Shown here: piece after piece, positions 1 through 64,000 of the stretch
Layout: every line of letters begins with the position of its first letter
Position numbering within the stretch: position 1 is the first letter of the stretch
NCBI GenBank assembly: GCA_949358305.1
Contig: OX442314.1
Span: 3,596,001-3,660,000 of the forward strand
Direction of reading: 5' to 3'
Origin: Strigamia acuminata
Taxonomy: Eukaryota
Length of the DNA: 64,000 nt
The notes under the pieces: generated by a model
What the model was told of the DNA's origin: nothing
Database searches by the model: none
What the model saw: only the letters and a program-made list of their open reading frames with translations
Program-made: the position numbers and the translations under genes

Positions 1-76
1 ATAATCAGTGATGACCAGACTCGACAAAAAAATCGAAAAATAAAATTCGAAAAAATAACATGAAATGAAATTTAAG

Positions 77-3000
77 TTATGTGACCGATTCTTCGACGAC
101 TCGCTGCTTGCGAGCAAAAGAGAGAAAAACTTGTTCCAGAGTTGCCTGACTCACGGAATAGTCTTCGAGATTAAACAGCGCTTTCGCCTTCTCCATCGAC
201 TCGAAGAGGTACGCCCATTTGGTCTCCACGTCCTTAATTTGGTAATGCACGAGTCCCTAAAACAAATGAATATAACTTAATACACAGTTTGCGGCAGCTA
301 CTTTTCCCTTATGCCGGGACTACTCGATTAAACGCCGGGCACTCAGCGGCAAGTTCAGCAATTGTCGGTGGCATCGAATAAACGCCGGGTTCCAAAAATG
401 GGTGATTTTTCGCAAAAAGTCGAAGATTTTTGCGAAAGAATGAGCATTTTAAGCAAAAAAAATCATCATTTTTAGCAAAAAACCATCATTTTAAACGGAA
501 AATCGGCGATTTTTAACAAAAAAAATCATCATTTTTAGCAAAAAAACCTCATTTTTTAGCAAAAAGTCATCATTTTAAACGGAAAATCGGCTGTTTTTAG
601 CAAAAAAATCATCATTTTTAGCCATAAATCATCATTTTAAACGAAAAATCGGCTGTTTTTAGCAAAAAAATCATCATTTTTAGCCATAAATCATCATTTT
701 TAGCCAAAAATGATCATTTAAAACGAAAAATCGGCGATTTTTAGCAAAAAAATCATCATTTTTAGCCATAAATTATGATTTTTGGCTAAAAATGATAATC
801 GTCATTTTAAACAAAAAATCGGCAATTTTTAGCAAAAAATCGTCATTTTTAGCAAAAAATCATAATTTTAAACGAAAAATCGGCGATTTTTAGCAAATAA
901 TCGGCGATTTTTCAGTTATGAGCCGGGCCTCGAATAAGTGCCAGGTGGGGCGAGTCGAAGAAACTATTAAACGCCCCGGCGTTTATTCGAGGCAGTACAG
1001 TATATTTCAAATTTCAGAAAGTAGATCCCGTTTGTTTATAAGAAAAATAAATAAAAACATCGTTTGGAGATCAAAATTGATCCTAGGTAAATGACACAAT
1101 GTTAATTTAAATCTTTTTTTTTTATCTTACTTGGTGTATGTCCTGAAGAACGGCACTTGGAAATGTCTGCTCAATGTATGTCTGTAATTCCGTCTGCTTA
1201 TTTGTCATTAGATTGATGGTCGAACTAGCACCGGGCTTGAGTTTGGCTAAAACTGTAAATCCCTGACTGAATTTGTTCTTCAGATGCTGGATCGGACCAA
1301 AACACTGGAACTGACCGTTCACCATAATGCCCACTCTGTTGCAGAGCACTTCACATTCCTCCATACTAGAAAATTTGTCCAAAATTAGTCCAAAATTTCA
1401 TCACTATCATTCACTACATTCATTTACCTATGCGAAGTCAAAACAACCGATATTCCCCGCCCGTTAGCGCTTCTTAGAATGTCCCATATTTTTCTCCTGG
1501 CGACCGGGTCCACTCCGGTCGTGGGCTCATCCAAAAATACGACCGGCGGATCTCCGATGAATCCCATGGCTGCACTCAGTTTTCTTTTATTTCCACCGCT
1601 AAATAAATAATTTTTTTTTAAAATAACTTTGTTCTAATCAGTTAAGTCTCTTTATTTCGAATACCTGTAGAAAAGCGTGATTTTATCGGCATGCTCGGTG
1701 AGGTCAAAGTCCACGATGTACTGATCGACAACCGCCTTTATTTGGGAACTGCAAATTCCACGAAGGTGAGCAAAAACGGTGAGGATTTCTCGTCCGGTCA
1801 AGTAATCGATGAGCGCATCAAATTGCGGGCAATAGCCAACTTGCTTTAAAAACTAAACCAAATATAGTTAGGTTAATGCACTTGGATGGATGAAAAACCT
1901 ATCGGGGCTTACTTGTCCTCGCTTGTGCCGTACACTAGACCTGTTAATGTAAGCATCGCCGTGAGTGATGACCAAGTCGCCGGTAAGCATTTGAAATGTG
2001 GTCGTTTTGCCAGCGCCGTTAATTCCCAGCAGGCCAAAACATTCGGCGAAATGAACACCAAAACTCAAATCGTCAACGGCTGCAAAGTTGGAGAATACTT
2101 TCCTCAAGTCCTGCACCACCATAACATCGGTGTCGATGATGTCTGTATGGAAACGAAAAATGCTCTACAACTTTTCAATTGACATTGTTTCCTTTTAACG
2201 TTTGGAACAAACACCTTTCATTTACTTGTTAGTACAAGACAACCCTTGCTATTGCCATCAAACAGTTGGTGATAACCAGAATTCATTGTATACTCTTTCC
2301 GAACTCAAGAAGAGCCCTGGAAGCTGGGCTCCCATTGGCCTACTTGGAACTGCAATGCAACTACTGCTACACTAGTGAGATAGCTCGGCCAATGGGAGCC
2401 CAGCTTCCAGGGCTCTTCTTGAGTTCGGAAAGAGTATAGTGAAATAATTTGTAATGGGAGAAATTTTTGTCAGCAATTACAATTTCGGTTTTTCGTTCGT
2501 TACATTTGTTTAATGTAACACAACCCAGTCTAAAGGTGGAAACACAAGGGAGCGGGTAAAATTCCAAAGCTTGCTAGCACAAGTTTAATGAGGGAGTCAT
2601 TTACAAGCTCACTTGACCCCACTTTTGGCTTACCAGCTTAACTGGCAAACTCAAGCTAGCTACCGTCTTCCCCCAAAATCTCCTCTAAGAATTTCCTCAC
2701 GATTCTGATTGGCTGTCAAAGTCACATGACCAAAACGCCAGCAAGCTTGAAGCTGGTCAACCGAATTCAGTTTGATCGGAGCGGGTGAGTACAAGATCGC
2801 TTCAAAACAAACCTTTGAATAAAAACGCAAGCTTGTGTTTGCTCAAGCAGGTGAGTTTTTAGCCGCTTTTTCAAGTAAAAGCAAGTTTTTAAATTTTACC
2901 CGCTCCCTTGTGTTTCCACCTTTAGAAGCCCTGGTGTAGTTCACACTTAAATCACTTTTGTACAAAGTCTAATTTCTACACGTTTGTTCTGACGTGTAGA

Positions 3001-6000
3001 AAAGCAATAACGTAAACATAAATAACTCACTTGGATCGTGAATTCGCCGCTTTTCCGCAAGCACATCTTCATCTAACGCATTTCCCAGTCCGTCGAACGT
3101 GTTGACATTGTTTCTATTTCCAATCAATTGGTTTTTTCCCCGGCGAATTTTATACCAAAGCGTGTAGAAAACTCCCTGTTCGATGAGCGCCAAAATACCG
3201 AAATATAACACTCCGGTCACAGCCATCATGGTAACTTCCTGACTAATTCCGCTATCCCACTTAAAATAATCAGGCTTCACAGGAGGCAAACCAGTCAAAC
3301 CCCCAAAGATTTCATTGAAAGATGAAATCTGAACCATTTTCATCAATGCCACGGTCACGGTGAAATTCGGTACAAGCCGAAACAGCCACTGAACGTCTCG
3401 TGCAATGTCCTTCAACGAATCGGAGCCGTATTGTTGGAACGTGTTGATGGTGATGCTCAAAGTGATGCCGGCTAACAAGTTGGCAATCGTCAGACGGCTG
3501 AATCCCGTTGCCGGAACCTTGGCCATGAACGACACGATGTAGGTAAAGGGAATCGAACACCAGCCGTACAATATGAGCAGTAAAATCACAATTCCTGCAA
3601 ATTAAACACAATCAACTGAATAATTGTATGGGACAATGTCGTCGATGTTCAAAACGGCACAAATTTTGAATTTAGTAATCTAACTACCATCTTCACACCG
3701 AAAATAACACCATGGTGTTGTATTCGAGTAATCGAGTTATGCTAGAAATGGCAATTTTGTAAACATAGATCAAATATTCGAATATAACACCACTTCAGCT
3801 TTCACACCATGGTGTTGTATTTGTTATATTCAAGTTTTTTATTGTTTTCGAATACACCATGGTGTTATGTTCAAATTTTTATAAAAAGATTTAGAACGTA
3901 CAGTATATGCATCCAAAATGTGCACTGGATAAAGTTAATTTTACATATTAGACATAACACATTTATTTATTGAAGGTGTGTTGTGCAGTACTGCCAACAG
4001 AGTTGTTTAGAAATGTGTGAATTCAAGTTAGTTAGTGTTAGGTTAGGTTTTTACTTTTATAACAAACTTACATGATATTGAATGAATATAAGACCATGAT
4101 GTTAAATTCGAATACAACACCATGGTCTTATTTTCGGTCGAAGATGGTAGGCAAAACAAGCAATAAAAAACTAAACCTTTGTTTACCTACCAAAAAAAAA
4201 CCAAACTATGCTAACATTGTTTGATTGATTAAAAGTGGAAAAAGCTTACTTTGCAAATTATAAAATAAATAAAATCCATCATTCTAATCACTTTTTAAAC
4301 TAAAATACATTGAAAATAAACAGAACTACTTTTCCGCATTGTAGAGCACAGACCACAGTTAGGCGTAAACTGGCTTAGCCAATAGGAATTAGGAAAACGT
4401 TGTGGTGGTTTTGAGGAAAGGCACAGTTCCTAGGACCTACAAACTAGCAGAGATTCAGGAGGCATCCATAAAAAATTGTAATACATGTGCGGTAAAAATT
4501 TCAGACAAATGCTTCTAAAAATCAAAGTGCCTAGAATCTACGAAGGTCTTAAAGTGGCCCTGGGAGTGTGCGCCTGCCTCTCTCATCCTGAGAGAAAGCT
4601 TACTTGCTCAACATTCTTGCCAGTGGGAATCAGCGTTGACAGACGATCAGCCGCAATTAAGTCGATAAACATTACTGCCAACTTAACAGGTGCACTCTTT
4701 GCTTTATTCTATGGAAAATCAATCTCACCTTAGTCAAACGGCTCACCTTAAAGGTAGGTTCACACTTGTGTTCACACTAGACCCAACGCAAGAAAACTGA
4801 CGCAACGCAAGCTGCTTGCGTGCAAAATTCTTGACATTGAAGCCAATTCCTGCTTTAACTCCAAGTTGAAGTAAACGACGCAACGCAAGAAAAGGTCTTG
4901 CAGCCAACCAATCACGATCAACACCAATCACGATCGACTCATCGATTCACGTCTGGTTGGCGAGACTTTGCCACATCCAAGCAAGCTGCTATTTTCGGAT
5001 TCTGGAACTAGTTCTAGAACTAGATCCAATTCCAGGTTTCATTGAAACCATCTGATCGGCCAGACGCAACATCAATTGTTTCAGCTCTGTCTAAACGTGC
5101 CATACAGTGTGAACAGACTCTGCATTGCATTTGATTAATTTTTCCTTGCATTGCTTTGCATCGCCCCTAGTGTGAACACAAGTGTGAACCTAGCTTAACC
5201 CAGTGGTTCTTAACCTTTTTGGAGAGTCCAGCACCCCCTTGGATGCATAAAAACCACTGGCCTACTCCTTTCCTAAATACAATAATATTTCCTTTAAAAA
5301 TTGAAACTAAATAAGACGTTACCAGTTTTCTCTCCGCCAGTGAACGTCCCCGTCTGGTCTACGGTGGAAAAAAGTATCATGAGCAAAACGGAGCAAACAA
5401 TGTGCGTAGCATAATCCCAAACGAAAGAAGCGGCCCAGAAAACAGCGCCGTCGACGCCGGTCATGAGTTGCAGATGTTTGGACTTGGTGGCCCGCTCGTG
5501 GATCGGAAACACGATGAACGACGAAGAGAGAAACGAAAGCCCGACCGGCACAAACACGCCCAGCATGATCGACTTCACCATCTGTATGATGGCGGCGATG
5601 GGGAAGTTGCTCTTCTGGTCCGTCTCCAAAGGCGCGTTCTCGACGACCAACGACACGTTTTCCGTCTTGTTGTAATGTCTCGCCATCGCGTTGTGCAACA
5701 AATTGAGCGCTAGCGGTTCGGTGTGGTAGAAGAGCCCGTTGTACCACAAGTTCATCTTGGTTTTGTCGCCGGACTCGCTGAAATTGGCTCCGACGATGTA
5801 TTTGTTGGAATAATCGATGAAGTGCTTCTGGCTGAGTTCCTTCAGGTAGTCCATGGCGTCGCCGCTGACGTTGACGAACGTGGTGTCTGTCGGGAACGAG
5901 GAATGGTAATAGTATTCGTAATCTTCGTTGAGGTTTTTTTGGAAAACCGTGGTGGCGCCGTACTGCGATATGTCCATGGTTAATGCGGGTAAGGAGGTGG

Positions 6001-9000
6001 GAGTTAAATCCAGTCTGTTGTTGACTATCAGGACGGTTGTTATCATTATGACTGGTAAAAGAATCTGTTGAAATAGAATAAGTTAAATTATATGAATTGT
6101 TGAATTATAATTTCATATAATATTCATATATATTTCAATATATGTCAATTATATTGAAATTGTTGAAATAATAATAATATTGTTGAAATTGTATTTTTTA
6201 TTGGTGAAATTGTATTTTTTATTGTTGAAATTGTATTTTTTATTGTTGAAATTGTATTTTTTATTGTTGAAATTGTATTTTTTATTGTTAAAATTGTATA
6301 TTTTATTGTTGAAATTGTATTTTTTATTGTTAAAATTTTATTTTTTATTGTTGAAATTGAAATCGCCAATTTGGCACAAAATCTTTTAAAAATCGCCAAT
6401 TTGGGACAAAATCCTTTAAAATCGCCAATTTGAGACAAAATCTTTTAAAAATCGCCAATTTGGGACAAAATCTTTTAAAAATCGCCAATTTGGGACAAAA
6501 TCTTTTAAAAATCGCCAATTTGGGACAAAATCTTTTAAAAATCGCCAATTTGGGACAAAATCTTTTAAAAATCGCCAATTTGGGACAAAATCTTTTAAAA
6601 ATCGCCAATTTGGGACAAAATCTTTTAAAAATCGCCAATTTGGGACAAAATCTTTTAAAAATCGCCAATTTAGCACAAAATCTTTTAAAAATCGCCAATT
6701 TAGGACAAAATCTTTTAAAAATCACCAATTTGGGACAAAATCTTTTAAAAATCGCCAATTGGGAGCTCGTCTATGCAGTCCCCATTTAATGGTTATGCCC
6801 ATCTTCGATTTGATCATCGCCAATTTTTTCTTACTTGAGCTAACAGCAAGACCCAACGGCGTTTCGAATAATACCATCGTTTCAAGAGCAACGCCGTAAA
6901 CGGTTGCATCCACGAATTAAAACCCGTTGATCGTTGGATGCCGCTCACTCCGTTTCCAACTGCAACTGCAAAAATCAAATTTAAAAAAACAACACTTTAT
7001 TTATTATTATTTTTTACAATATATTTACCATAATTACCAGTATAATGAAGTAAATTAGCGTTCGATTGATTTTGCTGGATCACGCCGTTGTTGACGCTGC
7101 TGCCGCTGCTTTCCTTGACGCTTTCGCCAACCTTGAGAAAAACTTCTTCCATCGTGGTGACGCAAATGCCGAAGTTATTCATGCCGAGTTTTGGCGCGTT
7201 TGATTCGAGGTGCTTAAACATGTCGGCGAATGTGTTCGAGGATTCCGAAGGAAGGATGAGACTTAGTTCGGTCGCGTTGTCGGATTTGATCACGACTCCC
7301 GGAACGTGTTGCTGCACCAACGCGCAAATGCGGTTTACATCGCAATGGTCGGCTTTGCTGATATTCAAATGGTATCCGGCACCTAGAAATTAATCGTTTG
7401 GAAAATGTAATGGCATTTTTAAACGTGTGCTAAATAAACATGGAAAACCATTAAAAAGTACTGAATAAATGTTGACAAATGTTGAATAAATATCGAAGTG
7501 TGTTGGATAAATTTTGAGAAATGAAAAATAAATGGTGGGAAACGTAGAATAAACGTTAAGAAACATTGGAAAGCATTGGAAAACATTGAAAAAACATTGA
7601 AAACGTTTGAAAATATTGAAAAACATTGATAAAACATTGAAAAACATAGATAAAACATTGAAAAAACATTGAAAACGTTGGAAAATATTGAAAATCATTA
7701 ATAAGACATTGAAAACGTTAGAAAATACTAAAAAACATTGATAAAACATTGAAAAAACATTAAAAACGTTGGAAAACATTGGAAAACATTGAAAAAACAT
7801 TGGATAACATTGAAAAAACATTGGAAAACATTGAAAAAACATTGAAAAAGTTGGAAAAACATTGGAAAACATTGAAAAAACATTGAAAACGTTGGAAAAT
7901 ATTGAAAAAACATTGAAAACGTTGGAAAATATTGAAAATCATTAATAAAACATTGAAAAAACATTGATAACATTGGGAAACATTGAAAAAACATTAAAAA
8001 ACATTGAAAAAACATTGAAAAACATTGAAAAAACATTGAAAAACATTGAAAAAACATTGATAAAACATTGGAAAAACATTGGAAAACATTGAAAAACATT
8101 GGAAAACATTGAAAAAACATTGGAAAACATTGAAAAAACATTGGAAAACATTGAAAAAACATTGATAAAACATTAATAACGTTGGGAAATATTGAAAATC
8201 ATTAATAAAACATTGAAAAAACATTGATAACATTGGGAAACATTGAAAAAACATTGGAAAACATTGAAAAAACATTGGAAAACATTGAAAAAACATTGAT
8301 AAAACATTGAAAAAACATTGAAAAGATTAAATAAGCAAAATTACCGTATCTTTTCTTCAAAAACAACGGAGAACCGCAACACTCAATCTGCCCTCGTGCC
8401 ATAATAGCGATCCTATCGCCCAGCACATCGGCCTCTTCCATAAAATGCGTGCTCAAAATAATGCACCGATCCTTCCTCGCTTCCTGCAGCAACTCCCAGA
8501 TGGCTCTCCTCGCTTCCGGGTCCATCCCCGACGTCGGTTCATCCAACATAACTATCTAAAAACCCAAAAAAAAATCATTCCAAAACTAAAACACAAAAAA
8601 AAAAAAATACTTTTGGATTTCCAATCAGAGCGATTCCCAAATTCAACTTCCGCTTCATTCCGCCGGACAACTGCATGGCAAGCGTGTTCCTCTTGTCCCA
8701 CAGCTGCAGTTTGTGCATCAGGTTTGTCACTTCCGTGTTGAGTTTCTTGGCCGAATTGATCTTGAGTTGTCCGAAAAACTTGAGGTGTTCGACCACCGTG
8801 AGCGTGCTGAACAGCATGTTGTGTTGGGGACACAGGCCGAGGTTCTCGCGAGCGAAGTCGATGTTGGTTCGTATGTCGTATCCGTTCACGATGGCCGTTC
8901 CGCTCGTGGGGGGGAACATTCCCGTCAGAATGGACATCGTGGTGGTTTTCCCGGCGCCGTTGTGACCGAGTAGAGCCGTTATTTGGCCCTCGTAGATGTT

Positions 9001-10975
9001 GAGACTCAAATTGTCCACGGCGGTTTTTCCTTTACCGTAATTCTGGGAATGAGAAAAATTAATTTGGAAAATCAGTTTAAATATTTATGTTTCATGTTTT
9101 ATATGCAAAAAAAAGTGGAAAACGCACTTTTTAGGCACGAAATGACTACAAAAGTAGAAAAATCACTTTTTAGGCGTAAAAATTAAATTTTTTTTAACCT
9201 GAAAATTTATTTTTAAGCAATAAATTCACTTTTCAGATGCTTAAATTTAATTTTTACGTGCAAAAAACCAAATACTTTAACAAAAATCAACTTTTTTCCA
9301 TAAAAATGGCATATTTCCAGTAGAAAAATTCACTTTTAGACGCGTAATCGGCCGTTTTACACCCAAAAATCAAACTTTCCATGTGAAAATAAAATTACTT
9401 TAGTTAAATTTCTTATTGCAATAGCCGTATCGAGACCGCTCGGTTCCTTTTCAAAGTTCATCGAGTTTAAATTATCAACGTCGCCTTCTTCCGAATGCAT
9501 CTGTTCGATTCTGCACCAATAATCCTTCTGCAAAAAAAATAAATAAATAAAATAAAAATAATATAAATAACTTTTCTCAAAAATAATTACCGTGAATAAA
9601 AAATACCAAGGTTTTCCAACCCCATAAATCCCAGGAAACACATTGTCCAAATACCACGTTAAACCGCCATAGAGAAAAATATCGATAATAAACATCATAA
9701 TTATATACGCCATCGTTAGATCGTCGCCTTGGTAACTCGGTTCGTTTAAATTAGTCCAATTAATCCCGATACCTGCAATTATTAATTAGTTTATTCAATA
9801 AAACCCAATTAAACTGAATTAAATTGAAATAACTCACTTCGGCCTTCGAAAGCGACGATAAAGCGAACCGCCCACGCCATCGCCATGTTTGGGAAAATGG
9901 CGACGAGCAGTTTCGATGAAATATTCAAATCGTGGTAGCTTCGAGACATCAAATTGAACGGGATGGAGAAGGTGAGCACCCAGGCGAGCACCCCGATGGC
10001 CGTGGCGATCGTGGCTGCGAAAATTAATTTTAATTTTAATTGTAATTTTGATTTTATTTAGATTTTATTTAGATTTTATTCCGCGTACGTTTTGAAAAGA
10101 AGCAGGAAATGAAGAAACAAAAGAAAATGGCGCTCGTGATGTATAAAACGAAAATAAATAATATTAATTCGGGAGATGAGTAAGATAGGACCGAGTATTC
10201 CTGCAGTTTGGAACACAAAAAGAAGACGATTATAATAGAGCTGATTAGCATCATGACGAATGAACTAATGAACCAGCCGATCCATTGCAGCCAGCCGGGT
10301 AGACCCATCAGTTTCATTAATTCCTGAAACATTAAATTCGACATTTTTAGTATTTTTCAGATTTTGAAAATTTAAAATTGAAAAGGAAAAAATTTAAAAA
10401 AAAAAAACGGAATTTATTCAATTGTGTTGACTCAATGTTTTGATTAAAACGTGTCATTAATAAAGATAAGCAACTGTTGATAGATGAAGGAGATAAAACA
10501 AACTGTAATAGTCTTTTATAAACGAAGTTCTGATAAAATTAAATCAGAATTTCATTTGTTTTTGTTATTTTTCAATTTTTTTTCGTTGATTTTCAATTTT
10601 TTTCAATTTTTCCTCTCCCTAAAAATGATAATTTAATTTATTTCGTAAATAAATAACCTATCACCTTAACACCCATTTCCTTTTCCCCCACAATGTATTT
10701 AATGAGCGTCGGCGAAATAAAGACGAAACTGAGAACGAGAAAAAGCGGCAACGTATTCTGAAGAAAATCTGAAAAACAGTTATCCTTATAATAAGGTGGG
10801 TAGGGAAATTTTTGCGTCGTTATCTAAAAAACAAAAAATAAAATAAATAAATATATCTTTTTTAAAATTTTTTAACTATTTACCTCGAATTGAGACGAAT
10901 CAAAGCTGCTAGAAGTTAATTCCATAAACCGTAAAGCGATATTATGTTGTAGAATCATAAACGTTTCGTAGTTAA
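77..10975 (-). CDS. ABCA-subfamily ABC transporter (ABCA3-like), multi-exon, lacking roughly the first 200 aa including TM1
   Basis: About 17 GT-AG exons; the junctions I checked join in frame. NBD1 GHNGAGKTT / LSGGMKRKL / LDEPTSGMD (8343-9042). NBD2 GINGAGKTT / SGGNKRKLS / LDEPTTGVD (1428-2144). ABCA signatures [29 protein letters not shown] and last exon [17 protein letters not shown] (77-256, stop at 77-79). Confidence 0.92.
310..1002. mobile_element. Degenerate Tc1/mariner(pogo)-like MITE with an internal AAAAAATCATCATTTTTAGC-type tandem array (copy at +14142)
   Basis: CTCGATTAAACGCCGGG near 324 versus CCCGGCGTTTATTCGAG...TACAGTA near 975-1002 form imperfect inverted ends. Confidence 0.5.
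2291..2436. mobile_element. Short hairpin MITE with ~50-bp perfect TIRs and TA flanks (copy at 16433-16578)
   Basis: TACTCTTTCCGAACTCAAGAAGAGCCCTGGAAGCTGGGCTCCCATTGGCC and its exact reverse complement, with TA on both sides. Confidence 0.85.
2533..2922. mobile_element. MITE with ~31-bp TIRs (copy at 16675-17064)
   Basis: AAGGTGGAAACACAAGGGAGCGGGTAAAATT ... AATTTTACCCGCTCCCTTGTGTTTCCACCTT, flanked by TA/TA. Confidence 0.8.
3687..4147. mobile_element. Tc1/mariner-like MITE with TA TSD; its duplicate (17829-18000) is the site interrupted by the Maverick
   Basis: CCATCTTCACACCGAAAATAACACCATGGTGTTGTATTCGA ... TCGAATACAACACCATGGTCTTATTTTCGGTCGAAGATGG, with internal ACACCATGGTGTT palindromes. Confidence 0.75.
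4752..5195. mobile_element. PIF/Harbinger (Tourist-like) MITE with TAA TSD
   Basis: AGGTAGGTTCACACTTGTGTTCACACTAG ... CTAGTGTGAACACAAGTGTGAACCTAGCT; TAA at 4749-4751 and 5196-5198. Confidence 0.8.
6178..6760. repeat. Two adjacent intronic minisatellites: a 21-mer (ATTGTTGAAATTGTATTTTTT, ~9 copies) and a 30-mer (AAAATCGCCAATTTGGGACAAAATCTTTTA, ~13 copies)
   Basis: Tandem periodicity is directly visible. Confidence 0.95.
7560..8325. repeat. Degenerate intronic minisatellite of 10-11-nt AAAACATTG(G/A)A units
   Basis: Directly visible; it produces the spurious MFFQCF ORFs. Confidence 0.95.
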
Positions 10976-12803
10976 CTTTTAAAAAAATATATAAATTATA
11001 AAATTTTAAAAATTTTAAATCCAAATTTCTCTTACTGAAATTCTTTCAATTCTTTCTCTTTCAATTCCAACTTACTGCCTGTAATTGGTTGCAATACACC
11101 GCAGACTAGCAAAAACTGCAAAATATTCTAAAATCTTCACAAAAATCTCTCAAAATCGACAAAAACCATCCAAAAACCTCGAAAAACCTCCCAGAACCTA
11201 TAAAAATATAGAAAAAAAATCACAAAGAATCAATTTCTTTGCAAAAAATGCCAAAAAATTAACCAAAACAAGTAAACACTTATCTGAAATCCTTACATAT
11301 TGACCTAACACCGATCAGGGCTGTTTGTACCAATCAAAATTGCCTAGAAAATAAAATAAAACCAAATTAACACAACAAAATTTTAAAAAAAAACTGAAAA
11401 AAACTGAAAAAACAAATTCCAAAAAATGTAGTTTACCTTCTAAGATGTCCTACCTGGCTAAGGTGCAGTTGGGGGTCGTCAACAGGCATTTGGGCGATCT
11501 GAAATAGCTAGAAAATAAATTTAAAAAATAAAAAACACATCAAAATCAATAAAAAAAAATTGCCAAATTTGGGAAACATTAATTTCCAATACAAACAACA
11601 AAGAACACAACAAATTCCATCAAAAAACCACCGAAATCGTGGCGGTGGAAAAGAACAAATGCTAGAGAAAATAAATAAAAACAACAAAAAACTCATCAAA
11701 TTCCATCAAATACCACCGAAATCGCGAAAAATTATTGCTTAAAACAACCAAACTCACCAGCGAGGCGAGAACGAAACCAACATGGCGGTGTAAAAGAACA
11801 AATGCTGGAGAAAATAAATAAAAACAACAAAAAACTCATCAAATTCCATCAAATACCACCTAAATCGCGAAAAATTATTGCTTAAAACAACCAAACTCAC
11901 CAGCGAGGCGAGAACGAAACCAACATGGCGGTGTAAAAGAACAAATGCTGGAGAAAATAAATAAAAACAACAAAAACCTCATCAAATTCCATCAAAAAAC
12001 CATCGAAATCGTGAAAAATCATCGATCAAAACAACCAAACTCACCGTGTGAGATGTCCCGGGTTCCGCCCAGGCATTTGGACGGGCTGAAATGCCTAGAA
12101 AAGAAATTAAAACAACAAAACACACATCAAATTCCATCCAAATCGTGAAAAACCACAGAAATCGTGAAAAATCATCCCCCAAAACAACCAAACTCACCAG
12201 CGAGGCGAGAACGAAACCAACATGGCGGCGGAGGACAACAATTGCTGGAGGCGCCCCGCTATGCGGTGGCAATCTTGGGAAGGAGGTTAAGGGATGGAGG
12301 AGACGAAATCGAGCTTTCTGCACCAATCGCAGCCGCCAACAGGCCCAAGCCCGCACCCTTTGCCGCTGAATCTAAAGATTTCTTGCACTAGCAAATGATT
12401 ATTTCAATGCTCATTGGCCAGTTTCTCAAATCTCATTCATTCGGTTGGTTACTTATTTTTCCCTCCAAATAGTTTTCTCTTCATTGATTGGTCCTTAAAA
12501 TTCAGTTTCTACTAACTGACACGAGGTGGCGAATAGAGGGCGCTGCTAGAGTAGAAGAGGCGGCAAATTTGAACGCGCGACAAAAACCATCTTTTAGAAA
12601 ACCGCTCATCAGTTGCAGTGGTTGCATAAATAAATAAATGAAATGATAATTGACGTTAATTCTCAATGTTTTTTTTTTATAAATCTCGACGAAATTTTCA
12701 ATGTTTTTGATGAATCTCAAACGGTTTTTGTCAGATTTCTACAATTTTTAGTTCAATTTCTCCAAATTTTTCTCCAATTTCCCCAAATTTTTGTCAAACT
12801 TGC

Positions 12804-13085
12804 CCTAACCTAACGTGCCCTTAACCTAACGTAACCTAACCTAACGTGCCCTTAACCTAACCTAACCTAACGTGCCCTTAACTTAACGTAACGTAACCTA
12901 ACCTAACCTAACCTACCGTAAACTAACCTAACCTAACCTAACGTGCCCTTAACCTAACCTAACCTAACGTGCCCTTAACCTAACGTAACCTAACCTAACC
13001 TAACCTAACCTACCGTAAACTAACCTAACCTAACCTAACGTGCCTTAACGTAACATAACCTTACGTGGTCTTGCCTTAACGTAAC
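12804..13085. repeat. Interstitial (CCTAA)n/(TTAGG)n array interrupted by CGTGCCCTT and CGTAA
   Basis: Visible array; TTAGG is the canonical arthropod telomeric repeat. Confidence 0.85.
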
Positions 13086-14142
13086 GTGTCTTTGTCACAA
13101 AACGTATTTTTGATTGTAAGAATTTTAATTTTTCTAACTTTGAACGAGATTTTAAAATCCAAGTTTTTCGAATTAATTGTTGACAATCTTTGAAGTTTTT
13201 TTCTCAAATTTTTTTCTTTTTTTCTTTCTTTATTTTATTATTTTATTTAATTTGCACAAAAATTATTCCCTTTCTTTCTCTCCTCACAAGTCAACACAAC
13301 AGCCGTCAGTTGAGTTGCCATGGCATTAATCCCCCCTTCCTTTTATTCCCCCTTCCTTTCCCAATTTGGCCCTTTCTCTCTTGCCTCGTCGGTGACCGCA
13401 GCAACTCCGGAAACGAGATCTCAAATGCACTCAAATGAAATGAAATGAAAATTCCAGAAAACAAAAGATCAAACTTTATTCATTTATTCATTTATTCATT
13501 TATTGAATTTATTGCAAGTGGTCAGAATAAAAGTACGTAATATTGTTATCCTTGTGTTTCCAGAACAAAAGCGAAGTTTTCACTAATGAAATGTGTATTA
13601 GAGTCGGCAAATCCAAAACGGACTTGATGGCGTGCAATTGAGCTGTAGTTCGAGTCTTTCAAACTGATTTATTAATATCACCTTTAGAAAAGAAAACATA
13701 TAATGTAAAATTGCTTTCATGCAAAACGATTCAATTTTTAAAATATACTCAACGGTTAATTTTGAAAATCCCAAAGGCCTTAATCGCTGCCTTAATCGAT
13801 TTTCGACATGTTCTCTCGCTACAATGCACACTTGTAACAGATTTGTTGTTTAATTGTCAACATAAATTGTTACACTCAAAAACGGTTTGGTTGTTTTAAC
13901 TAAATGTATCTGTAATCAATGTAAATTCAATATCATGTCTGTATGGACACTTATCATCCAAAAATTAAAGACAAAACCACAATCAAAATAAGAAACAAGC
14001 TGTTCAAATATAAGTATCATTTTTAATGATCACGTCATAAATAAATATCGTATAGCGGTAACAGTTTTATAAATGCTCTGATAAAACAATGACATTAAAT
14101 AGAAATTTTAAAAATTATACACATTAATGTGCGTTTGTTCAC

Positions 14143-17100
14143 ATAATCAGTGATGACCAGACTCGACAAAAAAATCGAAAAATAAAATTCGAAAAAATAA
14201 CATGAAATGAAATTTAAGTTATGTGACCGATTCTTCGACGACTCGCTGCTTGCGAGCAAAAGAGAGAAAAACTTGTTCCAGAGTTGCCTGACTCACGGAA
14301 TAGTCTTCGAGATTAAACAGCGCTTTCGCCTTCTCCATCGACTCGAAGAGGTACGCCCATTTGGTCTCCACGTCCTTAATTTGGTAATGCACGAGTCCCT
14401 AAAACAAATGAATATAACTTAATACACAGTTTGCGGCAGCTACTTTTCCCTTATGCCGGGACTACTCGATTAAACGCCGGGCACTCAGCGGCAAGTTCAG
14501 CAATTGTCGGTGGCATCGAATAAACGCCGGGTTCCAAAAATGGGTGATTTTTCGCAAAAAGTCGAAGATTTTTGCGAAAGAATGAGCATTTTAAGCAAAA
14601 AAAATCATCATTTTTAGCAAAAAACCATCATTTTAAACGGAAAATCGGCGATTTTTAACAAAAAAAATCATCATTTTTAGCAAAAAAACCTCATTTTTTA
14701 GCAAAAAGTCATCATTTTAAACGGAAAATCGGCTGTTTTTAGCAAAAAAATCATCATTTTTAGCCATAAATCATCATTTTAAACGAAAAATCGGCTGTTT
14801 TTAGCAAAAAAATCATCATTTTTAGCCATAAATCATCATTTTTAGCCAAAAATGATCATTTAAAACGAAAAATCGGCGATTTTTAGCAAAAAAATCATCA
14901 TTTTTAGCCATAAATTATGATTTTTGGCTAAAAATGATAATCGTCATTTTAAACAAAAAATCGGCAATTTTTAGCAAAAAATCGTCATTTTTAGCAAAAA
15001 ATCATAATTTTAAACGAAAAATCGGCGATTTTTAGCAAATAATCGGCGATTTTTCAGTTATGAGCCGGGCCTCGAATAAGTGCCAGGTGGGGCGAGTCGA
15101 AGAAACTATTAAACGCCCCGGCGTTTATTCGAGGCAGTACAGTATATTTCAAATTTCAGAAAGTAGATCCCGTTTGTTTATAAGAAAAATAAATAAAAAC
15201 ATCGTTTGGAGATCAAAATTGATCCTAGGTAAATGACACAATGTTAATTTAAATCTTTTTTTTTTATCTTACTTGGTGTATGTCCTGAAGAACGGCACTT
15301 GGAAATGTCTGCTCAATGTATGTCTGTAATTCCGTCTGCTTATTTGTCATTAGATTGATGGTCGAACTAGCACCGGGCTTGAGTTTGGCTAAAACTGTAA
15401 ATCCCTGACTGAATTTGTTCTTCAGATGCTGGATCGGACCAAAACACTGGAACTGACCGTTCACCATAATGCCCACTCTGTTGCAGAGCACTTCACATTC
15501 CTCCATACTAGAAAATTTGTCCAAAATTAGTCCAAAATTTCATCACTATCATTCACTACATTCATTTACCTATGCGAAGTCAAAACAACCGATATTCCCC
15601 GCCCGTTAGCGCTTCTTAGAATGTCCCATATTTTTCTCCTGGCGACCGGGTCCACTCCGGTCGTGGGCTCATCCAAAAATACGACCGGCGGATCTCCGAT
15701 GAATCCCATGGCTGCACTCAGTTTTCTTTTATTTCCACCGCTAAATAAATAATTTTTTTTTAAAATAACTTTGTTCTAATCAGTTAAGTCTCTTTATTTC
15801 GAATACCTGTAGAAAAGCGTGATTTTATCGGCATGCTCGGTGAGGTCAAAGTCCACGATGTACTGATCGACAACCGCCTTTATTTGGGAACTGCAAATTC
15901 CACGAAGGTGAGCAAAAACGGTGAGGATTTCTCGTCCGGTCAAGTAATCGATGAGCGCATCAAATTGCGGGCAATAGCCAACTTGCTTTAAAAACTAAAC
16001 CAAATATAGTTAGGTTAATGCACTTGGATGGATGAAAAACCTATCGGGGCTTACTTGTCCTCGCTTGTGCCGTACACTAGACCTGTTAATGTAAGCATCG
16101 CCGTGAGTGATGACCAAGTCGCCGGTAAGCATTTGAAATGTGGTCGTTTTGCCAGCGCCGTTAATTCCCAGCAGGCCAAAACATTCGGCGAAATGAACAC
16201 CAAAACTCAAATCGTCAACGGCTGCAAAGTTGGAGAATACTTTCCTCAAGTCCTGCACCACCATAACATCGGTGTCGATGATGTCTGTATGGAAACGAAA
16301 AATGCTCTACAACTTTTCAATTGACATTGTTTCCTTTTAACGTTTGGAACAAACACCTTTCATTTACTTGTTAGTACAAGACAACCCTTGCTATTGCCAT
16401 CAAACAGTTGGTGATAACCAGAATTCATTGTATACTCTTTCCGAACTCAAGAAGAGCCCTGGAAGCTGGGCTCCCATTGGCCTACTTGGAACTGCAATGC
16501 AACTACTGCTACACTAGTGAGATAGCTCGGCCAATGGGAGCCCAGCTTCCAGGGCTCTTCTTGAGTTCGGAAAGAGTATAGTGAAATAATTTGTAATGGG
16601 AGAAATTTTTGTCAGCAATTACAATTTCGGTTTTTCGTTCGTTACATTTGTTTAATGTAACACAACCCAGTCTAAAGGTGGAAACACAAGGGAGCGGGTA
16701 AAATTCCAAAGCTTGCTAGCACAAGTTTAATGAGGGAGTCATTTACAAGCTCACTTGACCCCACTTTTGGCTTACCAGCTTAACTGGCAAACTCAAGCTA
16801 GCTACCGTCTTCCCCCAAAATCTCCTCTAAGAATTTCCTCACGATTCTGATTGGCTGTCAAAGTCACATGACCAAAACGCCAGCAAGCTTGAAGCTGGTC
16901 AACCGAATTCAGTTTGATCGGAGCGGGTGAGTACAAGATCGCTTCAAAACAAACCTTTGAATAAAAACGCAAGCTTGTGTTTTCTCAAGCAGGTGAGTTT
17001 TTAGCCGCTTTTTCAAGTAAAAGCAAGTTTTTAAATTTTACCCGCTCCCTTGTGTTTCCACCTTTAGAAGCCCTGGTGTAGTTCACACTTAAATCACTTT

Positions 17101-18000
17101 TGTACAAAGTCTAATTTCTACACGTTTGTTCTGACGTGTAGAAAAGCAATAACGTAAACATAAATAACTCACTTGGATCGTGAATTCGCCGCTTTTCCGC
17201 AAGCACATCTTCATCTAACGCATTTCCCAGTCCGTCGAACGTGTTGACATTGTTTCTATTTCCAATCAATTGGTTTTTTCCCCGGCGAATTTTATACCAA
17301 AGCGTGTAGAAAACTCCCTGTTCGATGAGCGCCAAAATACCGAAATATAACACTCCGGTCACAGCCATCATGGTAACTTCCTGACTAATTCCGCTATCCC
17401 ACTTAAAATAATCAGGCTTCACAGGAGGCAAACCAGTCAAACCCCCAAAGATTTCATTGAAAGATGAAATCTGAACCATTTTCATCAATGCCACGGTCAC
17501 GGTGAAATTCGGTACAAGCCGAAACAGCCACTGAACGTCTCGTGCAATGTCCTTCAACGAATCGGAGCCGTATTGTTGGAACGTGTTGATGGTGATGCTC
17601 AAAGTGATGCCGGCTAACAAGTTGGCAATCGTCAGACGGCTGAATCCCGTTGCCGGAACCTTGGCCATGAACGACACGATGTAGGTAAAGGGAATCGAAC
17701 ACCAGCCGTACAATATGAGCAGTAAAATCACAATTCCTGCAAATTAAACACAATCAACTGAATAATTGTATGGGACAATGTCGTCGATGTTCAAAACGGC
17801 ACAAATTTTGAATTTAGTAATCTAACTACCATCTTCACACCGAAAATAACACCATGGTGTTGTATTCGAGTAATCGAGTTATGCTAGAAATGGCAATTTT
17901 GTAAACATAGATCAAATATTCGAATATAACACCACTTCAGCTTTCACACCATGGTGTTGTATTTGTTATATTCAAGTTTTTTATTGTTTTCGAATACACC
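14143..18000 (+). repeat. Near-identical direct (tandem) duplicate of 1-3858, period 14,142 bp
   Basis: Sequences match by eye. One substitution seen (G2841 vs T16983). Identity stops abruptly after ...GAATACACC at 18000. Confidence 0.95.
14219..17736 (-). pseudogene. Second, 3'-only copy of the ABCA gene (last 6 exons), cut off upstream by the insertion at 18001
   Basis: ORFs are identical to those at 77-3594, shifted by +14142. Confidence 0.85.
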
Positions 18001-18530
18001 TGTTGTAGTAAAATATGAGATCTATGAATACGCATTTAAGATGCAATTCTTGATTTCTACCTCAAGGAGGGATTTAAAGGGATGAAGGAGGAAATCACCC
18101 GAGGCAAGGCCATGGGAAAGTGCATTAAATTATTCTGCTGTTTGAATTAAAGAGTTTTAAAAGGAAGTAGGTCATTGACTTCACCTGCTTCTATCACAAC
18201 TGGTTTTTTTGGAACGTTTCATTTTACTGGAGGGAAAATGAATAAATGACGTGATTTGTTTACATGTACTTTGTTGGCAAAATCACACATATTAACCATT
18301 TTTAGGAAAGTGGGAGGTAATTAAAGTGAAAGTGGGGGTAAATCGTATGGACTTCCAATGACAGTGGGCAACATTTGCCATTGTTTAAAGTTTTCTGAGG
18401 GTATTGGAAGTGGGGGTTACGGCAAAATTAAAAGTGGGGGTAATTTTAAACGGTTTGTCTCGAGATGGTGAGTCGAATGCTATATTGCACGTATGGGTCA
18501 GGGTGTTTGATCACATGTTGAATCTGCACT

Positions 18531-18950
18531 TGGTGAAATTTTGGCTATGTCCAACACGCTTCATTGGTGAAATTTTGGCTATGTCCAACACGCTTTGTTG
18601 GTGAAATTTGGCTATGTCCAACACGCTTCGTTGGTGATATTTTGACTATGTTCCACAAGCTTGGTTTGATATTTCGGCTATGTTCCACAAGCTTGGTTTG
18701 ATATTTCGGCTATGTTCCACAAGCTTGGTTTGATATTTCGGCTATGTTCCACAAGCTTGGTTTGATATTTTGACTATGTGCCACAAGCTTGGTTTGATAT
18801 TTCGGCTATGTTCCACAAGCTTGGTTTGATATTTTGACTATGTCCATCACGCTTGGTTCGATATTTTGACTAAGTTCCACAAGCTTGGTTTGATATTCCG
18901 GCTATGTCCATCACGCTTGGTTCGATATTTTGACTAAGTTCCACAAGCTT
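18531..18950. repeat. Subterminal ~32-bp tandem repeat (TTCCACAAGCTTGGTTTGATATTTCGGCTATG), ~13 copies
   Basis: Directly visible. Confidence 0.9.
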
Positions 18951-19997
18951 CTATATTTATATTTGTACTTATTTCTTATTTCATGTATTTATATTTGCAA
19001 TTATTTCTTATTTTAATTAAAATTCAATTCATTTGTAAATAAATGTATTAAGATTTTTTAATAAAAAAGTCAATTGAAATGTTTAATAGGAAATGTAAAA
19101 TGTCTAATTCATTTCATTTACAAATAAATGTATTAAGAATTTTTACATTTCCTATTAAACATTTCAATTGACTTTTTTATTAAAAAATCTTAATACATTT
19201 ATCTGCAAATAAATTGAATTATCTTTATTTGACCTAAAAACAATTTCATTTTAAATAAAAATTCAATTGCCCCTGGGGAAATTTTTTTTATTCACAAATG
19301 AAATGTGACCTAGTTGAAAGACCAGTTTAATTGCAAAAGAGTTGAAATGTATTAACACAATTTAAAATGAGAATTCGTTTGATTTTTTTGTCCTGTGTGT
19401 TGTTATTAATTCCTTATTTTAATTCTATTTACAAAAAAAAATAAAACTTATTTTTAAATAAGAAAAAGTTAATTGAAAGAAAGTTTTTATTTGTTAATAG
19501 ATATTAAAGTTGGAATTTATTAAACCAATTTAAAAATGAAATGGAATTAGAATTAAAACTATCCATTAGAAAAAATCAAATGAATTCTCATTTGATTCTT
19601 TTTAATTCCATTTTAACTTTTATAATTAATAATTTTCATTTACAAATGAAAATTTTATTCCTTCTAAGTAATGGAACTTTCCAAAACCAGCTGTGTTAAA
19701 AGTAAGCCATGTGACAGCATGTAATATATCTTGTAGGAAAAACGGATATGTGATCAAACAAACAAATTGATAAACATTTATCAAAACAAAAAAAAACAAA
19801 AAAAAAATGTTAAACAGTCGAATGAAAATATTTTTTTCCTCACCAGCAATTAAATTTCCCCCCCCCCGAAGGCTTTTGCTCTTTAAAAACAAAAATAGCC
19901 TTTAGAGATTTTTTTTTAATGAGTCAGAAAAACAGGTTTTCAAAGTGACTCAATCAGAAATAAATGAATAATAAATTGTAAAGAAAAATAATTTTAT

Positions 19998-20174
19998 TCA
20001 GCTTTTAATTAAAAATTCTTTTACACATTTTATTTGTTTTTCAAAATTTTTTTTTACATTGACAAACGAGTTAGCAGAACAGGGGGCACTGCAATGATTA
20101 CATACGTCACAATTAAACAAGACACTGTTAAATGAATGGCGTAAGAATGCTCTAGTATGTTCATAAAACTCCAT
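19998..20174 (-). CDS. Small Cys-rich Maverick ORF (58 aa; CDVCNHCSAPC)
   Basis: ATG 3 bp after the stop of the 96-aa ORF; translated by hand because it is below the ORF-track cutoff. Confidence 0.4.
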   Translation of the reverse strand: MEFYEHTRAFLRHSFNSVLFNCDVCNHCSAPCSANSFVNVKKNFEKQIKCVKEFLIKS

Positions 20175-20177
20175 TTT

Positions 20178-20468
20178 TTATAAACATTCATTCTCTTCAT
20201 CAAAAAAATCTATATCCTTAATTTTCTTGCCCGGAATAATTTGATACAACTGCCTTATGTGTACTCTTGTTTCTGAGTTGAGAGAATCATGTATTATTCT
20301 TGCTCTTTTTATTATTTTGCTTAGTTCAGGAAATTGTCCATCAATGCGAAATACAAATGCAAAATTATTTATATCTGTAATTTCAGCCCCCCATCTACTT
20401 ATAAGTTCAAAGATTATTTGCAGTAATATTTTCTCACTTTTTTCATAAGTTGCACAAAAAAATTCCAT
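20178..20468 (-). CDS. Hypothetical Maverick accessory protein (96 aa)
   Basis: ATG-initiated, normal-complexity ORF in very AT-rich DNA. Confidence 0.5.
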   Translation of the reverse strand: MEFFCATYEKSEKILLQIIFELISRWGAEITDINNFAFVFRIDGQFPELSKIIKRARIIHDSLNSETRVHIRQLYQIIPGKKIKDIDFFDEENECL

Positions 20469-20867
20469 GTTATTCAGCTGAGAAATAATTTATTTTTAAT
20501 TGAAAATTTAATTAAAATGATGTTTACATACTATATTTTTAATTTATTTTTAATTGAAAATTTATTTAAAAGCAATTTTATTTATATTTTTTAAAATTTA
20601 TTTATTTATTATGCATTTGCCGGATGAGTCACGCTGCTTTAATATAATTACATGGTCACGTGTTTTGAATTAAATCAGGTGTTTATTCACATATTCATTT
20701 TTATTTCCAGATTTAATATGTGAAATATAATTTGTAATTACACCCAATTAATCAAAAGACTATTTCCTTATTCAGAGAAAAAACAGTAAAATTAACAATA
20801 TAAATATTATTTTAAAAACTTGTGATAATTAATTACATAATGCCGCATTATATATATAGAGTAGCAT

Positions 20868-21149
20868 TTAGCCGAATAAATGACTTATTTCAGCCAATTC
20901 CTGGATTTCGGCGATAGTTACATTGTCGTGTACGTATTTGACGTGTTCAATATTCTCACTGGAAAATCTTCCAAGTTTCTCCACCAGAGTTTGAATCTTG
21001 ATCTGAAATGCCGGTCGCCACAAAAGTAACGAATCGGTTCTCTGATCTATTGAGCCACCATAATGGACCAATAAAAATAAGGATAAATGTTTCAAAATTA
21101 TTTTCTTTTCATCGGTAGTTTTGTTCTGTTGGAGTTGAAAGAGATACAT
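20868..21149 (-). CDS. Hypothetical Maverick accessory protein (93 aa)
   Basis: ATG-initiated ORF, co-oriented with the integrase block. Confidence 0.45.
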   Translation of the reverse strand: MYLFQLQQNKTTDEKKIILKHLSLFLLVHYGGSIDQRTDSLLLWRPAFQIKIQTLVEKLGRFSSENIEHVKYVHDNVTIAEIQELAEISHLFG

Positions 21150-21381
21150 TTAATTCTTTTCTTTCTCAAATTGAAGTGAATATAATAATGTTGCTTTTTT
21201 ATATATAGAAAATTTTTGTTACGGTTTCATTTTTGATTTGACACGGACTTTAACACATGCCCGTGCTTGTTTGCAGACTTTCCGCAAGGTTTTGTGCGAA
21301 TCTTTGTTGATTTCAAATTAGGATTGTTTTAACTTCTTAAATAATTTCATTTTTTTGAGAAAAATGGAAATTGGGTTTACT

Positions 21382-21801
21382 TTACAACAACTCAAGATTA
21401 TTCATTCCTCGAATGATTTTAATGATTGTATTCTGCCTGAGATTAAGATTGGCTGCTAAATAGAGCGCAAAGAGGCAAAACATCCCGCAAGAATCTTCTT
21501 TTGTCAACGAATACATTTCTTTTGTAGCATAATCTAGGGTAACGTCTCTTCCGACAAAATCAATGATCTCTTTAGGTGGAACGTTTCCCAAATTATCAAA
21601 GTATATGCCTCTGTCATTGCAAAGATACAAGCTGACCCAATGGGTACCACCACCCGTCGATGGGTCTAAATTGATGACGAAGCTTTCATTCTTGCCCCGG
21701 TGATTCGCGAGCGGTTTCAAGCAATCGATGGGCAACACGTTGTTGAAGTGAGCGATACGTAGTTTATTCTTCGCCCAGTTGTAAATTTCCACGTTATTCA
21801 T
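21382..21801 (-). CDS. Adenain-like cysteine protease, copy 1
   Basis: VINLD...GTHWV...YFDNLG...SCGMFC (His-Asp-Cys); ATGA overlap with the integrase stop. Confidence 0.88.
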   Translation of the reverse strand: MNNVEIYNWAKNKLRIAHFNNVLPIDCLKPLANHRGKNESFVINLDPSTGGGTHWVSLYLCNDRGIYFDNLGNVPPKEIIDFVGRDVTLDYATKEMYSLTKEDSCGMFCLFALYLAANLNLRQNTIIKIIRGMNNLELL

Positions 21802-22751
21802 TTTTTAATGTCGATGAGATCATCCACCCATGAATTATGCTTCTGATCGTAGCCGACCCATTTCACTAGGTACTTCCATGATCCATCGCTGTTTTTCTTT
21901 TTTCTAATGACTTTCTCGATCAAGTAGGGATCATCTACCCTGGTTTCAGTTTTTTGGAGTTCTTCACGGTAAAAGGAACCTTCGATCGATTCTCCCAAAC
22001 TGTCTTTCAATTTGAAAATTGGAGGTTCATACGTCGTGTCCACTTTATCAATTGTAAAGATTTCATTAGTCCAATTTTGCAAAAACCTTTTGTCAAATAT
22101 GGATTTGGATTTGGAAATACGCACTCGGTCGCCCACTTTGAATTTAGGCTTGGACGTTGCTGGTTCGGGAAGTAATTTTAGTCTGAGCGCCTTTTCATGT
22201 TTGGGAGCCACATCTTTGGGTTTCATGTTGGTCGTACGGTGAACCGAAGAGTTATAACGGGTCATCAATTGGGGTAAGATAGTAATCCAATTCCTCGAAC
22301 CTTTCAAAGTAAAATGCCTGTACATGCGCTCTTTGAGCGTGCGATTGAACCGCTCGACCATGCTCGCTTTCAACGGCGAGTGTGTGGAAAAATGGTTGAT
22401 GTTGAACTTTTTGACCAGTGCCTTGAAATGGGAATTGTAGAATTCTTTCCCCCAATCGGATGCCATGTTGACCGGCCCCTTATTCCCCGCTTTGACAAGC
22501 ACCTTTTCAAATGCAGCGGTTACCTCTTTGCCAGTCTTTGATTTGATGGGAACCGCATACGCATATTTAGAGAACGCATCTATAACCGTTAATAAGTATT
22601 TATAACCTTTGTTTACACGGGAAAAAGGTATCAATTCGACTAAATCGATCTGCCATAAGTCGTTGATTGCAAAAGATACGACCGGACGTCTGACGTAATG
22701 CCTACGTGCCGGCTTATGTAATTCAGATACCAGTTGTTCTATGTCAGGCAT
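21798..22751 (-). CDS. Retroviral-like (rve/c-) integrase with a C-terminal chromodomain
   Basis: LHKPAR, WQIDL (D), SDWGKEF (D), VERFNRTLK (E), FKVGDRVRIS, and chromo-like YLIEKVIR...YLVKWVGYD...SWV. Confidence 0.95.
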   Translation of the reverse strand: MPDIEQLVSELHKPARRHYVRRPVVSFAINDLWQIDLVELIPFSRVNKGYKYLLTVIDAFSKYAYAVPIKSKTGKEVTAAFEKVLVKAGNKGPVNMASDWGKEFYNSHFKALVKKFNINHFSTHSPLKASMVERFNRTLKERMYRHFTLKGSRNWITILPQLMTRYNSSVHRTTNMKPKDVAPKHEKALRLKLLPEPATSKPKFKVGDRVRISKSKSIFDKRFLQNWTNEIFTIDKVDTTYEPPIFKLKDSLGESIEGSFYREELQKTETRVDDPYLIEKVIRKKKNSDGSWKYLVKWVGYDQKHNSWVDDLIDIKK

Positions 22752-23148
22752 TTTTTTTTTTTTTTAGTCCCATTCCCAGTTTAAGTTTGGTATTGAACGT
22801 TGCTTTGATTGCTTTGGCGGCTAATTTTGTGCTTAAACTGACTGTTGGATCGGAGATGATTAAAACACATGCTTCGACCAACTTTCTGTCTGCTTCGTGT
22901 CTGGCTTCTAAGTTCTCATTTATGTAAGCAATGTCGTGCAGCTTGCACGCTTCATCCAATGGGTTTATGCCTTTATCACCTCTAGCTAAACGCTTATCTA
23001 ATTTTGTGCCTGGACCGCAATAATTGTACCCAGGGATATGCATTTCTACCGGTAATTTATTGATTAGTTTATTCAAAAGTCCTTTTCCGGTTGCTGGAGA
23101 TTTTTTTTTTTTATGAACTGATATTTCAAGGTCCCGCATGCCAAGCAT
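22744..23148 (-). CDS. Parvovirus VP1-type phospholipase A2 domain protein (adintovirus PLA2X-like)
   Basis: Ca-binding loop PGYNYCGPG and catalytic helix NPLDEACKLHDIAY. Confidence 0.92.
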   Translation of the reverse strand: MLGMRDLEISVHKKKKSPATGKGLLNKLINKLPVEMHIPGYNYCGPGTKLDKRLARGDKGINPLDEACKLHDIAYINENLEARHEADRKLVEACVLIISDPTVSLSTKLAAKAIKATFNTKLKLGMGLKKKKNA

Positions 23149-23273
23149 TTACCTCTTTTGTAGGCTCTGTTGTTTTTAGTGACTCCCATTTCCAACGTGC
23201 CGGTAGGAGTAGACTTTTTACATTTAACGCAAAACATGTTTGTCTTCTTTTTTTTATTACGGGAATATAAAAA

Positions 23274-23951
23274 ATGAATGTCATAAATTTTGACACGGGG
23301 CGTTTGGATAAATGTGATAAGTCGATTCTGCCAAAAAACATAAGATGCATCATGTGTGGCCCGGCTGAATGTGGGAAAACGAATCTGTTGCTAAACTTCC
23401 TGCATTGGCTACGGTTCGACAAGCTGATGGTGTTTTCTAAAACTTTATTTCAACCAAAATACGAGCGGTTAAGAGAGTTGTTCGAGGATCTAGAATCGGA
23501 ATTGGGCAAACAGGTAGCTCATTTCTTCCCGAGCAACGAGGATGTGCCGTCTCCCGAACAACTTTTTGATAAATCCGTGAACAAGTCTATTTTTGTGTTT
23601 GATGATGTGATGACCGACAAGCAACATAATATTGAGAAATATTTTGCCCAGGGCCGTCATAGTAACGTAGACTCTTTTTACTTGTGTCAGACTTATAGCC
23701 GAATCCCAAAACAGGTGATAAGAGACAATGCCAATTTAATAATCATGTTCAGACAAGACGAAAGAAACATGAAACACGTTTTTGACAACCATGTTGGAAC
23801 GGACATGACGTACGTTCGATTCAGAGACATGTGTAAGTCGTGTTGGGATGATGATACGTTTGGCTTTCTCACCATTGACAAGACCAAGTCTATGTCGAGC
23901 GGGAGATATAAAAATAAATTTTCCCCATTTTTAAAAAATGAACATGAATAA
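23274..23951 (+). CDS. A32/FtsK-like genome-packaging ATPase
   Basis: Walker A GPAECGKT, Walker B FVFDD, GRH and YLCQ motifs. Confidence 0.93.
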   Translation: MNVINFDTGRLDKCDKSILPKNIRCIMCGPAECGKTNLLLNFLHWLRFDKLMVFSKTLFQPKYERLRELFEDLESELGKQVAHFFPSNEDVPSPEQLFDKSVNKSIFVFDDVMTDKQHNIEKYFAQGRHSNVDSFYLCQTYSRIPKQVIRDNANLIIMFRQDERNMKHVFDNHVGTDMTYVRFRDMCKSCWDDDTFGFLTIDKTKSMSSGRYKNKFSPFLKNEHE

Positions 23952-25161
23952 ACAGCAGCGTGGAAATTACGAGAAATTAAAACAGAGCTTGAAAAAAAAG
24001 TTTCTGCAAGATAAGTTAAACAGAGGATCCGAAGATGAAGCGCTCGGTGCATTCTTCAAACCTGTAACTGCTGCATTGCATAGCCTGCCGCAGCAGCAGC
24101 AGCAACTATCTCCACCCCTTGCTCTACCACCTACGACTTTCAAATCCTCACCTTCCACTCCCATTAAAAGAGAGTTGTCATCTTTCACACCCATTACAAG
24201 TAAGTCCCATAATTTAAAGTACGAAATGGATCTAGAATCACCGCTCTTACCTTGGGAAAGTTCATCCTTAAAAAGGCAGTTCAGTCGCCAAAGCTTGTCC
24301 TCGAGTAAAATTGAAACTCCTCGACTTAAGTTTGGCCGGGATGATGGGAATGAAGAGGAAAATGTTTCATTTCAAAGAGAGGGAGAGACGAGCCTCGTAG
24401 AAGATGATGTTGATGATGATGATTGGCAATTTGCTCATGTGCTTCCAAATATAAAATATCAACGCGACATAAGAAAAAGTCTCGAATTAAAAATGACGGA
24501 CAAAGAATCGGAAAACGCAGTACAGCAAGAGTTCTTGAAATATTACGCCGAAAATGCGGCTCATTTAGATACGGTGTTTGGAATTAGATATGACCCGTAT
24601 GATTCAAAATTTAAAATAGGAGTCGAAGAAGTTAAATTCTTTCCAACTCATATACTTGTGAAAAACGTAAAGTATCCACGAACTCCAACATTAATGCATC
24701 TCCTCATGCAAAAACTTCCACCGATTGAAGGAACTATGACAGACCAAAATTTTGTGGATTACGGCAGGATTCTCATTTCTAGTCAAGGGTTATTTAAAAA
24801 GAACAATTCGGCAACTAATATGCCAAAGTCTAGTAAAGGAGAAAAGTATATGACAGTGGTTAAACGAATTTGGGAACTGTATAAAAATCGTCCAAAGACA
24901 ACATCCCAAGCTGGCAAGAACACACCCCAAGCTGGCAAAGGTGTCACGAAAACGTTTCGGCCGCACAACTCCGTAGACTACAAGTATTACAATAACCCGG
25001 ACGAATTAATAGACAGGCTGCGATTGTTGCATGCATCACGGGATGCTGGAAACCAGTCTCACGACAACGAAATTGTGGAAATACTTATGGAACTGAAAGA
25101 GGAAAGAATCCTCGATAAAACCAAGTTTGAAAACATGCGAAAGAAAATTCTCGCGAATTAA
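23938..25161 (+). CDS. Conserved Maverick protein of unknown function (407 aa)
   Basis: DTVFGIR segment and C-terminal YYNNPDELIDRLRLLHASRDAGNQSHDNEI motif, which I recognise from invertebrate Mavericks; overlaps the ATPase stop. Confidence 0.75.
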   Translation: MNMNKQQRGNYEKLKQSLKKKFLQDKLNRGSEDEALGAFFKPVTAALHSLPQQQQQLSPPLALPPTTFKSSPSTPIKRELSSFTPITSKSHNLKYEMDLESPLLPWESSSLKRQFSRQSLSSSKIETPRLKFGRDDGNEEENVSFQREGETSLVEDDVDDDDWQFAHVLPNIKYQRDIRKSLELKMTDKESENAVQQEFLKYYAENAAHLDTVFGIRYDPYDSKFKIGVEEVKFFPTHILVKNVKYPRTPTLMHLLMQKLPPIEGTMTDQNFVDYGRILISSQGLFKKNNSATNMPKSSKGEKYMTVVKRIWELYKNRPKTTSQAGKNTPQAGKGVTKTFRPHNSVDYKYYNNPDELIDRLRLLHASRDAGNQSHDNEIVEILMELKEERILDKTKFENMRKKILAN

Positions 25162-25179
25162 AAAAAAGTAATAATAATC

Positions 25180-25950
25180 GTGATTACCATGTCTATCGTA
25201 CTAAGCAGTACGAAATCGGATTTCCTCACTACTTTTAGCTCACCTTTAATTTTGGGTGACGACGAATACGAATTGGGATTAGTGAGCCTCGAGACATTTT
25301 ACACAATGCCAAATATAACCGAGGACAACAACGTGTTCAAATACTACACTGTTGAAGTAGATGTGAACGTCCCCGCTCGTATTATAGGTACGCTCAACTA
25401 CGACATCATCGTTCCCGTGGGTTGTTACGAACTTGCCGACATTATCTCGTACATACATACCGAAATGAAATCCAGAGGACACTGGAATATGAAAGACGAC
25501 GCACCTTTCATCGACATCGTGGCCAATTATAATACTCTGTCCACGACATTAGTGATTAGCGATGCCAGTTACGGGGCCAATTTTTCGGAAAATAGAAGTA
25601 TGGCTAAATTATTCGGTCTCAAAACAAAGAAATACGGTGTAGGTAGAAGCGAATCCATTAATCCGGTGAACATTTTTCACATTAACACTATCCTGGTCCA
25701 TTGTGATCTTATTACCGACTCTTATAAAAACGGGAAGACGGCTCCGATCATATACGCATTTTTTCCTAATGTCCCGCCAGGCTTCAAAATAGTAGAAATG
25801 CCGTATAACATAGTTTACTTGCCGGTGAAAAATCAATCTAAAATACACGAAGTCAGGATCTGGTTGACCGATCAAGACGATAAACCACTGAATCTGAGAG
25901 GAGAAATTTTTACTACACGTTTACACTTACGAAAATTAATTAAAGCGTAA
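25180..25950 (+). CDS. Minor capsid protein (penton, single jelly-roll)
   Basis: Beta-rich; VHCDLI..SY.NG, NVPPGFKIVE.P...YLPV and LTDQD..PLNLRGE...RLHLR are typical of Polinton pentons. Confidence 0.85.
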   Translation: MITMSIVLSSTKSDFLTTFSSPLILGDDEYELGLVSLETFYTMPNITEDNNVFKYYTVEVDVNVPARIIGTLNYDIIVPVGCYELADIISYIHTEMKSRGHWNMKDDAPFIDIVANYNTLSTTLVISDASYGANFSENRSMAKLFGLKTKKYGVGRSESINPVNIFHINTILVHCDLITDSYKNGKTAPIIYAFFPNVPPGFKIVEMPYNIVYLPVKNQSKIHEVRIWLTDQDDKPLNLRGEIFTTRLHLRKLIKA

Positions 25951-26337
25951 TTAAAAAAACATGCCGTTAATTTTTAATAAGAACGTAACGGCAAGTAATA
26001 CCCCCAGCACCAGCTCCAACACTGCCACTGTCAAGACACCCTCGTCGATTAGAGGTGGAAATATAAAAATTATAAAGTCTTCGATACGGCCAGATAATCG
26101 AGAATATATAAATTCTTTTTAAAAAAAATATATATTAAGTAATTAATTAAATACCGTAATTCTTTTTAAAAAAAATATATATTAAGTAATTAATTAAGTA
26201 ATTCTCTTTTAAAAAATATATATATATTAAGTAATTAATTAAGTAATTCTTTTTAAAAAAATATATATATTAAGTAATTAATTAAGTAATTCTTTTTAAA
26301 AAATATATATATATTAAGTAATTAAAAAATAGCGACG

Positions 26338-27657
26338 ATGCAAGTCTCCGAGAATTATTTGGATGTCGAACAACCATTCGTCGTCGATGAATCTGTTAAT
26401 GCCTACAACTACCACGAATATTATCCTATTATAGGAACTAATTTAAATAATGTGAATTCCGAAATTCGATTAATCATTCAAAACGAAGATGTATGGACTC
26501 ACCCTCATAAAAGTTACGTCTGCATAACAGGAAGATTAGTGAAAGCGGATGGTACAGACCTTATCGCTCAAGCTGATGAACAAGACCATATAATAACGTT
26601 AGGAAATAACTTTATGCCATTTTTGTTCAGCAACATGAAATATCACATAGGTGATAAATTAATAGACGAAATAAATTATCCGGGTTATGCTACCACTATT
26701 AAGGGCTTACTAACGTACAAACAGCTCCAAAATTCGAGCGGAAATATGGGATGGATAGTAGATCATCACAAGGGCGAAGCATCGGATACTCTTAATCCCG
26801 CTTTTCTAGAACGTAGAATATTTTACAACATAATGCCAACGCCCAAAGGATCGTTCTCTTTGTTAGTACCGTTAACACATTTAATGGGATTTTTCGAAGA
26901 CTATACGAAAATCATATATGGTGCCAAACAAGTTTTGACCTTAATGCGAACTCACGACAACGATGCCATTTTTAAAGCGATACAGTCCGGTCCCGCCCCA
27001 AAAGTAAACACCCCCGTTGGAAAAATTATCATCGAACAGTTATATTGGTTGATGCCGCACGTCTTACCGTCCGATATCCAAAAGAATAGATTACTCACTG
27101 CCATAGATAGAGGGGTGAACGTTCCATTAGCTTTTCGACATTGGTCGTTCGAAATGACAGACGTGCCACAAAGTAAGGAACACGCGTGGAGAGTGGTAAC
27201 AACCAGCACGTCAGAAAAACCACGTTACATCATCGTGGCTTTACAAACGAATAAAAGAGACGACCAATTAAAAAATCCAGCCACATTTGATAACTGCAAT
27301 GTAACGGAAGTTCATGCCTACTTAAATTCGGAACGATATCCTTATCTGGACAGTAACAATGATTTTAAGAAAGCCAATTTCTGTAAATTCTTAGAAAGTT
27401 GCATTCAATTTAGAAAAGACTATTACGGTGCCGACGATTTACCGTTTAATACTTACGAGTACGGAAATATATACCCGCTCATCGTAATAGATTGCACGAA
27501 ACAAAGCGAAAGAATGAAAACCGGAATAATGGACGTGCAAATAAAAATGAAATTTGCGGAAACCGTTCCTGCCGACACTAAAGCCTACGCTTTGATAATA
27601 AGCGATAGACTAATGACTATGAAATTAGACAAGGGTAAAATCGAAGTATTATATTAG
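26338..27657 (+). CDS. Major capsid protein (double jelly-roll)
   Basis: 439 aa; EKPRYIIVALQT, FDNCNV...YLNSERYPY and PLIVIDC.KQ motifs of Polinton MCPs. Confidence 0.9.
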   Translation: MQVSENYLDVEQPFVVDESVNAYNYHEYYPIIGTNLNNVNSEIRLIIQNEDVWTHPHKSYVCITGRLVKADGTDLIAQADEQDHIITLGNNFMPFLFSNMKYHIGDKLIDEINYPGYATTIKGLLTYKQLQNSSGNMGWIVDHHKGEASDTLNPAFLERRIFYNIMPTPKGSFSLLVPLTHLMGFFEDYTKIIYGAKQVLTLMRTHDNDAIFKAIQSGPAPKVNTPVGKIIIEQLYWLMPHVLPSDIQKNRLLTAIDRGVNVPLAFRHWSFEMTDVPQSKEHAWRVVTTSTSEKPRYIIVALQTNKRDDQLKNPATFDNCNVTEVHAYLNSERYPYLDSNNDFKKANFCKFLESCIQFRKDYYGADDLPFNTYEYGNIYPLIVIDCTKQSERMKTGIMDVQIKMKFAETVPADTKAYALIISDRLMTMKLDKGKIEVLY

Positions 27658-27831
27658 ATTTTAAAATAATATATACGTATATAAAATATATATAAATATA
27701 TATAATATATAATATATATATAATATATATATATATATAATATATATATAATATATATAATATATAATATATAATATATATAAATAAATATATATAAAAT
27801 AATATATACGTATATAAAAAAAGAAATAAAA

Positions 27832-28299
27832 ATGTATAAGATACATAAAGTGAATCTATCTCCGAATCAACAACGAAAAATATCCAAGTCTGTCAAAAAA
27901 AAGATACCCTTGCATTTAAGATTGAAATACGAACAATTAAACGGCAATCATGGCTTGTCTCTTACGGATAGACAAATAAACAAGATCAAAAAAGCCGGTT
28001 CTAAAAAGAAAGGCATGACTTTGAGTATACCTTCGAATCAAATTAAACAATCTGGCGGATTTTTCCCTTTATTACTTCCACTATTGGGGGCTTTAGGCGG
28101 TCTCGCTGGCGGTGCGGCAGGAATTGCCAAAGCTGTCGATGAGGCAAAAACCAACAAGAGAATGCTCGATGAGACAAAACGTCATAATGCAGTTTCAGAA
28201 GGTAAAGGAATGCAATTCGCAAAAAAAAAATCGCGGAAACGCAAGTCTGGAAAAGGTTTTTACTTGAAACCTTACGGCTCACTGGTGACAAAAAAATAA
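27832..28299 (+). CDS. Basic core / membrane-active virion protein (155 aa)
   Basis: Lys-rich; SGG|FFPLLLPLLGALGGLAGGAAGIAKAV amphipathic segment, ETKRHN and GKGFYLKPY. Confidence 0.75.
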   Translation: MYKIHKVNLSPNQQRKISKSVKKKIPLHLRLKYEQLNGNHGLSLTDRQINKIKKAGSKKKGMTLSIPSNQIKQSGGFFPLLLPLLGALGGLAGGAAGIAKAVDEAKTNKRMLDETKRHNAVSEGKGMQFAKKKSRKRKSGKGFYLKPYGSLVTKK

Positions 28300-28655
28300 A
28301 ACCGCTAGATTCGTTGCAGTTGGAGGAACTGGCCAGACGAATGAAAATTTCATTTTTTAGAGGAGTGTTTTCGAGAGATACTTTACCCGTCAAACCACGA
28401 TCGAAAGAATGTGGAATTGTTAATTTGAACACGCACCACGAAAGCGGAAGTCATTGGGTGGCATACAGTAAAATTGGAAATAAGAAGCTGTACTTCGATA
28501 GTTTCGGAGACTTGCCACCCCCGTTGGAATTATACGATTATCTGGGAGACAACATAAAATACAATTACAATCAGTATCAAAATTTTGACGAAATTACTTG
28601 CGGCCATTTGTGCTTATATGTTTTAAAAAAATGGAGGAAAGAAGAAAAAAAATAA
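28290..28655 (+). CDS. Adenain-like cysteine protease, copy 2 (no ATG at its natural start; probably a frameshift fusion to the upstream ORF)
   Basis: FRGVFSRDTLP, IVNLN...GSHWV, YFDSFG, QYQ......CGHLC (His-Asp-Gln-Cys all present). Confidence 0.9.
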   Translation, partial: KKIKPLDSLQLEELARRMKISFFRGVFSRDTLPVKPRSKECGIVNLNTHHESGSHWVAYSKIGNKKLYFDSFGDLPPPLELYDYLGDNIKYNYNQYQNFDEITCGHLCLYVLKKWRKEEKK

Positions 28656-28689
28656 TTAAAAAATAGTTTTTTTCCCTTCTATTAAAAAA

Positions 28690-30330
28690 ATGGTAAGCGT
28701 AAATAAACTAGGAGACGATTATCGTCTTAACGCAGTGCATAAATTGGGCAAACGTCAACGTCGAGAAGTAGATGAGGTTCTCGCAGATCACGTTGGTTAC
28801 GATGCATTATCCGATCTAGAAAAAAAAATTTTTGACGAGATCACAAAGACTAAAAATGCCCTGAAAGCTGCTTGCGATTCTATAATTAACGATTTGAACG
28901 CATTAAAACGTACCGTACAAGATCAAGCTAGTAAGCTAACGGGGCAAGGCGAAGGAATTGATACGAAGGATATTGATAAACTCAAAAATGATATTGCCTA
29001 TGCTACTATAAAATATGGAACGTTGGAACAAGATTTGATTAAGAAAATTAAAGAATTAGAAGCGAACATTAAGATATTAGTAGATAATGCGACTGCTTCC
29101 GGTGGTGTAGAAGTTGACGAAAAACAAATAAGCGCATTAGAAATCAAAATCAAAGACTTGATAAATGACGTTAAATCCGAGTTGGAATCTGCGATCGAAG
29201 ATTTAAAGACTGGGTTGGAGACGTTGACTAATAGCTTAATCCAGAATAAAACCGATTATGATACAAAAATAAACGAAGCATTGGATGAAGTAGAAACCAA
29301 AATCCAGAACTTAGACGTGGACAAAATCAGAACCAACATCGAGGCATCAAATGACAAGATAAAACAAGCACAGGATGATATAAAAAAGTTAGAAAAAAGT
29401 GTGGAAAATGAGGTTAAAGCCTTGGAAACCAAAATCAAAGCTTTACCCGCAAAATTTGGTGTTAGTAGCGAAAGTACGGAAGACTTAAAAACCAAAATTG
29501 AAGCGGCGAAAGCGGAGCTAGACACAGTCAGTACTGCCATTCAAAAAGATCTGGACGAGACTAAACTTAAATTAAACGAGTACGTAGACGAAAATTCCGT
29601 AAAGTCAGATAAAATGCAAACGAGCGTCAACGAGGTTACCGATAAAATCAAATTAGCCAACGAACAAATAATAACGTTGCAGGAAAACATGTTGTCCATT
29701 TTGACATCCGTTCAAGAAGAAATATCAAAAATTAGCGCAATTCCGAGCGTTGACGAATCAAGTTTTGCTCCCGCTGCTTTGGCCGGCACTGTCGATACGG
29801 TAGAAGCCACGTTAAATTCTAACATCGAAGCGAACAAAATAGAAGTTAATAAGAAATTGACGGAATTAGAAGACAAAATATCAAATCTAAATATTCCCGA
29901 AGTAGAAGAACAGGCCGATTTAGTGCTAGGGTTCCTACATTCGCAACGGACCGATTGGTTTTTGAAGGTGTCCGAAGAATGGAAATTATTTGCACATAAT
30001 GGGAAGTTTTATACTCCTCATTACGGGCATATAACGCGAATCAGTTTATTCATGTATGCTACTACAGCAGAATACACAGTAATACCTAACGAGTTTGAGT
30101 TTATCTTGTCTATTAACGGGCATGGTCGAACGTTCCATATTCCACGTACAGATGTTACAAAAACACCACGTAAAATGCCGGTATGTTTTAGAACGTACAA
30201 TTTAGAGAAAAAAGTAGATTTTGATGATAACGATCACATTAGAATATCTACTGTCACCGATTGGAGTCCGGAAATAAAAGTTTACGCCCTCGTGTATTGC
30301 AGATTCGATCGTAGTAAATGGGACGATTAA
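28690..30330 (+). CDS. Long coiled-coil protein with a C-terminal beta-rich globular domain (546 aa)
   Basis: About 400 aa of heptad-like K/E/L/I helix followed by ~135 aa of aromatic, beta-rich sequence. Confidence 0.8.
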   Translation: MVSVNKLGDDYRLNAVHKLGKRQRREVDEVLADHVGYDALSDLEKKIFDEITKTKNALKAACDSIINDLNALKRTVQDQASKLTGQGEGIDTKDIDKLKNDIAYATIKYGTLEQDLIKKIKELEANIKILVDNATASGGVEVDEKQISALEIKIKDLINDVKSELESAIEDLKTGLETLTNSLIQNKTDYDTKINEALDEVETKIQNLDVDKIRTNIEASNDKIKQAQDDIKKLEKSVENEVKALETKIKALPAKFGVSSESTEDLKTKIEAAKAELDTVSTAIQKDLDETKLKLNEYVDENSVKSDKMQTSVNEVTDKIKLANEQIITLQENMLSILTSVQEEISKISAIPSVDESSFAPAALAGTVDTVEATLNSNIEANKIEVNKKLTELEDKISNLNIPEVEEQADLVLGFLHSQRTDWFLKVSEEWKLFAHNGKFYTPHYGHITRISLFMYATTAEYTVIPNEFEFILSINGHGRTFHIPRTDVTKTPRKMPVCFRTYNLEKKVDFDDNDHIRISTVTDWSPEIKVYALVYCRFDRSKWDD

Positions 30331-30346
30331 ACTAACCATCGTCATA

Positions 30347-32668
30347 TTAATCCTCCGCCAAGCTTACGTATCCATAAGCCAAAGTATGAATACAATCATC
30401 TAATATCACTCGTTTCTTGTCTTTCGCCGACAATGCCAATTTGTCCACCTTGACCGTTGTGAGATCGTGCAGTTTTGATTTGATCGTTTCAAATTTCAAT
30501 CTGTGGGCCTCCCGTTCACCGAACAATATCTTCTTGTACGCCTCCAAGTCCAGCTCTTGCTCCACGACAGCCTTCTTTATGCCTTTACATCGCATGTTCG
30601 TTTTCCCGTTCACGTTATAAGCGTAACATTTGGCTCTTAGCCCTACAAACTCTTCTATCGGCTCGCCGGCAGTCTCGTCTTTGAAGCATCCTATGACACG
30701 CCTGTTTCTGCCATCGGGTGGGTGGTAATTAGACAGATCCATCACTTGTGGTATTTCTTCTCTGAAGAACGAGTAGACTGACGGAGCTTCTATTTCGTAC
30801 ATCAAACTATCCGTATCTGTCATCAGCAATCTCAGCTTGTCTGAGAATTTTTTTTTCATGACGTTGTAATGAAAGTCGTAGAGCAAGCATTTAGACAAGT
30901 CCAGGATAGTTAAACCGCTGTAAATAGGTTTGTCTAACGTCAATTCCAGCTTTCGCCGTTCAACCAACACCAGTTTTTTGTTTAATTTTTTTTTTCCTTT
31001 GAAACCGACGTGGTTGACGTGAGTATTCAAGTCTTTTGCATTGTTTACCAGATAAAATTGTCTATATTTCCTCACGTCCTGCAAGGTTTTTCCAAAGACC
31101 GAATTGTTAGCTAATTTCGCCAATTCCTGCTCAAAATCACTGGTAGCTGACTTCCGTTTCTCAATATTCAATTTGATATACTTGGCCAGCCACGGTTTTT
31201 GCTCAAACGTCAGCACTCTTTTTATTTTCATCAACGTCATGCCCAGGGACAAGTACAATTGCAGAGCTCTGTAATGCAGAATGTAATTACAACGAGCTTG
31301 CAAATGCGGGATTAATCTGGGAGAAGTGTCATCCCCAGAACGTATCATTTCCGGAGCCAAAGGCAAACAATTGTGGGACGAATGCAGTTCTTGCGGATAT
31401 CCCAAATCCACTTCCAAGATGCATCCCATCGTATCGTTCTCTCCCATTTTTAAAATCCGTTCTTGTGACCATTCGGCTACATTATCGTCGAAGGCAAACT
31501 TGCCAACTGGTAGCGGTTTGCTCATTGCCCAGGAATACATGGAATTCGCATCCAAATAGACGATGTAACTCTCTGGTTTCTCGCAATCGTATCCCGATGC
31601 CAGAAGAGGATTATTGGCTTTGGCGTAGCGTTGACTGATAGTGGCAACACCGCCTCTTATTCCTTGTTCGACAAACATGTACATATCTGGATCAGACAGA
31701 AGCTCCAATTTAACTTCGGTGATGAGCAGCGCAGCGTCCCAAGAAAGACTTGGAAACGTGATGTAATGACAGGGGTCTAGCTTGTAATGATTTAAACACA
31801 TTTTTCTGAACTGTTCGAATATATCCGCCAACAACAGAGTGTCGGTCTTCAGATACAAATCGTGATATTCGCCCATGTTTTTAATTCCGAACGTTTTCCA
31901 AACTAACTGGGCATATTGGTATTCGTCGTCGGTTATGTTCTCAAATTCTTCTTTCGGCGGAAGTTTATCTTCTTGAAATTTTGACCAACCGGTCATATAT
32001 CTGTAAGGGTACACTCCTTTCCTCAACAGAAGATCAATTTCCTCGCCTTTAAACTCGCTTCGAAAGACAGCGAACTGCGACTTCTCTAGATTTTTTGCCA
32101 AATTGGATAAACTGCTCGCGAGAAATTGGAAACTATCCATGAATTTTAACGTTACGACCTGTTTTGGATCATCACCGGTCTTGATTTTCAACGTGAACGA
32201 TTTGTATAATTCCGAGTTTTCGGCGATCATCGTCACTTTTTCTGACGCGACGGTCAAATGCGGCAATATTAGATGAAAATCATACTTTTTTCCATTATGG
32301 AAAATTATAGGCACAGATTTCCGCCAATGGTAGTTGAGGTTACAATTAGCGTGTGCGGCCCCACGAAACTTCCCGGTGAAATGGTTATGATCCAAGACTT
32401 TTGTCAAGCCTTTTAATTCTTCCAAGAATTCATCACCGCATAAGTAACACGTTGTTGCATTTCTATAAGCGATCCATTGAAGCGAAGTCATCGTTTTGGA
32501 ATTGAATTGTTTATGTTCCAATTCGGAAAATTGCTGAACCACGGCTTTAATTTCCGCACGCAACGATTGCAAAAAATGATCGACGGCATCCGGACCTCTA
32601 TACAGCTGTAACGGTCTGGAATAAGCTTCGTTCTCAGTGCACACTACTTTAAACGAATAACCGCACGG
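30347..32668 (-). CDS. Protein-primed family B DNA polymerase (pPolB) with an endonuclease-VII-like Zn domain; 5' end in the gap
   Basis: CYLC...DHNHFTGKFRGAAHANCN, FHNGKKYD, RKGVYPY, YLKTD, YLDANSMY, KLANNSVFGK, MTDTDSL, LRAKCY and KG motifs. Confidence 0.95.
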   Translation of the reverse strand, partial: PCGYSFKVVCTENEAYSRPLQLYRGPDAVDHFLQSLRAEIKAVVQQFSELEHKQFNSKTMTSLQWIAYRNATTCYLCGDEFLEELKGLTKVLDHNHFTGKFRGAAHANCNLNYHWRKSVPIIFHNGKKYDFHLILPHLTVASEKVTMIAENSELYKSFTLKIKTGDDPKQVVTLKFMDSFQFLASSLSNLAKNLEKSQFAVFRSEFKGEEIDLLLRKGVYPYRYMTGWSKFQEDKLPPKEEFENITDDEYQYAQLVWKTFGIKNMGEYHDLYLKTDTLLLADIFEQFRKMCLNHYKLDPCHYITFPSLSWDAALLITEVKLELLSDPDMYMFVEQGIRGGVATISQRYAKANNPLLASGYDCEKPESYIVYLDANSMYSWAMSKPLPVGKFAFDDNVAEWSQERILKMGENDTMGCILEVDLGYPQELHSSHNCLPLAPEMIRSGDDTSPRLIPHLQARCNYILHYRALQLYLSLGMTLMKIKRVLTFEQKPWLAKYIKLNIEKRKSATSDFEQELAKLANNSVFGKTLQDVRKYRQFYLVNNAKDLNTHVNHVGFKGKKKLNKKLVLVERRKLELTLDKPIYSGLTILDLSKCLLYDFHYNVMKKKFSDKLRLLMTDTDSLMYEIEAPSVYSFFREEIPQVMDLSNYHPPDGRNRRVIGCFKDETAGEPIEEFVGLRAKCYAYNVNGKTNMRCKGIKKAVVEQELDLEAYKKILFGEREAHRLKFETIKSKLHDLTTVKVDKLALSAKDKKRVILDDCIHTLAYGYVSLAED

Positions 32669-32868
32669 NNNNNNNNNNNNNNNNNNNNNNNNNNNNNNNN
32701 NNNNNNNNNNNNNNNNNNNNNNNNNNNNNNNNNNNNNNNNNNNNNNNNNNNNNNNNNNNNNNNNNNNNNNNNNNNNNNNNNNNNNNNNNNNNNNNNNNNN
32801 NNNNNNNNNNNNNNNNNNNNNNNNNNNNNNNNNNNNNNNNNNNNNNNNNNNNNNNNNNNNNNNNNNNN
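32669..32868. other. Assembly gap (200 N)
   Basis: Run of exactly 200 N; base composition differs on the two sides. Confidence 0.99.
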
Positions 32869-34090
32869 AAGACGACGAAGACGAAGACGAAGGCGAAGGC
32901 GAAGGCGATGGAAACGGTGGAAACGACGGCGGTCGCGTCGGACATGGTCGCGGCACCGCTCCTGGACGCGGGATGAAGCGCGATTGCGGTCTAATCGCTA
33001 GCATTGCGAAGAGCAAACGCGAACGTGAGGCTAAACAAATACGTGGACGCGAGCCGACTCCCACTACAAAGTCGTCGCCATCGTCGTCGTCGTCGTCGCC
33101 GGACAATGACAAACCGGATCCGTTCAAGGTAAAGGAAAGGGATCCTTTCCGCTGCTCTCATTAATTTGGTGGTTTGTGTTTGACTGAAATTTCAGACAGC
33201 CTTGTATCGCGAGAAACGAGACATCACGGGAAGCAAATGCGACAGTGTTTACTGCGCGGAGTCGACTAGTCCGCGACTGAGTTGCAAATCGTGTTCCTCT
33301 TCGGTACACGAAGAATGTGTGGGGCGGACATGGACCAACCGGAAAAGCTACACCAAGTTCTTTTGTAGCGGTTGTCGTAAAATTCCTCCCGCTCCTATCA
33401 CGAAACTGCGGTGAGTGTTTTCTTTCATTTTATTCTGTAATTAACTATAATTTTTTTGGCCACACCGTAGTCTAATTCGCTTGTTCATTTTTTGCTAAAC
33501 TAGTTTTAATTATTTCACACAGGTACTCCACTTACTCGATTGAGCAAAATCTCACCAAACACTTCAACATCTGCTTCCAACACGTCGCAGACGTGCTCAA
33601 TGGAAAGCTTAAAAGTTGGCGAATGAACCTCTTTGACAAAGGTGCCCCGAAGCGATCGTCCATGTCGACCGACCGACACGATTTACTGATCCAAGACGAA
33701 GAACTGGTACAGACTATAGATTTTTTATTATTTTTATATGTTTTTGTTTGTTTGTTTGTTTGTTTGTTTGTTTGTTTGTTTGTTTGTTTGTTTGTTCTTT
33801 TCTTTCGTTCGATTGAATTTTGCTCATTTACATTTCAGTGCAAACGTTTTGCTCATTCTATTATAAAGAAAATAAGCACGGACCTGCCCATAAAAACACA
33901 GTATGCGCAGACGTGGGGACCAGACGGAATTGAAACGTTCATGACAGCGGTCGCAATTCCCGAATTTCTGACCCGATTGATCTCTAAGATGGAGGACATC
34001 GATCGGGACCACGCAGACTTTTTCCTGGCTAATGTGGATCGCCCGCGGTATTTTGTTGACGATTTGAAAGACACGCGTGCCAGTCCGTGA
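32869..34090 (+). CDS. Spliced PHD-finger protein, 5' end in the gap (exons ~32869-33128, 33196-33410, 33523-33706, 33839-34090)
   Basis: C4HC3-like CDSVYC...CKSC....HEEC...CSGC; in-frame GT-AG junctions; AATAAA at ~34148. Confidence 0.7.
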
Positions 34091-34859
34091 AACGGCACAG
34101 TTTGTCAGATTTTCTTTTCTATTTTTTATTTTTTATTTGCGGTTTCGAATAAACAAACACGCACCCCGTTTCGCATTGTTTTTCTTTCGTTTATTTATTT
34201 ATCCATGCGTTTAACAAAATTTTCAGCACATAAATTGTTGTTGTGTAAAATTGCACACGCACGCGCGGTTGATTATATACACGCGCGTCCGATTTCCATA
34301 CTCGCCTCTCGACCGCGCGAGCCTTGTGAAAGCCCCGTGGTTTCCCATCATCCCTCGGTTCATCCTACACGCGTTCGCACGACGACGGCGTGGCAGCGAG
34401 TAGTTGGTCAACTGCCAAGTACTTTTCCAGCGAGAAAAAGAGGAAGAAAATTGAATCAACCGGTCTATCAACCGGCCTATCCATCGAATTAAGCAGGTAT
34501 GTCGACGAGCGAGCGCCATGTTCGCGGACGGACACAGACGGGAACCACAAGCGGTGTAATTGTCACCATCTTGCTCCCACAGATATTTCGAGAGAAATAT
34601 TTGACGAAAATAGCGTGGGTAGATATTTTCACCAGTTGCATTCAAAAGCTAACATAATTTGTATTTTACTCTAAATTTAAATGAAGATTGGCATCATTTA
34701 CCATTTAAACCCGTGATGAAATTTAAAACGCATCGGTATTTCAAGGGGGAAGGGAGGATAACACGTGTGCCATTGCTTCCCCTTTAATCACGTTCCCAGC
34801 ACGTGACAACGATCACGTTCATCCGCGCTGCACACGCGCACCAACCCGCGCGCCATTTA

Positions 34860-37558
34860 ATGACCGCGCGTTATTTGCAAACCCGAACCCCCTATTATCA
34901 GATACCCGTGTCCAACCCTTCTCGGAGGTTTGTTAAAAGATCTACTCGACCGACTCTGGTAAATCGCGAAGAAAGGTGCACCAAATGTTGTCGCAATAAT
35001 GCATATACATATCGTGGGAATATCCTGCATCCTATTTTCCCTGAAATACCAATGCAAATAGCCACCCGCGCTATTTCCACTGCAAAATTTTCTCGTTCGT
35101 CCGTACTTATTTTACTTTACTTTACTTTACTTTACTTTACTTTACTTTACTTTACTTTACTTTACTTTACTTTACTTTACTTTTTTTTTGTTTTATTTTT
35201 TGTTTTTTTGTTTTGTTTTGTTTTGCCTAGGTCCATGACGGACGGTTTTCCAAAAACGCCCAACGACACGCGCGTATGGGCCGCCACGACGACGCGGTAC
35301 CGACAGGACGTCGGATTCAACGGCGAAACACCCGGCTATCGCGGCCGATGCGTGGCTACCAGCTCGGAATTCGACTATTTCGAGGAACTCTTCGGCGAGG
35401 CGGCCCGCTTCACCGTGACGGCGACGAACCGGGCCATTCGGAGAGAGGCGAAGCAGGAGAAAGAAGTGGGAAGAACGCGAGTACAGGTGTTGGGAAAAGT
35501 TGACGCACACGTTGCACACGTCGTTCACGGGGGTTCTCAGACGCGTTTTTGGTCGATTGTTCGTATAATATACATGTTTTTCGTTTTAGACGCGTTCGAT
35601 GCAACGACCACGAGGTCCGAGAACTAGACAAAGGACGTTGGTCGCCGTGGCTTGCGGTAGTGGCGCTGGAGCACACGGACCACAACGCAGTGTTTTGAGA
35701 GTGTGTATCACCGCGGCCGACAGAAGGGCAGCCGAGCTGGCCGCCGGGCGACAGCCCCGACTTCCGTCTCGACCGCAACACCCGCCACAACCGAGAGGGA
35801 CAGCGACAAGGGCGCGCGCGCGGGTCCGCCCTCTAACGCTCGATGAGTTTTATGTATATCTAGGGATCCACGTCTTGGCCGGCTACAACAAACAACCCGA
35901 ATTGCGACACTACTGGTCGAGCAGCAACGTCGGTGATCTCGGTGCACCGGCCGTTGGGCGAGCCATGACACACAAGAGGTTTCAGGAGATTTCGCGGTAC
36001 CTTCATTACGGCACGCAACCGTCCTACCAACGGTTGCACGTTACCGGCTCTGCACGCGGCCCCGATGGCGGCAGCACAACGGCGGAAAGGGTGTCATTTT
36101 TGAAAGAACGCGAACAGGACGACCGCGCGATGAAAGTTCGCTTGTTCGCCGACCTGGTCAACAAACGCTTCCGCGCATGTCGGCAACCAAGGACGACGCT
36201 CTGCATTGACGAGTCGATGATCGCCTTTCGAGGTCGATCAAAGATAAAAGTGCGTACATTTATTTATTCATCCAGTTGTCTACATTTGTTCATTCGTTCG
36301 GCAAATTTCTTCCAGGTCTTCCAACCGGCCAAACCCATCAAATGGGGATTTGAACTTTTCACGTTGTGCGAAGCGGGCACCGGCTACGTGCTGAACGACG
36401 AGGTGCACTTGGGCAAGCGCACCAAGATGTATTTTGACCCGGACGAAGAGCCGGAACCAGAGTGAGTCAATTCATTGTCTTTTCTATTTCACCTCGGATT
36501 GCTTTACTCCAAACTTGCTAGGTATCCGGGTAGTGTCCTCGGACGCATCGTCGTATACGTGGCCAGACACTATCTCGGCATGGGGTACACTATCGCCTGC
36601 GATAATCGATTTTCGTCCGCCGTGTTATTCGAACACCTCTTCACCCGCCACAACACCATGGCCGTGGGGACGCTGCGGGCCAATTCGGCCCAGATGCCAT
36701 CAGATTTTTCGACACTCAGACGATATCAAGGCAACCGGAGAGGTAACGCATTTGCTCGGACGTGAACGCGCGTTTGATTCATTCAATTATTAATTTTTAT
36801 TCTATCTATCTATCTATCTCTCTCATTTTTTTTTTTTTTGTAGGCGATTTCATACAACGACAAAACGGTCGGTTGGTGCTCACTGCGTGGCGAGACACAA
36901 CCACCGTGAGTTTGCTCAGTACGAACGTCGACCCACTGTCAGCGGCCGGCCGTGTCTTGCGTCGTATCGGTGGCAGGAACGTGGATATTGCATGTCCGGC
37001 GCCCGCACTGTCCTACATCGAAAATTTTCATTGGGTAGACGTCTTGAACCGACTCGTCTCCTCATTCCACATCGGACGCCGGTCCAGTTATTGGCACCGA
37101 TACTTCTTCTTTCAAAAGCTGAATCAAGGTGGGATCAAGGCCCCAATCTCTGATTATTATCATTATTGTTATCGTTACAATCTTAATCTCGACTCGTCGT
37201 TTTCCATTTATTCCCCGCAGTGTGTGTCAACGCCCGAATCAACATGCGCGAAGTCACAGCCCCCGCGCGCGGCGATCGATCGCAATTACAATTCCGAAGG
37301 GCACTTGTCGCTCAACTCTTGGCTCGGGAGAGGACGAGGACGACGACCACGGCCTCGCGCGCGGCCCTACCTACTGGACCCGTCGTCCATCGAATGGAGC
37401 GCGCGGGGAAAAGTTGTCGATGCGTGGTGTGTCGCGAGGTCCACAAAGAACGCCACGAGAGCAGTTTCTGGTGCGCTCCCTGCCGGACCCACCTATGTCG
37501 CCCACGCTACCGCAATTGTTTCCAACTCCACGAAGCCGGCGCCGGTAGATTGCCGTGA
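34860..37558 (+). CDS. Intron-containing piggyBac (PGBD4-like) transposase; exons 34860-34927 (tentative), 35231-35486, 35590-36249, 36316-36461, 36522-36742, 36844-37128, 37221-37558
   Basis: YW...M...RF..I.RYLH, CIDESM (D1), KPIKWG, CDNRFSS (D2), GTLRAN, WRD...LLST, WVDVLN (D3) and C-terminal Cys-rich CVVC...CAPC.THLC.....CF..H; intron phases are compatible; AATAAA at ~37588. Confidence 0.9.
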
Positions 37559-37693
37559 TTTTCTATGCTCTTTTGTTTGTAAAACTCAATAAATAAATAA
37601 ACTTTTATGATTTCCACCAGAACATGTAACAATTTTTTTATCTATTTATCGTGTGATAGATGCAGCGGTGGCGATGATGAGATGACAATAATA

Positions 37694-37770
<77 letters not shown>

Positions 37771-37837
37771 TAAAATAAGAATGGGCATCAATTGACTCGT
37801 TGGTCTCGCGTCGGTTTTTGTATCGTCCGAGTCGCCC

Positions 37838-39185
37838 TCAAATTGTTTCGGGTTTTTCTGGTTGCTCGGTTTGAATGGCTTTGTCGAAAAGATCCGGGGG
37901 ACGACTCAACTTTGGACACGACCCCTAAAAACAGAGAGAATGAAGGGGGAGGGGGAAAAAAAGAAAGAGAAAGAAAGAAAGAGATAGATACACTCACGAA
38001 TCTGGCGATCAACCGCGAACTCCGTTCTTGGTTATGTCGAATTTGCCACTCCTTCCGCAACCGCTCTTTGAGACTTTCCACCAGCACTTCGAGCGCCTCT
38101 ATCTTCGCCGCCCGAACCCCTAGCTCCGTTGAATTATTTTTCAACTGCTCCGCATAACCTCCTACATACCGGGCCCACGATACTCCTTGTCCGGGTGGGT
38201 GCATCGCCCACTCCCGCTGCTGCCTCAGGTCTTCTTCGCGACACTTCTTCTGCCTCTTTAGGTCCTTTTCGCGCCACTCCTCCAACTGAATTTTTTTTTC
38301 TCGCTCCAGTTGCGCGAGACGAAATCGTAATTGATGCTCCTCGTATTCCTTATGGTATTTCAATTGTTGTCGGTATTCTTTTTGGTGCCACGCATCCAGA
38401 TCTTTCATCCTCTCTGTGATCATCAATTTTTCTTTTTCCTCCAGTTGCCCTCGAAGCGATCCTATCTCTCGCTTCAACTCCCCCAACTCGTCATCCACGA
38501 CTCGACGCAACCGTCGCTGCTCCTCTCGTGTTTGTTGAATTTGCGCCAATAGAAACCGCGCGCTCATTGATTCTCCATTTCCTCGCTCTTCCTCTCCAAT
38601 CGCGCGTTTCCGTTTCTCTCCAATCGCGCGTTCCCGATCCTCTCCAATCGCGCGTTCCGAATCCTCTCCAATCGCGCGTTCCAGATCTTCTGCAATCGCG
38701 CGTTTCCGATTCTCCTCAATCGCGAGTTCCCGTTCCATCTCGACATCTTCTTCCATCGCGGGTCGCTCATCTCCTCCTCCTCCTCCCTCGCATGGTACTT
38801 CCACCTCAACCACCCCAATCTAGAGACACAGACCAGTAGATGGGTAAGTAAGTAAGTAAATGGACGAATTAATGAATCGAGGTGAACCAAGGCACGACAT
38901 TACAGATTCTCACTTCGATTTCGGGTTCCTCTTTAGCACTGCACAACGGTGCGTCGTTGACGTTGGCGGCGGCGGCGGCGGCGACAATAGTGAGGGTGGC
39001 GTCATCGTCCCCTTCCTCGTCATCGACCTGGAAATAATTAATCAATCAAATCAGAAAAATATGCACATACGCGCCGTACCACTCCGTTTAATAGCCCGGG
39101 TTCATAAGCATGTAAACGCGCTTACCACGATAACGGGAATAGGTGGCCATCTTGGTCGCCTCTCTTCTTCACGCTTCGGTTCCAT
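37838..39185 (-). CDS. 4-exon orphan acidic/coiled-coil protein (39185-39126, 39027-38914, 38819-37998, 37924-37838)
   Basis: Phase-0 GT-AG junctions; internal 8-aa repeats (ERAIGEDR); long E/R/K/Q helix. Confidence 0.6.
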
Positions 39186-39419
39186 CTGAAAACGGACAAT
39201 TTCGACACCGCTGAGAGAATAAAACGACGATGGTGGTGGCAACATCAATGTTGGTTTGTTGTGCCACGAGTTTCCGGTTGTTGGGAAAGTAGAATAGTTG
39301 GACCACTCGCTGTGTGACGCCGTCGAGCGAGGGGGCAGCCACACGTGCGCGGCGAACTGAAATGTCGTGACACTACGGCGCTATGACGCGATACCTAGTG
39401 ACACTAATTGCAAACAAAA

Positions 39420-39473
<54 letters not shown>

Positions 39474-39514
39474 ACAACAAACAACAACACCGATAACGGC
39501 GACCTTTTATCGTC

Positions 39515-39594
39515 GGCCCAGGTGGTCGAGTGGGTAGTCACCCGCCTTACGGAGTCGTGGGTCGTGGGTTCGAGTCTCGACTCTCCCGAATTTT
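39515..39594 (+). ncRNA. tRNA-like RNA polymerase III unit (SINE head or small RNA)
   Basis: A box TGGTCGAGTGG (39523-39533), B box GGTTCGAGTC (39567-39576) at tRNA-like spacing, then TTTT at ~39591. The acceptor stem does not pair, so it is not a true tRNA. Confidence 0.6.
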
Positions 39595-40163
39595 CGTTTC
39601 AGTCGATCTTCTTCATATCTACGGGATAAATATTCAAAAAAGACGATGTGTACGTGCCATTACACATACTCCCTTCCCCAGGGCCTGTGGGAGGGGGGGG
39701 GAGGGGTCGAAAGATTTGATCCCTTTTATTTATTTACTTATTTTTTTTTTTTTGGTTTTATTTAATTTATTTACGTTTTAAACTACTTATTCAGTCGTCG
39801 TAACTAAACGACGAACGGATCTCTCATCTGTTTTGTTTCTCTATGATATTTTATTTATTTATTTATTTATTTATTTATTTTTTTTTTTTTAAATTTTTGA
39901 AGGGTTCCACCAACGCCACATCCATCTACTATGTCGTACAAGATCGGAAAACCTCCCGGAGCGGTGACGGAAGCGGATAGTCACGGTCACGCAATTAGGC
40001 GCTCGGTCACGCGCGCGATCATTGCGTTTTATCCATTTTTTCACATCTTTTATTCAAATTTAATAAAATGTCACACTGAATCGATCGAATGCATTAGTTT
40101 AATGGACCGAACGAAAATAAAATTATACAAACTTTTTCCATAATTTGAGAAAAAGGAAAGAGA

Positions 40164-40204
<41 letters not shown>

Positions 40205-40326
40205 CGAAGTGAAACAATTGCAAAACAGACAAATAAATAAATAAATGGACGAATGAACCGAATAAATGAATAAACTGAACAGCAAATAAAGTTTTGTTCC
40301 TTTAGGCGCACCCCCTCCCCCCCCCC

Positions 40327-40888
40327 CTAATACTCCATCGAACCATCACTGTCGTTGATAGTCTTTCCGGCATCCTTTCCCCTCCCGTCGCAATCTTCTT
40401 CTCCATCGCCTTCGCTTTCCTCCTCCTCTTCGATCTTCTCCAGGCGCTCTCGCCACCTCGCTTCCATACCCAACACAACTCTCTCCATTTTTGCCATCAT
40501 CTCCTCGAATCCTTTTGCCACCGTCTTCTCGATCCTCCCCATCCTTTTCATCACCGCCTTCTCAATCTTGTCCGCAACTATTCTCTCCACCTTCCTGGCA
40601 CCTGGTGTCCTTGGTGTCAAGAGCGACCTCTGAAAAACGAGGAAAGAGAATTAACGAATACACAAATAAATAGGTGGGCGAAAATTTTGATAGAATACTG
40701 ACCCTTCTTCTTTTTGCGGGAGTGCCCGCTTTCTTCGAATCCACCGAGCGACGTTTATTAGACGCCCCGGAACAAATGATCGTCGACGGCGGCGGGGAAC
40801 AACTGATCGTCGACGGCGGCGACGTATAGTCGACGCACTGCAAAATGGAGACAGGAGACGACATGGTGGATTCCATTTTTTCTTCCAT
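40327..40888 (-). CDS. 2-exon orphan protein: S/P-rich region, basic patch, helical core, acidic tail
   Basis: Phase-0 intron 40702-40630 joins ...PAKRRR to RSLLTPRTPGARKVERIV.... Confidence 0.55.
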
Positions 40889-42220
40889 GAAAAAAAAAAA
40901 AATAAAAAAAAAAAAGTAATAAAGTGAAAACAAAACACGCGGGATTATGGTTTTAATGTCGGGAACCTGGAAATCGAGACGCCATTTTTGTCAACGAAAC
41001 GTTATATTTTATTACATTTCAATGACGAGAATGGCCACTTTTGACTGACTAAAAAATTGATAAAAACGATAATTTATGACGAAAAGAAAAAGAAAGAAAA
41101 GACGCTATTCCGGTACTGGGAACCGGGAATTCCCGAAAAAAGAGAAAACGAAAACCCCGCGCGAGACGTTAAACTCAATATCGCTTGGTTTCTGTTGGCG
41201 GCGACAACAACAACGTGGGGCGGAAAAATAAAAAATGGCTACGCGCGTGGCTCGCCAAATTCCACGTGGATATGCGTTTGGGCGCGTGTTTGGACGTGCA
41301 TTTAGGAGTGCGGGTGGGCGAGTTTTGTGTGTGTATGTGTGTATGTGAATATGTGAAATGGTTAACTTACCTTTTAACGTTCTCACACGGTTGGTCGACA
41401 GTGAGCGAGTGTGAGCAAGTGAGTGGTTGAGTCCACGCGACAGATGGCGGCAACGGCCAAACTTATTTATTTATTTTATTTTATTTTATTTTATTTTATT
41501 TTTTTTTTCTTTTTCTTTTTCTTTTAATTAATTAATTTATCAATTATTTTAATAATTCACCAATAAATATTTTTTCTTTAATTTTCACCCATTTTATTTT
41601 TCAAACACGCGCGGTTGTATACGCGCGACGCTAGCGACGCGTTTAACCCGGTGTCGGAACCATTAACCACAGCGAAGCAAACGAAGCATCATTGGCATCC
41701 CGGTATCGCACCTCGACTCGCGCATTTACCGTAAGTAAACAATCGATTGTTTCCGGAGGGAATTTGTCCGAATTGAATCAATTCGGCAATTTATCGATCG
41801 AGGGTTTGAACAATTGTTCGATAGACGAATTTGAGGAGGAGCGAACAAACAAACAAACAAATAATTAGACAGACGGGCGCGATGAAGCGTAGCGAGTGTT
41901 TCTCGCCTCCGTGTTGACGGAACGCGACATACATACCAGATTTCGGCAACAACTGTGGCACAATAACTCGAAAACCAACGTCCAATCTAGCCTGACCGAA
42001 CAACGCAAAACAAAACACTACAAAATCAATCAAAATAACAAACAAATAGACGGTAAATTTAAAAATTCAAAACAGAATTTCCAATTTCAAGTTGTTAAAT
42101 CATCCTCGGTGCAGTGTTATTGCCGACATCGGGTTTATATGTTCCGTCAACATGCATCCCAGCTTCGACTCAAGTTTCTTCTCCGCTTATTTCGTTCAAC
42201 TTTTATTATCTTTTATCTAT

Positions 42221-42277
<57 letters not shown>

Positions 42278-42300
42278 TTTTTTATATTTTTGTTTCCTAG

Positions 42301-42478
42301 ATGGCAGACAGTGATGATGAACGATCGCGTCGAATCCGAGGACGGGGTAGGGCGGCGTGGAGGGGTGTCCCCTCGATTAACGAGATGTGGGCGTCGCCCC
42401 TACCCCGCCCTCAGCAGTTCGCACTTAGACGCGACGCCCAACCGAGGTGAGTAAATTGCAAATTGACACGATTGGTCG

Positions 42479-42517
<39 letters not shown>

Positions 42518-42934
42518 TATTTATTTATTCTTTGTTGCAGCCTTCCGCCGCCACCACGGCCGCCGATAATGCGACATCGAATTGCGGCACTTCGTGCGTC
42601 GGCGGAGGCGGAAGGACGCGCGCGTGCAACTGCGCGCGCGACCGGGTCGGTTGAGTTTGCCGCCCAAGTGCGGGACCCGGCGTTGTCTTTGAGCATGGTG
42701 GCCACGGCGGCTGCCGCAGCGGCCATGACTCTGTCGCAGTCGGTCAGAGCGACACGGGAGTCGGTGGCGGCGGTGGCAGGGGTCGTCGCGTCGGCCAACG
42801 TCACTGACCCCAACGTCGTGGCCGCCATTGAAGAGGCTGTCGATGCCGCCGTAGCCTCATCCGAAGCAGCCGAGGAGGTGCGACGGGCAACTTTGTTCGC
42901 GGCCGAGATGGCAACTCGTCACTTTAATTTTTAA
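42301..42934 (+). CDS. Spliced orphan Arg/Pro- then Ala-rich helical protein
   Basis: MADSDDERSRRIRGRG... exon spliced (GTGAG...TTGCAG, ~42447-42540) to an Ala-rich exon; AATAAA at ~43010. Confidence 0.5.
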
Positions 42935-43687
42935 TTTTTTTTTTTCCTTTTTTTTTTGTAAACAACTCGTTTTTATATATATATATACATATTTCTTTAT
43001 TTTTTTGTGAATAAATCATTTTTAATTTTTCAAATCGTTTTCAATTTTAATTTTAATTTTCATAATCATATTTAATCATTAAAACTCGTTTGTAATTAAC
43101 ATGCACATGTTAAATTATCTATCGATTATTTTTTTAAATCAATATTGTTAAAATTCAGCATTAAATAAACAAACATAACATAACATCTTTTATACCAGAC
43201 TAATCGAGATTCAAACAAACAAACACGCAAATATTAAATGCTACCACACCAAAACTAAAATAAAACTGCAAGTTGTAAACTCAGAAAAATATAAATTATT
43301 ATTTTTTATCAGAAGTATTAAATATAAGCAAAAAAAAAATTAGTTTCGATCCGGAAAACTGTTTGTTTGAAATCTAATAAAATTAAAAAAAAAAAAAAAA
43401 AAAAAAAACAAACAAGCACAAAAAGAAATAAAATCGGTGTGTTTTAAACGCAGAACCATGCTTGATTGTTAAAAAGAACAACACCGTAATCAAAAACAAC
43501 ACCAAGAACACAGAAATTATTGTCAGATTAGTAATTCGCTGTGAATGACCGTTGATTGTTTTGGAACGCTGTCCGCAATTTTTAGCGTTTCTCCGCGCGG
43601 ACGTGAAGAGGGCGCCACTCGTGTGACCGAAACAACGACGACACCAAACACACTGACGTCGAGAATTCGAGTAGCTTCGCTGTTTTG

Positions 43688-44948
43688 TCAGAGTCCACTC
43701 GAACCAGACTCGACGTGGACGAGGCTGCCACATTCCACGTGTGCGAGAGAAGACATCGTTGTGATTGGGGGTGCCGAAAAATGATGCGCTCGAACAACGA
43801 ACAACACGATTGCGTCGCTATCAAACACCGACGTGCCCATTTGTCTGTAAAAAAAGAACGAGTTTTAAAGGAGTGAAATAAATTAAAATTAAATTTAAAA
43901 CATGTATTCGTACATTTGAGGAGCAGATTAGGCGAATTCACTTTTTCTTTCCGGCGCTCGACTTTCCCTTTCCTTTCCTCTTTCTCTTGCTCCTTGCCCG
44001 TTTCTCTTTCTCCTTCCTCGCCAGTTTCTTTTCTTCGTCTTCGTCCTCATCACTTTCCGCATCGTCCTCAAATTCAGAGTTTCTGTAATCTTCGTCGTCT
44101 TCTTTTTCCTCTTCACACCTTTCACCTGTTTCACGCTCTTCTTCCCGGCGTCTCTCTTCTCCACACCCCTCTCCTTCGTCGTTCTCGGGCTCGCCGACGA
44201 CGACAAACCTCTCCTTCATCAGCACCTCATCAACGAACGAGAAATCTTTATTCTGCAAATAAAACGGGAAAATCAATATCCGAAAAGTGTCGACGTAGAC
44301 GCGCGCGGTAGATTCACTCACCGACATGTCGTTCCATTGGTTTAACATCCCCAGCATCCGGAGTAAGTGGGTCTTGATGTCGGGATCGCCCCAATACTAA
44401 AAAAAAAAATAAAAAATAAAAAAAATATATACATAAATAAATAAATAAAAATAAAAATAAAAATAAAAATAAAAATATATATACTTGTTCCGCCTGAACC
44501 TGAGCCCGTATCGTAAAGAGCAGGAGAGTAAGCGAATGAATGGAGAACCGCATGCTCCCGTCGCGAAAGATTTTCATTTCGTGGTTATCGTCCCAATAGT
44601 TGGGATCGCTGTTGGGTTCGCTGCCCCCTTCCGCGACGGGAACCACCCTCGATCGCAACACCCGTTCCTCTCCCTGCGCATCGCCTCGTTGAAAAGATGA
44701 TGAACGTGACGCCGAATCACCGTCGTTGTCGTCGTCGTCGTCGTCGTTGTCTCCGACGCGCTCTCCCTCTCCCTCTCCCATCCCCGGTGCCCATGCAATG
44801 CGATATCTGTGTTTGACCAACCAGTGGTCCTCTAGTCGGTCAACCACAGGCCTCGCAATGCAGAATGGGCACCGTTTCAGGGCCTTGTGCATTTTTTTCA
44901 ACTTCTAGGAAACAGAGGAAAAAATAAATAAATAAATAAATAAATTAA

Positions 44949-44983
<35 letters not shown>

Positions 44984-47900
44984 AACGAATCGACTAATTG
45001 ATTAAATACCCACCGGCAACAGGAGATCGGGTCTACGCGAATAGTCCCGCAGATGCTTCCTGACTCTCTTGGAGATTTCATCCTCGCGCTTAACTGCGTC
45101 TAGGTGGTGATGTTGGCGCCAATGGCGGTACGCGTCCTCGCTGAAATATCCGTATTTCGACACCCCTAAGGTACGCGGGAGGGGAAAGGAAAAAAAAAAA
45201 ATAAAAAAAAAATAAAAATTAGACAAAAAATAAACAAACAAACAAATAAGCAAATGTATGTTTCTCATTACCCGGTTGTTTGGCGCACAGAGCACAATAG
45301 AACGACTTCCCGCCCTCTGTCCGGAGTTTTTCTCCCTTCTTTCCTTTCCCTCCACCCTGGCGTCGTTGCCGTGTTGGCACCGCCCCCGTCTCCACCTCCC
45401 CCACCTTCCGGAGCACCCATTTCTGGAACTCTTCGAACCGTCGATCCAACTCCATCGACAAGTTGGACGGAAGGTTGGACGGAAGCCCACTCGGTCCTGC
45501 CCTGCCAGACGGCACCACCGAGCCCTGGGATGCAGATGCCTTTCGTATCTGAAAGAAATGGAAGGAACGATTGAACAAACGATCAAAGACAAATAGACCA
45601 GACAGGTTACCTTTTCCGTCGACCGCGTGACTCGAGTCTCCGACCTTTTCGACGCGGGTTCCCATAACGGTGATGCGGGCCGCTTCGACGCGGATCTTCG
45701 CGGCTTGGCGATGACACGCGCCAGTTGCTGTTCTTGCGGCGGCGGGGGGGCGATGGGCTCAGATGGTGGCACGGTGAAACACGGCGTCGACATAACCGGG
45801 CACGGCGCCGACATGACAGGACGTGGCATTGGTGTGAGGATCGGCAACTGCAGCCGTTCCAACCTCACGACGGGGCACATTAAAGGCATTTTGCCTAATG
45901 TCGCCGTTGGTTGAAGTGGTGGCGACCGCGGCGGTGACAGGTCTGGTGACGACGGGACCGTCACAACGCTTGGCATCGTCCAAGTGCACCCTGATGTGCT
46001 GGGCAACGACTGGAGAAAAAAAAAAATAAATAAATGAATAAACGAACAAACAGACGGGCAAATAAATATACGATATTGCATGTCGAATCCAAGTTTGTGC
46101 GCGGGTCGGATTCATACGATCAATCCGCTCAATGCGCGCGCGGCAAATTAAATTTGCGGGTTAAATTATAGTGCGCGCGCGGGAATTATTAATTTACGTC
46201 AAATCAACGTGATCGCTTTTCAATTTCAAATTGGAACGCGATCACGTTGATTGTCAAAATAAAATGGTCAGTTACTACGTTACCTCGAATACTTCCTTTT
46301 CCACCTTCTCAACGGTCTTCCGTTTCTTTTTCGCACCCCCTTTCCTCACACACTTCCTCTTCTTCGGTTCCGTCGCCGTCTCCTTCTCCTTTTCCTTCTC
46401 CTCCACTGCCTCTTCCACCGCCGTTTCCTTCCACGTCTCCTTCTCCTTCTCCAACTCCACCTCCATCTCCGGCCACACTATTCCCATCTCCTCCACTGTC
46501 TCTTCCACCACCGTCTCCTTCTCCTTCTCCGTCTCCGACACAGTCTCTTCCACCGCCTTCTCCTTCTCCGTCTCCGACACAGTCTCTTCCACCGCCTTCT
46601 CCTTCTCCGTCTCCGACACAGTCTCTTCCACCGCCATCTCTTTCTCCACCTCCTTCTCCGGCACAGTCTCTTCCACCGCCTTCTCCTTCTCCGTCTCCGA
46701 CACAGTCTCTACCACCGCCTTCTCCTTCTCCGTCTCCGACACAGTCTCTTCCACCACCGTCTCCTTCTCCACCTCCTTCCCTGACACAGTCTCTTCCACC
46801 GCCTTCTCCTTCTCCGTCTCCGACACAGTCTCTTCCACCGCCATCTCCTTTTCCGTCTCCGACACAGTCTCTTCCGCCGCCCTCGCCTTCCCCACCTCCT
46901 CCACGATCTCATCCACAACCCCCCCCACAATCTCATCCGCCGTCCCATCCGTTTCTCTAAAAAAAAAAAATAAATAAATAAATTGTGAGACGTTGCGTGC
47001 AAGACCCGAAGAGCGCGTGGAACTCACGTTTGTGGCAGGCTCGATGACCACACGGAATGCCCCGTGCTTTGTGATAGGTCCAAGGCACCGTCGTCGTTGG
47101 GTCCGTCCTGGTAAGAAACGAGTAAATATAATTACAAATGTGTGCATAATTAAAAAATAAATAAATAAATAAATAAATAAATAAAAATGAAAAAAGGGGG
47201 CCAAAAAGACGCCCACAATTAAAATGACTAACTTGTACTAAAAAAAAGAAAAGGAAAAAATTAACCAATAAATGAATTAAATTTAAATAGACCCTGACAT
47301 TAAATGTGTCGGTAAAGAGCACGCATTTGATGTGCGCGCCTAACTCGAGATGACGCGCGTTGGTTGGTCGTTTTCACATTTCGTCTGCGCCGATCGTGTC
47401 GGAAACATGAGAGTCAAGAACACTCTTGTAAACTCGACTTTGATTCTTTAGCCTACCGTTGCAGTTGCGGGTTCATGGTCCGGTGCCCCGGAAGACGCGA
47501 TGCATTGTGCGACTCGAAACAAGACGTTCGACATGACTTCGGACGCGGCCTGACAGGAAACAAGCAAATGTGAATATTCAAACGGATTGAAAAGAAAAAG
47601 AAACAAAACAGAAAAAAAAATGCATATACTGTATACAGTATATCTGTGATTACTCTGCGGGTCTTTGATAGCGCGCGGACTTGTTTTAAGGCGTGGGGAT
47701 GAATGCGGATTTTGTGAATAACGTGTGGGTCCCGTATAGCGCATGGGGCCGATTGTTACGTTTCCGAAACATGATCGTCGTTACGCGCGGGACCAATAGT
47801 CAAGTCTCCGAAGATATTGTTAAAAAATTGACGAAATGTTGTTGAAAATTGACGAATTTTGATGGAAATTGACTAAATTTTGACCAAATTTGACAAAAAA

Positions 47901-49941
47901 ATTGGTTAATTTTGTTAAATATTGACGAATTTCGTAATCTTATAATTTTTCATGTTTGTTTGAATTGAAGCGCAGGTCTTTAATAACGCACGGGACCATT
48001 TATTTTTAAATAGCGCACGGGTGCGCTATTTACAGATAAACGGTATCCTCGATTTGTACACGTGTCTTCGGTGGGACAATTTTAGTTCACGAATAACGCG
48101 CGCGGGCCTCTGATCGTACACATGAGAAAATTTGTCCCCAGATAGCGTGTGGATGCACTATTTGGAGATATACGGTGTATAATTTCTATTTTTCTAATTC
48201 TAATTCACTCACCGTCCCTGCATCTCCAACGATGGCCTCCATTATTGCCCGCCTCTCTATCAGCCTATCCACCCGCCTCTCCACCACCCTCTCCACCACC
48301 CTCTCCACCAGCCTTTCGTGGTACAACACCACCCTGGACTCGGAGGGTTGAGACTCGCTGAATTCCGTGTCTTGGGATTCCTCCAGCATCGGCTCTGTTG
48401 GTTGCGATTGCGAGTCGTCCAGAATCGACTCCACTGGACGTCGTCGAGATGTGTCCATTGTGGCCTGATTAAAAACGAGCAAATATAATAAATAAAAAAA
48501 TAAAAATAAAAACAAAAAATAAAAATAAAAATAAAAAAATGAATAAAAATAGAAAAAGAAAAAGAAAAATCAATTAAAAGAAAAAAAAAAATGGGGGGGG
48601 GGGATGGGGGGGGGGGAGGGAAGGGAGTGGACACGTAAAACAAATTGAGACGCGGGGCGTCGAACGACAAAAAATTGGACGCGCGTGTTCGCGTATTTTC
48701 GCGCGCACAAACATGGGAGAATGGGTCACAATTGCGTCGATCGCGCCAGAACCAGCAACGAAAGCTTATCCTCGCAAAATTAATTTTGATTATGGGCCAA
48801 TTCTTTCACTCACCGCCGTCGACGCTTCCACAGTGACCAACCTCTCGTCCACGTGCGGTTCCGTGTCCTGGAACGATACGAATGTGTATGAATAAATCAG
48901 CGTTTAAAAAATAAATAAATAAAATAAAATAAAACAAAGAAAGTTTAGAAAAATGGAAAATAGCGGGTCCGTACCCCGGACCGTGCCCATTTCCACGCGG
49001 ATATTAGAATTTATTCCTATCCCGACGTGGCCCCTCTCCACGGATCTCAGATTTAATTGTCGGAAGAAAAATTTGATCACTACTTTGCAATTGGCATTCG
49101 ATGCTGTTAAATGGTTGGAGAATCGGGACCGTTTGTCATTGCTTAAAATTGGCACAGATAAGAGATCGCGCATAAATGGGACAAAAAAATTAAATTTAAA
49201 AAAATGAAATTTTTACACGTGATATGAATCAATTTTTAATGTCCGCGCGGAAATAAATAAATTATTTTCTATTTTTATTTCGCGAATTAGGCAGAAATAT
49301 TTATTTATTTATGTGTTTGTTTATCTATTTTTCATCAATAATAATAATAATAATAATATTGTTAATCGTGAGACAATTTTTCCACTCACCGTCATCGTGG
49401 TTGCAACTTCGGTTGACCCCTCCTCGGTTTCTAATTTTTCATTTTCCATCTTCCCACCTTCCGTCTCTTTGTTTGCGTCGGATGTCTGTAAGGGAGAGAA
49501 AATAAAAAATAAAAATAAAAATAAAAACATTTTTCGTTTGTGTCGGCATATTCCGCTCTAAACGCGCGATTTGAAAACGACCACAAATCCGTGCTCGACG
49601 ACGGTGCGTGGCAACGAGTGGACCAATACGGTATACACGTGTGCATATGAATCGATGAATCGTGTATAAATCAATAAATAAAAAATGTATACATTCGTCT
49701 AATTTTAATAAACCTCGTTCGCCGTCGATCGGGTAAAAATCATCCACGTTACACCGCAAACGCTCACTCACGTACACTCCCGCGACCAAACACAAAAATC
49801 CATGCGCGTTGTTCGACGACCACATGTGTGCACACGTACGACCACGGACGCGATTCATTGACAAAAATATCGCAAAAATTCGTAAAAGCCGCCCAAATTT
49901 ACCTGCGGAGACGCGACCGAGCATAAACTTCCCGCTTCCAT
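43688..49941 (-). CDS. 13-14-exon orphan nuclear protein: acidic repeats, ALDLS and PxVxL motifs, two C2H2/BED-like zinc fingers, acidic plus basic tail
   Basis: Hand-spliced from ATG 49941 through approximate exons 49485-49390, 48866-48813, 48463-48211, 47549-47457, 47108-47029, 46956-46284, 46009-45612, 45548-45273, 45165-45014, 44904-44485, 44396-44322 and 44251-43942; all GT-AG and in frame. Fingers CALC...YRHWRQHH and CPFC...LEDHWLVKH. Stop at 43938, or 43688 if a last intron is used. Confidence 0.7.
47634..48044. mobile_element. Degenerate Tc1/mariner-like MITE inside an intron
   Basis: TACAGTATATCTGT ... ACAGATAAACGGTA imperfect inverted ends; internal AATAGCGCACGGG-like repeats. Confidence 0.4.
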
Positions 49942-50364
49942 TTCCAGTTCATGTATGCTCGCTACCAGTTTGTTGACGCGACACCTGTTGGCGATTCCGC
50001 GAATGATTTTGATTCAAAGTCTCCGATTTACACCCGTTTTTAAGAGCTACGATGTTTTGGTTTTGGAGTCGGCTATGTGATCGTTTTTTAATTAAAAACG
50101 AAACAATTTTGGGTCAGACGATAATATTTTGGGCTCCGTTATAATTTCGAGCGCGCGATCGTGAGCGGGGTGCTGTGATGCCCACTTCACTCCAGTCGCG
50201 TTTAAACAAACCAACAAGTTCGGGTTTCTGTCCCCTTTACTCATTTGTTTATTTTGGAGTTTTTATCGTGGGTCAAAAACGTTGACCAGAGGCGACGTCA
50301 CATGTACAAAAGGGCAATAAAAGTACAAGTTTACTCGAATGGAGAAAACATTGCGTATATATAA

Positions 50365-50404
<40 letters not shown>

Positions 50405-52337
50405 TTATTTATTTACTGTCTACGCGCGGCCACATAAATAAATTCAATGGGAACCCCGTGGAATCGTGTGTTGCATTCACGCCCAATAGATGGCGTTGTT
50501 TATTTATTTATTTATTTATTTATTTATTTTAACTAATGCAGGTGTAACATCCGGTTGGTCCGGCGTGCGACGAGAGACTAGGCGGTGTTTAAGTTTGACT
50601 GTTTATTATCGACGAATAGAGTAAACAATAAGTAAATTCTTCGAAGACGGAGAACATCGGGAGAAGTGGGTAACACTAAAACTCGATTGAAACGGGCAAA
50701 AGACGGTAGAGAGGCGCTAATAAATCCGTTCGAGTGACATCGGGTCGTGAAAACGACCTAACTAGCTTCGATTAACTGGCAGGAACTAATAAACGTTTAT
50801 TCGAGTCGACAGTCTAAACGGGCATAAACTGTCTAAAAGTGATGGTGACGGGAGCAGTTCGGGACGGGAATTGGTAAAACCCGAAAACAGAGAAGACTCG
50901 CAACAAAAGCAATGGCCGCCGTTGGAAACGACGAGAAATAAGCGTCAGCGGATGAAGACAAACTAGGTCGGAGCCCGGGAGGAAAAAAAAGCCGCGAAAA
51001 CAAGCACAACAGGTGAGTAAAATTCGGATGCCTGAGTTCAAATAAATCCCGGGGAAATAAACTGAAGAGTGTACGTTTTTTCTAGGACAATAATGCGGGT
51101 CCATCGGGGAGAGAATAGGACGCACCGCGGTCCTCTCACAACTATATTGGAAATAGAAAGGGACAACGAGGACGCATTTGTCGACAACGAAGCGACAGAG
51201 AGTGGAAAATAGGAAAGGAAGGGCAATTAGATGAGTTCTTTTTACATCACATACTTCTGACAGCGTATTAAAAAACAGATTGTTCTCATTTTTGCAGGAA
51301 ACACGATGCGCAGACGGTTTGCTACGTGTCATTCTCGGTTGCTCGCGACAGGTGCCACACGGAGTCCTCGCGTCGTTCTTGCGTGTTGACACACATACAT
51401 ACTCGCGCGCGCATACACACAAGGCCATTCGAATCGATGTTACAGAATCTGGAAGAAATTTAACGAATTTGCGTGCATTGTTTTTCGCACAACGTTGCTG
51501 AAGGACCGTTCATCCATCGAAATTACGGGTGCATGTAGAAAAAAACTGATTTATGACTTTATTTCTATTTTTCATACAGGTTAACGATGTTAAACCGAGT
51601 GAAATAATGCGGATCGAATCTTTTTAATACGAGTTGATTTATTTGGTTTGAACGAATTGAATTAATTTATCTTGAATTTCAGGTGGAAGAAAAACAAGTG
51701 ACCGACTAGATATAAAATCGAGTGTTTCGCGACACCTGGAACGAAACGAGTTGTTGGATGGGTGAAATATGATCAGAAAATGTATAAATATTTGAATTTT
51801 AACCAGACGTTTTATGATTGCAGGATTTTGTTAAACTGATTGATTAATTGCAACCTAGACGTGGCGTGTTGCCTCCTAGTGGACGATGGTATCAGCTCCT
51901 GGTGCGTCAACAAGAAGGACGTGCAGTCTGTGTCTCCTCTACGACGACACCGAGTCTGGTCGCTCGAAATGCTCCGTTGCGATGCCGGGCAATGGGCCGC
52001 TCAGCACGTACACGCTCGTCGACGGCGCGCGTCCCATCGCTGCGGACCCGGGGTGCTGCAAGGAGAAGACAGGCAGACGGATAGATGGAATTAATAATTA
52101 AATTGAAAATTTGATTCAACTTTTGGGGTGACTAAAACTCAAAGACAAAGTTTGTAATTTACTCGCATCGAAAGATAAATTAGTTGTTGTTGTTGTTGTT
52201 GTTGTTTTTTTTTTTTTTTTTTTTTTTTTTTTCAAAATACTATTTATTAATAAAATGTTACACGATGATTGTTCCACATTGATTATTTGTTGATTATTTG
52301 TTTTACAATTACACTTTCAATTCTCGGTGAGCAGTTC

Positions 52338-53100
52338 TTTGCGTTCCGACGCGTCGCTATCGAGATTGATGTCGGGTCTCGTTCGATTGGCTGCGTTCAA
52401 ATCAATCAAAACTGTGAACACAGGGCCAACGCAAATCGCGAAATCCACACGCCCATCAATCAATCAACCACGGAGTTTAAATAAATGAATAAACAAATAA
52501 TTTAATAAATGAACAATGCCGACACCGCGGAAGCATGTTTCCGAACGTTTCGGTGCCGACGCGCATTCGTGAGTAAAGCGCATGTCGACTTACCGGCGAG
52601 ATCGCGTCACCCGTTAATAGTACGCGCGTTTGAACGCGGCCTAGTGCGCGACGAGGCGCGCAATGCGGGGTAGAAGAGCGGGCATCGTTTCCACCGCGTA
52701 TTACGACATTTACGGGGGCGGGTCGCAGGGATAAATTAACACGAGTCGAATCGAATCGAATCAACCCGACAGGAGCTTTTTTTTGGAACAATGTGTCGGG
52801 GCTGCCGGCGCTCGTCCGTCGACACCAGCTGCCCCTATTTGCCGCGAATGCGACCCTTTGCACGACCCTTTGTACCGTGCAAACCGGCACTGGTTTGGCC
52901 GATGACAACACAGGATAGATTAAAAGTGATGAGACAAATCCACCACCGGAACCCTCCGAATATCCGCGAGGACCCGGAACGGTCTGAAACCGTTTGTTTG
53001 TTTGTCTGTTTGTTTGCAAATCCATCGAACGTAGTGACGAAAACTCACTTCTCCTACGCTGGCGCGTCGAGTACAATGGGGTGAAAATAAAATCGTAAAC
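52338..53100 (+). repeat. Diverged direct repeat; partner at ~61173-61900
   Basis: Collinear blocks such as TTTGCGTTCCGACGCGTCGCTATCGA / TTTGCATTCCGACGCGTTGCTATCGA, GGGGTAGAAGAGCGGG, GATAAATTAACACGA and ATATCCGCGAGG.CCCGGAACG.TCTGA. Confidence 0.85.
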
Positions 53101-53398
53101 CAATAGAGGCGTTCGTGGCCTCGTTTCGTGCAACACTTGTCACCGATTTCTATTCTTTTATTTAACTCGACACGATCGTTTGCGCGCGGGATTTGACGCC
53201 CGTTCGCGTAATCCGCGTCCTTTAATGGACGCCAAAAATGTTTGTTGCGACGGTAGCGCGTTCTGGCGGCAATTTAGCGCAATGAAGCGCGATCACGGCG
53301 GACCAGAGAGAGAGAGAAAGAGAAATCGACACGACTCGACGGGAACTTATTTTTGGAACAAATTTATTGGGGGCTGCCGTCACCAGCTGCCCCGTATG

Positions 53399-53934
53399 TG
53401 TTGGTCAAAAGACCATTTTGTATCGATGAATACATTTGTTATTTCCTAGTTTTCCCTTTGTGTTTAGGTATACAGCGCATCTTTGTTATTATTTAATTGA
53501 TTTCGATGTTACCATTCGTTTTGCGCTGTCCCGTATGTAATTCCATACTTTTATCACTTTATGCTAGGATTTGTCCTATTATCAAATGATTTGTTCAAAC
53601 TTAATGTAAATTCCCGGCACTAGGTGCCACTACCCATTGCTTTTTCATCCAAGATGGCGTCATACACAGCCGTGTATGACTTAGCTGCTTTCCCACCTGT
53701 TTGGATACCTATTTGTAATGTATTACTATTTAATTAAACCGTTTTTATTGTTTTGCTCATTGTGTTTGATTTAAAGCACCTTTAGTGCTTCTTGCTAGCG
53801 CATATAAGCGGCATTAGGCCGCGCGCATTTCCGAAACGATACGCGTCGTATCGTTAACGTCTGTGCGGGTCGCACAGCGCCAATTCACGCTTTCAATCGG
53901 TTTACACCGATATTTTGCGCATTCTCTGCCTACA
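53399..53934 (+). repeat. 5' LTR
   Basis: TGTTGG...CCTACA; matches 60058-60593. Confidence 0.97.
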
Positions 53935-53935
53935 T

Positions 53936-53953
53936 TGGTAGCAGAGGATGGTT
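53936..53953 (+). promoter_or_regulatory. Primer-binding site for initiator tRNA-Met
   Basis: TGGTAGCAGAGGATGGTT is complementary to the 3' 18 nt of animal tRNA-iMet. Confidence 0.93.
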
Positions 53954-54843
53954 GTTGGTTAAACAACCACTCCATTCGCCTAATTTATCGACGTTTTTTC
54001 GCGAAATTCGCGAATTTGCGCCGATATTTTTATTTTCAGATTTTCGGCGGCCATTTTGTCTCGATTTTCGTCTCGCCTGCGACGCCGACGTTTTATCGAC
54101 GTTCACAGACGACCAGGGTCGTCAATCACACCATTATTTGTCTAATTTTCTCCGAAATTCCGCGGGATTCGCGAATTTCGAGAGAATTTCTTTCTTTTTG
54201 CAGATTTCACGTCGATTTTCGCTTCGCCAACGTCGAAGCGACGTTTTTCAACGAGAAACGGATCGAATTCCGCTGTGTATACCCCGGCGTATGCACAGTA
54301 TCGTCGATCTATTATTTTCCGGACGAAGAGCCTCGATTTATCGAGAAGAAATTCGGATTTTTCAATCCGAATTTGCGCTTTTTCCAGTTTTTCGAGAAAA
54401 CTGCGCCGTGCCTTCATTTGCACGAGGATCGCAACCGCGATCGATTCACCTATTTCTCCTTCTGTCGAAATACTATTGTTAATTTTAAGATATTATTAAG
54501 GCTTTTGGGGGTTCCTTTAGAATCGTGTTTGCCCTTGGATCGAGTCCGGTCAAGCTTACACGTATTCTCCGGTTGTGCTTGTCGTGGTACAAGTGAGGTT
54601 TCCCGCGGCTCCAGGAAGCCGATCGGACCCTCTCAGACTGGCAACCGGAGGTTATTTGATTCCTTCAGAAGGAATTGCCCAATTTGTGGTTTTTCGCCTC
54701 GAACACCGAGGGAACCGTGCAGTGAAGTGCTCCGAATTGTGAAAATTGTGAAAAGTGCTCCAATCTTGTGCGACATTTCAGCGCCTCTCTCTGAGTCAGT
54801 GTGATTTTCGCGTTGTGTTACGCTCTTCGCGAATCGATCTACG

Positions 54844-57800
54844 ATGCAGAAAGCGGCCAACTCGAACAGTTTAATTCCGGTTCTCGGTGTCGACAATTAT
54901 GAACAATGGCGATTGTCGATGCAGTTTCTCTTAAAATCGGAAGGGCTTTGGCGTCACGTAACGGAGGATAAGGAGGCAGAGCACATTGCCACCCTGACGC
55001 CAAAAGAACTTGATCGCTTTATGGTGAAGAAGGACAAGGCCCTAGGCCACATATACATCCATGTGAGCCCCGCCAAGCGTACAGTTTTGGAAACCTGTAA
55101 CACGCCAAAGGAGGCGTGGGACAAGTTGGCGAAAACCTACGCACCCAGCTCTAGAGCCCGTCAAGCGGCGATGCGCTGGGAGTTTCTCAGCCTCCAACTC
55201 CAACCTGGCGAAGATATGCCGGACTTCATTGCCCGCGTCGACAATTACGTGCGGCAACTAAGCGATGTCAACGAGATTATTAGCCCGGTTCACCACGCAT
55301 ACCAGTATTTGAAGTGTCTGCCGCCTGAATATGCTCAGGCAACATTTGCCATATACCACTGGCCGGATCCCCAATTCACGCCGAAGGATGTCGCCGAGCA
55401 GCTGATTTCCGAGCACATGCGGCTCAAATCCATCGGGTTGCTCGGAACGAGCCAATCATCAGCTCACACGTCTATGAAGGGACAATTCCGACCCCGAAAT
55501 AAATCCGGACCTCGTGATATCTCGACAGTGAAGTGTTTTAATTGCGACCAGCTCGGACATTACGCGAACCGATGTCCACGTCCACCCCGTCAACAACAGG
55601 GACAACCTACGGTTTCACTCCAACGTAATTCTCGGAGCAAGAGTCGCCGGCGCAACAAGAACGCTGCTGCGAAGGCCAACAACGCGCGTCCCCGAGAAAG
55701 CTCGCATCCACACCGAGAGGGGACATATTTTGTCAATGCGCCGCAGGTTATCCAACGTCCAGTCGCTCATTTTATGCAATCCAATGAGTGGATTCTGGAT
55801 TGCGGCGCTACAGATCACGTATCTCACGTGCGTGCCGGTTTCACCGAGTTCACCGATGTCATTCCATTCGACATCGAGTTGGGACAGGGAAAGTCCCAAG
55901 TGACGGGAAAAGGAACGGTTCGTTTGCTAATGGCGATCGATAAGACCCGGTGCACCGTGAATTTAACAAACGTCCTTTACGCGCCGAATTTCGAGGCAAA
56001 CTTGATTTCGGTTTCGAAGATAGACAAGGCGCGACATCATATCCACATTTTCAATAGTGAGATACATGTTTACGAATCGGACATTCGCAGCCCTCTTATT
56101 CGTGCAAACGAGAGAGGAGGTCTTTATTATGTGGACGGTTTGTGTACAAATCCGACATTTGCGACAACGGTTTCTCCCACTGTACAACCGACTCCAACGC
56201 TACCGCCGCAAATGTACGTGACTACGGAAGAGGATTTCATTAAAATTCCCAAACCGAAAAAGGGAAAAGGACAGCAACGAGAAATTACGGATTTTCGGAT
56301 TGAAATGCCGCTAGTTGAACCCGTGAAGCAAATTCCCGTCCAACAAGCTCCCATTCCAACCAATCCGATTCCTCCTCCTATCCCTACTCAAATCCACAAC
56401 GATTTGACCACCCTTCCTTCCTATGCGAATGCCCTACAGTCAATCCCAACGGCAACTCCTATTGCAATTCCAAATGCAAATTCCTTTCCTCCCCTTGGCA
56501 ACCCGTCTCAACCTAAAAAGAAGGTCATCGCCAATCCAGCCTCCGTCAAGGACGCCACCGGCTTATGGCATAGCCGTCTTGGCCACCTTCATACGAATGG
56601 AATGAAGCTATTGGCCGCAAACGACCAAGTTTACGGAATGTCACCAGGGGAAGTGAGCAGGGAATTGGCCTGCAACGACTGCAGAATAGCCAAATCGACA
56701 AAAGCTTCTCATAAGCCTGATCCTAATCCCTCGACTACGAAGCCTTTGGACCTTCTCCACATGGATATTTGGGGGCCAGCCCCAGTTCCATCGTTTGGAG
56801 GAGCACGTTTTGTCCTTACCGTCATCGACGACGCAACACGCTATTGCTGGATTATACCGCTAGCCCAGAAATCGCAGGTTTTCGCAACCTTTAAGGACTT
56901 CGTTGCTCGAGTTGAGAGAATCCAGGACACGCAAATAAAAGCGATTCGGACTGATCGAGGCGGAGAGTTTATGTCAAACGAGTTTCTCCGATATCTACAA
57001 GCCAAGGGCATCCAAGGTCAACGGACAAATCCGTCGTCACCACAGATGAACGGCACGGCCGAGCGCATAAACCGGACAATGGCCGACAACTTTCGTGCAG
57101 TCTTATCCGAGACTAAGTTGCCGGAGGCGCTCTGGGCCGAGCTAGCGGTCACGTTTGCCTACATCAAGAATCGGAGCCCTCATTCTCGACTTAACAATCA
57201 AGTTCCGTATATCCTTTGGCGACAGAGAGCCCTTTCGTTACGACATCTACGAAAAGTCGGTTCCAAGTGCTGGGTGCACTACACCGCACCAGGACGCAAG
57301 AAGCTGGATCCGCGGGCCTGGGAGGGATATTTAGTCGGCTACGCTTCAGGGACCCGTGGATACAGAATTTGGAACCCAACTGACAACCAAGTCTACGAAT
57401 CTATTCACGTTAAGATCGATGAGCGGCAGTCGTATCGGAAATCCATCAAAATTTCGACGCAGCAGCCGCAACAATCGTTTACTGGTCCCGGACAGCAAAC
57501 CGTTACATTTGATGATAACCTACATTACCATCAGTGGCCGAAAGGATCTGATTCCGAGGCGTCAGAACATTCTGCGAACGATTCCGAACGTGTGTCGACG
57601 GCATCCGCTTCGATGCACACGCCTCTGGCTTTTCCGCACATCCACATACCACCACCGACAACTCCGGAACGGGCATTGCTGGATTTATGTGCGACCTTAC
57701 CTCCGGGTTCTGCGTCTCTTCGACAATCCCATCATATTTCATATGAAGAGGAACGTGATACGGACCACGACATCCGAGAGATGGACGAATTGTCAATTTA

Positions 57801-59847
57801 TCCGGAAACATCCGAACACGTTGATGCGTCAGCGGAACAATCGGCACGACCATCGCCTCCGACAACTCCTCGTACATCCGCTCCGCCATCACCTCAGCGA
57901 TCGGCAGCGCCTTCTCTTCCCCGTGAAACACCGGTACCGACGCCGAGATTTATTACGACGCGTCGTCAGCAACGTGTTGATGATCAGGCTGCGCAAGGGT
58001 TGCAAATTTTCGACCCCGATCCCAATTCACCAGCGACTGCGCGCCACACTACTCATAAGTGGCGATTCGTCGGTGGAGATGGCGAGTGCCGTGAATGGGT
58101 ACGCGAGGAACACCTGAGAAAGGATCAAAAACCCGGGAAGATCTTAATTGATGTCTATTATTTTCCAACTCCGAAGATCCGTCTAAGATCTTATCACGAC
58201 ATCGAGGAGTATTGTATGTTGAACAATATTGATTACGACCCCGGACTGTTTTTCTTCGGTAATCTCGAACACAAATTGCCAACTCTTCCGGGCGTTCGTC
58301 ATGCGGCTCATCTGTGCCGAACCGAGCCGGCTTCATTCGCCGAAATTCCCAAGTTCAACGACGCTCCGAAATGGCGTGAAGCAATCGGAGAGGAACTCGA
58401 TATGTTCAAAGAGCGAGAAATCTATAAAGAAGTTCCCCGACCACCCGACACCACTATTCTTGGCTGCAAGTGGATTTTTAAACTCAAAACCGATGCAGCC
58501 GGAACCGTCACCCGATACCGAGCACGCTTAGTAGCACAAGGTTTTTATCAAACCCTCGGAGTCGATTTTGATGAGGTGTTTAGCCCAGTCGTGAACTTCA
58601 TATTGATCCGTCTGTTTTTCTGTCTTCTCGTCGTATTGCGTGGTTGGCAGGACGCCCACCTCGACGTGAAAGGTGCGTACCTGTACGGGGAATTAAAGCA
58701 TAACGTATACATGAGAATCCCTGCAGGTGCCACATGCACTGATCCAAATAACGTGTGGCTTCTTCTCAAATCGCTTTACGGCCTCCACCAATCCGGGAGA
58801 CAATGGTTCGAGAAACTTGACGAGACACTTCGGGCCCTCGGATTTCGAAGACTGCCAGCATGTAATTGTGTTTACGTGTTCGGGAATACAGCTGTTATGC
58901 TGGTCTACGTGGACGATATCGTCGTGTTTTACGCGTCCGACAGCGTTTTTAATCAGCTAATCCGTCTCATCTCTTCGAAATTCGATATAGTCAACCTCGG
59001 TCCAATCACGAAGTTATTAGGCGTCGAGTTTATCCGCGACGCCGGACGCACGTTCATAACGCAACGTGCTTATATCGCCAAACTGGTTAAGAAATTCGGG
59101 GCGTCGACCAATAATCTCGTCAAGACACCAGTGACCCCGGGAACGACACTCGTTAGAGGATCGACCGAAAACTTGGAAGATTTTCCATACCGATCTCTAA
59201 TCGGTTCACTTCTGTTTTTGGCATCGAGAACTCGTCCCGACATACTCTATTCCGTCATCGCTTTGGCACAGTACAACACGTGCTATAATCGAACCCACAT
59301 CCGCGCCCTGTTACAGGTTCTGCAGTACGTGGCAAACACTGCGGAGCTTTGCATCGAGTTATCCGGTTGCTCTTCTAGTCAACTATCTGCATTTACCGAC
59401 GCGTCGTGGGCAAGCGATCCGGAGACATCATTGAGCTTCGGAGGATACATCGTATACGTTGGAAATGTCCCTATTGGCTGGTCCTGTCGCAAACAGTCGA
59501 CCGTAGCGTGCTCAACCATGGAAGCTGAATTTATCGCCCTGGTTGAGTGCGTGAAGGAGATTTTCTGGCTCGACAGCGTGTACACCGAATTCCCGATTCT
59601 CAATCGTCTATCCCGACCTATCGTGTATTCGGACGCCCTGGCCTCGATTCAATTCACATCTAATGATATCGAGAACGCGAAGACGAAGCATATTCGCGTG
59701 AAGTTTCACTGGCTCAGGGAGTGGTTTACTGCGGGAGTCTTCGATCTTCGAAAGGTAGCCGGCGAAGCTAATACCGCCGACATATTCACAAAGTGGCTAT
59801 CTTCGGAACGTTTACGATCATTGATTTCGAAGATCTTCCGAGCATAA
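54844..59847 (+). CDS. Copia polyprotein: Gag - Zn knuckle - protease - integrase - MBD - RT - RNase H (1667 aa)
   Basis: CFNCDQLGHYANRC; WILDCGATDH; LWHSRLGH..C..C; HMDIWGP / RTDRGGEF / NGTAER; MBD-like WVREEHLRK...DVYY...LRS; LDVKGAYL, SLYGLHQSGR, YVDD; TDASWA, STMEAE, ADIFTK. Confidence 0.97.
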   Translation: MQKAANSNSLIPVLGVDNYEQWRLSMQFLLKSEGLWRHVTEDKEAEHIATLTPKELDRFMVKKDKALGHIYIHVSPAKRTVLETCNTPKEAWDKLAKTYAPSSRARQAAMRWEFLSLQLQPGEDMPDFIARVDNYVRQLSDVNEIISPVHHAYQYLKCLPPEYAQATFAIYHWPDPQFTPKDVAEQLISEHMRLKSIGLLGTSQSSAHTSMKGQFRPRNKSGPRDISTVKCFNCDQLGHYANRCPRPPRQQQGQPTVSLQRNSRSKSRRRNKNAAAKANNARPRESSHPHREGTYFVNAPQVIQRPVAHFMQSNEWILDCGATDHVSHVRAGFTEFTDVIPFDIELGQGKSQVTGKGTVRLLMAIDKTRCTVNLTNVLYAPNFEANLISVSKIDKARHHIHIFNSEIHVYESDIRSPLIRANERGGLYYVDGLCTNPTFATTVSPTVQPTPTLPPQMYVTTEEDFIKIPKPKKGKGQQREITDFRIEMPLVEPVKQIPVQQAPIPTNPIPPPIPTQIHNDLTTLPSYANALQSIPTATPIAIPNANSFPPLGNPSQPKKKVIANPASVKDATGLWHSRLGHLHTNGMKLLAANDQVYGMSPGEVSRELACNDCRIAKSTKASHKPDPNPSTTKPLDLLHMDIWGPAPVPSFGGARFVLTVIDDATRYCWIIPLAQKSQVFATFKDFVARVERIQDTQIKAIRTDRGGEFMSNEFLRYLQAKGIQGQRTNPSSPQMNGTAERINRTMADNFRAVLSETKLPEALWAELAVTFAYIKNRSPHSRLNNQVPYILWRQRALSLRHLRKVGSKCWVHYTAPGRKKLDPRAWEGYLVGYASGTRGYRIWNPTDNQVYESIHVKIDERQSYRKSIKISTQQPQQSFTGPGQQTVTFDDNLHYHQWPKGSDSEASEHSANDSERVSTASASMHTPLAFPHIHIPPPTTPERALLDLCATLPPGSASLRQSHHISYEEERDTDHDIREMDELSIYPETSEHVDASAEQSARPSPPTTPRTSAPPSPQRSAAPSLPRETPVPTPRFITTRRQQRVDDQAAQGLQIFDPDPNSPATARHTTHKWRFVGGDGECREWVREEHLRKDQKPGKILIDVYYFPTPKIRLRSYHDIEEYCMLNNIDYDPGLFFFGNLEHKLPTLPGVRHAAHLCRTEPASFAEIPKFNDAPKWREAIGEELDMFKEREIYKEVPRPPDTTILGCKWIFKLKTDAAGTVTRYRARLVAQGFYQTLGVDFDEVFSPVVNFILIRLFFCLLVVLRGWQDAHLDVKGAYLYGELKHNVYMRIPAGATCTDPNNVWLLLKSLYGLHQSGRQWFEKLDETLRALGFRRLPACNCVYVFGNTAVMLVYVDDIVVFYASDSVFNQLIRLISSKFDIVNLGPITKLLGVEFIRDAGRTFITQRAYIAKLVKKFGASTNNLVKTPVTPGTTLVRGSTENLEDFPYRSLIGSLLFLASRTRPDILYSVIALAQYNTCYNRTHIRALLQVLQYVANTAELCIELSGCSSSQLSAFTDASWASDPETSLSFGGYIVYVGNVPIGWSCRKQSTVACSTMEAEFIALVECVKEIFWLDSVYTEFPILNRLSRPIVYSDALASIQFTSNDIENAKTKHIRVKFHWLREWFTAGVFDLRKVAGEANTADIFTKWLSSERLRSLISKIFRA

Positions 59848-60045
59848 ACTTATCGTGACATTCCTAGTTTCTTTTCACCCGACTTCGAGGATCATCGGGT
59901 TTCTGTGGGAATACCGAGCTTAGTTAAGTGATAACCACGACAGTACCCGGCCCGATGGTTCGACTTTATCATCTTTTTTTTCTCAACGATTATCAACTGT
60001 AATTCCAGTTTACGTTCATCTTGTCCCCTGATAAATATTTCCATC

Positions 60046-60055
60046 GAAGAGGGGA
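60046..60055 (+). promoter_or_regulatory. Polypurine tract
   Basis: GAAGAGGGGA, 2 nt before the 3' LTR. Confidence 0.85.
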
Positions 60056-60057
60056 TT

Positions 60058-60593
60058 TGTTGGTCAAAAGACCATTTTGTATCGATGAATACATTTGTTA
60101 TTTCCTAGTTTTCCCTTTGTGTTTAGGTATACAGCGCATCTTTGTTATTATTTAATTGATTTCGATGTTACCATTCGTTTTGCGCTGTCCCGTATGTAAT
60201 TCCATACTTTTATCACTTTATGCTAGGATTTGTCCTATTATCAAATGATTTGTTCAAACTTAATGTAAATTCCCGGCACTAGGTGCCACTACCCATTGCT
60301 TTTTCATCCAAGATGGCGTCATACACAGCCGTGTATGACTTAGCTGCTTTCCCACCTGTTTGGATACCTATTTGTAATGTATTACTATTTAATTAAACCG
60401 TTTTTATTGTTTTGCTCATTGTGTTTGATTTAAAGCACCTTTAGTGCTTCTTGCTAGCGCATATAAGCGGCATTAGGCCGCGCGCATTTCCGAAACGATA
60501 CGCGTCGTATCGTTAACGTCTGTGCGGGTCGCACAGCGCCAATTCACGCTTTCAATCGGTTTACACCGATATTTTGCGCATTCTCTGCCTACA
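60058..60593 (+). repeat. 3' LTR
   Basis: No difference from the 5' LTR seen by eye. Confidence 0.97.
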
Positions 60594-62352
60594 GTATGCC
60601 CGTATGCCGATGCAATAGAGAAAACACTTTTTACAACGCATAAATGACATCTACTCCACCACGAACACCCCGAGGGTATTGAGACACGAAAAGGACGAAA
60701 CAGGTCCGTTTAAGCGCTCAGCGCTTGATGGCTCCTTGTTCGAAACAAGTGTGTCTGGTCTGGGTTTGAAAATGTCCGCAGAGTCGGTCGAATCCAACGA
60801 CAACAACTGCGTCGCCGGGGATGGTGCGAGGCGTCCGGAAGCCAGTTCTAAAATGTAAAATGTAATTTGTTTTCAATTTTTTTGTTGGGATCGACCCCAA
60901 CGAAGATAATCTCATTAAACAATGGAGCACGAACCGCGAAACTGATCCCATGATCGGGAAATCGAACTCCAGTCGTCCGCCCATCGTCGATCGCCAGGTA
61001 TCTTTAAGCGATAAACATGTCGCGCCTCGAGAGTTCGTGGATCTGATCTGACTTAATCTGACCTGGATCGAACCCGAATTTGAATCTTAATTTTACGTAT
61101 TTTTTAGCGTTTCAACATTACGTCAGTTTCCTTTTATTCAACAATTATACTTTTAATTTTCGTCGATAGTTATTTGCATTCCGACGCGTTGCTATCGAAT
61201 TTGACGTCGGGTCTCGGTCGATTGGCTGCGTTCAAGTCAGAATTGCGAACACGGGACCAATACACAGGCCGCCGTAACGCTAAAAATGAGGGACCTTTCC
61301 GCAATTTGCACACCACGAGGTCCGAATAGATGAATTAATAAATAAGTAAACGAATAAACAAATAAATAAACAATGCCGACGCCGTAGAAACGTGTAGAAG
61401 CGTGTTTCTGGACGTTTCAGTGCCGGTGCGCATCCGTGAGTAAAGTGTGCGTCGATTTAGCGGCGTGATCGCGTCACCCTTAATTGTACGCGCGTTTAAA
61501 TGCGATCTAATGCGCGATGAGGCGCGCAATACGGGGTAGAAGAGCGGGGCATTGTTTCAACCGCGTAGATCGCAGAGATAAATTAACACGATACGAATCG
61601 AATCGAATCAACTCGACAGGAGCTTTATTTGAAACAATGTGTCGGGGCTGCCGGCGCTCGTCGGCGCCAACTGCCCCTATTTGTCGCGAACGCGACCCTC
61701 CGACCATTCGCGTCTGGCCAGTGACGACGCAGAATAAAACGAGCGCAATCAAACCGATGCCACACACCGGAACCCTCCGGATATCCGCGAGGGCCCGGAA
61801 CGCTCTGAGAATGTTCGCAAAGTCCGGTCGAGCGCAATCTCAAAAACTCGCGTCGATTACATGGTGCGAGACAACCGGAAAAGAAAAAATAAAATATACA
61901 ACGGCGGATTTTCCACAAAATCTTTGTTCCAGTAGGTCGCTGCGAGGATAATCTAATTATTGGTCGGAACACAAATCGCGGAACCGACTCCAAGATCAGG
62001 AAATTAAACTTTGATCGTTTTCCCTATTATGCACATTTTTTGTTCCGAGTGGCAATGTCCGGTACGCGCGCGTCCGTCCCCTCCCTCTTTCTACCCGGAC
62101 ACCAAGACCCGGTGGACGATAGGTTGTGTGGACACTCGAATATTCGGGGTTCGGTCCTTTGCATTTATTCATAATGAAGACTCTTCTTACGTACAACTTA
62201 GCGTTATTTTTTTTCCCGCGTGTATTGTTTGCCGTCAACATGTTTAAAGTGCGTGCCGACTCGATCAGCGACCAAATAAGCGGAGTTGTAAACCCACGCC
62301 AAATTGAACGACTGCGGAAATATCGTCGCCAGTCCACGCATGCTCCACTTGG

Positions 62353-62386
<34 letters not shown>

Positions 62387-62811
62387 GCTCACCCACTCAC
62401 TCGCTTTCTCTCGCTCTCACTCTCGCTCTCGCTCAAGCTCTCGTCGACACCACGTTGCAGTGAAGCACGAAGCTTCGCTTCAATTGTCGCCATTTTTAAA
62501 TCGAGCTAGAGCCGGGCAAAGACAGTTTGCGTTTGCAGTTGCGTGTTTTGTTTCGTTTCGTTAAACGTGAGTGAGCGAGCGAGTGAACGAGCGAATGAGC
62601 CAAGTGTTTTGTGGTATCATTTGTCAATTATTCCCGCCCAATTATGCACGTATTGTATCCGTGAGCGCGCGCAGAAAAAATTTGTTTGTTTGGTCATTGT
62701 TGCTAACAGAAAATGAAGCTCAATTTAATAACCCATTTGTTTTTGTTTTTTTTGTTTTTTTTTCTTTTTCTTTTGATTTTATCTATCGCGTTTTTTTCGT
62801 TTTCAGAGACC

Positions 62812-63498
62812 ATGATGACAGGAACATGGAAGGTGAAAGGGGAAGGGGAAACATCGTCCATCTCGACGCCCGTTCTCCGTGCGACGCGGACTAGAACCAC
62901 ATCGCCGTCGTCGACTGCCGCTATCGCGTCGGTACCGCTCGATCCCGCTTTGTCCAAGCGTCCAGGCAGGCAGAAAAGGGGTAAACTGACGCTGATCAAG
63001 AGGGTACGCGCCACGTCTTGGGTTTTATTTATTTGCTTATTCTCTTTTTTTTTTTTTTTTCTCCCTTTCCCTTTCCAGTCGCGAAGAGAGACATCATTGC
63101 CGCCGCCGTCTTCACCTTCGGTGCTGCGGGAAGAGAGATTGGCAACAAGGGTCGAGGCGGTGATAACAGAAAAAATGGAGAATGTGGTGAAGAATGTGGT
63201 GAAGAATGTGGTGGAGAATGTGGCGGAGAATGTGGTGGAGAAGGTTATGGCGAAGCGAATGGAGAAGGTGTTGGCGGAGCAACTGGACAAAGTGGTTGCG
63301 GAGCGAATGGAGAAAGCGGCGAGATGGCGGGAAAAGAAGACGAAGACGTTGTGCGTGTTGAAGTCGGTGGGGAAGAAGCTAGAGGCGGTGCAGGCGGAGG
63401 TGAAGGAAATGGAGATGGACATGGTGGACATGATGGAGGAGGAAGATGGCTGTGGTTACGAAGGACTCGATGATAACGGTGATGAAAAGGAGTGGTAG
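62812..63498 (+). CDS. 2-exon orphan protein, likely paralog of 40327-40888
   Basis: Phase-0 intron 63004-63078 after a basic patch; VENV/VEKV helical repeats; acidic tail; AATAAA at ~63573. Confidence 0.6.
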   Translation: MMTGTWKVKGEGETSSISTPVLRATRTRTTSPSSTAAIASVPLDPALSKRPGRQKRGKLTLIKRVRATSWVLFICLFSFFFFFLPFPFQSRRETSLPPPSSPSVLREERLATRVEAVITEKMENVVKNVVKNVVENVAENVVEKVMAKRMEKVLAEQLDKVVAERMEKAARWREKKTKTLCVLKSVGKKLEAVQAEVKEMEMDMVDMMEEEDGCGYEGLDDNGDEKEW

Positions 63499-64000
63499 GG
63501 AGAAGGGGTGATGGGCCCTGGAGACGATGGTTACGATGTGACCGACAGTGACCACAACCAAGATTCTATCAAATAAATAGATAAATAAATTGACAAGTGT
63601 ACTCATAATTGTTGTATAGATTCTTTCGATCGAATAAACATTGTTTTAATATAGTTGTTGTCACGGTTCATACTTTGGCGAAAGCATGTCTGGCGATGGC
63701 AAGGGGCGCACGAGTGGCTACTCGCATGTCGTCCCCTGGGACATGCAGACTCGCTCTCGGACCTCAGGACTCATATTGTCGTCTGGCTCGCGTAGACAGC
63801 GTAGACAGCGATGGGGCAAGAAGTCTGGGAGATAAAGTTAAAATCTGAAACTGCAAATTTTTCACAAAACATTTGTTTCAATCGGTCCCAACGACGATAA
63901 TCTAATTAACAGTTGGAGCGCAAACCACGAAACCGATTCGACGATTGTGGGATTAAACTTTCATTGTCTTCCATGGGTATTTTTTATTCCACAGGGTGTC

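Follow-up and report, generated by a model that had tools for sequence, protein, structure and literature searches.

A five-intron piggyBac-like transposase gene of a repeated family in a CGCG-rich, gene-dense block of the Strigamia acuminata genome

How much DNA does a cut-and-paste transposon carry with it when its transposase gene lies among spliced genes of cellular type and no ends can be recognized beside it? This question is raised by the right half of a 64,000-nt stretch of Strigamia acuminata DNA (the window in the following), in which a host ABCA gene and a Maverick element are followed by a block rich in CGCG and densely packed with genes (32869–64000). An earlier note on this DNA had proposed that the block is the interior of a giant piggyBac-mobilized transposon or of an endogenous virus. 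Not every piggyBac-like gene belongs to a mobile element, as domesticated piggyBac-derived genes exist in the form of PGBD1-5 and the ciliate PiggyMac/Tpb. At the other extreme, the medaka element Teratorn is reported to combine a piggyBac with a herpesvirus and to measure 180 kb (PMC5601938).

The block, its composition and its left edge

The compositional break that had been reported between the block and both the host ABCA locus and the Maverick is real. Per 2 kb, the GC content is 0.40–0.51 in the block and 0.30–0.43 upstream of it, and CGCG occurs 8–23 times in full bins from 34001 onward, compared with 0–3 times in the bins before 32001; the bin spanning the assembly gap (32001–34000) holds 11 occurrences, and one bin internal to a copia retrotransposon holds 3. 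The longer word CGCGCG is found 62 times in the block (3 times within copia) and once in positions 1–32668. Measured against a first-order Markov expectation, CGCG is enriched in the block minus copia (229 observed, 145.8 expected), with all five sub-blocks, also the one to the right of copia, showing a 1.2–1.85-fold excess. The corresponding counts are 12 observed and 35.7 expected for the ABCA region and 7 and 14 for the ABCA exons, with ABCA being the one host gene on which this comparison rests; the Maverick (8 and 27.1) and copia (30 and 44.8) are likewise depleted. The block is thus characterized by a uniform, unusual oligonucleotide signature.

Its left edge is not a biological one. A scaffold gap of 200 N occupies positions 32669–32868 and the block begins at the first base past it, so that this edge is an edge of the assembly; the sequence to the right of the gap is a contig of its own. 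The exact coincidence of the compositional break with the gap would also be expected from a wrong join or a foreign contig, in which case the right side would stem from elsewhere in the genome or from a co-sequenced eukaryote, and the break would be an artefact. In line with this, we found no repeats common to the two window halves, and the sequencing runs discussed below were searched with the block sequence alone, so that their matches concern this half only. However, GC3 is alike on either side (0.49–0.73 in block ORFs, 0.53–0.70 in ABCA exons), as are the CpG excess and the style of the introns, which in the ABCA gene are short, T-rich and of the GT-AG type, as in the block genes. Furthermore, a repeat such as the Maverick would be expected to break a contig in its interior. 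We therefore regard a wrong join as very unlikely. The features of the block and its border are compiled in Table 1.

Table 1. Features at the left border of the block and within it (window coordinates)
Feature	Position	Strand	Basis or remark
Maverick PolB ORF, cut by gap	30350-32668	-	ends at 32668
Scaffold gap, 200 N	32669..32868	.	read from sequence
G1, four visible exons, 5' part lost in gap	32871..34090	+	open model, 3 GT-AG introns
G1 exons	32871-33128, 33196-33410, 33523-33706, 33839-34090	+	
piggyBac-like transposase gene, 6 exons, 633 aa	35235..37558	+	Pfam homology and open spliced frame
Transposase exons	35235-35486, 35590-36249, 36316-36461, 36522-36742, 36844-37128, 37221-37558	+	
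M1, four-exon model, 360-aa coiled-coil protein	37838..39185	-	open model; no Pfam family
tRNA-like stretch (box-A-like and box-B-like words, TTTT run)	39516..39600	+	sequence reading
M2, two-exon model, 162 aa, basic patch then helical acidic part	40327..40888	-	open model
P0, Ala-rich protein, approximate spliced model	41650..42935	+	by-eye reading
M3, model of at least 6 exons	43938..45976	-	exons 1-4 checked; no Pfam family
M4/M5, approximate multi-exon model, acidic protein	46290..49470	-	by-eye reading
Repeat R700, copy a	52297..52987	+	72% identical to 61133-61808
Complete Ty1/copia LTR retrotransposon	53396..60593	+	Pfam domains, LTR pair, target duplication
Repeat R700, copy b	61133..61808	+	
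ORF with 31-aa HSP90-like fragment	61999..62352	-	Pfam E 5e-5, 22.9 bits, below cut-off of 24.4
P1, two-exon model, 203-aa helical acidic protein	62812..63498	+	open model
~150-nt repeat, one of three copies	63839..63990	+	others at ~60870-61050 and 61890-62046

The transposase gene and its family

The piggyBac transposase that had been recognized in the block is present as an intact gene, with a frame that is open across all six exons and five GT-AG introns of 60–103 nt. Three successive ORFs match the Pfam family DDE_Tnp_1_7 (PF13843), with E-values of 5e-29, 4e-7 and 2e-4; two of these exon ORFs score 102.1 and 29.9 bits at a cut-off of 22.4 and the third 21.0 bits, and the matched parts of the profile (24–145, 192–247 and 253–338) are collinear across the three. 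The catalytic DDD triad is kept in full: the first aspartate (LCIDES) aligns with LSLDEG of piggyBat, the second (ACDNRF) with ITCDNWF of the T. ni chain, and the third lies in a VD column that is invariant in all six sequences of our alignment (A1). In exon 6, where 37223–37555 is without a Pfam family, a CxxC...CxxC...C...H pattern can be read, similar to the ends of the related proteins P0126, P0127 and P0132.

The library proteins nearest to the transposase are only 41–52% identical over exon 2, and of 904 matches with E<=1e-3, 23 reach E<=1e-10. A protein word search with a transposase exon returned one JGI fragment of 47% identity among proteins of near length and no relative among longer ones, and a metagenome scan returned a single locus (L001), an intronless 3' part without a recognizable end. 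Scans of a viral contig collection with a transposase exon and with an exon of the neighboring gene M1 found no relative of either. Overall, the gene shares with canonical piggyBac (T. ni, PDB 6x67/6x68; piggyBat, PDB 9c0f) its DDE_Tnp_1_7 family, the three aspartates and its membership in a repeated family, with a Cys-rich pattern readable at the C-terminus, but differs from it in having five spliceosomal introns and in the lack of TTAA-flanked inverted repeats close by.

As had been stated before, no terminal inverted repeats (TIRs) adjoin the gene. TTAA-anchored searches for 12-mers with up to 2, 10-mers with up to 1 and 13-mers with up to 3 mismatches, with left arms at 12 TTAA sites and right arms at 152, revealed no credible TTAA-flanked TIR pair enclosing the transposase within 32869–64000, that is, none in the 2.4 kb upstream or the 26 kb downstream of the gene. 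Inverted repeats in 32869–41000 are all of low complexity, and a search for dispersed 10-mer motifs returned coding tandem repeats only. We also considered a TTAACCC/GGGTTAA pair at 41643 and 46164 as ends and rejected it, as just 8 nt are common to the two sites; the word is rarer in the window than expected by chance (3 seen, 9.9 expected). Since no credible enclosing pair was found in the block, a canonical mobile unit would reach beyond the block on one side or both and would include more than the transposase gene.

Sequencing runs provide a view of the gene beyond this single copy. A run search with the block sequence found three matching runs from two studies, with word shares of 0.68–0.74 and no RNA run among them. 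Two runs of the same organism, X1 and X2, one from each study, were analyzed by placing their contigs on the transposase stretch (35226–37686) only. In X1, 37 contigs were placed over these 2461 nt, 17 of them at >=99% identity, 9 at 95–99%, 4 at 90–95% and 7 at <90%; in X2, there were 1849, with 1108, 591, 126 and 24 in the same classes, a count that very deep sequencing could have inflated. Contig depth, which does not equal copy number, is very unequal between the variants of X1, ranging from 25.8 to 3483: contigs of the window-like path, covering introns 1, 3 and 5, have depths of 1051–1459, two variants that are ~80–82% alike reach 3483 and 2996, and another variant stands at 25.8. The introns of the gene are thus present in the repeated DNA copies. 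Both runs depart from the window with more than 99% of their depth at 35319, 35546, 35554, 35634, 35675, 35934, 36476, 36478 and 37262, and X2 does so with ~89% of its depth at 35773, as expected if the contigs represent the family majority and the window one copy.

Given many diverged variants at unequal depths in two runs, the transposase gene is a member of a repeated family with several diverged variants in the organism, rather than a lone domesticated gene; its copies may number in the tens. If the gene had instead been domesticated within an ordinary cluster of host genes that evolves fast, and the read variants were old, dead relatives, it would resemble PGBD1-5 and PiggyMac as an intron-bearing, TIR-less transposase gene among genes of cellular type. 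Domestication would also account for the host-like GC3 and for the five introns, where the closest relatives (L001, P0126, P0127 and P0132) are uninterrupted ORFs. Such a gene is, however, expected in a single copy with orthologs in related species, whereas here many diverged and near-identical DNA variants are found, and the window-like variant, introns included, forms contigs 40–55 times deeper than another variant of the same run. The window-like variant also comprises sub-variants of high depth that differ in microsatellites or indels, seen at 36257 in X1 and X2 and at 37587 in X1 alone, and all three catalytic aspartates are retained. For two further organisms of the same study, the runs gave nothing substantial (no contigs in X4, pieces of 18–37 nt only in X5), which is no proof of absence. 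Domestication hence appears improbable to us.

The repeated unit probably extends beyond the transposase gene into M1, since high-depth contigs run up to 37686, 128 nt beyond the stop codon of the transposase and ~150 nt away from that of the convergent M1.

Orphan genes and an independent retrotransposon

Pfam was searched with every ORF of at least 70 aa (178) and with every ORF of 40–69 aa outside copia (194). The only domains to pass the cut-offs in the block are those of piggyBac and of copia, the latter having been missed when the transposase was described as the sole recognizable enzyme. Among these ORFs, the scan recognized no viral hallmark gene, be it for a capsid, for packaging, for a polymerase or for another function, so that the endogenous virus that had been considered is not supported, and no conserved cellular gene family was recognized in the 24 kb outside copia.

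The copia element makes up 23% of the block. Its two LTRs (53396–53934 and 60055–60593) are 539 bp long, begin with TG, end with CA and are identical in 538 of 539 positions (99.8%), and a GTATG target duplication flanks the element on both sides; it is a very young, complete element and, having LTRs and a target duplication of its own, an independent insertion. A single ORF (54805–59844) encodes a gag, a protease-like barrel, an integrase and an RVT_2 reverse transcriptase in the order usual for Ty1/copia. What sets it apart from usual members is the length of this ORF, 1680 aa, in which ~300 inserted residues separate the integrase from the reverse transcriptase. The nearest library proteins are 43–46% identical, and the MBD domain carried by four copia relatives was not detected in it.

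The remaining genes are orphans whose models rest on the sequence, homology having been checked for the piggyBac model alone. The short-intron architecture described earlier is borne out for G1, M1, M2, P1 and exons 1–4 of M3, all of which have open models with GT-AG introns of 62–132 nt. G1, upstream of the transposase gene, combines an acidic and basic N-terminal part with a PHD-like C4HC3 exon and a weakly RTC4-like C-terminal exon. As to its designation as a PHD protein, the C4HC3 ligand pattern can be read in 33196–33410, with an unusual C-x4-C first pair, but the Pfam matches (E 1e-4) score 22.1 and 21.7 bits at cut-offs of 28 and 24. The RTC4 match (E 4e-4) is likewise under its cut-off, and a literature search for RTC4-like proteins together with transposons found no mention of the former among the papers listed.

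On the other side, M1 contains 24-nt coding repeats (38590–38741), and M4/M5 contains coding repeats of 39 and 123 nt (46374–46900) and a 660-nt intron with short degenerate repeats. M3 has one C2H2-like finger within an exon (at 44871), a second one that is split by an intron, and an acidic, Lys-rich tail. Of the two binding motifs ascribed to it, the CtBP motif PxDLS is absent, and the HP1 motif PxVxL is present as PVVRL at chance level, with 12 occurrences over all frames. The acidic helical proteins M2, P1 and an M5 exon had been taken for paralogs, which BLASTP does not support, with E-values of 0.32 and 0.20 in two comparisons and nothing aligned in the third. Finally, the presumed Pol III unit, which comes after an (AAC)25 microsatellite, is no more than tRNA-like: in 39516–39600, ARAGORN called 0 genes, Rfam gave 0 matches at the gathering threshold and 0 at E<=1, and a strict box-B pattern had 0 matches. 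Taken together, a giant element would here combine a tRNA-like unit with genes for a PHD-like reader and for zinc-finger, coiled-coil and acidic proteins, and would keep a CGCG-rich composition of its own in an AT-rich host.

The extent of the proposed mobile unit

We read the block as a CGCG-rich, gene-dense contig that holds an intact five-intron piggyBac-like copy, an independent young copia and dispersed repeats of small size. It is likely that this transposase copy belongs to a cut-and-paste unit that exceeds its gene and of which one end or both lie beyond the window. Its family would move, or would have moved recently, by TTAA cut-and-paste of the piggyBac type, and the PHD-like G1 upstream, the convergent M1, or both may lie inside the mobile unit, while the other orphan genes out to 64000 are treated as neighbors rather than cargo. 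We give this reading about an even chance. The block-wide CGCG signature, absent from ABCA, Maverick and copia, counts against it and fits one entity with a composition of its own; the want of any recognized conserved cellular family in the 24 kb outside copia and the continuation of the high-depth contigs toward M1 count against it as well.

Such an entity would be a giant piggyBac element, a single cut-and-paste transposon whose interior is the CGCG-rich block in its full length (24 kb or more without the nested copia), whose transposase is encoded by the piggyBac gene, whose cargo is the spliced genes G1, M1, M2, P0, M3, M4/5 and P1, and whose two TTAA-flanked ends lie outside 32869–64000. 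Besides the private and uniform CGCG enrichment, it would explain why the transposase belongs to a repeated family, why no ends were found inside the block, why every gene other than the transposase is an orphan that falls into no conserved family, and why the contig ends within G1, as contigs often do at repeats. Yet the evidence for repetition covers the transposase stretch only, the composition is set against a single host gene, GC3 and intron style equal those of that gene, the paralogy of the cargo is not significant, and the block contains ordinary nested repeats and a copia, as any genomic region does. We thus consider it doubtful that the block is one transposon, and only tentatively entertain a non-viral piggyBac element of at least 24 kb, with tens of copies, whose five-intron transposase would move an invariable complement of spliced orphan genes of nuclear type. 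A piggyBac-superfamily transposase without nearby ends in a long block of other genes would be common to this block and to Teratorn, but here no herpesvirus core gene (polymerase, capsid, terminase or protease) and no other viral hallmark was recognized, and the neighbors are spliced orphans.

In either case, the map of the window is corrected: the block begins at an assembly gap, close to a quarter of its length is taken up by a young copia, and several motif calls fail. If just the transposase gene and one or two neighbors move together, they would add a further divergent family to piggyBac, of interest chiefly because of the five introns and of ends that lie far from the gene. If, on the other hand, the block moves in its entirety, it would be the first known large piggyBac element loaded with spliced genes of cellular type instead of a captured virus, and the growth of cut-and-paste elements and their retention of cargo could be studied on it.

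Composition and gene content of the CGCG-rich block

The DNA of the window is eukaryotic. The block under study (32869-64000) begins at the first base past a scaffold gap, so its left boundary is an assembly boundary; the compositional break described in the earlier note is real, but the edge it placed at 32869 coincides with the gap. What joins the block to the neighboring Maverick is scaffolding alone, and a self-comparison of the window found no repeats common to its two halves. The gap also takes away the right end of the Maverick and the N-terminus of its PolB. Further to the left, a 3858-bp piece of the ABCA gene (1-3858) recurs 14.1 kb downstream, at 14143-18000, with 99.97% identity; either the segment was duplicated very recently or the assembly has doubled it. 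Within an ABCA intron (7560-8340, minus strand), a 10-12-nt satellite with CAATGTTTTT-like units fills about 800 nt.

Main features of the window and their coordinates
Feature	Position	Strand	Characteristics
ABCA-type transporter gene	first half of window	minus	ABC_tran, ABC2_membrane_3 and R1_ABCA1 domains
Maverick/Polinton	~21385-32668		chromodomain integrase, parvovirus-type PLA2-like domain, A32-type ATPase, double-jelly-roll capsid protein, protein-primed PolB
Gap of exactly 200 N	32669-32868		cuts Maverick PolB frame at 32668
piggyBac transposase	exons 35235-35486, 35590-36249, 36316-36461, 36522-36742, 36844-37128, 37221-37558		open 633-aa frame
Complete Ty1/copia element	53396-60593		LTRs of 539 bp, 99.8% identical, TG start, CA end

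The GC content of the block is 0.40-0.51, compared to 0.30-0.43 before it, and CGCGCG occurs 62 times (three times inside copia) versus once in 1-32668. Measured against a first-order Markov expectation, CGCG is found 229 times in the block minus copia where 145.8 are expected, and it reaches 1.2 to 1.85 times expectation in each of five sub-blocks, 60594-64000 included. By contrast, the ABCA region (12 observed, 35.7 expected; exons 7 and 14), the Maverick (8 and 27.1) and the copia element (30 and 44.8) remain below expectation, and the distinct CpG/CGCG-rich composition reported earlier is thus above chance. CpG depletion was found on neither side of the gap. Third-position GC is equal in the ORFs of the block (0.49-0.73) and the ABCA exons (0.53-0.70), and the ABCA introns are short, T-rich and of the GT-AG type, as in the block. 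Together with the CGCG excess, these similarities make the block look like the coding style of the same genome with a private CGCG excess, one host gene serving for comparison.

Against Pfam we scanned every six-frame ORF of at least 70 aa, 178 in total (130 + 48), and, outside copia, also each of the 194 ORFs that measure 40-69 aa. Only the piggyBac transposase (DDE_Tnp_1_7) and the Ty1/copia polyprotein domains exceed the curated cut-offs; an RTC4-like domain (21 bits, cut-off 23.7) and the PHD finger (22.1 bits, cut-off 28) fall below, which leaves the proposed PHD protein a weak candidate. The dense packing of short-intron genes is plausible: in the hand-built models G1, M1, M2, P1 and M3 (exons 1-4), all predicted from sequence, the frames are open and the GT-AG introns measure 62-132 nt. 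The acidic helical proteins were described as paralogous, yet they show no significant likeness (BLASTP E 0.32, E 0.20 and no alignment). As for the HP1/CtBP motifs, M3 has a PxVxL, a pattern that occurs 12 times over all frames, but no PxDLS. The presumed Pol III unit at ~39516-39600 has a T run and words that resemble box A and box B, but obtained no ARAGORN call and no Rfam match even at E<=1. An HSP90-like 31-aa fragment (KLYVRRVFI region; 61999-62352, minus strand), under the Pfam cut-off and amid repeats, probably derives from a captured or decayed gene. In the long intron of model M4/M5 (47550-48210, minus strand), several degenerate GG(T/C)CCCG(C/T)GCG-type words flank a 21-nt tandem repeat left and right; this may be a small non-autonomous element.

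The copia element is flanked on both sides by the target duplication GTATG and encodes gag, protease, integrase and RT in a single 1680-aa frame, which contradicts the view that the piggyBac transposase is the only recognizable enzyme. This insertion is independent and very recent, and it makes up 23% of the block. In its ORF (54805-59844), an insert of ~300 aa separates integrase from RT. Four of its closest relatives, P0002, P0003, P0006 and P0009 (35-46% identity), have a precomputed methyl-CpG-binding domain (PF01429); Pfam finds none in this ORF. On either side of copia lies a ~700-nt repeat (52297-52987 and 61133-61808, 72% alike), and a ~150-nt repeat occurs at 60870-61050, 61890-62046 and 63839-63990 (~71% alike), as if a ~1.6-kb unit had been duplicated and copia inserted afterwards.

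A repeated transposase gene with introns

The transposase gene is interrupted by five GT-AG introns (103, 66, 60, 101 and 92 nt), and its successive exons match parts of the DDE_Tnp_1_7 profile in order. The catalytic triad is preserved: the first aspartate aligns to that of piggyBat, the second to the DNWF motif in the enzyme of T. ni, and the third falls in an invariant VD column of an alignment with five full-length relatives. The identification as a piggyBac transposase is accordingly confirmed by the above-cut-off profile match, the open six-exon frame and the triad. With exon 2 as query, 904 of 1.84 billion representatives matched at E<=1e-3, just 23 of them at E<=1e-10 (best 52% identity); the closest relatives are uninterrupted, plain piggyBac ORFs on short metagenome contigs.

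Three sequencing runs, all of one organism and drawn from two studies, contain 0.68-0.74 of the words sampled from 33001-43000. On 35226-37686 we placed contigs from four runs, with a likeness threshold of 80%. Run X1 yielded 37 contigs (17 at >=99%, 9 at 95-99%, 4 at 90-95% and 7 at <90%), and run X2, from the other study, 1849 (1108, 591, 126 and 24 in the same classes); no usable contigs came from the runs of two further organisms. The window-like path in X1 comprises five contigs with 0-7 substitutions each, the last with an additional 8-nt microsatellite length difference, and passes through introns 1, 3 and 5 at a depth of 1051-1459. Two variants that are ~80-82% alike reach depths of 3483 and 2996, and another has 25.8. 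At 9 listed places, >99% of the depth in X1 and X2 shows a letter unlike the window's, as does ~89% of the X2 depth at position 35773, which a family majority would give against a single copy. The repeats at 36257 and 37587 vary in length at high depth, another sign of several copies. We conclude that the transposase gene is a member of a repeated DNA family, introns included; since the repeated copies contain introns, they are not retrocopies. A lone domesticated piggyBac gene is unlikely in view of this family. The window-like variant would number ~40-55 copies if a depth of 25.8 corresponded to about one copy, an assumed baseline, and contig depth is not copy number. In X1, though not in X2, a second transposase subfamily (~80-82% alike) has 2-2.5 times the depth of the window-like subfamily, and copy numbers of the family may differ between samples.

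Ends and extent of the repeated unit

Inverted repeats in 32869-41000 are of low complexity only, and a search for TTAA-anchored inverted pairs around the gene (12 left by 152 right sites, three stringencies) returned AT-rich chance matches. A TTAACCC/GGGTTAA pair at 41643/46164 was rejected as ends, its likeness stopping at 8 nt. The absence of adjacent TIRs is therefore borne out within the block, and a canonical element with this gene has one or both of its ends beyond 32869-64000. Because no ends were found nearby and high-depth contigs reach 37686, which is 128 nt beyond the transposase stop and ~150 nt short of where the convergent gene M1 stops, the family's unit probably exceeds the gene in size.

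The unit may take in one or two neighboring genes or the whole CGCG-rich block, the latter being the earlier proposal of a giant, cargo-carrying piggyBac element. The repeated transposase, the missing ends, the uniform private composition and the absence of conserved cellular gene families from the block agree with it. However, repetition was shown for 35226-37686, the stretch examined, third-position GC and introns are host-like, and the composition was set against one host gene; we regard this form as possible but less likely. Its viral part is not sustained, as no scanned ORF has a hallmark domain and two viral-contig scans gave no relative. Viral core genes of Teratorn-type elements (PMC5601938, PMC5822658 and PMC10175614) were looked for and are absent, so the block is not of the Teratorn type. 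Literature searches, which brought up a review on giant transposons (PMC6431247), turned up no piggyBac element carrying several non-viral genes, which is not proof of its absence from print.

The transposase belongs to the piggyBac superfamily, with which it shares the domain, the triad and the repetition, while the ends were not found in the block. With moderate confidence, we read the locus as a piggyBac-like transposon with introns, one copy among several and of indefinite extent; the CGCG-rich contig around it is bounded by the gap and also harbors an independent, young copia element.

Follow-up and report, generated by a model that had tools for sequence, protein, structure and literature searches.

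A predicted multi-intron piggyBac transposase gene in an orphan-gene region of very high sequencing depth in Strigamia acuminata

RESULTS

Genes and features of the locus

The window, which is the whole 64,000-nucleotide stretch of Strigamia acuminata contig OX442314.1 that we analyzed and to which all coordinates refer, is divided by a scaffold gap. Its main features are as follows.

To ~18 kb: ABCA transporter gene region
21382-32668: Polinton/Maverick (adintovirus-like) element, cut by the N gap, ends not located
32669-32868, no strand: scaffold gap of 200 Ns; no sequence reads across it to the Polinton and host DNA on the left
32869-64000, no strand: intron-rich, simple-repeat-rich orphan-gene region holding the transposase; left edge at the N gap, right end beyond the window
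32869-34090, plus strand: spliced gene with its 5' part lost in the gap and a PHD-finger exon at 33199-33411 (Pfam PHD_2, E 1e-4, below the cut-off)
37791-39380, minus strand: orphan gene predicted to be spliced and to encode a coiled-coil (E/R/K-rich) protein; its exons were chained by eye
53399-60593, plus strand: intact copia retrotransposon with identical 536-nt LTRs and a GTATG target duplication, inserted in the window copy

Left of the gap, the Polinton genes are open frames for two protease-like proteins, an integrase with a chromodomain, a packaging ATPase, a jelly-roll major capsid protein, a coiled-coil protein, and a protein-primed polymerase whose 5' part enters the gap. We also observed a near-exact duplication of an ABCA segment (1-3858 and 14143-18000; offset 14,142 nt, one mismatch in the first 3,858 nt), which is either a recent tandem duplication or an assembly artefact. 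An interstitial CCTAA (TTAGG) repeat array lies at 12804-13085, TTAGG being the arthropod telomere motif, and a hairpin with 106-nt arms that are 87% complementary lies at 19014-19227, between the ABCA region and the Polinton.

Right of the gap, we found short GC-rich exons, T-rich introns, and 35 nt/kb of simple repeats, of which the ABCA region has 1.4 nt/kb. The trinucleotide composition of the transposase gene correlated at 0.43 to 0.75 with DNA right of the gap and at -0.15 to 0.16 with DNA left of it. The orphan genes of this region comprise the PHD-finger gene, for whose frame the AlphaFold prediction was of low confidence (pLDDT 53), coiled-coil and acidic proteins, and small Cys/His clusters. 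Pfam searches with 132 frames and PHROG searches with 35 detected no viral or mobility hallmark in these ~24 kb of short exons, a Herpes_BDLF2 match being subthreshold (13.8 bits against a cut-off of 27). Herpesvirus core genes (polymerase, helicase, terminase, and capsid) were likewise not found in the ~24 kb, and most of the element probably lies beyond the window. Atlas searches with two neighboring frames gave no usable match. A by-eye reading of 43941-44396 as a tyrosine recombinase was dropped, as it had no Pfam, PHROG, or Atlas support, and composition and the absence of shared sequence speak against the Polinton and the right-hand region being one element.

Several other sequences of the right-hand region are recorded here as observations. 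Diverged direct repeats (52297-52987 with 61133-61808, and 61890-62046 with 63839-63990) are ~72% identical, look non-coding, and contain palindromic CG-rich stretches; they could be origin-like or promoter repeats. Two predicted spliced genes, at 40300-40870 (minus strand) and 62810-63498 (plus strand), were read by eye as sharing one plan of a Ser/Pro-rich start, a basic patch, a coiled coil, and an acidic tail, and are possibly paralogues. A 31-aa match to HSP90 on the minus strand at 61999-62352 (E 5e-5, below the cut-off) is possibly a captured fragment.

Model of the transposase gene

The initial annotation had placed at 34860-37558 a piggyBac transposase gene with five to six introns. 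We divide the gene as follows, all features being on the plus strand.

34860-34927: exon 1 of the first reading, likelier 5' untranslated or unused; weak donor, no homology
35100-35230: T-rich (TTACT)n/(TTTTG)n tract that ends in the AG acceptor (35230) of an upstream intron
35235-35486: coding exon with the likely start ATG and a conserved N-terminal helical part (EFDYFEELF...TNR); the N termini of P0004, P0005, and P0022 match
35590-36249: exon with a low-complexity insert (~35590-35825, frame uncertain) and the first catalytic Asp (DESM)
36316-36461: exon (PAKPIKWGF...NDE)
36522-36742: exon with the second catalytic Asp (CDNRF)
36844-37128: exon with WVDVLN, which supplies the third catalytic Asp and has Asn in place of D450
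37221-37558: last exon, Cys-rich domain, stop TGA
35487-35589, 36250-36315, 36462-36521, 36743-36843, and 37129-37220: GT-AG introns, checked by script
36250-36315: of these, a 66-nt phase-0 intron at a site common to relatives; haplotypes of X1 and X3 have 4 nt inserted in it
36462-36521: of these, a 60-nt phase-2 intron with an in-frame stop, at a site common to relatives

In a script check, splicing from the ATG at 35235 gave six exons, five introns, and 633 aa with no stops, and splicing from the ATG at 34860 gave seven exons, six GT-AG introns, and 657 aa with no internal stops. We consider 35235 probably the better start, because the relatives P0004, P0005, and P0022 start there and because the donor that the ATG at 34860 requires (GTTTGT, 34928) is weak compared with the donors at 34497 and 34959. 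Residues 1 to 75 matched P0004 at 34 of 74 positions and P0005 at 36 of 75. The earlier start at 34860 is therefore set aside, with its weak donor, its lack of homology, and the relatives' N termini pointing to 35235. The count of five to six introns holds, since five coding GT-AG introns plus one upstream intron agree with it. AATAAA occurs at 37588-37601, 3' of the stop codon.

The introns are well supported from the DNA alone, and their splicing is predicted. At each of the four core junctions the spliced protein aligns collinearly with intronless relatives, which carry no insertion there, and each core junction offers exactly one GT..AG pair of the required length within 30 nt. Three of the five introns are not a multiple of three in length, and keeping the third and fourth would add in-frame stops (script check). 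The 66-nt intron that can be read through is the one with the 4-nt insertion in X1 and X3 haplotypes. Among the 26 relatives listed, four lose homology directly after GRSxxK at Val and three stop at the next intron site; from these breaks, which come from bacterial-style gene calls and not from the relatives' DNA, we infer that two intron sites recur in relatives.

Catalytic residues and the fourth aspartate

Pfam DDE_Tnp_1_7 matched four of the six coding exons collinearly (profile positions 24-141, 146-187, 193-247, and 255-338). Through a profile of relatives, DESM (aa 291), DNRF (aa 380), and WVDVLN (aa 490) align with D268, D346, and D447 of the Trichoplusia ni (T. ni) enzyme, whose residue roles are given in the parts of PMC5381638 and PMC2533014 that we drew on. 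A profile of seven relatives matched both piggyBat (E 4e-36) and T. ni piggyBac (E 2e-18), and the fold of the relative P0006 matched 9c0f and 6x67. The last exon carries the Cys-rich pattern CxC-xxC...CxxC-xxH-xC...C...H. Confirming the intact DDD triad, the Cys-rich C terminus, and the absence of stops that had been reported for this gene, the spliced-frame check and profile alignment identify the predicted protein as a piggyBac-superfamily transposase in which the DDE_Tnp_1_7 core, three Asp equivalents, and the C-terminal cysteine-rich domain are present.

The GGVDxxD motif with its fourth Asp (D450) is absent, and the protein reads HWVDVLN with Asn at the fourth position. This alteration had been described before and is confirmed, but the Asn is a trait of the clade, being found in all 18 of the relatives that span the site (among the 26 listed), and only HW for GG is peculiar to this copy. 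Outside the clade, 30 of 34 tree rows have Asp, one has Asn, and three lack the motif. According to the portions of the cited papers used here, D450N in the T. ni enzyme cut excision strongly in one assay and ~2.5-fold in another, D450A was active in vitro (both PMC2533014), and D450N is part of engineered integration-poor piggyBac variants (PMC6642342). Both the Asn and the replacement of the preceding GG by HW are points against activity.

The initial annotation had also noted an Arg/Ala/Gly-rich insert near the N terminus. A low-complexity insert does lie there and is clade-wide, but its exact frame is uncertain: under a small codon model, the Arg/Pro/Gly-rich frame of 35590-35825 had the poorest scores of the three (-4.9 and -4.3 versus -0.2 to -1.8). 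Weak evidence of this kind hints that splicing or frame at the N terminus may depart from our model.

Relatives of the transposase

An IQ-TREE quick tree of 53 rows grouped the protein within a clade of 19 rows that has a long stem and SH-aLRT support of 100; 7 rows were under half filled, the outgroup rows were hits of 500 to 760 aa, and the tree was built without PGBD, Pokey, or Teratorn sequences. Its sister in this quick tree was P0023, at 63% identity over 123 columns. All 16 hits of the clade profile lay on contigs of 1 to 6 kb (JGI, ENA, Logan, and "src"). Eleven tree rows are intronless, although some could be transcript contigs, and L001, an intronless clade member from metagenome contigs, is followed by 3.5 kb of repetitive DNA without a cargo-like ORF. 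Because of the intronless rows on short contigs and the downstream DNA of L001, the clade reads as mixed and, as a whole, not tied to giant elements.

No relative was found in three scans of a viral contig collection or in one scan of a genome contig collection. Of three metagenome loci, L001 is a true relative; the other two were dropped at 21 to 22% identity. The P0004 protein cluster includes a 45-aa protein, P0009, labelled a Caudoviricetes hypothetical protein at NCBI, which is probably a chance low-complexity member.

Sequencing depth and extent of the putatively amplified unit

We compared depth at 35231-37680 and 46905-53398 in runs X1, X2, and X3, which bear one organism label and come from two studies, X2 and X3 being without a recorded library type. 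The values are contig depths and not copy numbers, they have no single-copy host gene as a baseline, and library-stage amplification could inflate the depth of circular DNA. On the transposase gene, single-contig depth was 1,051 to 1,459 in X1, 18,163 to 20,667 in X3, and at least 25,000 in X2. At 47 to 53 kb it was 851 to 1,336, 16,328 to 18,433, and 25,000, respectively, so that orphan genes 12 to 18 kb from the transposase have a depth similar to its own. Per-site sums on the gene in X2 start from ~75,000, and its recurring single-contig value of 25,000 is possibly a ceiling. Depth was flat across exons, introns, and 3' flank, with no step at 35231 or 37680. We read the contigs as DNA because they cover exons and introns, together with the 3' flank, without a splice joint. 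In run X6, which bears that species label too, no contig covered the gene, although such a negative can be false.

From 53398, an X1 contig of depth 1,052 extended over 860 letters as far as the paralogous repeat (in the window, 881 nt), and a loose end in X3 at 53398 corresponded to the right flank of the copia. Together these show an empty copia site, present in the main X1 haplotype and in X3, and therefore the unit continues past the copia to ~61.5 kb. The unit thus spans at least 35.2 kb to ~61.5 kb, or 19 kb without the copia.

The copia, which has a 1,680-aa frame, reads as a very young insertion. Its contig depth was 3,463 to 4,696 in X3, 4,240 to 6,902 in X2, and 875 in X1, giving element-to-copia ratios of ~1.3 in X1 and at least 4 in X2 and X3. 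A haplotype identical to the window copia occurs at contig depths of 3,500 to 6,900 in X2 and X3, and X1 carries a 177-nt insert at 53242.

The copies also differ by sample. At 4 of the 15 listed sites, X1 was fixed for one allele and X2 and X3 mostly carried the other. The 11 coding variants among copies comprised 5 synonymous and 6 non-synonymous changes and no stops; the synonymous fraction (5/11, against 0.34 expected) does not make purifying selection evident, n being too small. None of the four listed indels fell in an exon. With no exon indels and no stops, the coding frame is protected among copies.

Search for element ends

Known piggyBac-like elements are 1,721 to 8,451 bp long with TIRs of 12 to 19 bp, as reported in the part of PMC5381638 consulted here. 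TIRs of 12 to 19 bp with a TTAA duplication around a unit of 1.7 to 8.5 kb are absent at this locus, and depth does not drop near the gene. Pairing 358 with 152 sites flanking the gene yielded only A/T-rich matches and no TTAA-bounded inverted pair, and among 12 by 9 TTAA sites within 32869-40600 the best pairing agreed at 8 of 14 positions. No credible TIR was found among the 166 TTAA sites in the 31 kb right of the gap, and a general inverted-repeat search returned low-complexity pairs only. These searches, which included TIRs with a TTAA TSD within 1 to 2 kb of the gene, bear out the earlier observation that local TIRs are lacking.

DISCUSSION

Comparison with known piggyBac systems

We compared the locus with known systems as these are described in excerpts of the cited papers. 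The medaka Teratorn, a piggyBac-alloherpesvirus fusion reported as specific to teleost fish (PMC5601938, PMC5822658, PMC10175614), carries its transposase mid-element, spans 180 kb between terminal TIRs, and is present in 30 to 40 copies (PMC10175614, PMC5601938). As in Teratorn, a piggyBac transposase lies here within a large unit of many genes, one that may likewise be multi-copy, and has no TIRs next to it. In contrast, Teratorn has all four Asp residues and herpesvirus core genes, whereas the fourth residue here is Asn and we found no viral gene or element end; also unlike Teratorn, this locus has five to six introns, intron-rich orphan neighbors, and an invertebrate host. The layout may be called Teratorn-like by analogy.

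Other likenesses are partial, on the same excerpts. The PF13843 core, DDD triad, and Cys-rich tail are shared with T. ni piggyBac and piggyBat (PMC5381638; PDB 6x67, 9c0f). Elements of that type have 12-19 bp TIRs and a TTAA duplication at 1.7 to 8.5 kb, whereas here there are no ends within 31 kb, and the multiple introns, Asn at D450, and low-complexity insert also set our protein apart. Pokey of Daphnia (PMC3849761) is likewise an arthropod piggyBac with a spliced transposase intron (predicted in our case), but it has one intron of 68 to 84 bp, short ITRs, and an rDNA target, and the window has no Rfam match and no rRNA. PGBD5, PiggyMac, and TPB2 (PMC5381638) resemble our gene in having multiple introns and no TIRs, with DDD+N in PGM and TPB2, but these are fixed host genes as opposed to a polymorphic, probably highly amplified unit, a comparison made by description. 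Intron-rich mirusviruses (PMC12768974) are, as the unit might be, large DNA replicons with many spliceosomal introns that exist as episomes or integrants; they are described from unicellular eukaryotes, and no mirusvirus gene was found here.

Explanations of the high-depth locus

The explanation that we favor, and hold to be probable although far from secure, is that the transposase serves as integrase from within a mobile element that is intron-rich, multi-copy, and giant, measuring 19 kb at the least and probably much more. We favor a giant element because in three runs the gene and orphan genes 12 to 18 kb from it have very high depth in common, and because its composition and microsatellite-rich introns match those of its neighbors and not those of the ABCA region. 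It is the position of the gene that suggests a link between enzyme and element. In such an element, the host spliceosome would remove the introns, and the entire unit would be cut at its far ends by the enzyme and inserted at TTAA in the manner of Teratorn; the predicted TTAA/TIR ends would sit outside the readable sequence, and amplification would mean either many copies in the chromosomes or replication as extrachromosomal DNA. We give about even weight to a fusion of virus and transposon and to a giant transposon of non-viral kind. When the gene was initially annotated, it was proposed to be either the motor of a giant element or a domesticated gene; the former proposal is supported by shared depth and composition, with the enzyme as the putative mover of the element.

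The lack of TIRs in 31 kb would also be expected if the transposase were a long-resident passenger without ends in an amplified unit (a large DNA virus, an episome, or a tandem macro-repeat) that spreads otherwise, an explanation that we regard as somewhat unlikely. The altered context of the third Asp and the lack of clear purifying selection fit a passenger, and the near-clonal, sample-specific haplotypes suit replication better than cut-and-paste spread. However, the triad, the Cys-rich domain, and the reading frame are intact in every listed haplotype, and intron sites common to relatives of ~50% identity imply long maintenance. Given that the join is a fixed 200-N gap at which composition shifts sharply, and that X6 lacks a contig on the gene (a negative that can be false), the region might instead belong to another organism or replicon, such as a symbiont or a parasite, and be linked to the host scaffold at this gap. 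This is very unlikely: a cellular genome at 19,000x to >25,000x is implausible, a multi-copy copia should exceed its flanks yet is ~four-fold lower in X3, and X1 to X3 all bear the same organism label.

An ordinary small piggyBac with atypical or decayed ends would accord with the intronless relatives on short contigs, with L001, which resembles a small element in repetitive DNA, and with Pokey, which in the excerpted account is an autonomous piggyBac with one intron (PMC3849761); with no depth step at either edge of the gene, equal depth 12 to 18 kb away, and no inverted pair within 2 kb, we consider it less likely again. The least likely explanation, to which we give scant weight, is a single-copy host gene domesticated in the way of PGBD5, PiggyMac, or TPB2, even though the multiple introns, the missing TIRs, the DDD+N residues as PMC5381638 in part describes them for PGM and TPB2, and the intron sites kept across relatives are all features that it would share. 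We disfavor it because depth is high and the dominant haplotypes are sample-specific. Depths of 1,300x to >25,000x, to be read with no host baseline, are common to 19 kb of orphan neighbors, haplotypes vary by sample, and no conserved host gene is near on the same contig. The proposal of domestication was thus not borne out at 19,000x to >25,000x, again with no host baseline.

Implications

Returning to the giant-element reading, we offer a further tentative proposal, which we think less likely than not: an independent invertebrate counterpart of Teratorn, in which a large, intron-rich DNA virus of an arthropod, or else a giant transposon kept as an episome, would use a spliced DDD+N piggyBac as its integrase, collect host retrotransposons while in chromosomes, and reach very high copy number in certain individuals through clonal replication. 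Most natural piggyBac elements are <9 kb, and Teratorn, the single giant that is well known, has been described from fish alone; our literature search, which covered papers outside subscription, found no giant piggyBac element from an invertebrate. The clade described here consists of natural enzymes with Asn at D450, the change used in engineered excision-biased piggyBac, so that the role of this residue is testable in a native setting. If true, a giant, amplified, intron-rich piggyBac element in an invertebrate would be a second origin of the Teratorn-type integration route and could reveal undescribed animal DNA viruses or cargo-carrying transposons.

Follow-up and report, generated by a model that had tools for sequence, protein, structure and literature searches.

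A twelve- to fourteen-exon orphan gene model in a window rich in mobile elements, predicted to encode a mostly disordered and probably nuclear protein with two finger motifs

Gene structure and coding signature

The locus lies on the minus strand, at positions 43688-49941 of a 64,000-nucleotide stretch of Strigamia acuminata DNA that was analysed as a whole (hereafter, the window). Twelve predicted coding exons between 49449 and 43938 join as one frame of 2850 nt, corresponding to 949 codons and a stop (Table 1). The eleven introns of this short form all run from GT to AG and their acceptors are T-rich. If one further exon is added at each end, a long form of 14 exons and 1025 residues is obtained, in which the introns are again GT-AG (13/13) and mostly of phase 0 (10/13). 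An alternative donor in exon L, at 43942/43941, bypasses the TGA: with this donor the optional last exon contributes 51 additional residues; otherwise it is 3' untranslated. A preliminary description of the locus had proposed 13 or 14 exons in one continuous frame with mostly phase-0 introns, and the long form reproduces its ends, its exon count and the prevalence of that phase.

Table 1 Features of the gene model (window coordinates; residue numbers refer to the 949-residue short form)
Feature	Coordinates	Strand	Description
Optional first coding exon	49903..49941	-	ATG at 49941, 13 codons, phase-0 donor GTAAAT; lengthens the frame by 25 residues; predicted
Exon A	49390..49485	-	Acceptor at 49486; open frame from 49485; short-model ATG at 49449
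Exon B	48814..48867	-	Residues 21-38
Exon C	48213..48464	-	Residues 39-122; acidic Ser/Gln-rich start, then Glu-Arg-Val/Leu stretch with a 4-residue period (48332-48228)
Exon D	47457..47549	-	Residues 123-153
Exon E	47028..47107	-	80 nt, residues 154-179; ALDLS at 47086-47072
Exon F	46284..46956	-	Residues 180-404; tandem acidic units, then Lys/Arg cluster (46364-46317)
Exon G	45611..46009	-	Residues 405-537; Pro/Ser-rich; PVVRL (45874-45860) within a 15-residue hydrophobic/basic patch (45889-45845)
Exon H	45272..45548	-	Residues 538-629; basic Gly/Lys stretch, then CxxC half of finger 1 (from 45296)
Exon I	45014..45165	-	Residues 630-680; histidine half of finger 1 (H-W-x3-H, to 45104) and basic linker
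Exon J	44485..44904	-	Residues 681-820; finger 2 (44871-44809); Asp run (44784-44710); hydrophobic C-terminal region starts at 44601
Exon K	44322..44396	-	Residues 821-845; the next intron is 69 nt long, in frame and stop-free
Exon L	43938..44252	-	Residues 846-949; hydrophobic region ends at 44190; acidic tract; basic tail (44030-43941); TGA at 43940-43938
Optional last exon	43688..43844	-	GC 0.54; preceded by a 97-nt intron of GC 0.28; predicted

The coding sequence has a GC content of 0.57 and a third-position GC content (GC3) of 0.68, against a GC content of 0.34 in the introns. Codon position 2 is poorer in GC than position 3 in 11 of the 12 exons and poorer than position 1 in 10 of them. 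In the model frame no exon contains a stop, while exons C, G, I, J and L have between 1 and 10 stops when read in another frame. For exons F and H, repeats and composition leave further frames open (three of six and five of six are open, respectively). The frame exceeds chance, and the base composition is of the coding type. Two sequencing runs from one study, neither of them an RNA run, were found to contain this stretch; their contigs span the introns without splice-type joints and were read as genomic DNA. They show two coding variants, both of which change an amino acid (V852G and E576G), a number too small to interpret and without sign of constraint.

Features of the predicted protein

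The predicted protein is rich in glutamate (151 of 949 residues), and in most 30-residue windows 60-90% of the residues are of the disorder-promoting type. Exon F encodes about ten tandem acidic units of 13-15 residues with a 39-nt period, roughly between 46900 and 46374; the four 13-residue units that were compared are near-identical, with differences at 2 of 39 bases. Lys/Arg clusters of the nuclear-localisation type are found at residues 378-393 and 929-949, and a hydrophobic stretch of about 85 residues lies near the C-terminus.

Two finger motifs of the form C-x2-C...H-W-x3-H lie 70 residues apart with a basic linker between them. The putative ligands of finger 1 are C622, C625, H644 and H648-650, and the motif is cut by a phase-1 intron (45271-45166). 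Those of finger 2 are C692, C695, H707 and H712; it begins with CPFC and carries acidic residues just before its first histidine. The two motifs resemble each other weakly (P = 0.02). Classical C2H2 fingers follow the spacing C-x2-4-C-x12-H-x3-5-H. Here, the second cysteine and the first histidine are separated by 18 residues in finger 1 and by 11 in finger 2, and no Pfam zinc-finger family matches exons H, I or J at E ≤ 1; both are candidate fingers of a non-classical kind. The preliminary description had pointed out a finger split by an intron, a second finger and an acidic tail with an NLS-like end, and all of these were recovered, the tail being in the last large exon. The two short motifs discussed below, ALDLS and PVVRL, lie at the positions that it had given.

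In a single-sequence AlphaFold model of exon J, the histidine half of finger 2 is covered by a helix and the C-terminal end forms a hairpin plus a helix, with a pLDDT of 66-77 in those elements and a low mean of 50. The frame that reads through the intron between exons K and L, which might be retained, was modelled with similarly low confidence (mean pLDDT 56), and neither model is good enough for comparison with known folds.

Search for relatives

Pfam searches with ten exon translations returned two sub-threshold matches only, which are attributable to chance (Lar_restr_allev, E = 0.061; PBP1_TM, E = 0.15), and nothing meaningful was found for the optional last exon, two read-through frames and exon A read from its acceptor. 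Word-index searches yielded 545 candidates among longer proteins for exon J and 3296 for the 369-residue read-through frame with exons G and I, none of which scored. Exon J was also compared exhaustively, by HMMER, with 1.84 billion representative proteins, and no relative emerged: the two matches at E ≤ 0.001 both cover its acidic low-complexity part, one of them (P0002) being an acidic repeat protein on inspection and the other (P0001) having been judged from the match table. A search of PDB sequences with exons J, I and H and the K-L frame returned nothing relevant. Among viral contigs, 600 pattern matches were obtained and none was confirmed as a relative. Three metagenomic loci were retrieved, again without a relative: two (L002 and L003) translate to unrelated PSNL repeats, and the match of the third (L001) falls on the same repeat stretch. 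Within the window, no second copy or paralogue was detected, and Rfam and tRNA scans found nothing. Finally, a feature-based search gave no usable match for exon I and only weak leads for exon J (scores of 0.85-0.88, where scores below 0.9 count as leads only and one third of shuffled proteins also reach ten matches from the same clan). The gene is thus an orphan, with no detectable relatives in the databases searched.

Genomic neighbourhood

Several mobile elements share the window with the gene. A Maverick/Polinton-like element occupies about 21.3-33.2 kb, frames resembling a piggyBac transposase lie at 35.6-37.6 kb, and a young element of the Copia type spans 53396-60593. About 10 kb separate the gene from the Polinton genes, and 3.4 kb separate it from the Copia LTR. 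Its two flanks match each other only in A/T runs and (TTTA)n microsatellites, without terminal repeats. Domains of the transposase, integrase, capsid or polymerase type were detected neither in the gene nor in 73 flanking frames of at least 70 residues (of 91 listed, the others having already been scanned or lying inside the gene). The GC3 of the Polinton genes (0.40-0.50) is below that of the gene, which falls within the range of four ABCA exons from the same window (0.53-0.70). The preliminary description had considered the gene possibly element-encoded, a suggestion that finds no support here: transposase, integrase and capsid domains were detected neither in nor beside the gene, its flanks carry no terminal repeats, and its GC3 resembles that of the ABCA gene. 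The convergent neighbour on the plus strand has the same build, with GC-rich exons and introns rich in (TTTA)n, a likeness in architecture that fits a host gene. As a side observation, the best match of the ABCA gene in the window is a Drosophila protein, with 29% identity.

Short motifs resembling HP1 and CtBP ligands

The only PxVxL pentamer of the protein is PVVRL (residues 450-454), which, taken as a bare PxVxL, could well arise by chance (P = 0.24). The core pentamer of HP1 chromoshadow-domain ligands has a hydrophobic residue or proline at -2, valine or isoleucine at 0 and an aliphatic residue at +2. A refined signature for Drosophila HP1a further calls for a basic residue at +4 and for three to six basic residues between -4 and +4, and it excludes acidic residues at -6, -3, -1, +1 or +5 and aromatic ones at -4 or +6; conservation of the motif is a further criterion for HP1a sites (PMC12526061). 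Centred on V452, the site presents a hydrophobic residue at -2, valine at 0, leucine at +2 and arginine at +4; it respects all the acidic and aromatic exclusions and fills the five favoured hydrophobic flanks (5/5). Only the basic count is lacking (two, Arg +1 and Arg +4, against three to six), so that this 15-residue context agrees with all items but one of a signature derived for Drosophila and the strict signature has no site in the protein. None of 20000 whole-protein shuffles and 0.0002 of those with the composition of exon G were as good as this site, by a yardstick set after the site had been seen. The nearest likeness is to Drosophila HP1a partners with extended PxVxL motifs, or "HP1a Access Codes", such as HP5 and XNP, which share the hydrophobic residues at -2 and +2, the valine at 0, the basic residue at +4, the alternating hydrophobic flanks and the disordered setting, whereas the present site has a glutamate at +3, where a basic residue is favoured, besides its lower basic count (described features from PMC12526061).

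The second motif, ALDLS (residues 161-165), lies in a sequence rich in Asp, Gly and Ser and is identical to a validated non-canonical CtBP-binding variant; the exact pentamer occurs in 0.0012 of shuffles. The canonical CtBP pattern begins with proline, or with glycine plus a basic residue. Neither PxDLS nor the ELM-style pattern has a match in the protein. The zinc-finger corepressor adaptors ZEB and WIZ recruit CtBP through PxDLS-type motifs, and their families have several classical fingers recognised by Pfam and conserved orthologues. They are comparable to the predicted protein in combining C2H2-type fingers, long disordered regions and a CtBP-type motif, but the latter has two non-classical fingers, no Pfam match and no relatives. 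Human RAI2 (retinoic acid-induced 2) is closer in the motif itself: this nuclear protein has two validated CtBP-binding ALDLS motifs with an affinity of about 5 uM, located in sequence without a predicted fold (PMC11187106). As described in the same source, the two RAI2 motifs are 21 residues apart and polymerise CtBP, whereas a single ALDLS is present here (PMC11187106). Moreover, RAI2 has neither fingers nor an acidic repeat, and no sequence similarity between it and the predicted protein was found. PVVRL and ALDLS both lie in disorder-type sequence; each is present once, and both were chosen post hoc from hundreds of known short motifs.

Alternative explanations

Several scenarios may explain these observations. 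The locus might not be a working gene at all, but an unexpressed, recently arisen or decaying one whose long open exons are in good part a product of repeats and composition. The absence of detected homologues would agree with this scenario, as would the near-identical tandem repeat that keeps exon F open in half of its frames, the five open frames of exon H and the fact that both coding variants are non-synonymous. Nevertheless, one frame is kept over 12 exons and 11 canonical introns, no other frame (or almost none) is open in exons C, G, I, J and L, and the GC contrasts, among codon positions as well as from exon to intron, are those of coding sequence, which makes this scenario improbable. 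An origin as cargo or derivative of a mobile element or virus, for instance as an (anti-)silencing factor of a neighbouring element, could be suspected from the abundance of Polinton-like, piggyBac-like and Copia-type sequences in the window and from the lack of relatives, which is common among fast-evolving element genes. Yet its distances to the Polinton genes and the Copia LTR, flanks that share only simple repeats, the lack of mobile-element domains in the gene and the flanking frames, the single copy in the window, the 11-13 spliceosomal introns, a GC3 like that of ABCA and unlike that of the Polinton genes, and a scan of viral contigs that yielded no relative all argue against it, and we regard this origin as very improbable.

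Other alternatives concern the activity of the protein. It could be a disordered hub whose PVVRL binds the HP1 chromoshadow dimer and whose ALDLS binds CtBP, thereby recruiting or decoying both silencing factors. The disorder-type setting of both motifs, the single deviation of the V452 context from the HP1a signature (PMC12526061) and the identity of ALDLS with the RAI2 motif (PMC11187106), rare in shuffles, are consistent with such a hub. It is nonetheless an unlikely explanation, since the bare PxVxL is at chance level, the strict HP1a signature and the canonical CtBP pattern have no match, and single copies were picked after the fact from a large repertoire of short motifs. Alternatively, the fingers could be of the small protein- or ubiquitin-binding kind found in TRAFD1, XAF1, Di19 and UBZ proteins, in which case the protein would act as an adaptor, in signalling or in a ubiquitin-dependent manner, and not by binding nucleic acid. 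The exon J leads shown with a family name (CEP104_ZnF, Znf_XAF1_N, zf-Di19, TRAFD1-XIAF1_ZnF, zf_UBZ and zf-TRAF) point in this direction. The small CCHH fingers of TRAFD1/XAF1, Di19, CEP104 and UBZ are the nearest neighbours of exon J in feature space, and share with finger 2 the CPFC start and a short helix with two histidines; finger 2 also has acidic residues directly before its first histidine. However, every score is in the range that counts as a lead only, a third of shuffled proteins likewise reach ten same-clan matches, Pfam models of these families give no match at E ≤ 1 and exon I has no usable match, so that an adaptor of this kind appears quite unlikely.

Favoured interpretation and significance

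With moderate confidence, we favour the reading that positions 43688-49941 of the minus strand carry an intact frame, interrupted by GT-AG introns, whose predicted product is a mostly disordered protein of 949-1025 residues that is likely to be a nuclear, lineage-restricted, chromatin-associated scaffold. In such a scaffold, the basic clusters would direct nuclear import, the two fingers and their basic linker may bind either nucleic acid or another protein, and the acidic repeats could bind basic proteins such as histones. The hydrophobic patches within disordered parts, namely the PVVRL patch and ALDLS, might serve as docking sites, with HP1 and CtBP as candidate partners. We infer the nuclear location and all of these binding activities from the composition of the sequence. 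The most specific version of this proposal would be a taxon-restricted disordered zinc-finger scaffold, encoded among young mobile elements, that bridges both main silencing machineries, using an extended PxVxL to contact the HP1 dimer and an ALDLS of the RAI2 type to contact CtBP; we consider it highly doubtful.

The main lesson of this locus is that a multi-exon model can be assembled from raw sequence, and that matches to short motifs do not by themselves amount to function. If expressed, the gene would extend the list of disordered, fast-evolving nuclear zinc-finger proteins by an example from a eukaryotic lineage that has been little sampled. If both motifs were functional, a single orphan protein touching HP1 and CtBP would offer a compact entry point for studying how adaptors specific to one lineage meet the conserved silencing machinery near active mobile elements.

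Gene model and coding evidence

Read directly from the sequence, the region from 49941 down to 43688 on the minus strand alternates GC-rich blocks with AT-rich stretches that start with GT (often GTGAGT) and close on a T-rich tract followed by AG. When the blocks are spliced together by their coordinates, they give a short form of 12 coding exons (lettered A to L, 5' to 3'). The reading frame of this form starts with the ATG at 49449, runs for 949 codons without a break and stops at the TGA at 43940-43938; all of the form's 11 introns (62-663 nt) are GT-AG. An optional exon may be added at either end (see table), the last one having a GC content of 0.54 against 0.28 in its 97-nt intron. The resulting long form has 14 exons and 1025 residues, 13/13 introns being GT-AG and 10 of the 13 in phase 0, and thus exactly reproduces the ends and the 13-14 exons of the preliminary description, as well as its mostly phase-0 introns. 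We take the predicted gene model to be correct in outline, with both ends uncertain.

The coding sequence has a GC content of 0.57 (0.68 at third positions, GC3) and the introns 0.34. Position-2 GC is lower than position-3 GC in 11 of the 12 exons and lower than position-1 GC in 10. The model frame is free of stops in every exon. In exons C, G, I, J and L the alternative frames contain 1-10 stops, but exons F and H, owing to their repeats and composition, have several open frames and so add little coding evidence. No RNA run is among those listed for this DNA; two sequencing runs from a single study contain it, with the introns covered and no splice joints. Three sites vary in them: one lies in an intron and the others change amino acids (V852G and E576G). 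On window positions 43900-49500 (5.6 kb) these runs consist of thousands of very short contigs with very high word depth (up to 25,000 for single contigs) and just those three common variant sites, and have the look of a small target sequenced to great depth, not of an ordinary whole-genome run. CpG is over-represented (observed/expected 1.39 in the window and 1.97 in the introns of 43938-49449), which suggests a genome without CpG methylation loss, and strand-specific (TTTA)n tracts precede many acceptor sites.

Features of the gene, its predicted product (residues of the 949-residue model) and the window
Feature	Position	Strand	Remarks
Optional first exon	ATG at 49941	-	13 codons; joins in phase 0 the frame that is open 5' of the ATG at 49449
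Optional last exon	43844-43688	-	GTGAAT donor overlaps and removes the TGA
Acidic, Ser/Thr/Gln-rich region	residues 1-80		
Glu-Arg-Val/Leu stretch	residues 83-117		four-residue period
ALDLS	residues 161-165		within Asp/Gly/Ser-rich sequence
Tandem acidic units	residues 205-345		about ten, 13-15 residues each
Lys/Arg cluster	residues 378-393		
Pro/Ser-rich region	residues 405-540		PVVRL at 450-454
Basic Gly/Lys stretch			followed by two C-x2-C...H-W-x3-H motifs
Finger 1	C622, C625, H644, H648-650		split by phase-1 intron
Linker between fingers			strongly basic
Finger 2	C692, C695, H707, H712		followed by Asp run
Hydrophobic stretch	residues 782-866		~85 residues across three exons
Acidic tract, basic tail			after hydrophobic stretch
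Convergent neighbour gene	42303-42931	+	at least two GC-rich exons; Ala-rich; no Pfam match; AATAAA ~80 nt beyond stop
Maverick/Polinton-like element	21300-33200		
 candidate adenain-type protease	21382-21804	-	by eye
 integrase (rve, chromo)	21801-22763	-	
 A32-type ATPase	23271-23948	+	
 double jelly-roll capsid protein	26326-27654	+	E=2.9e-64
 adenain-type protease look	28206-28655	+	by eye; no Pfam match
 protein-primed type B polymerase	30350-32641	-	
 200-N gap	about 32.67-32.87 kb		just upstream of polymerase, same open frame
piggyBac-type transposase	35590-37592		DDE_Tnp_1_7, E=5e-29 for first frame scanned
Glu/Arg/Lys-rich frame	37791-38819	-	343 residues; repeated 'ERAIGED'-like units; coiled-coil-like; no family match above threshold
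Copia-type LTR retrotransposon	53396-60593		539-bp LTRs, 53396-53934 and 60055-60593
 uninterrupted frame	54805-59847	+	1680 codons
HSP90-like short frame	61999-62352	-	internal piece; Pfam E=5.1e-05, 22.9 bits (cut-off 24.4)
Direct duplication	1-3865, 14143-18006		3.9 kb, 99.9% identity; includes ABCA exon (2969-3601 = 17111-17743)

Protein layout and short motifs

The model contains the features previously pointed out: the intron-split finger, a second finger with CCHH ligands, the closing acidic tract and NLS-like basic tail, and the ALDLS and PVVRL motifs. There is only a weak resemblance between the fingers (P=0.02 against shuffles). Four 13-residue acidic units that were compared are almost identical in DNA, varying at 2 of 39 positions, and the array is therefore young or homogenised. 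Structure predictions for exon J (residues 681-820) and for a frame reading through the K/L intron were of low confidence.

The two short motifs had suggested a hub binding both HP1 and CtBP. The canonical CtBP pattern begins with Pro; this pattern, in the form used here, has no match in the protein, and ALDLS does not fit it. In human RAI2, however, two motifs of identical sequence bind CtBP at about 5 uM (PMC11187106), and a Drosophila preprint describes ALDLS as a non-canonical ligand of the conserved cleft (10.1101/2025.06.30.662346). An exact ALDLS turns up in a fraction of 0.0012 of shuffles, but the motif is a single pentamer picked post hoc out of a large catalogue of short motifs. As for PVVRL, shuffles of the protein contain a bare PxVxL 0.28 times on average (P=0.24). 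Compared with the refined Drosophila HP1a signature (PMC12526061), the site around V452 (position 0) agrees in its Pro at -2, Val at 0, Leu at +2 and Arg at +4, in the hydrophobic residues at 5/5 favoured flank positions and in being free of the acidic and aromatic residues that the signature excludes. Yet that signature requires 3-6 basic residues between -4 and +4, and the site, which has 2, falls outside its strict form. Equally good sites are essentially missing from shuffles, by a yardstick set after the V452 site was seen. We consider it unlikely that the protein binds both HP1 and CtBP.

Relatives and genomic context

No relatives of the protein were detected. Pfam scans of every exon, PDB sequence searches, two word-index searches among longer proteins (545 and 3296 candidates, none scoring) and scans of viral contigs gave nothing, and a paralogue is absent from the window. 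An exhaustive HMMER search with exon J against 1.84 billion representatives returned two low-complexity matches only. Three metagenome loci were rejected: translation showed two of them to be artefacts of a PSNL repeat, and the remaining one matches that stretch as well. In a feature-space search, exon J came nearest to small TRAFD1/XAF1/Di19/UBZ-type fingers (0.85-0.88, rated as a lead only), and exon I gave nothing. These blanks call for careful reading, because the queries were single exons, the exhaustive pass took just one of them (140 residues), and sampling of the lineage is poor, the best match to an ABCA exon of the window being just 29% identical, in Drosophila.

The gene had also been suspected of being element-encoded, in a eukaryotic window that holds ABCA transporter exons together with a Maverick/Polinton-like element, piggyBac-like frames and a Copia-type element. 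The last ends 3.4 kb from the gene and looks young, given its 99.8% identical LTRs and uninterrupted frame; the distance to the Polinton genes exceeds 10 kb. In direct or inverted orientation, the gene's flanks share A/T runs and (TTTA)n microsatellites only, and no mobile-element domain turned up in 73 flanking frames (out of 91 frames of at least 70 residues, the rest scanned previously or within the gene). GC3 falls within the span of four ABCA exons (0.53-0.70) and above that of the Polinton genes (0.40-0.50). The introns, the ABCA-like GC3 and the flanks free of element marks thus favour a host gene, and an element origin finds no support.

Among the neighbours, the convergent gene is built like the one studied and ends about 0.7 kb from its 3' end. 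A quick self-BLAST found no terminal inverted repeats for the Maverick/Polinton-like element. The piggyBac-type frame runs on through three overlapping open frames and is either intron-interrupted or degraded; the HSP90-like frame could be an isolated exon or part of a pseudogene, and the 3.9-kb duplication reflects either a recent segmental event or an artefact of assembly.

The reading that we somewhat favour is a genuine gene, restricted to its lineage, whose product would be a nuclear and largely disordered scaffold. Judging from composition, the two fingers and their basic linker would bind nucleic acid or partners, and the acidic repeats may bind basic proteins.

What the first reader, a model, noticed from the sequence alone, without database searches (positions are those of the whole stretch)
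58057..58260. Methyl-CpG-binding domain inside the Copia polyprotein
Seen: after the integrase and a Pro/Ser linker comes EWVREEHLRKDQKPGKILIDVYYFPTPKIRLRSYHDIEEYC...FFF. This matches the MBD pattern W.R...R.....DVYY.P....RS and keeps both mCpG-contacting Arg plus the Asp/Tyr. Known: Copia elements with a captured MBD have been described in the centipede Strigamia and in spiders, so it is rare but not new. It points to a myriapod or chelicerate host (inference).
Basis: partly seen in the sequence, partly recalled or inferred. Interest (0 to 1): 0.7.

Follow-up and report, generated by a model that had tools for sequence, protein, structure and literature searches.

The report
Retrotransposon carrying a methyl-DNA reader domain
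This is a recently inserted, intact jumping gene that carries a borrowed methyl-DNA-binding domain next to its integrase, likely used to steer new copies into CG-rich repeats; it is a new member of a family already described from centipedes and spiders.

Summary
Confirmed, and already known in kind. The segment lies in frame between integrase and reverse transcriptase of a complete 7,195-bp Copia element (identical 536-bp LTRs, 5-bp target duplication, one 1,667-aa ORF). Pfam MBD matches it only below the curated cut-off (15.3 bits against 21). Three other results settle it. A profile from relatives scores it 60 bits (best shuffle 5.4). Its model matches solved MBD folds. It keeps the two arginines, the Asp and the Tyr. 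On RT/RNase H trees, the element and 36 of 120 listed relatives carry this domain at the same place and form one clade (bootstrap 100). That clade includes the published Stegodyphus CopiaMBD. Among host copies, 24 of 25 listed differences in the domain are synonymous. The element sits inside a CpG-rich, high-depth repeat whose empty site is seen in reads. The host is probably a myriapod. Additions: the clade extends to Araneus and Trichonephila; this domain has an atypical loop lacking a backbone-contacting basic residue, so binding may be weak; a close sub-lineage has lost the methyl-reading residues. Methyl binding and targeting were not tested. No look-alike stretch was found in earlier scan notes.

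The parts
53394..53398 (.). 5' copy of the 5-bp target-site duplication
   Evidence: same five bases at 60594-60598; empty-site joint 53393 to 60594 in runs X1 and X3
53399..53934 (+). 5' LTR, 536 bp, TG...CA
   Evidence: identical to the 3' LTR over 536 of 536 bases
53936..53953 (+). primer-binding site, likely for initiator tRNA-Met
   Evidence: position one base after the LTR; tRNA identity recalled, not tested (no tRNA gene in the window)
53935..54843 (+). long (909-nt) CpG-rich 5' leader
   Evidence: 9.35 CpG per 100 bp
54844..59847 (+). single gag-pol ORF, 1,667 aa, no stop or frameshift
54919..55578 (+). gag with zinc knuckle
   Evidence: Pfam Retrotran_gag_2 E 1e-27, zf-CCHC E 1e-4
55789..56031 (+). 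protease-like beta-barrel domain
   Evidence: Pfam Pol_BBD E 1.5e-16
56533..57435 (+). integrase: pre-integrase zinc domain, catalytic core, SH3-like domain
   Evidence: Pfam gag_pre-integrs, rve, rve_3, SH3_retrovirus
57436..58065 (+). Pro/Ser/Thr-rich linker between integrase and MBD
   Evidence: sequence; 4 of 5 listed differences between copies in its last part change the residue
58066..58263 (+). methyl-CpG-binding domain; key codons W 58096, R 58117, D 58150, Y 58156, R 58186, F 58255
58417..59136 (+). Copia-type reverse transcriptase (YVDD at 58906)
   Evidence: Pfam RVT_2 E 3.6e-57
59392..59793 (+). RNase H region
   Evidence: acidic motifs located and read by eye; no Pfam hit
60046..60055 (+). 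polypurine tract
   Evidence: sequence, two bases before the 3' LTR
60058..60593 (+). 3' LTR, 536 bp
60594..60598 (.). 3' copy of the target-site duplication

Best explanation
An intact, recently inserted Copia LTR retrotransposon of the CopiaMBD clade carries a conserved methyl-CpG-binding domain in frame after its integrase, which likely stays on the integrase and steers new insertions toward CpG-dense, probably methylated repeats. Shown here: the element's anatomy, the MBD fold and residues, the clade, conservation of the domain among copies, and one insertion in a CpG-rich repeat. Inferred: that the polyprotein is cut after the MBD so that it forms the integrase's C-terminal module, that this domain prefers methylated CpG (shown only for three other Strigamia domains in PMC6673714), and that binding directs integration (a hypothesis in that paper too). 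Family membership about 0.93; the targeting mechanism about 0.6.
For: Complete element with identical LTRs, target duplication and one open ORF. The domain scores 60.4 bits on a relatives-only HMM, best shuffle 5.4. With a 29-row profile, 32 of 33 PDB sequence hits at E<=0.01 are MBD/TAM proteins, best MBD4 at 5e-9. The model has pLDDT 81.7; all 10 best structural matches among 48,161 chains are MBD domains, best Z 6.5, rmsd 2.2 over 58 residues. The element and 36 of 120 listed RT relatives carry the domain 20-70 residues before RT and form one clade, FastTree 1.0 and UFBoot 100; none of the other 84 scores above 0.4 bits. P0055 in that clade matches the paper's Stegodyphus CopiaMBD row, and one Strigamia row shares W.REEHLRK with this copy (compared by eye). 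24 of 25 listed differences among copies are synonymous, against 19.5% expected without selection. The flanks hold 9-11 CpG per 100 bp over 1 kb, against 4.0 around the host gene, and are themselves a high-depth repeat with an empty site.
Against: No binding, methylation or integration data exist for this element or host. The Pfam score is under the cut-off and Foldseek gives no match at E<=0.001. The fold matches the SETDB2 MBD (Z 6.4) and BAZ2 domains as well as MBD4, so it does not show methyl preference. The loop is one residue longer than in any of the 28 aligned relatives and has Leu where 24 of 28 have Arg or Lys. The insertion is a single case; its 150-bp flanks rank only 42nd of 212 windows in CpG density. 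Listed differences between copies show no excess of CpG transitions (16 of 59, about 28% expected), a weak test.
Confidence: 0.62

Rival explanations
1. The domain is a true MBD but a weak or methylation-blind reader in this lineage. It binds CpG-rich DNA or chromatin in general and tethers the integrase without reading the methyl mark.
For: Atypical loop and Leu at the backbone-contact position; loss of that basic residue contributes to much lower affinity in AtMBD6 (PMC8811898). The closest RT sub-clade includes five elements whose homologous domain lacks the Asp and the second Arg yet stays conserved. No CpG-decay signal among listed variants; CpG observed/expected is 1.2-1.5 across the window's regions.
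Against: All four recognition residues and an acidic residue at the E137 position are kept, and every listed difference at the two Arg codons and the Asp codon is synonymous. AtMBD6 keeps its methyl specificity despite low affinity. Strigamia transposons are CpG-dense and methylated at once.
Confidence: 0.2
2. The MBD acts outside integration, for instance by competing with host MBD proteins on the element's own methylated copies and so weakening their silencing.
For: Raised and not excluded by the authors of PMC6673714. The element and its leader are CpG-rich (7.9 and 9.35 per 100 bp). Purifying selection fits any function.
Against: The domain is encoded once within pol, directly behind the integrase, in all 37 members. 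The paper found no silencing-complex interaction domains and notes that competition would need high protein levels.
Confidence: 0.13
3. The segment is a decaying remnant or a chance look-alike with no current function.
For: Sub-threshold Pfam score; no phmmer hit in PDB for the single sequence; no hit in the word-indexed search with the region alone.
Against: Shuffle control, profile, fold and clade results; 24 of 25 synonymous differences against 1 of 5 in the adjacent linker, Fisher p 0.0009.
Confidence: 0.03

Closest known systems
CopiaMBD retrotransposons of Strigamia maritima and Stegodyphus (de Mendoza, Pflueger and Lister 2019, PMC6673714)
   Same: Copia order gag-PR-IN-MBD-RT-RH in one ORF; MBD next to integrase; same RT clade as the Stegodyphus element; recognition Tyr and both Arg kept; purifying selection on the domain; insertion in CpG-dense repetitive DNA.
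   Different: Loop between the first Arg and the Asp is 11 residues and lacks the SG..AG pattern of the three tested domains; Leu at the backbone-contact position; at most 51% RT identity to any listed relative; not identical to any row of the paper's MBD alignment (by eye); methyl binding untested.
Host MBD4/MeCP2 and MBD1/2/3 methyl-CpG readers
   Same: Fold (Z 6.5 to MBD4, 5.3 to MeCP2) and the four recognition residues.
   Different: About 24-29% identity; embedded in a transposon polyprotein; no repression or glycosylase domain.
Chromoviruses (Gypsy elements with an integrase chromodomain), as cited in PMC6673714
   Same: A chromatin-reader domain behind the integrase, thought to direct insertion to heterochromatin.
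   Different: Gypsy rather than Copia; reads histone marks rather than DNA methylation.

Membership tests
Ty1/Copia LTR retrotransposon | LTRs TG...CA, target duplication, PBS and PPT | tested here: met
   empty site
Ty1/Copia LTR retrotransposon | integrase before an RVT_2-type reverse transcriptase | tested here: met
CopiaMBD | MBD in frame between integrase and RT | tested here: met
CopiaMBD | RT in one clade with published CopiaMBDs | tested here: met
   37-tip clade, FastTree 1.0 (121 rows), UFBoot 100 (51 rows); includes Stegodyphus P0055, whose domain matches the paper's row. No Strigamia RT was in the tree (supplement cells were cut).
CopiaMBD | MBD under purifying selection among copies | tested here: met
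   24 of 25 listed differences synonymous; only 40 of 175 rows were shown
CopiaMBD | domain prefers methylated CpG DNA | not testable with these tools
   needs EMSA or DAP-seq
CopiaMBD | young insertions enriched in CpG-dense, methylated DNA | tested here: inconclusive
   one insertion, flanks 8.7 CpG per 100 bp, rank 42 of 212 windows; no genome held, no methylome
MBD domain (Pfam PF01429) | score at or above the gathering cut-off of 21 bits | tested here: inconclusive
   14.4-15.3 bits, only family hit; 27 of 29 aligned members hit MBD at E<=0.1
MBD domain (Pfam PF01429) | MBD fold (beta-sheet plus helix) | tested here: met
   best Z is a middling 6.5, but all top ten rows are MBD domains
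methyl-binding MBD subgroup (MBD1/2/4, MeCP2) | R111, D121, Y123, R133 equivalents | tested here: met
   R1092, D1103, Y1105, R1115
methyl-binding MBD subgroup (MBD1/2/4, MeCP2) | basic backbone-contact residue two before the Asp | tested here: not met
   L1101; Arg or Lys in 24 of 28 relatives; relevance from PMC8811898. Lowers expected affinity; not a defining feature of CopiaMBD.

The most novel reading that the evidence does not exclude
CopiaMBD is a wide, old arthropod clade in which the captured reader is being retuned: this element's branch has remodelled the DNA-contacting loop and its nearest sub-lineage has dropped the methyl-reading residues while keeping the fold, so these elements have switched to a methylation-independent or new targeting signal, here aimed at a CpG-rich multi-gene repeat.
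Probability: 0.2. Interest if true: 0.6.

Novelty: new member of a known kind. Interest (0 to 1): 0.3.

Why it matters
The published link between the captured MBD and integration site is only correlative and rests on one centipede and one spider genus. A young, intact, multi-copy member in another host, with filled and empty sites visible, adds an independent genome for the target-site test. The natural series found here (canonical, loop-altered, residue-lost domains in one clade) allows binding specificity to be compared with host methylation patterns. The basic discovery is from 2019.

Tried and rejected
No whole genome is held, so copy number and other insertion sites could not be counted. 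The word-indexed homologue search with the MBD region alone gave 0 of 21 candidates, and phmmer of the single segment found no PDB sequence; both lack sensitivity. The single-sequence fold was uninformative, pLDDT 44. Aligning the short segment to 28 full-length proteins scattered it (A2); that alignment was dropped. The 1.84-billion-protein profile search never ran, so the domain's full range is untested. No RNA holder was listed; run X6 laid nothing; neither says anything about expression. The value 46 printed for the clade came from re-rooting that shifts labels; read from the unrooted tree it is 100. The bacterial promoter scan of the LTR is not applicable and gave chance-level counts. The CpG-transition test showed no excess but uses only common listed variants, which would miss post-insertion decay. 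No clear terminal inverted repeats were found for the surrounding repeat or the Polinton-like block. Literature: 'CopiaMBD' is in 1 paper; searches found no follow-up on the family; a 2025 survey of metazoan Copia clades has 0 occurrences of 'MBD'. Subscription papers were not searched.

Full report
Observation. Its core is W1085 (58096) to F1138 (58257). Pfam finds gag, zinc knuckle, protease-like barrel, integrase domains and an RVT_2 reverse transcriptase in Copia order, but no MBD in the whole protein. On the isolated segment MBD is the only family hit, at E 0.029 and 0.016, 14.4 and 15.3 bits, under the cut-off of 21.

The element. Two LTRs, 53399-53934 and 60058-60593, are identical over all 536 bases. 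A 5-bp duplication flanks them. A primer-binding site follows the 5' LTR (its match to initiator tRNA-Met is recalled, not tested) and a purine tract precedes the 3' LTR. Contigs of runs X1 and X3 join 53393 to 60594, skipping 7,200 bases, which is the empty site. The insertion is therefore young and the element intact.

Is the segment an MBD? A search with the RT/RNase H part returned 678 proteins at E<=1e-50 among 7,991 scored; the best 120 were listed and 10 of them carry a precomputed Pfam MBD. An HMM built from those 10 segments, without the window, scores the window's segment 60.4 bits; reversed it scores -0.7 and the best of 1,000 shuffles 5.4. A 29-row alignment searched against PDB sequences gives 33 hits at E<=0.01, of which 32 are MBD or TAM domains, best MBD4 at 5e-9. 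Folded with that alignment the domain reaches pLDDT 81.7. Foldseek gives no match at E<=0.001, but its top rows are all MBD or TAM domains. The Foldseek-free search ranks ten MBD domains first among 48,161 chains (best Z 6.5, rmsd 2.2, 58 residues; next unrelated row Z 3.0). The ESM Atlas agrees at lead level (0.88).

Recognition residues. MeCP2 uses R111, D121, Y123 and R133, with E137 bracing the second Arg (PMC8811898, passages, abstract and section 11 read). The window has R1092, D1103, Y1105, R1115 and D1119 at these columns. Two things differ. The first Arg and the Asp are 11 residues apart, against 10 in 8 relatives and 7 in 20. Two residues before the Asp stands Leu, where 24 of 28 relatives have Arg or Lys. 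In AtMBD6 the lack of that basic residue is one cause of a one-to-three-order lower affinity, with specificity kept. The three Strigamia domains tested by DAP-seq have Gln, Lys and Arg there, and the Gln one gave the lower enrichment. Their results cannot simply be carried over. The fold also matches SETDB2 and BAZ2 domains, which PMC6673714 lists as not preferring methylated cytosine.

Family. Of PMC6673714 I read parts 1-4 of 7 of the text (abstract, results, discussion, part of methods) and parts 1, 42, 43 and 164 of 164 of the supplementary tables; the RT alignment cells were cut and the supplementary figures were not read. With my HMM, 36 of the 120 listed relatives have the domain 20-70 residues before RT (30 at 33 bits or more, 10 of these being the seeds; 6 at 5-14.5 bits), and the other 84 score at most 0.4 bits. 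The window plus these 36 form exactly one clade on RT/RNase H trees: FastTree support 1.0 with all 121 rows, UFBoot 100 with the 37 plus the 14 best-scoring MBD-less rows. The clade includes P0055 from Stegodyphus mimosarum, whose domain matches the paper's spider CopiaMBD row, and one Strigamia row shares W.REEHLRK and DVYY.PT with this copy (by eye). It also includes Araneus ventricosus proteins (clusters of 38 and 217 members) and two Trichonephila clavipes proteins with partial domains. The paper lists Nephila clavipes as searched and reports hits only in Strigamia and Stegodyphus (the synonymy is recalled). The known range is thus somewhat wider than published. Most other members are unnamed.

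Selection. Contigs from three runs differ from the window at many places. Of the 40 rows shown (175 in all, best supported first), 25 fall in residues 1071-1144, and 24 are synonymous when each is read singly against the window's codon; 19.5% would be expected without selection. In the linker just upstream 1 of 5 is synonymous (Fisher p 0.0009). The listed differences at both Arg codons and the Asp codon are synonymous. This is not a full Ka/Ks, but the domain is clearly maintained.

Context and host. The flanks hold 10.8 and 9.2 CpG per 100 bp over 1 kb, against 4.0 in the host-gene part of the window; the 150-bp flanks rank 42nd of 212 windows. The flanking DNA from 50,000 to 64,000 has summed contig depth as high as or higher than the element in X1 and X2, so it is itself repeated (depth is not a copy number). 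It continues a CpG-rich block from about 33.2 kb that holds a spliced piggyBac-like transposase. This fits targeting to CpG-rich repeats but is one insertion. No methylome exists here, and listed variants show no CpG-transition excess (16 of 59), which is a weak test. The ABCA gene at the window's start matches a centipede protein best, 195 bits against 80 for the next of 7 hits, and across exons 1,707 summed bits against at most 999. A myriapod host is likely (about 0.75); only one myriapod was among the comparators.

Mechanism. Most likely the MBD is the C-terminal module of the mature integrase and tethers the integration complex to methylated CpG-dense DNA, so new copies land in other repeats. 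The position is shown. Processing, methyl preference and targeting are inferred from the published family, where binding was shown and targeting was argued from insertion patterns. The main rival is a weak or methylation-blind tether. It gains from the altered loop and from a sub-clade of five close relatives (P0002, P0003, P0006, P0008, P0009; UFBoot 100) whose segment is homologous to the MBD alignment (HHalign probability 97%, E 6e-11) but lacks the Asp and the second Arg.

Novelty. 'CopiaMBD' occurs in one held paper, and three further searches found no follow-up. A 2025 survey of metazoan Copia clades does not mention MBD (PMC11889832, passages only). Earlier scan notes hold no look-alike stretch; two notes describe MBD-like genes at DNA transposons in other genomes and were not checked. 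Verdict: a real, conserved MBD in a new member of a published family; interest 0.3.

Noticed in passing
proteins P0002, P0003, P0006, P0008, P0009 (unnamed ENA records): A well-supported sub-clade among the closest RT relatives keeps an MBD-derived domain at the same place but lacks the recognition Asp and second Arg; a candidate case of a captured reader losing or changing its specificity.
   Followed up: partly
window 33200-64000: The element sits in a CpG-rich block of small genes with short introns and low-complexity proteins, high in read depth where tested (50-64 kb), with a spliced piggyBac-like transposase at about 35200-37600. It may be a large multi-gene mobile element; its ends were not found.
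   Followed up: partly
window 21798-33157: Polinton/Maverick-like block: integrase with chromodomain, A32-like ATPase, double jelly-roll capsid protein and protein-primed-type DNA polymerase B, cut by an assembly gap at 32669-32868.
   Followed up: no
window 1-3865 and 14143-18006: 99.9% identical direct duplication of the 3' exons of the ABCA gene; a recent tandem duplication or an assembly artefact.
   Followed up: no
window 12760-13100: Degenerate array with 25 CCTAA units, resembling the arthropod TTAGG telomere motif (recalled), at an interstitial position.
   Followed up: no
window 56140-56530: A second Pro-rich low-complexity insert between protease and integrase makes this polyprotein longer than most relatives.
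   Followed up: no
window 52305-52857 and 61141-61699: An 80-85% identical repeat lies on both sides of the insertion within the surrounding block.
   Followed up: no
proteins P0011, P0039 (Trichonephila clavipes), P0016, P0036, P0048 (Araneus ventricosus): Orb-weaver spiders hold members of the MBD-bearing clade, annotated only as generic Pol polyproteins; not reported in the 2019 paper.
   Followed up: partly
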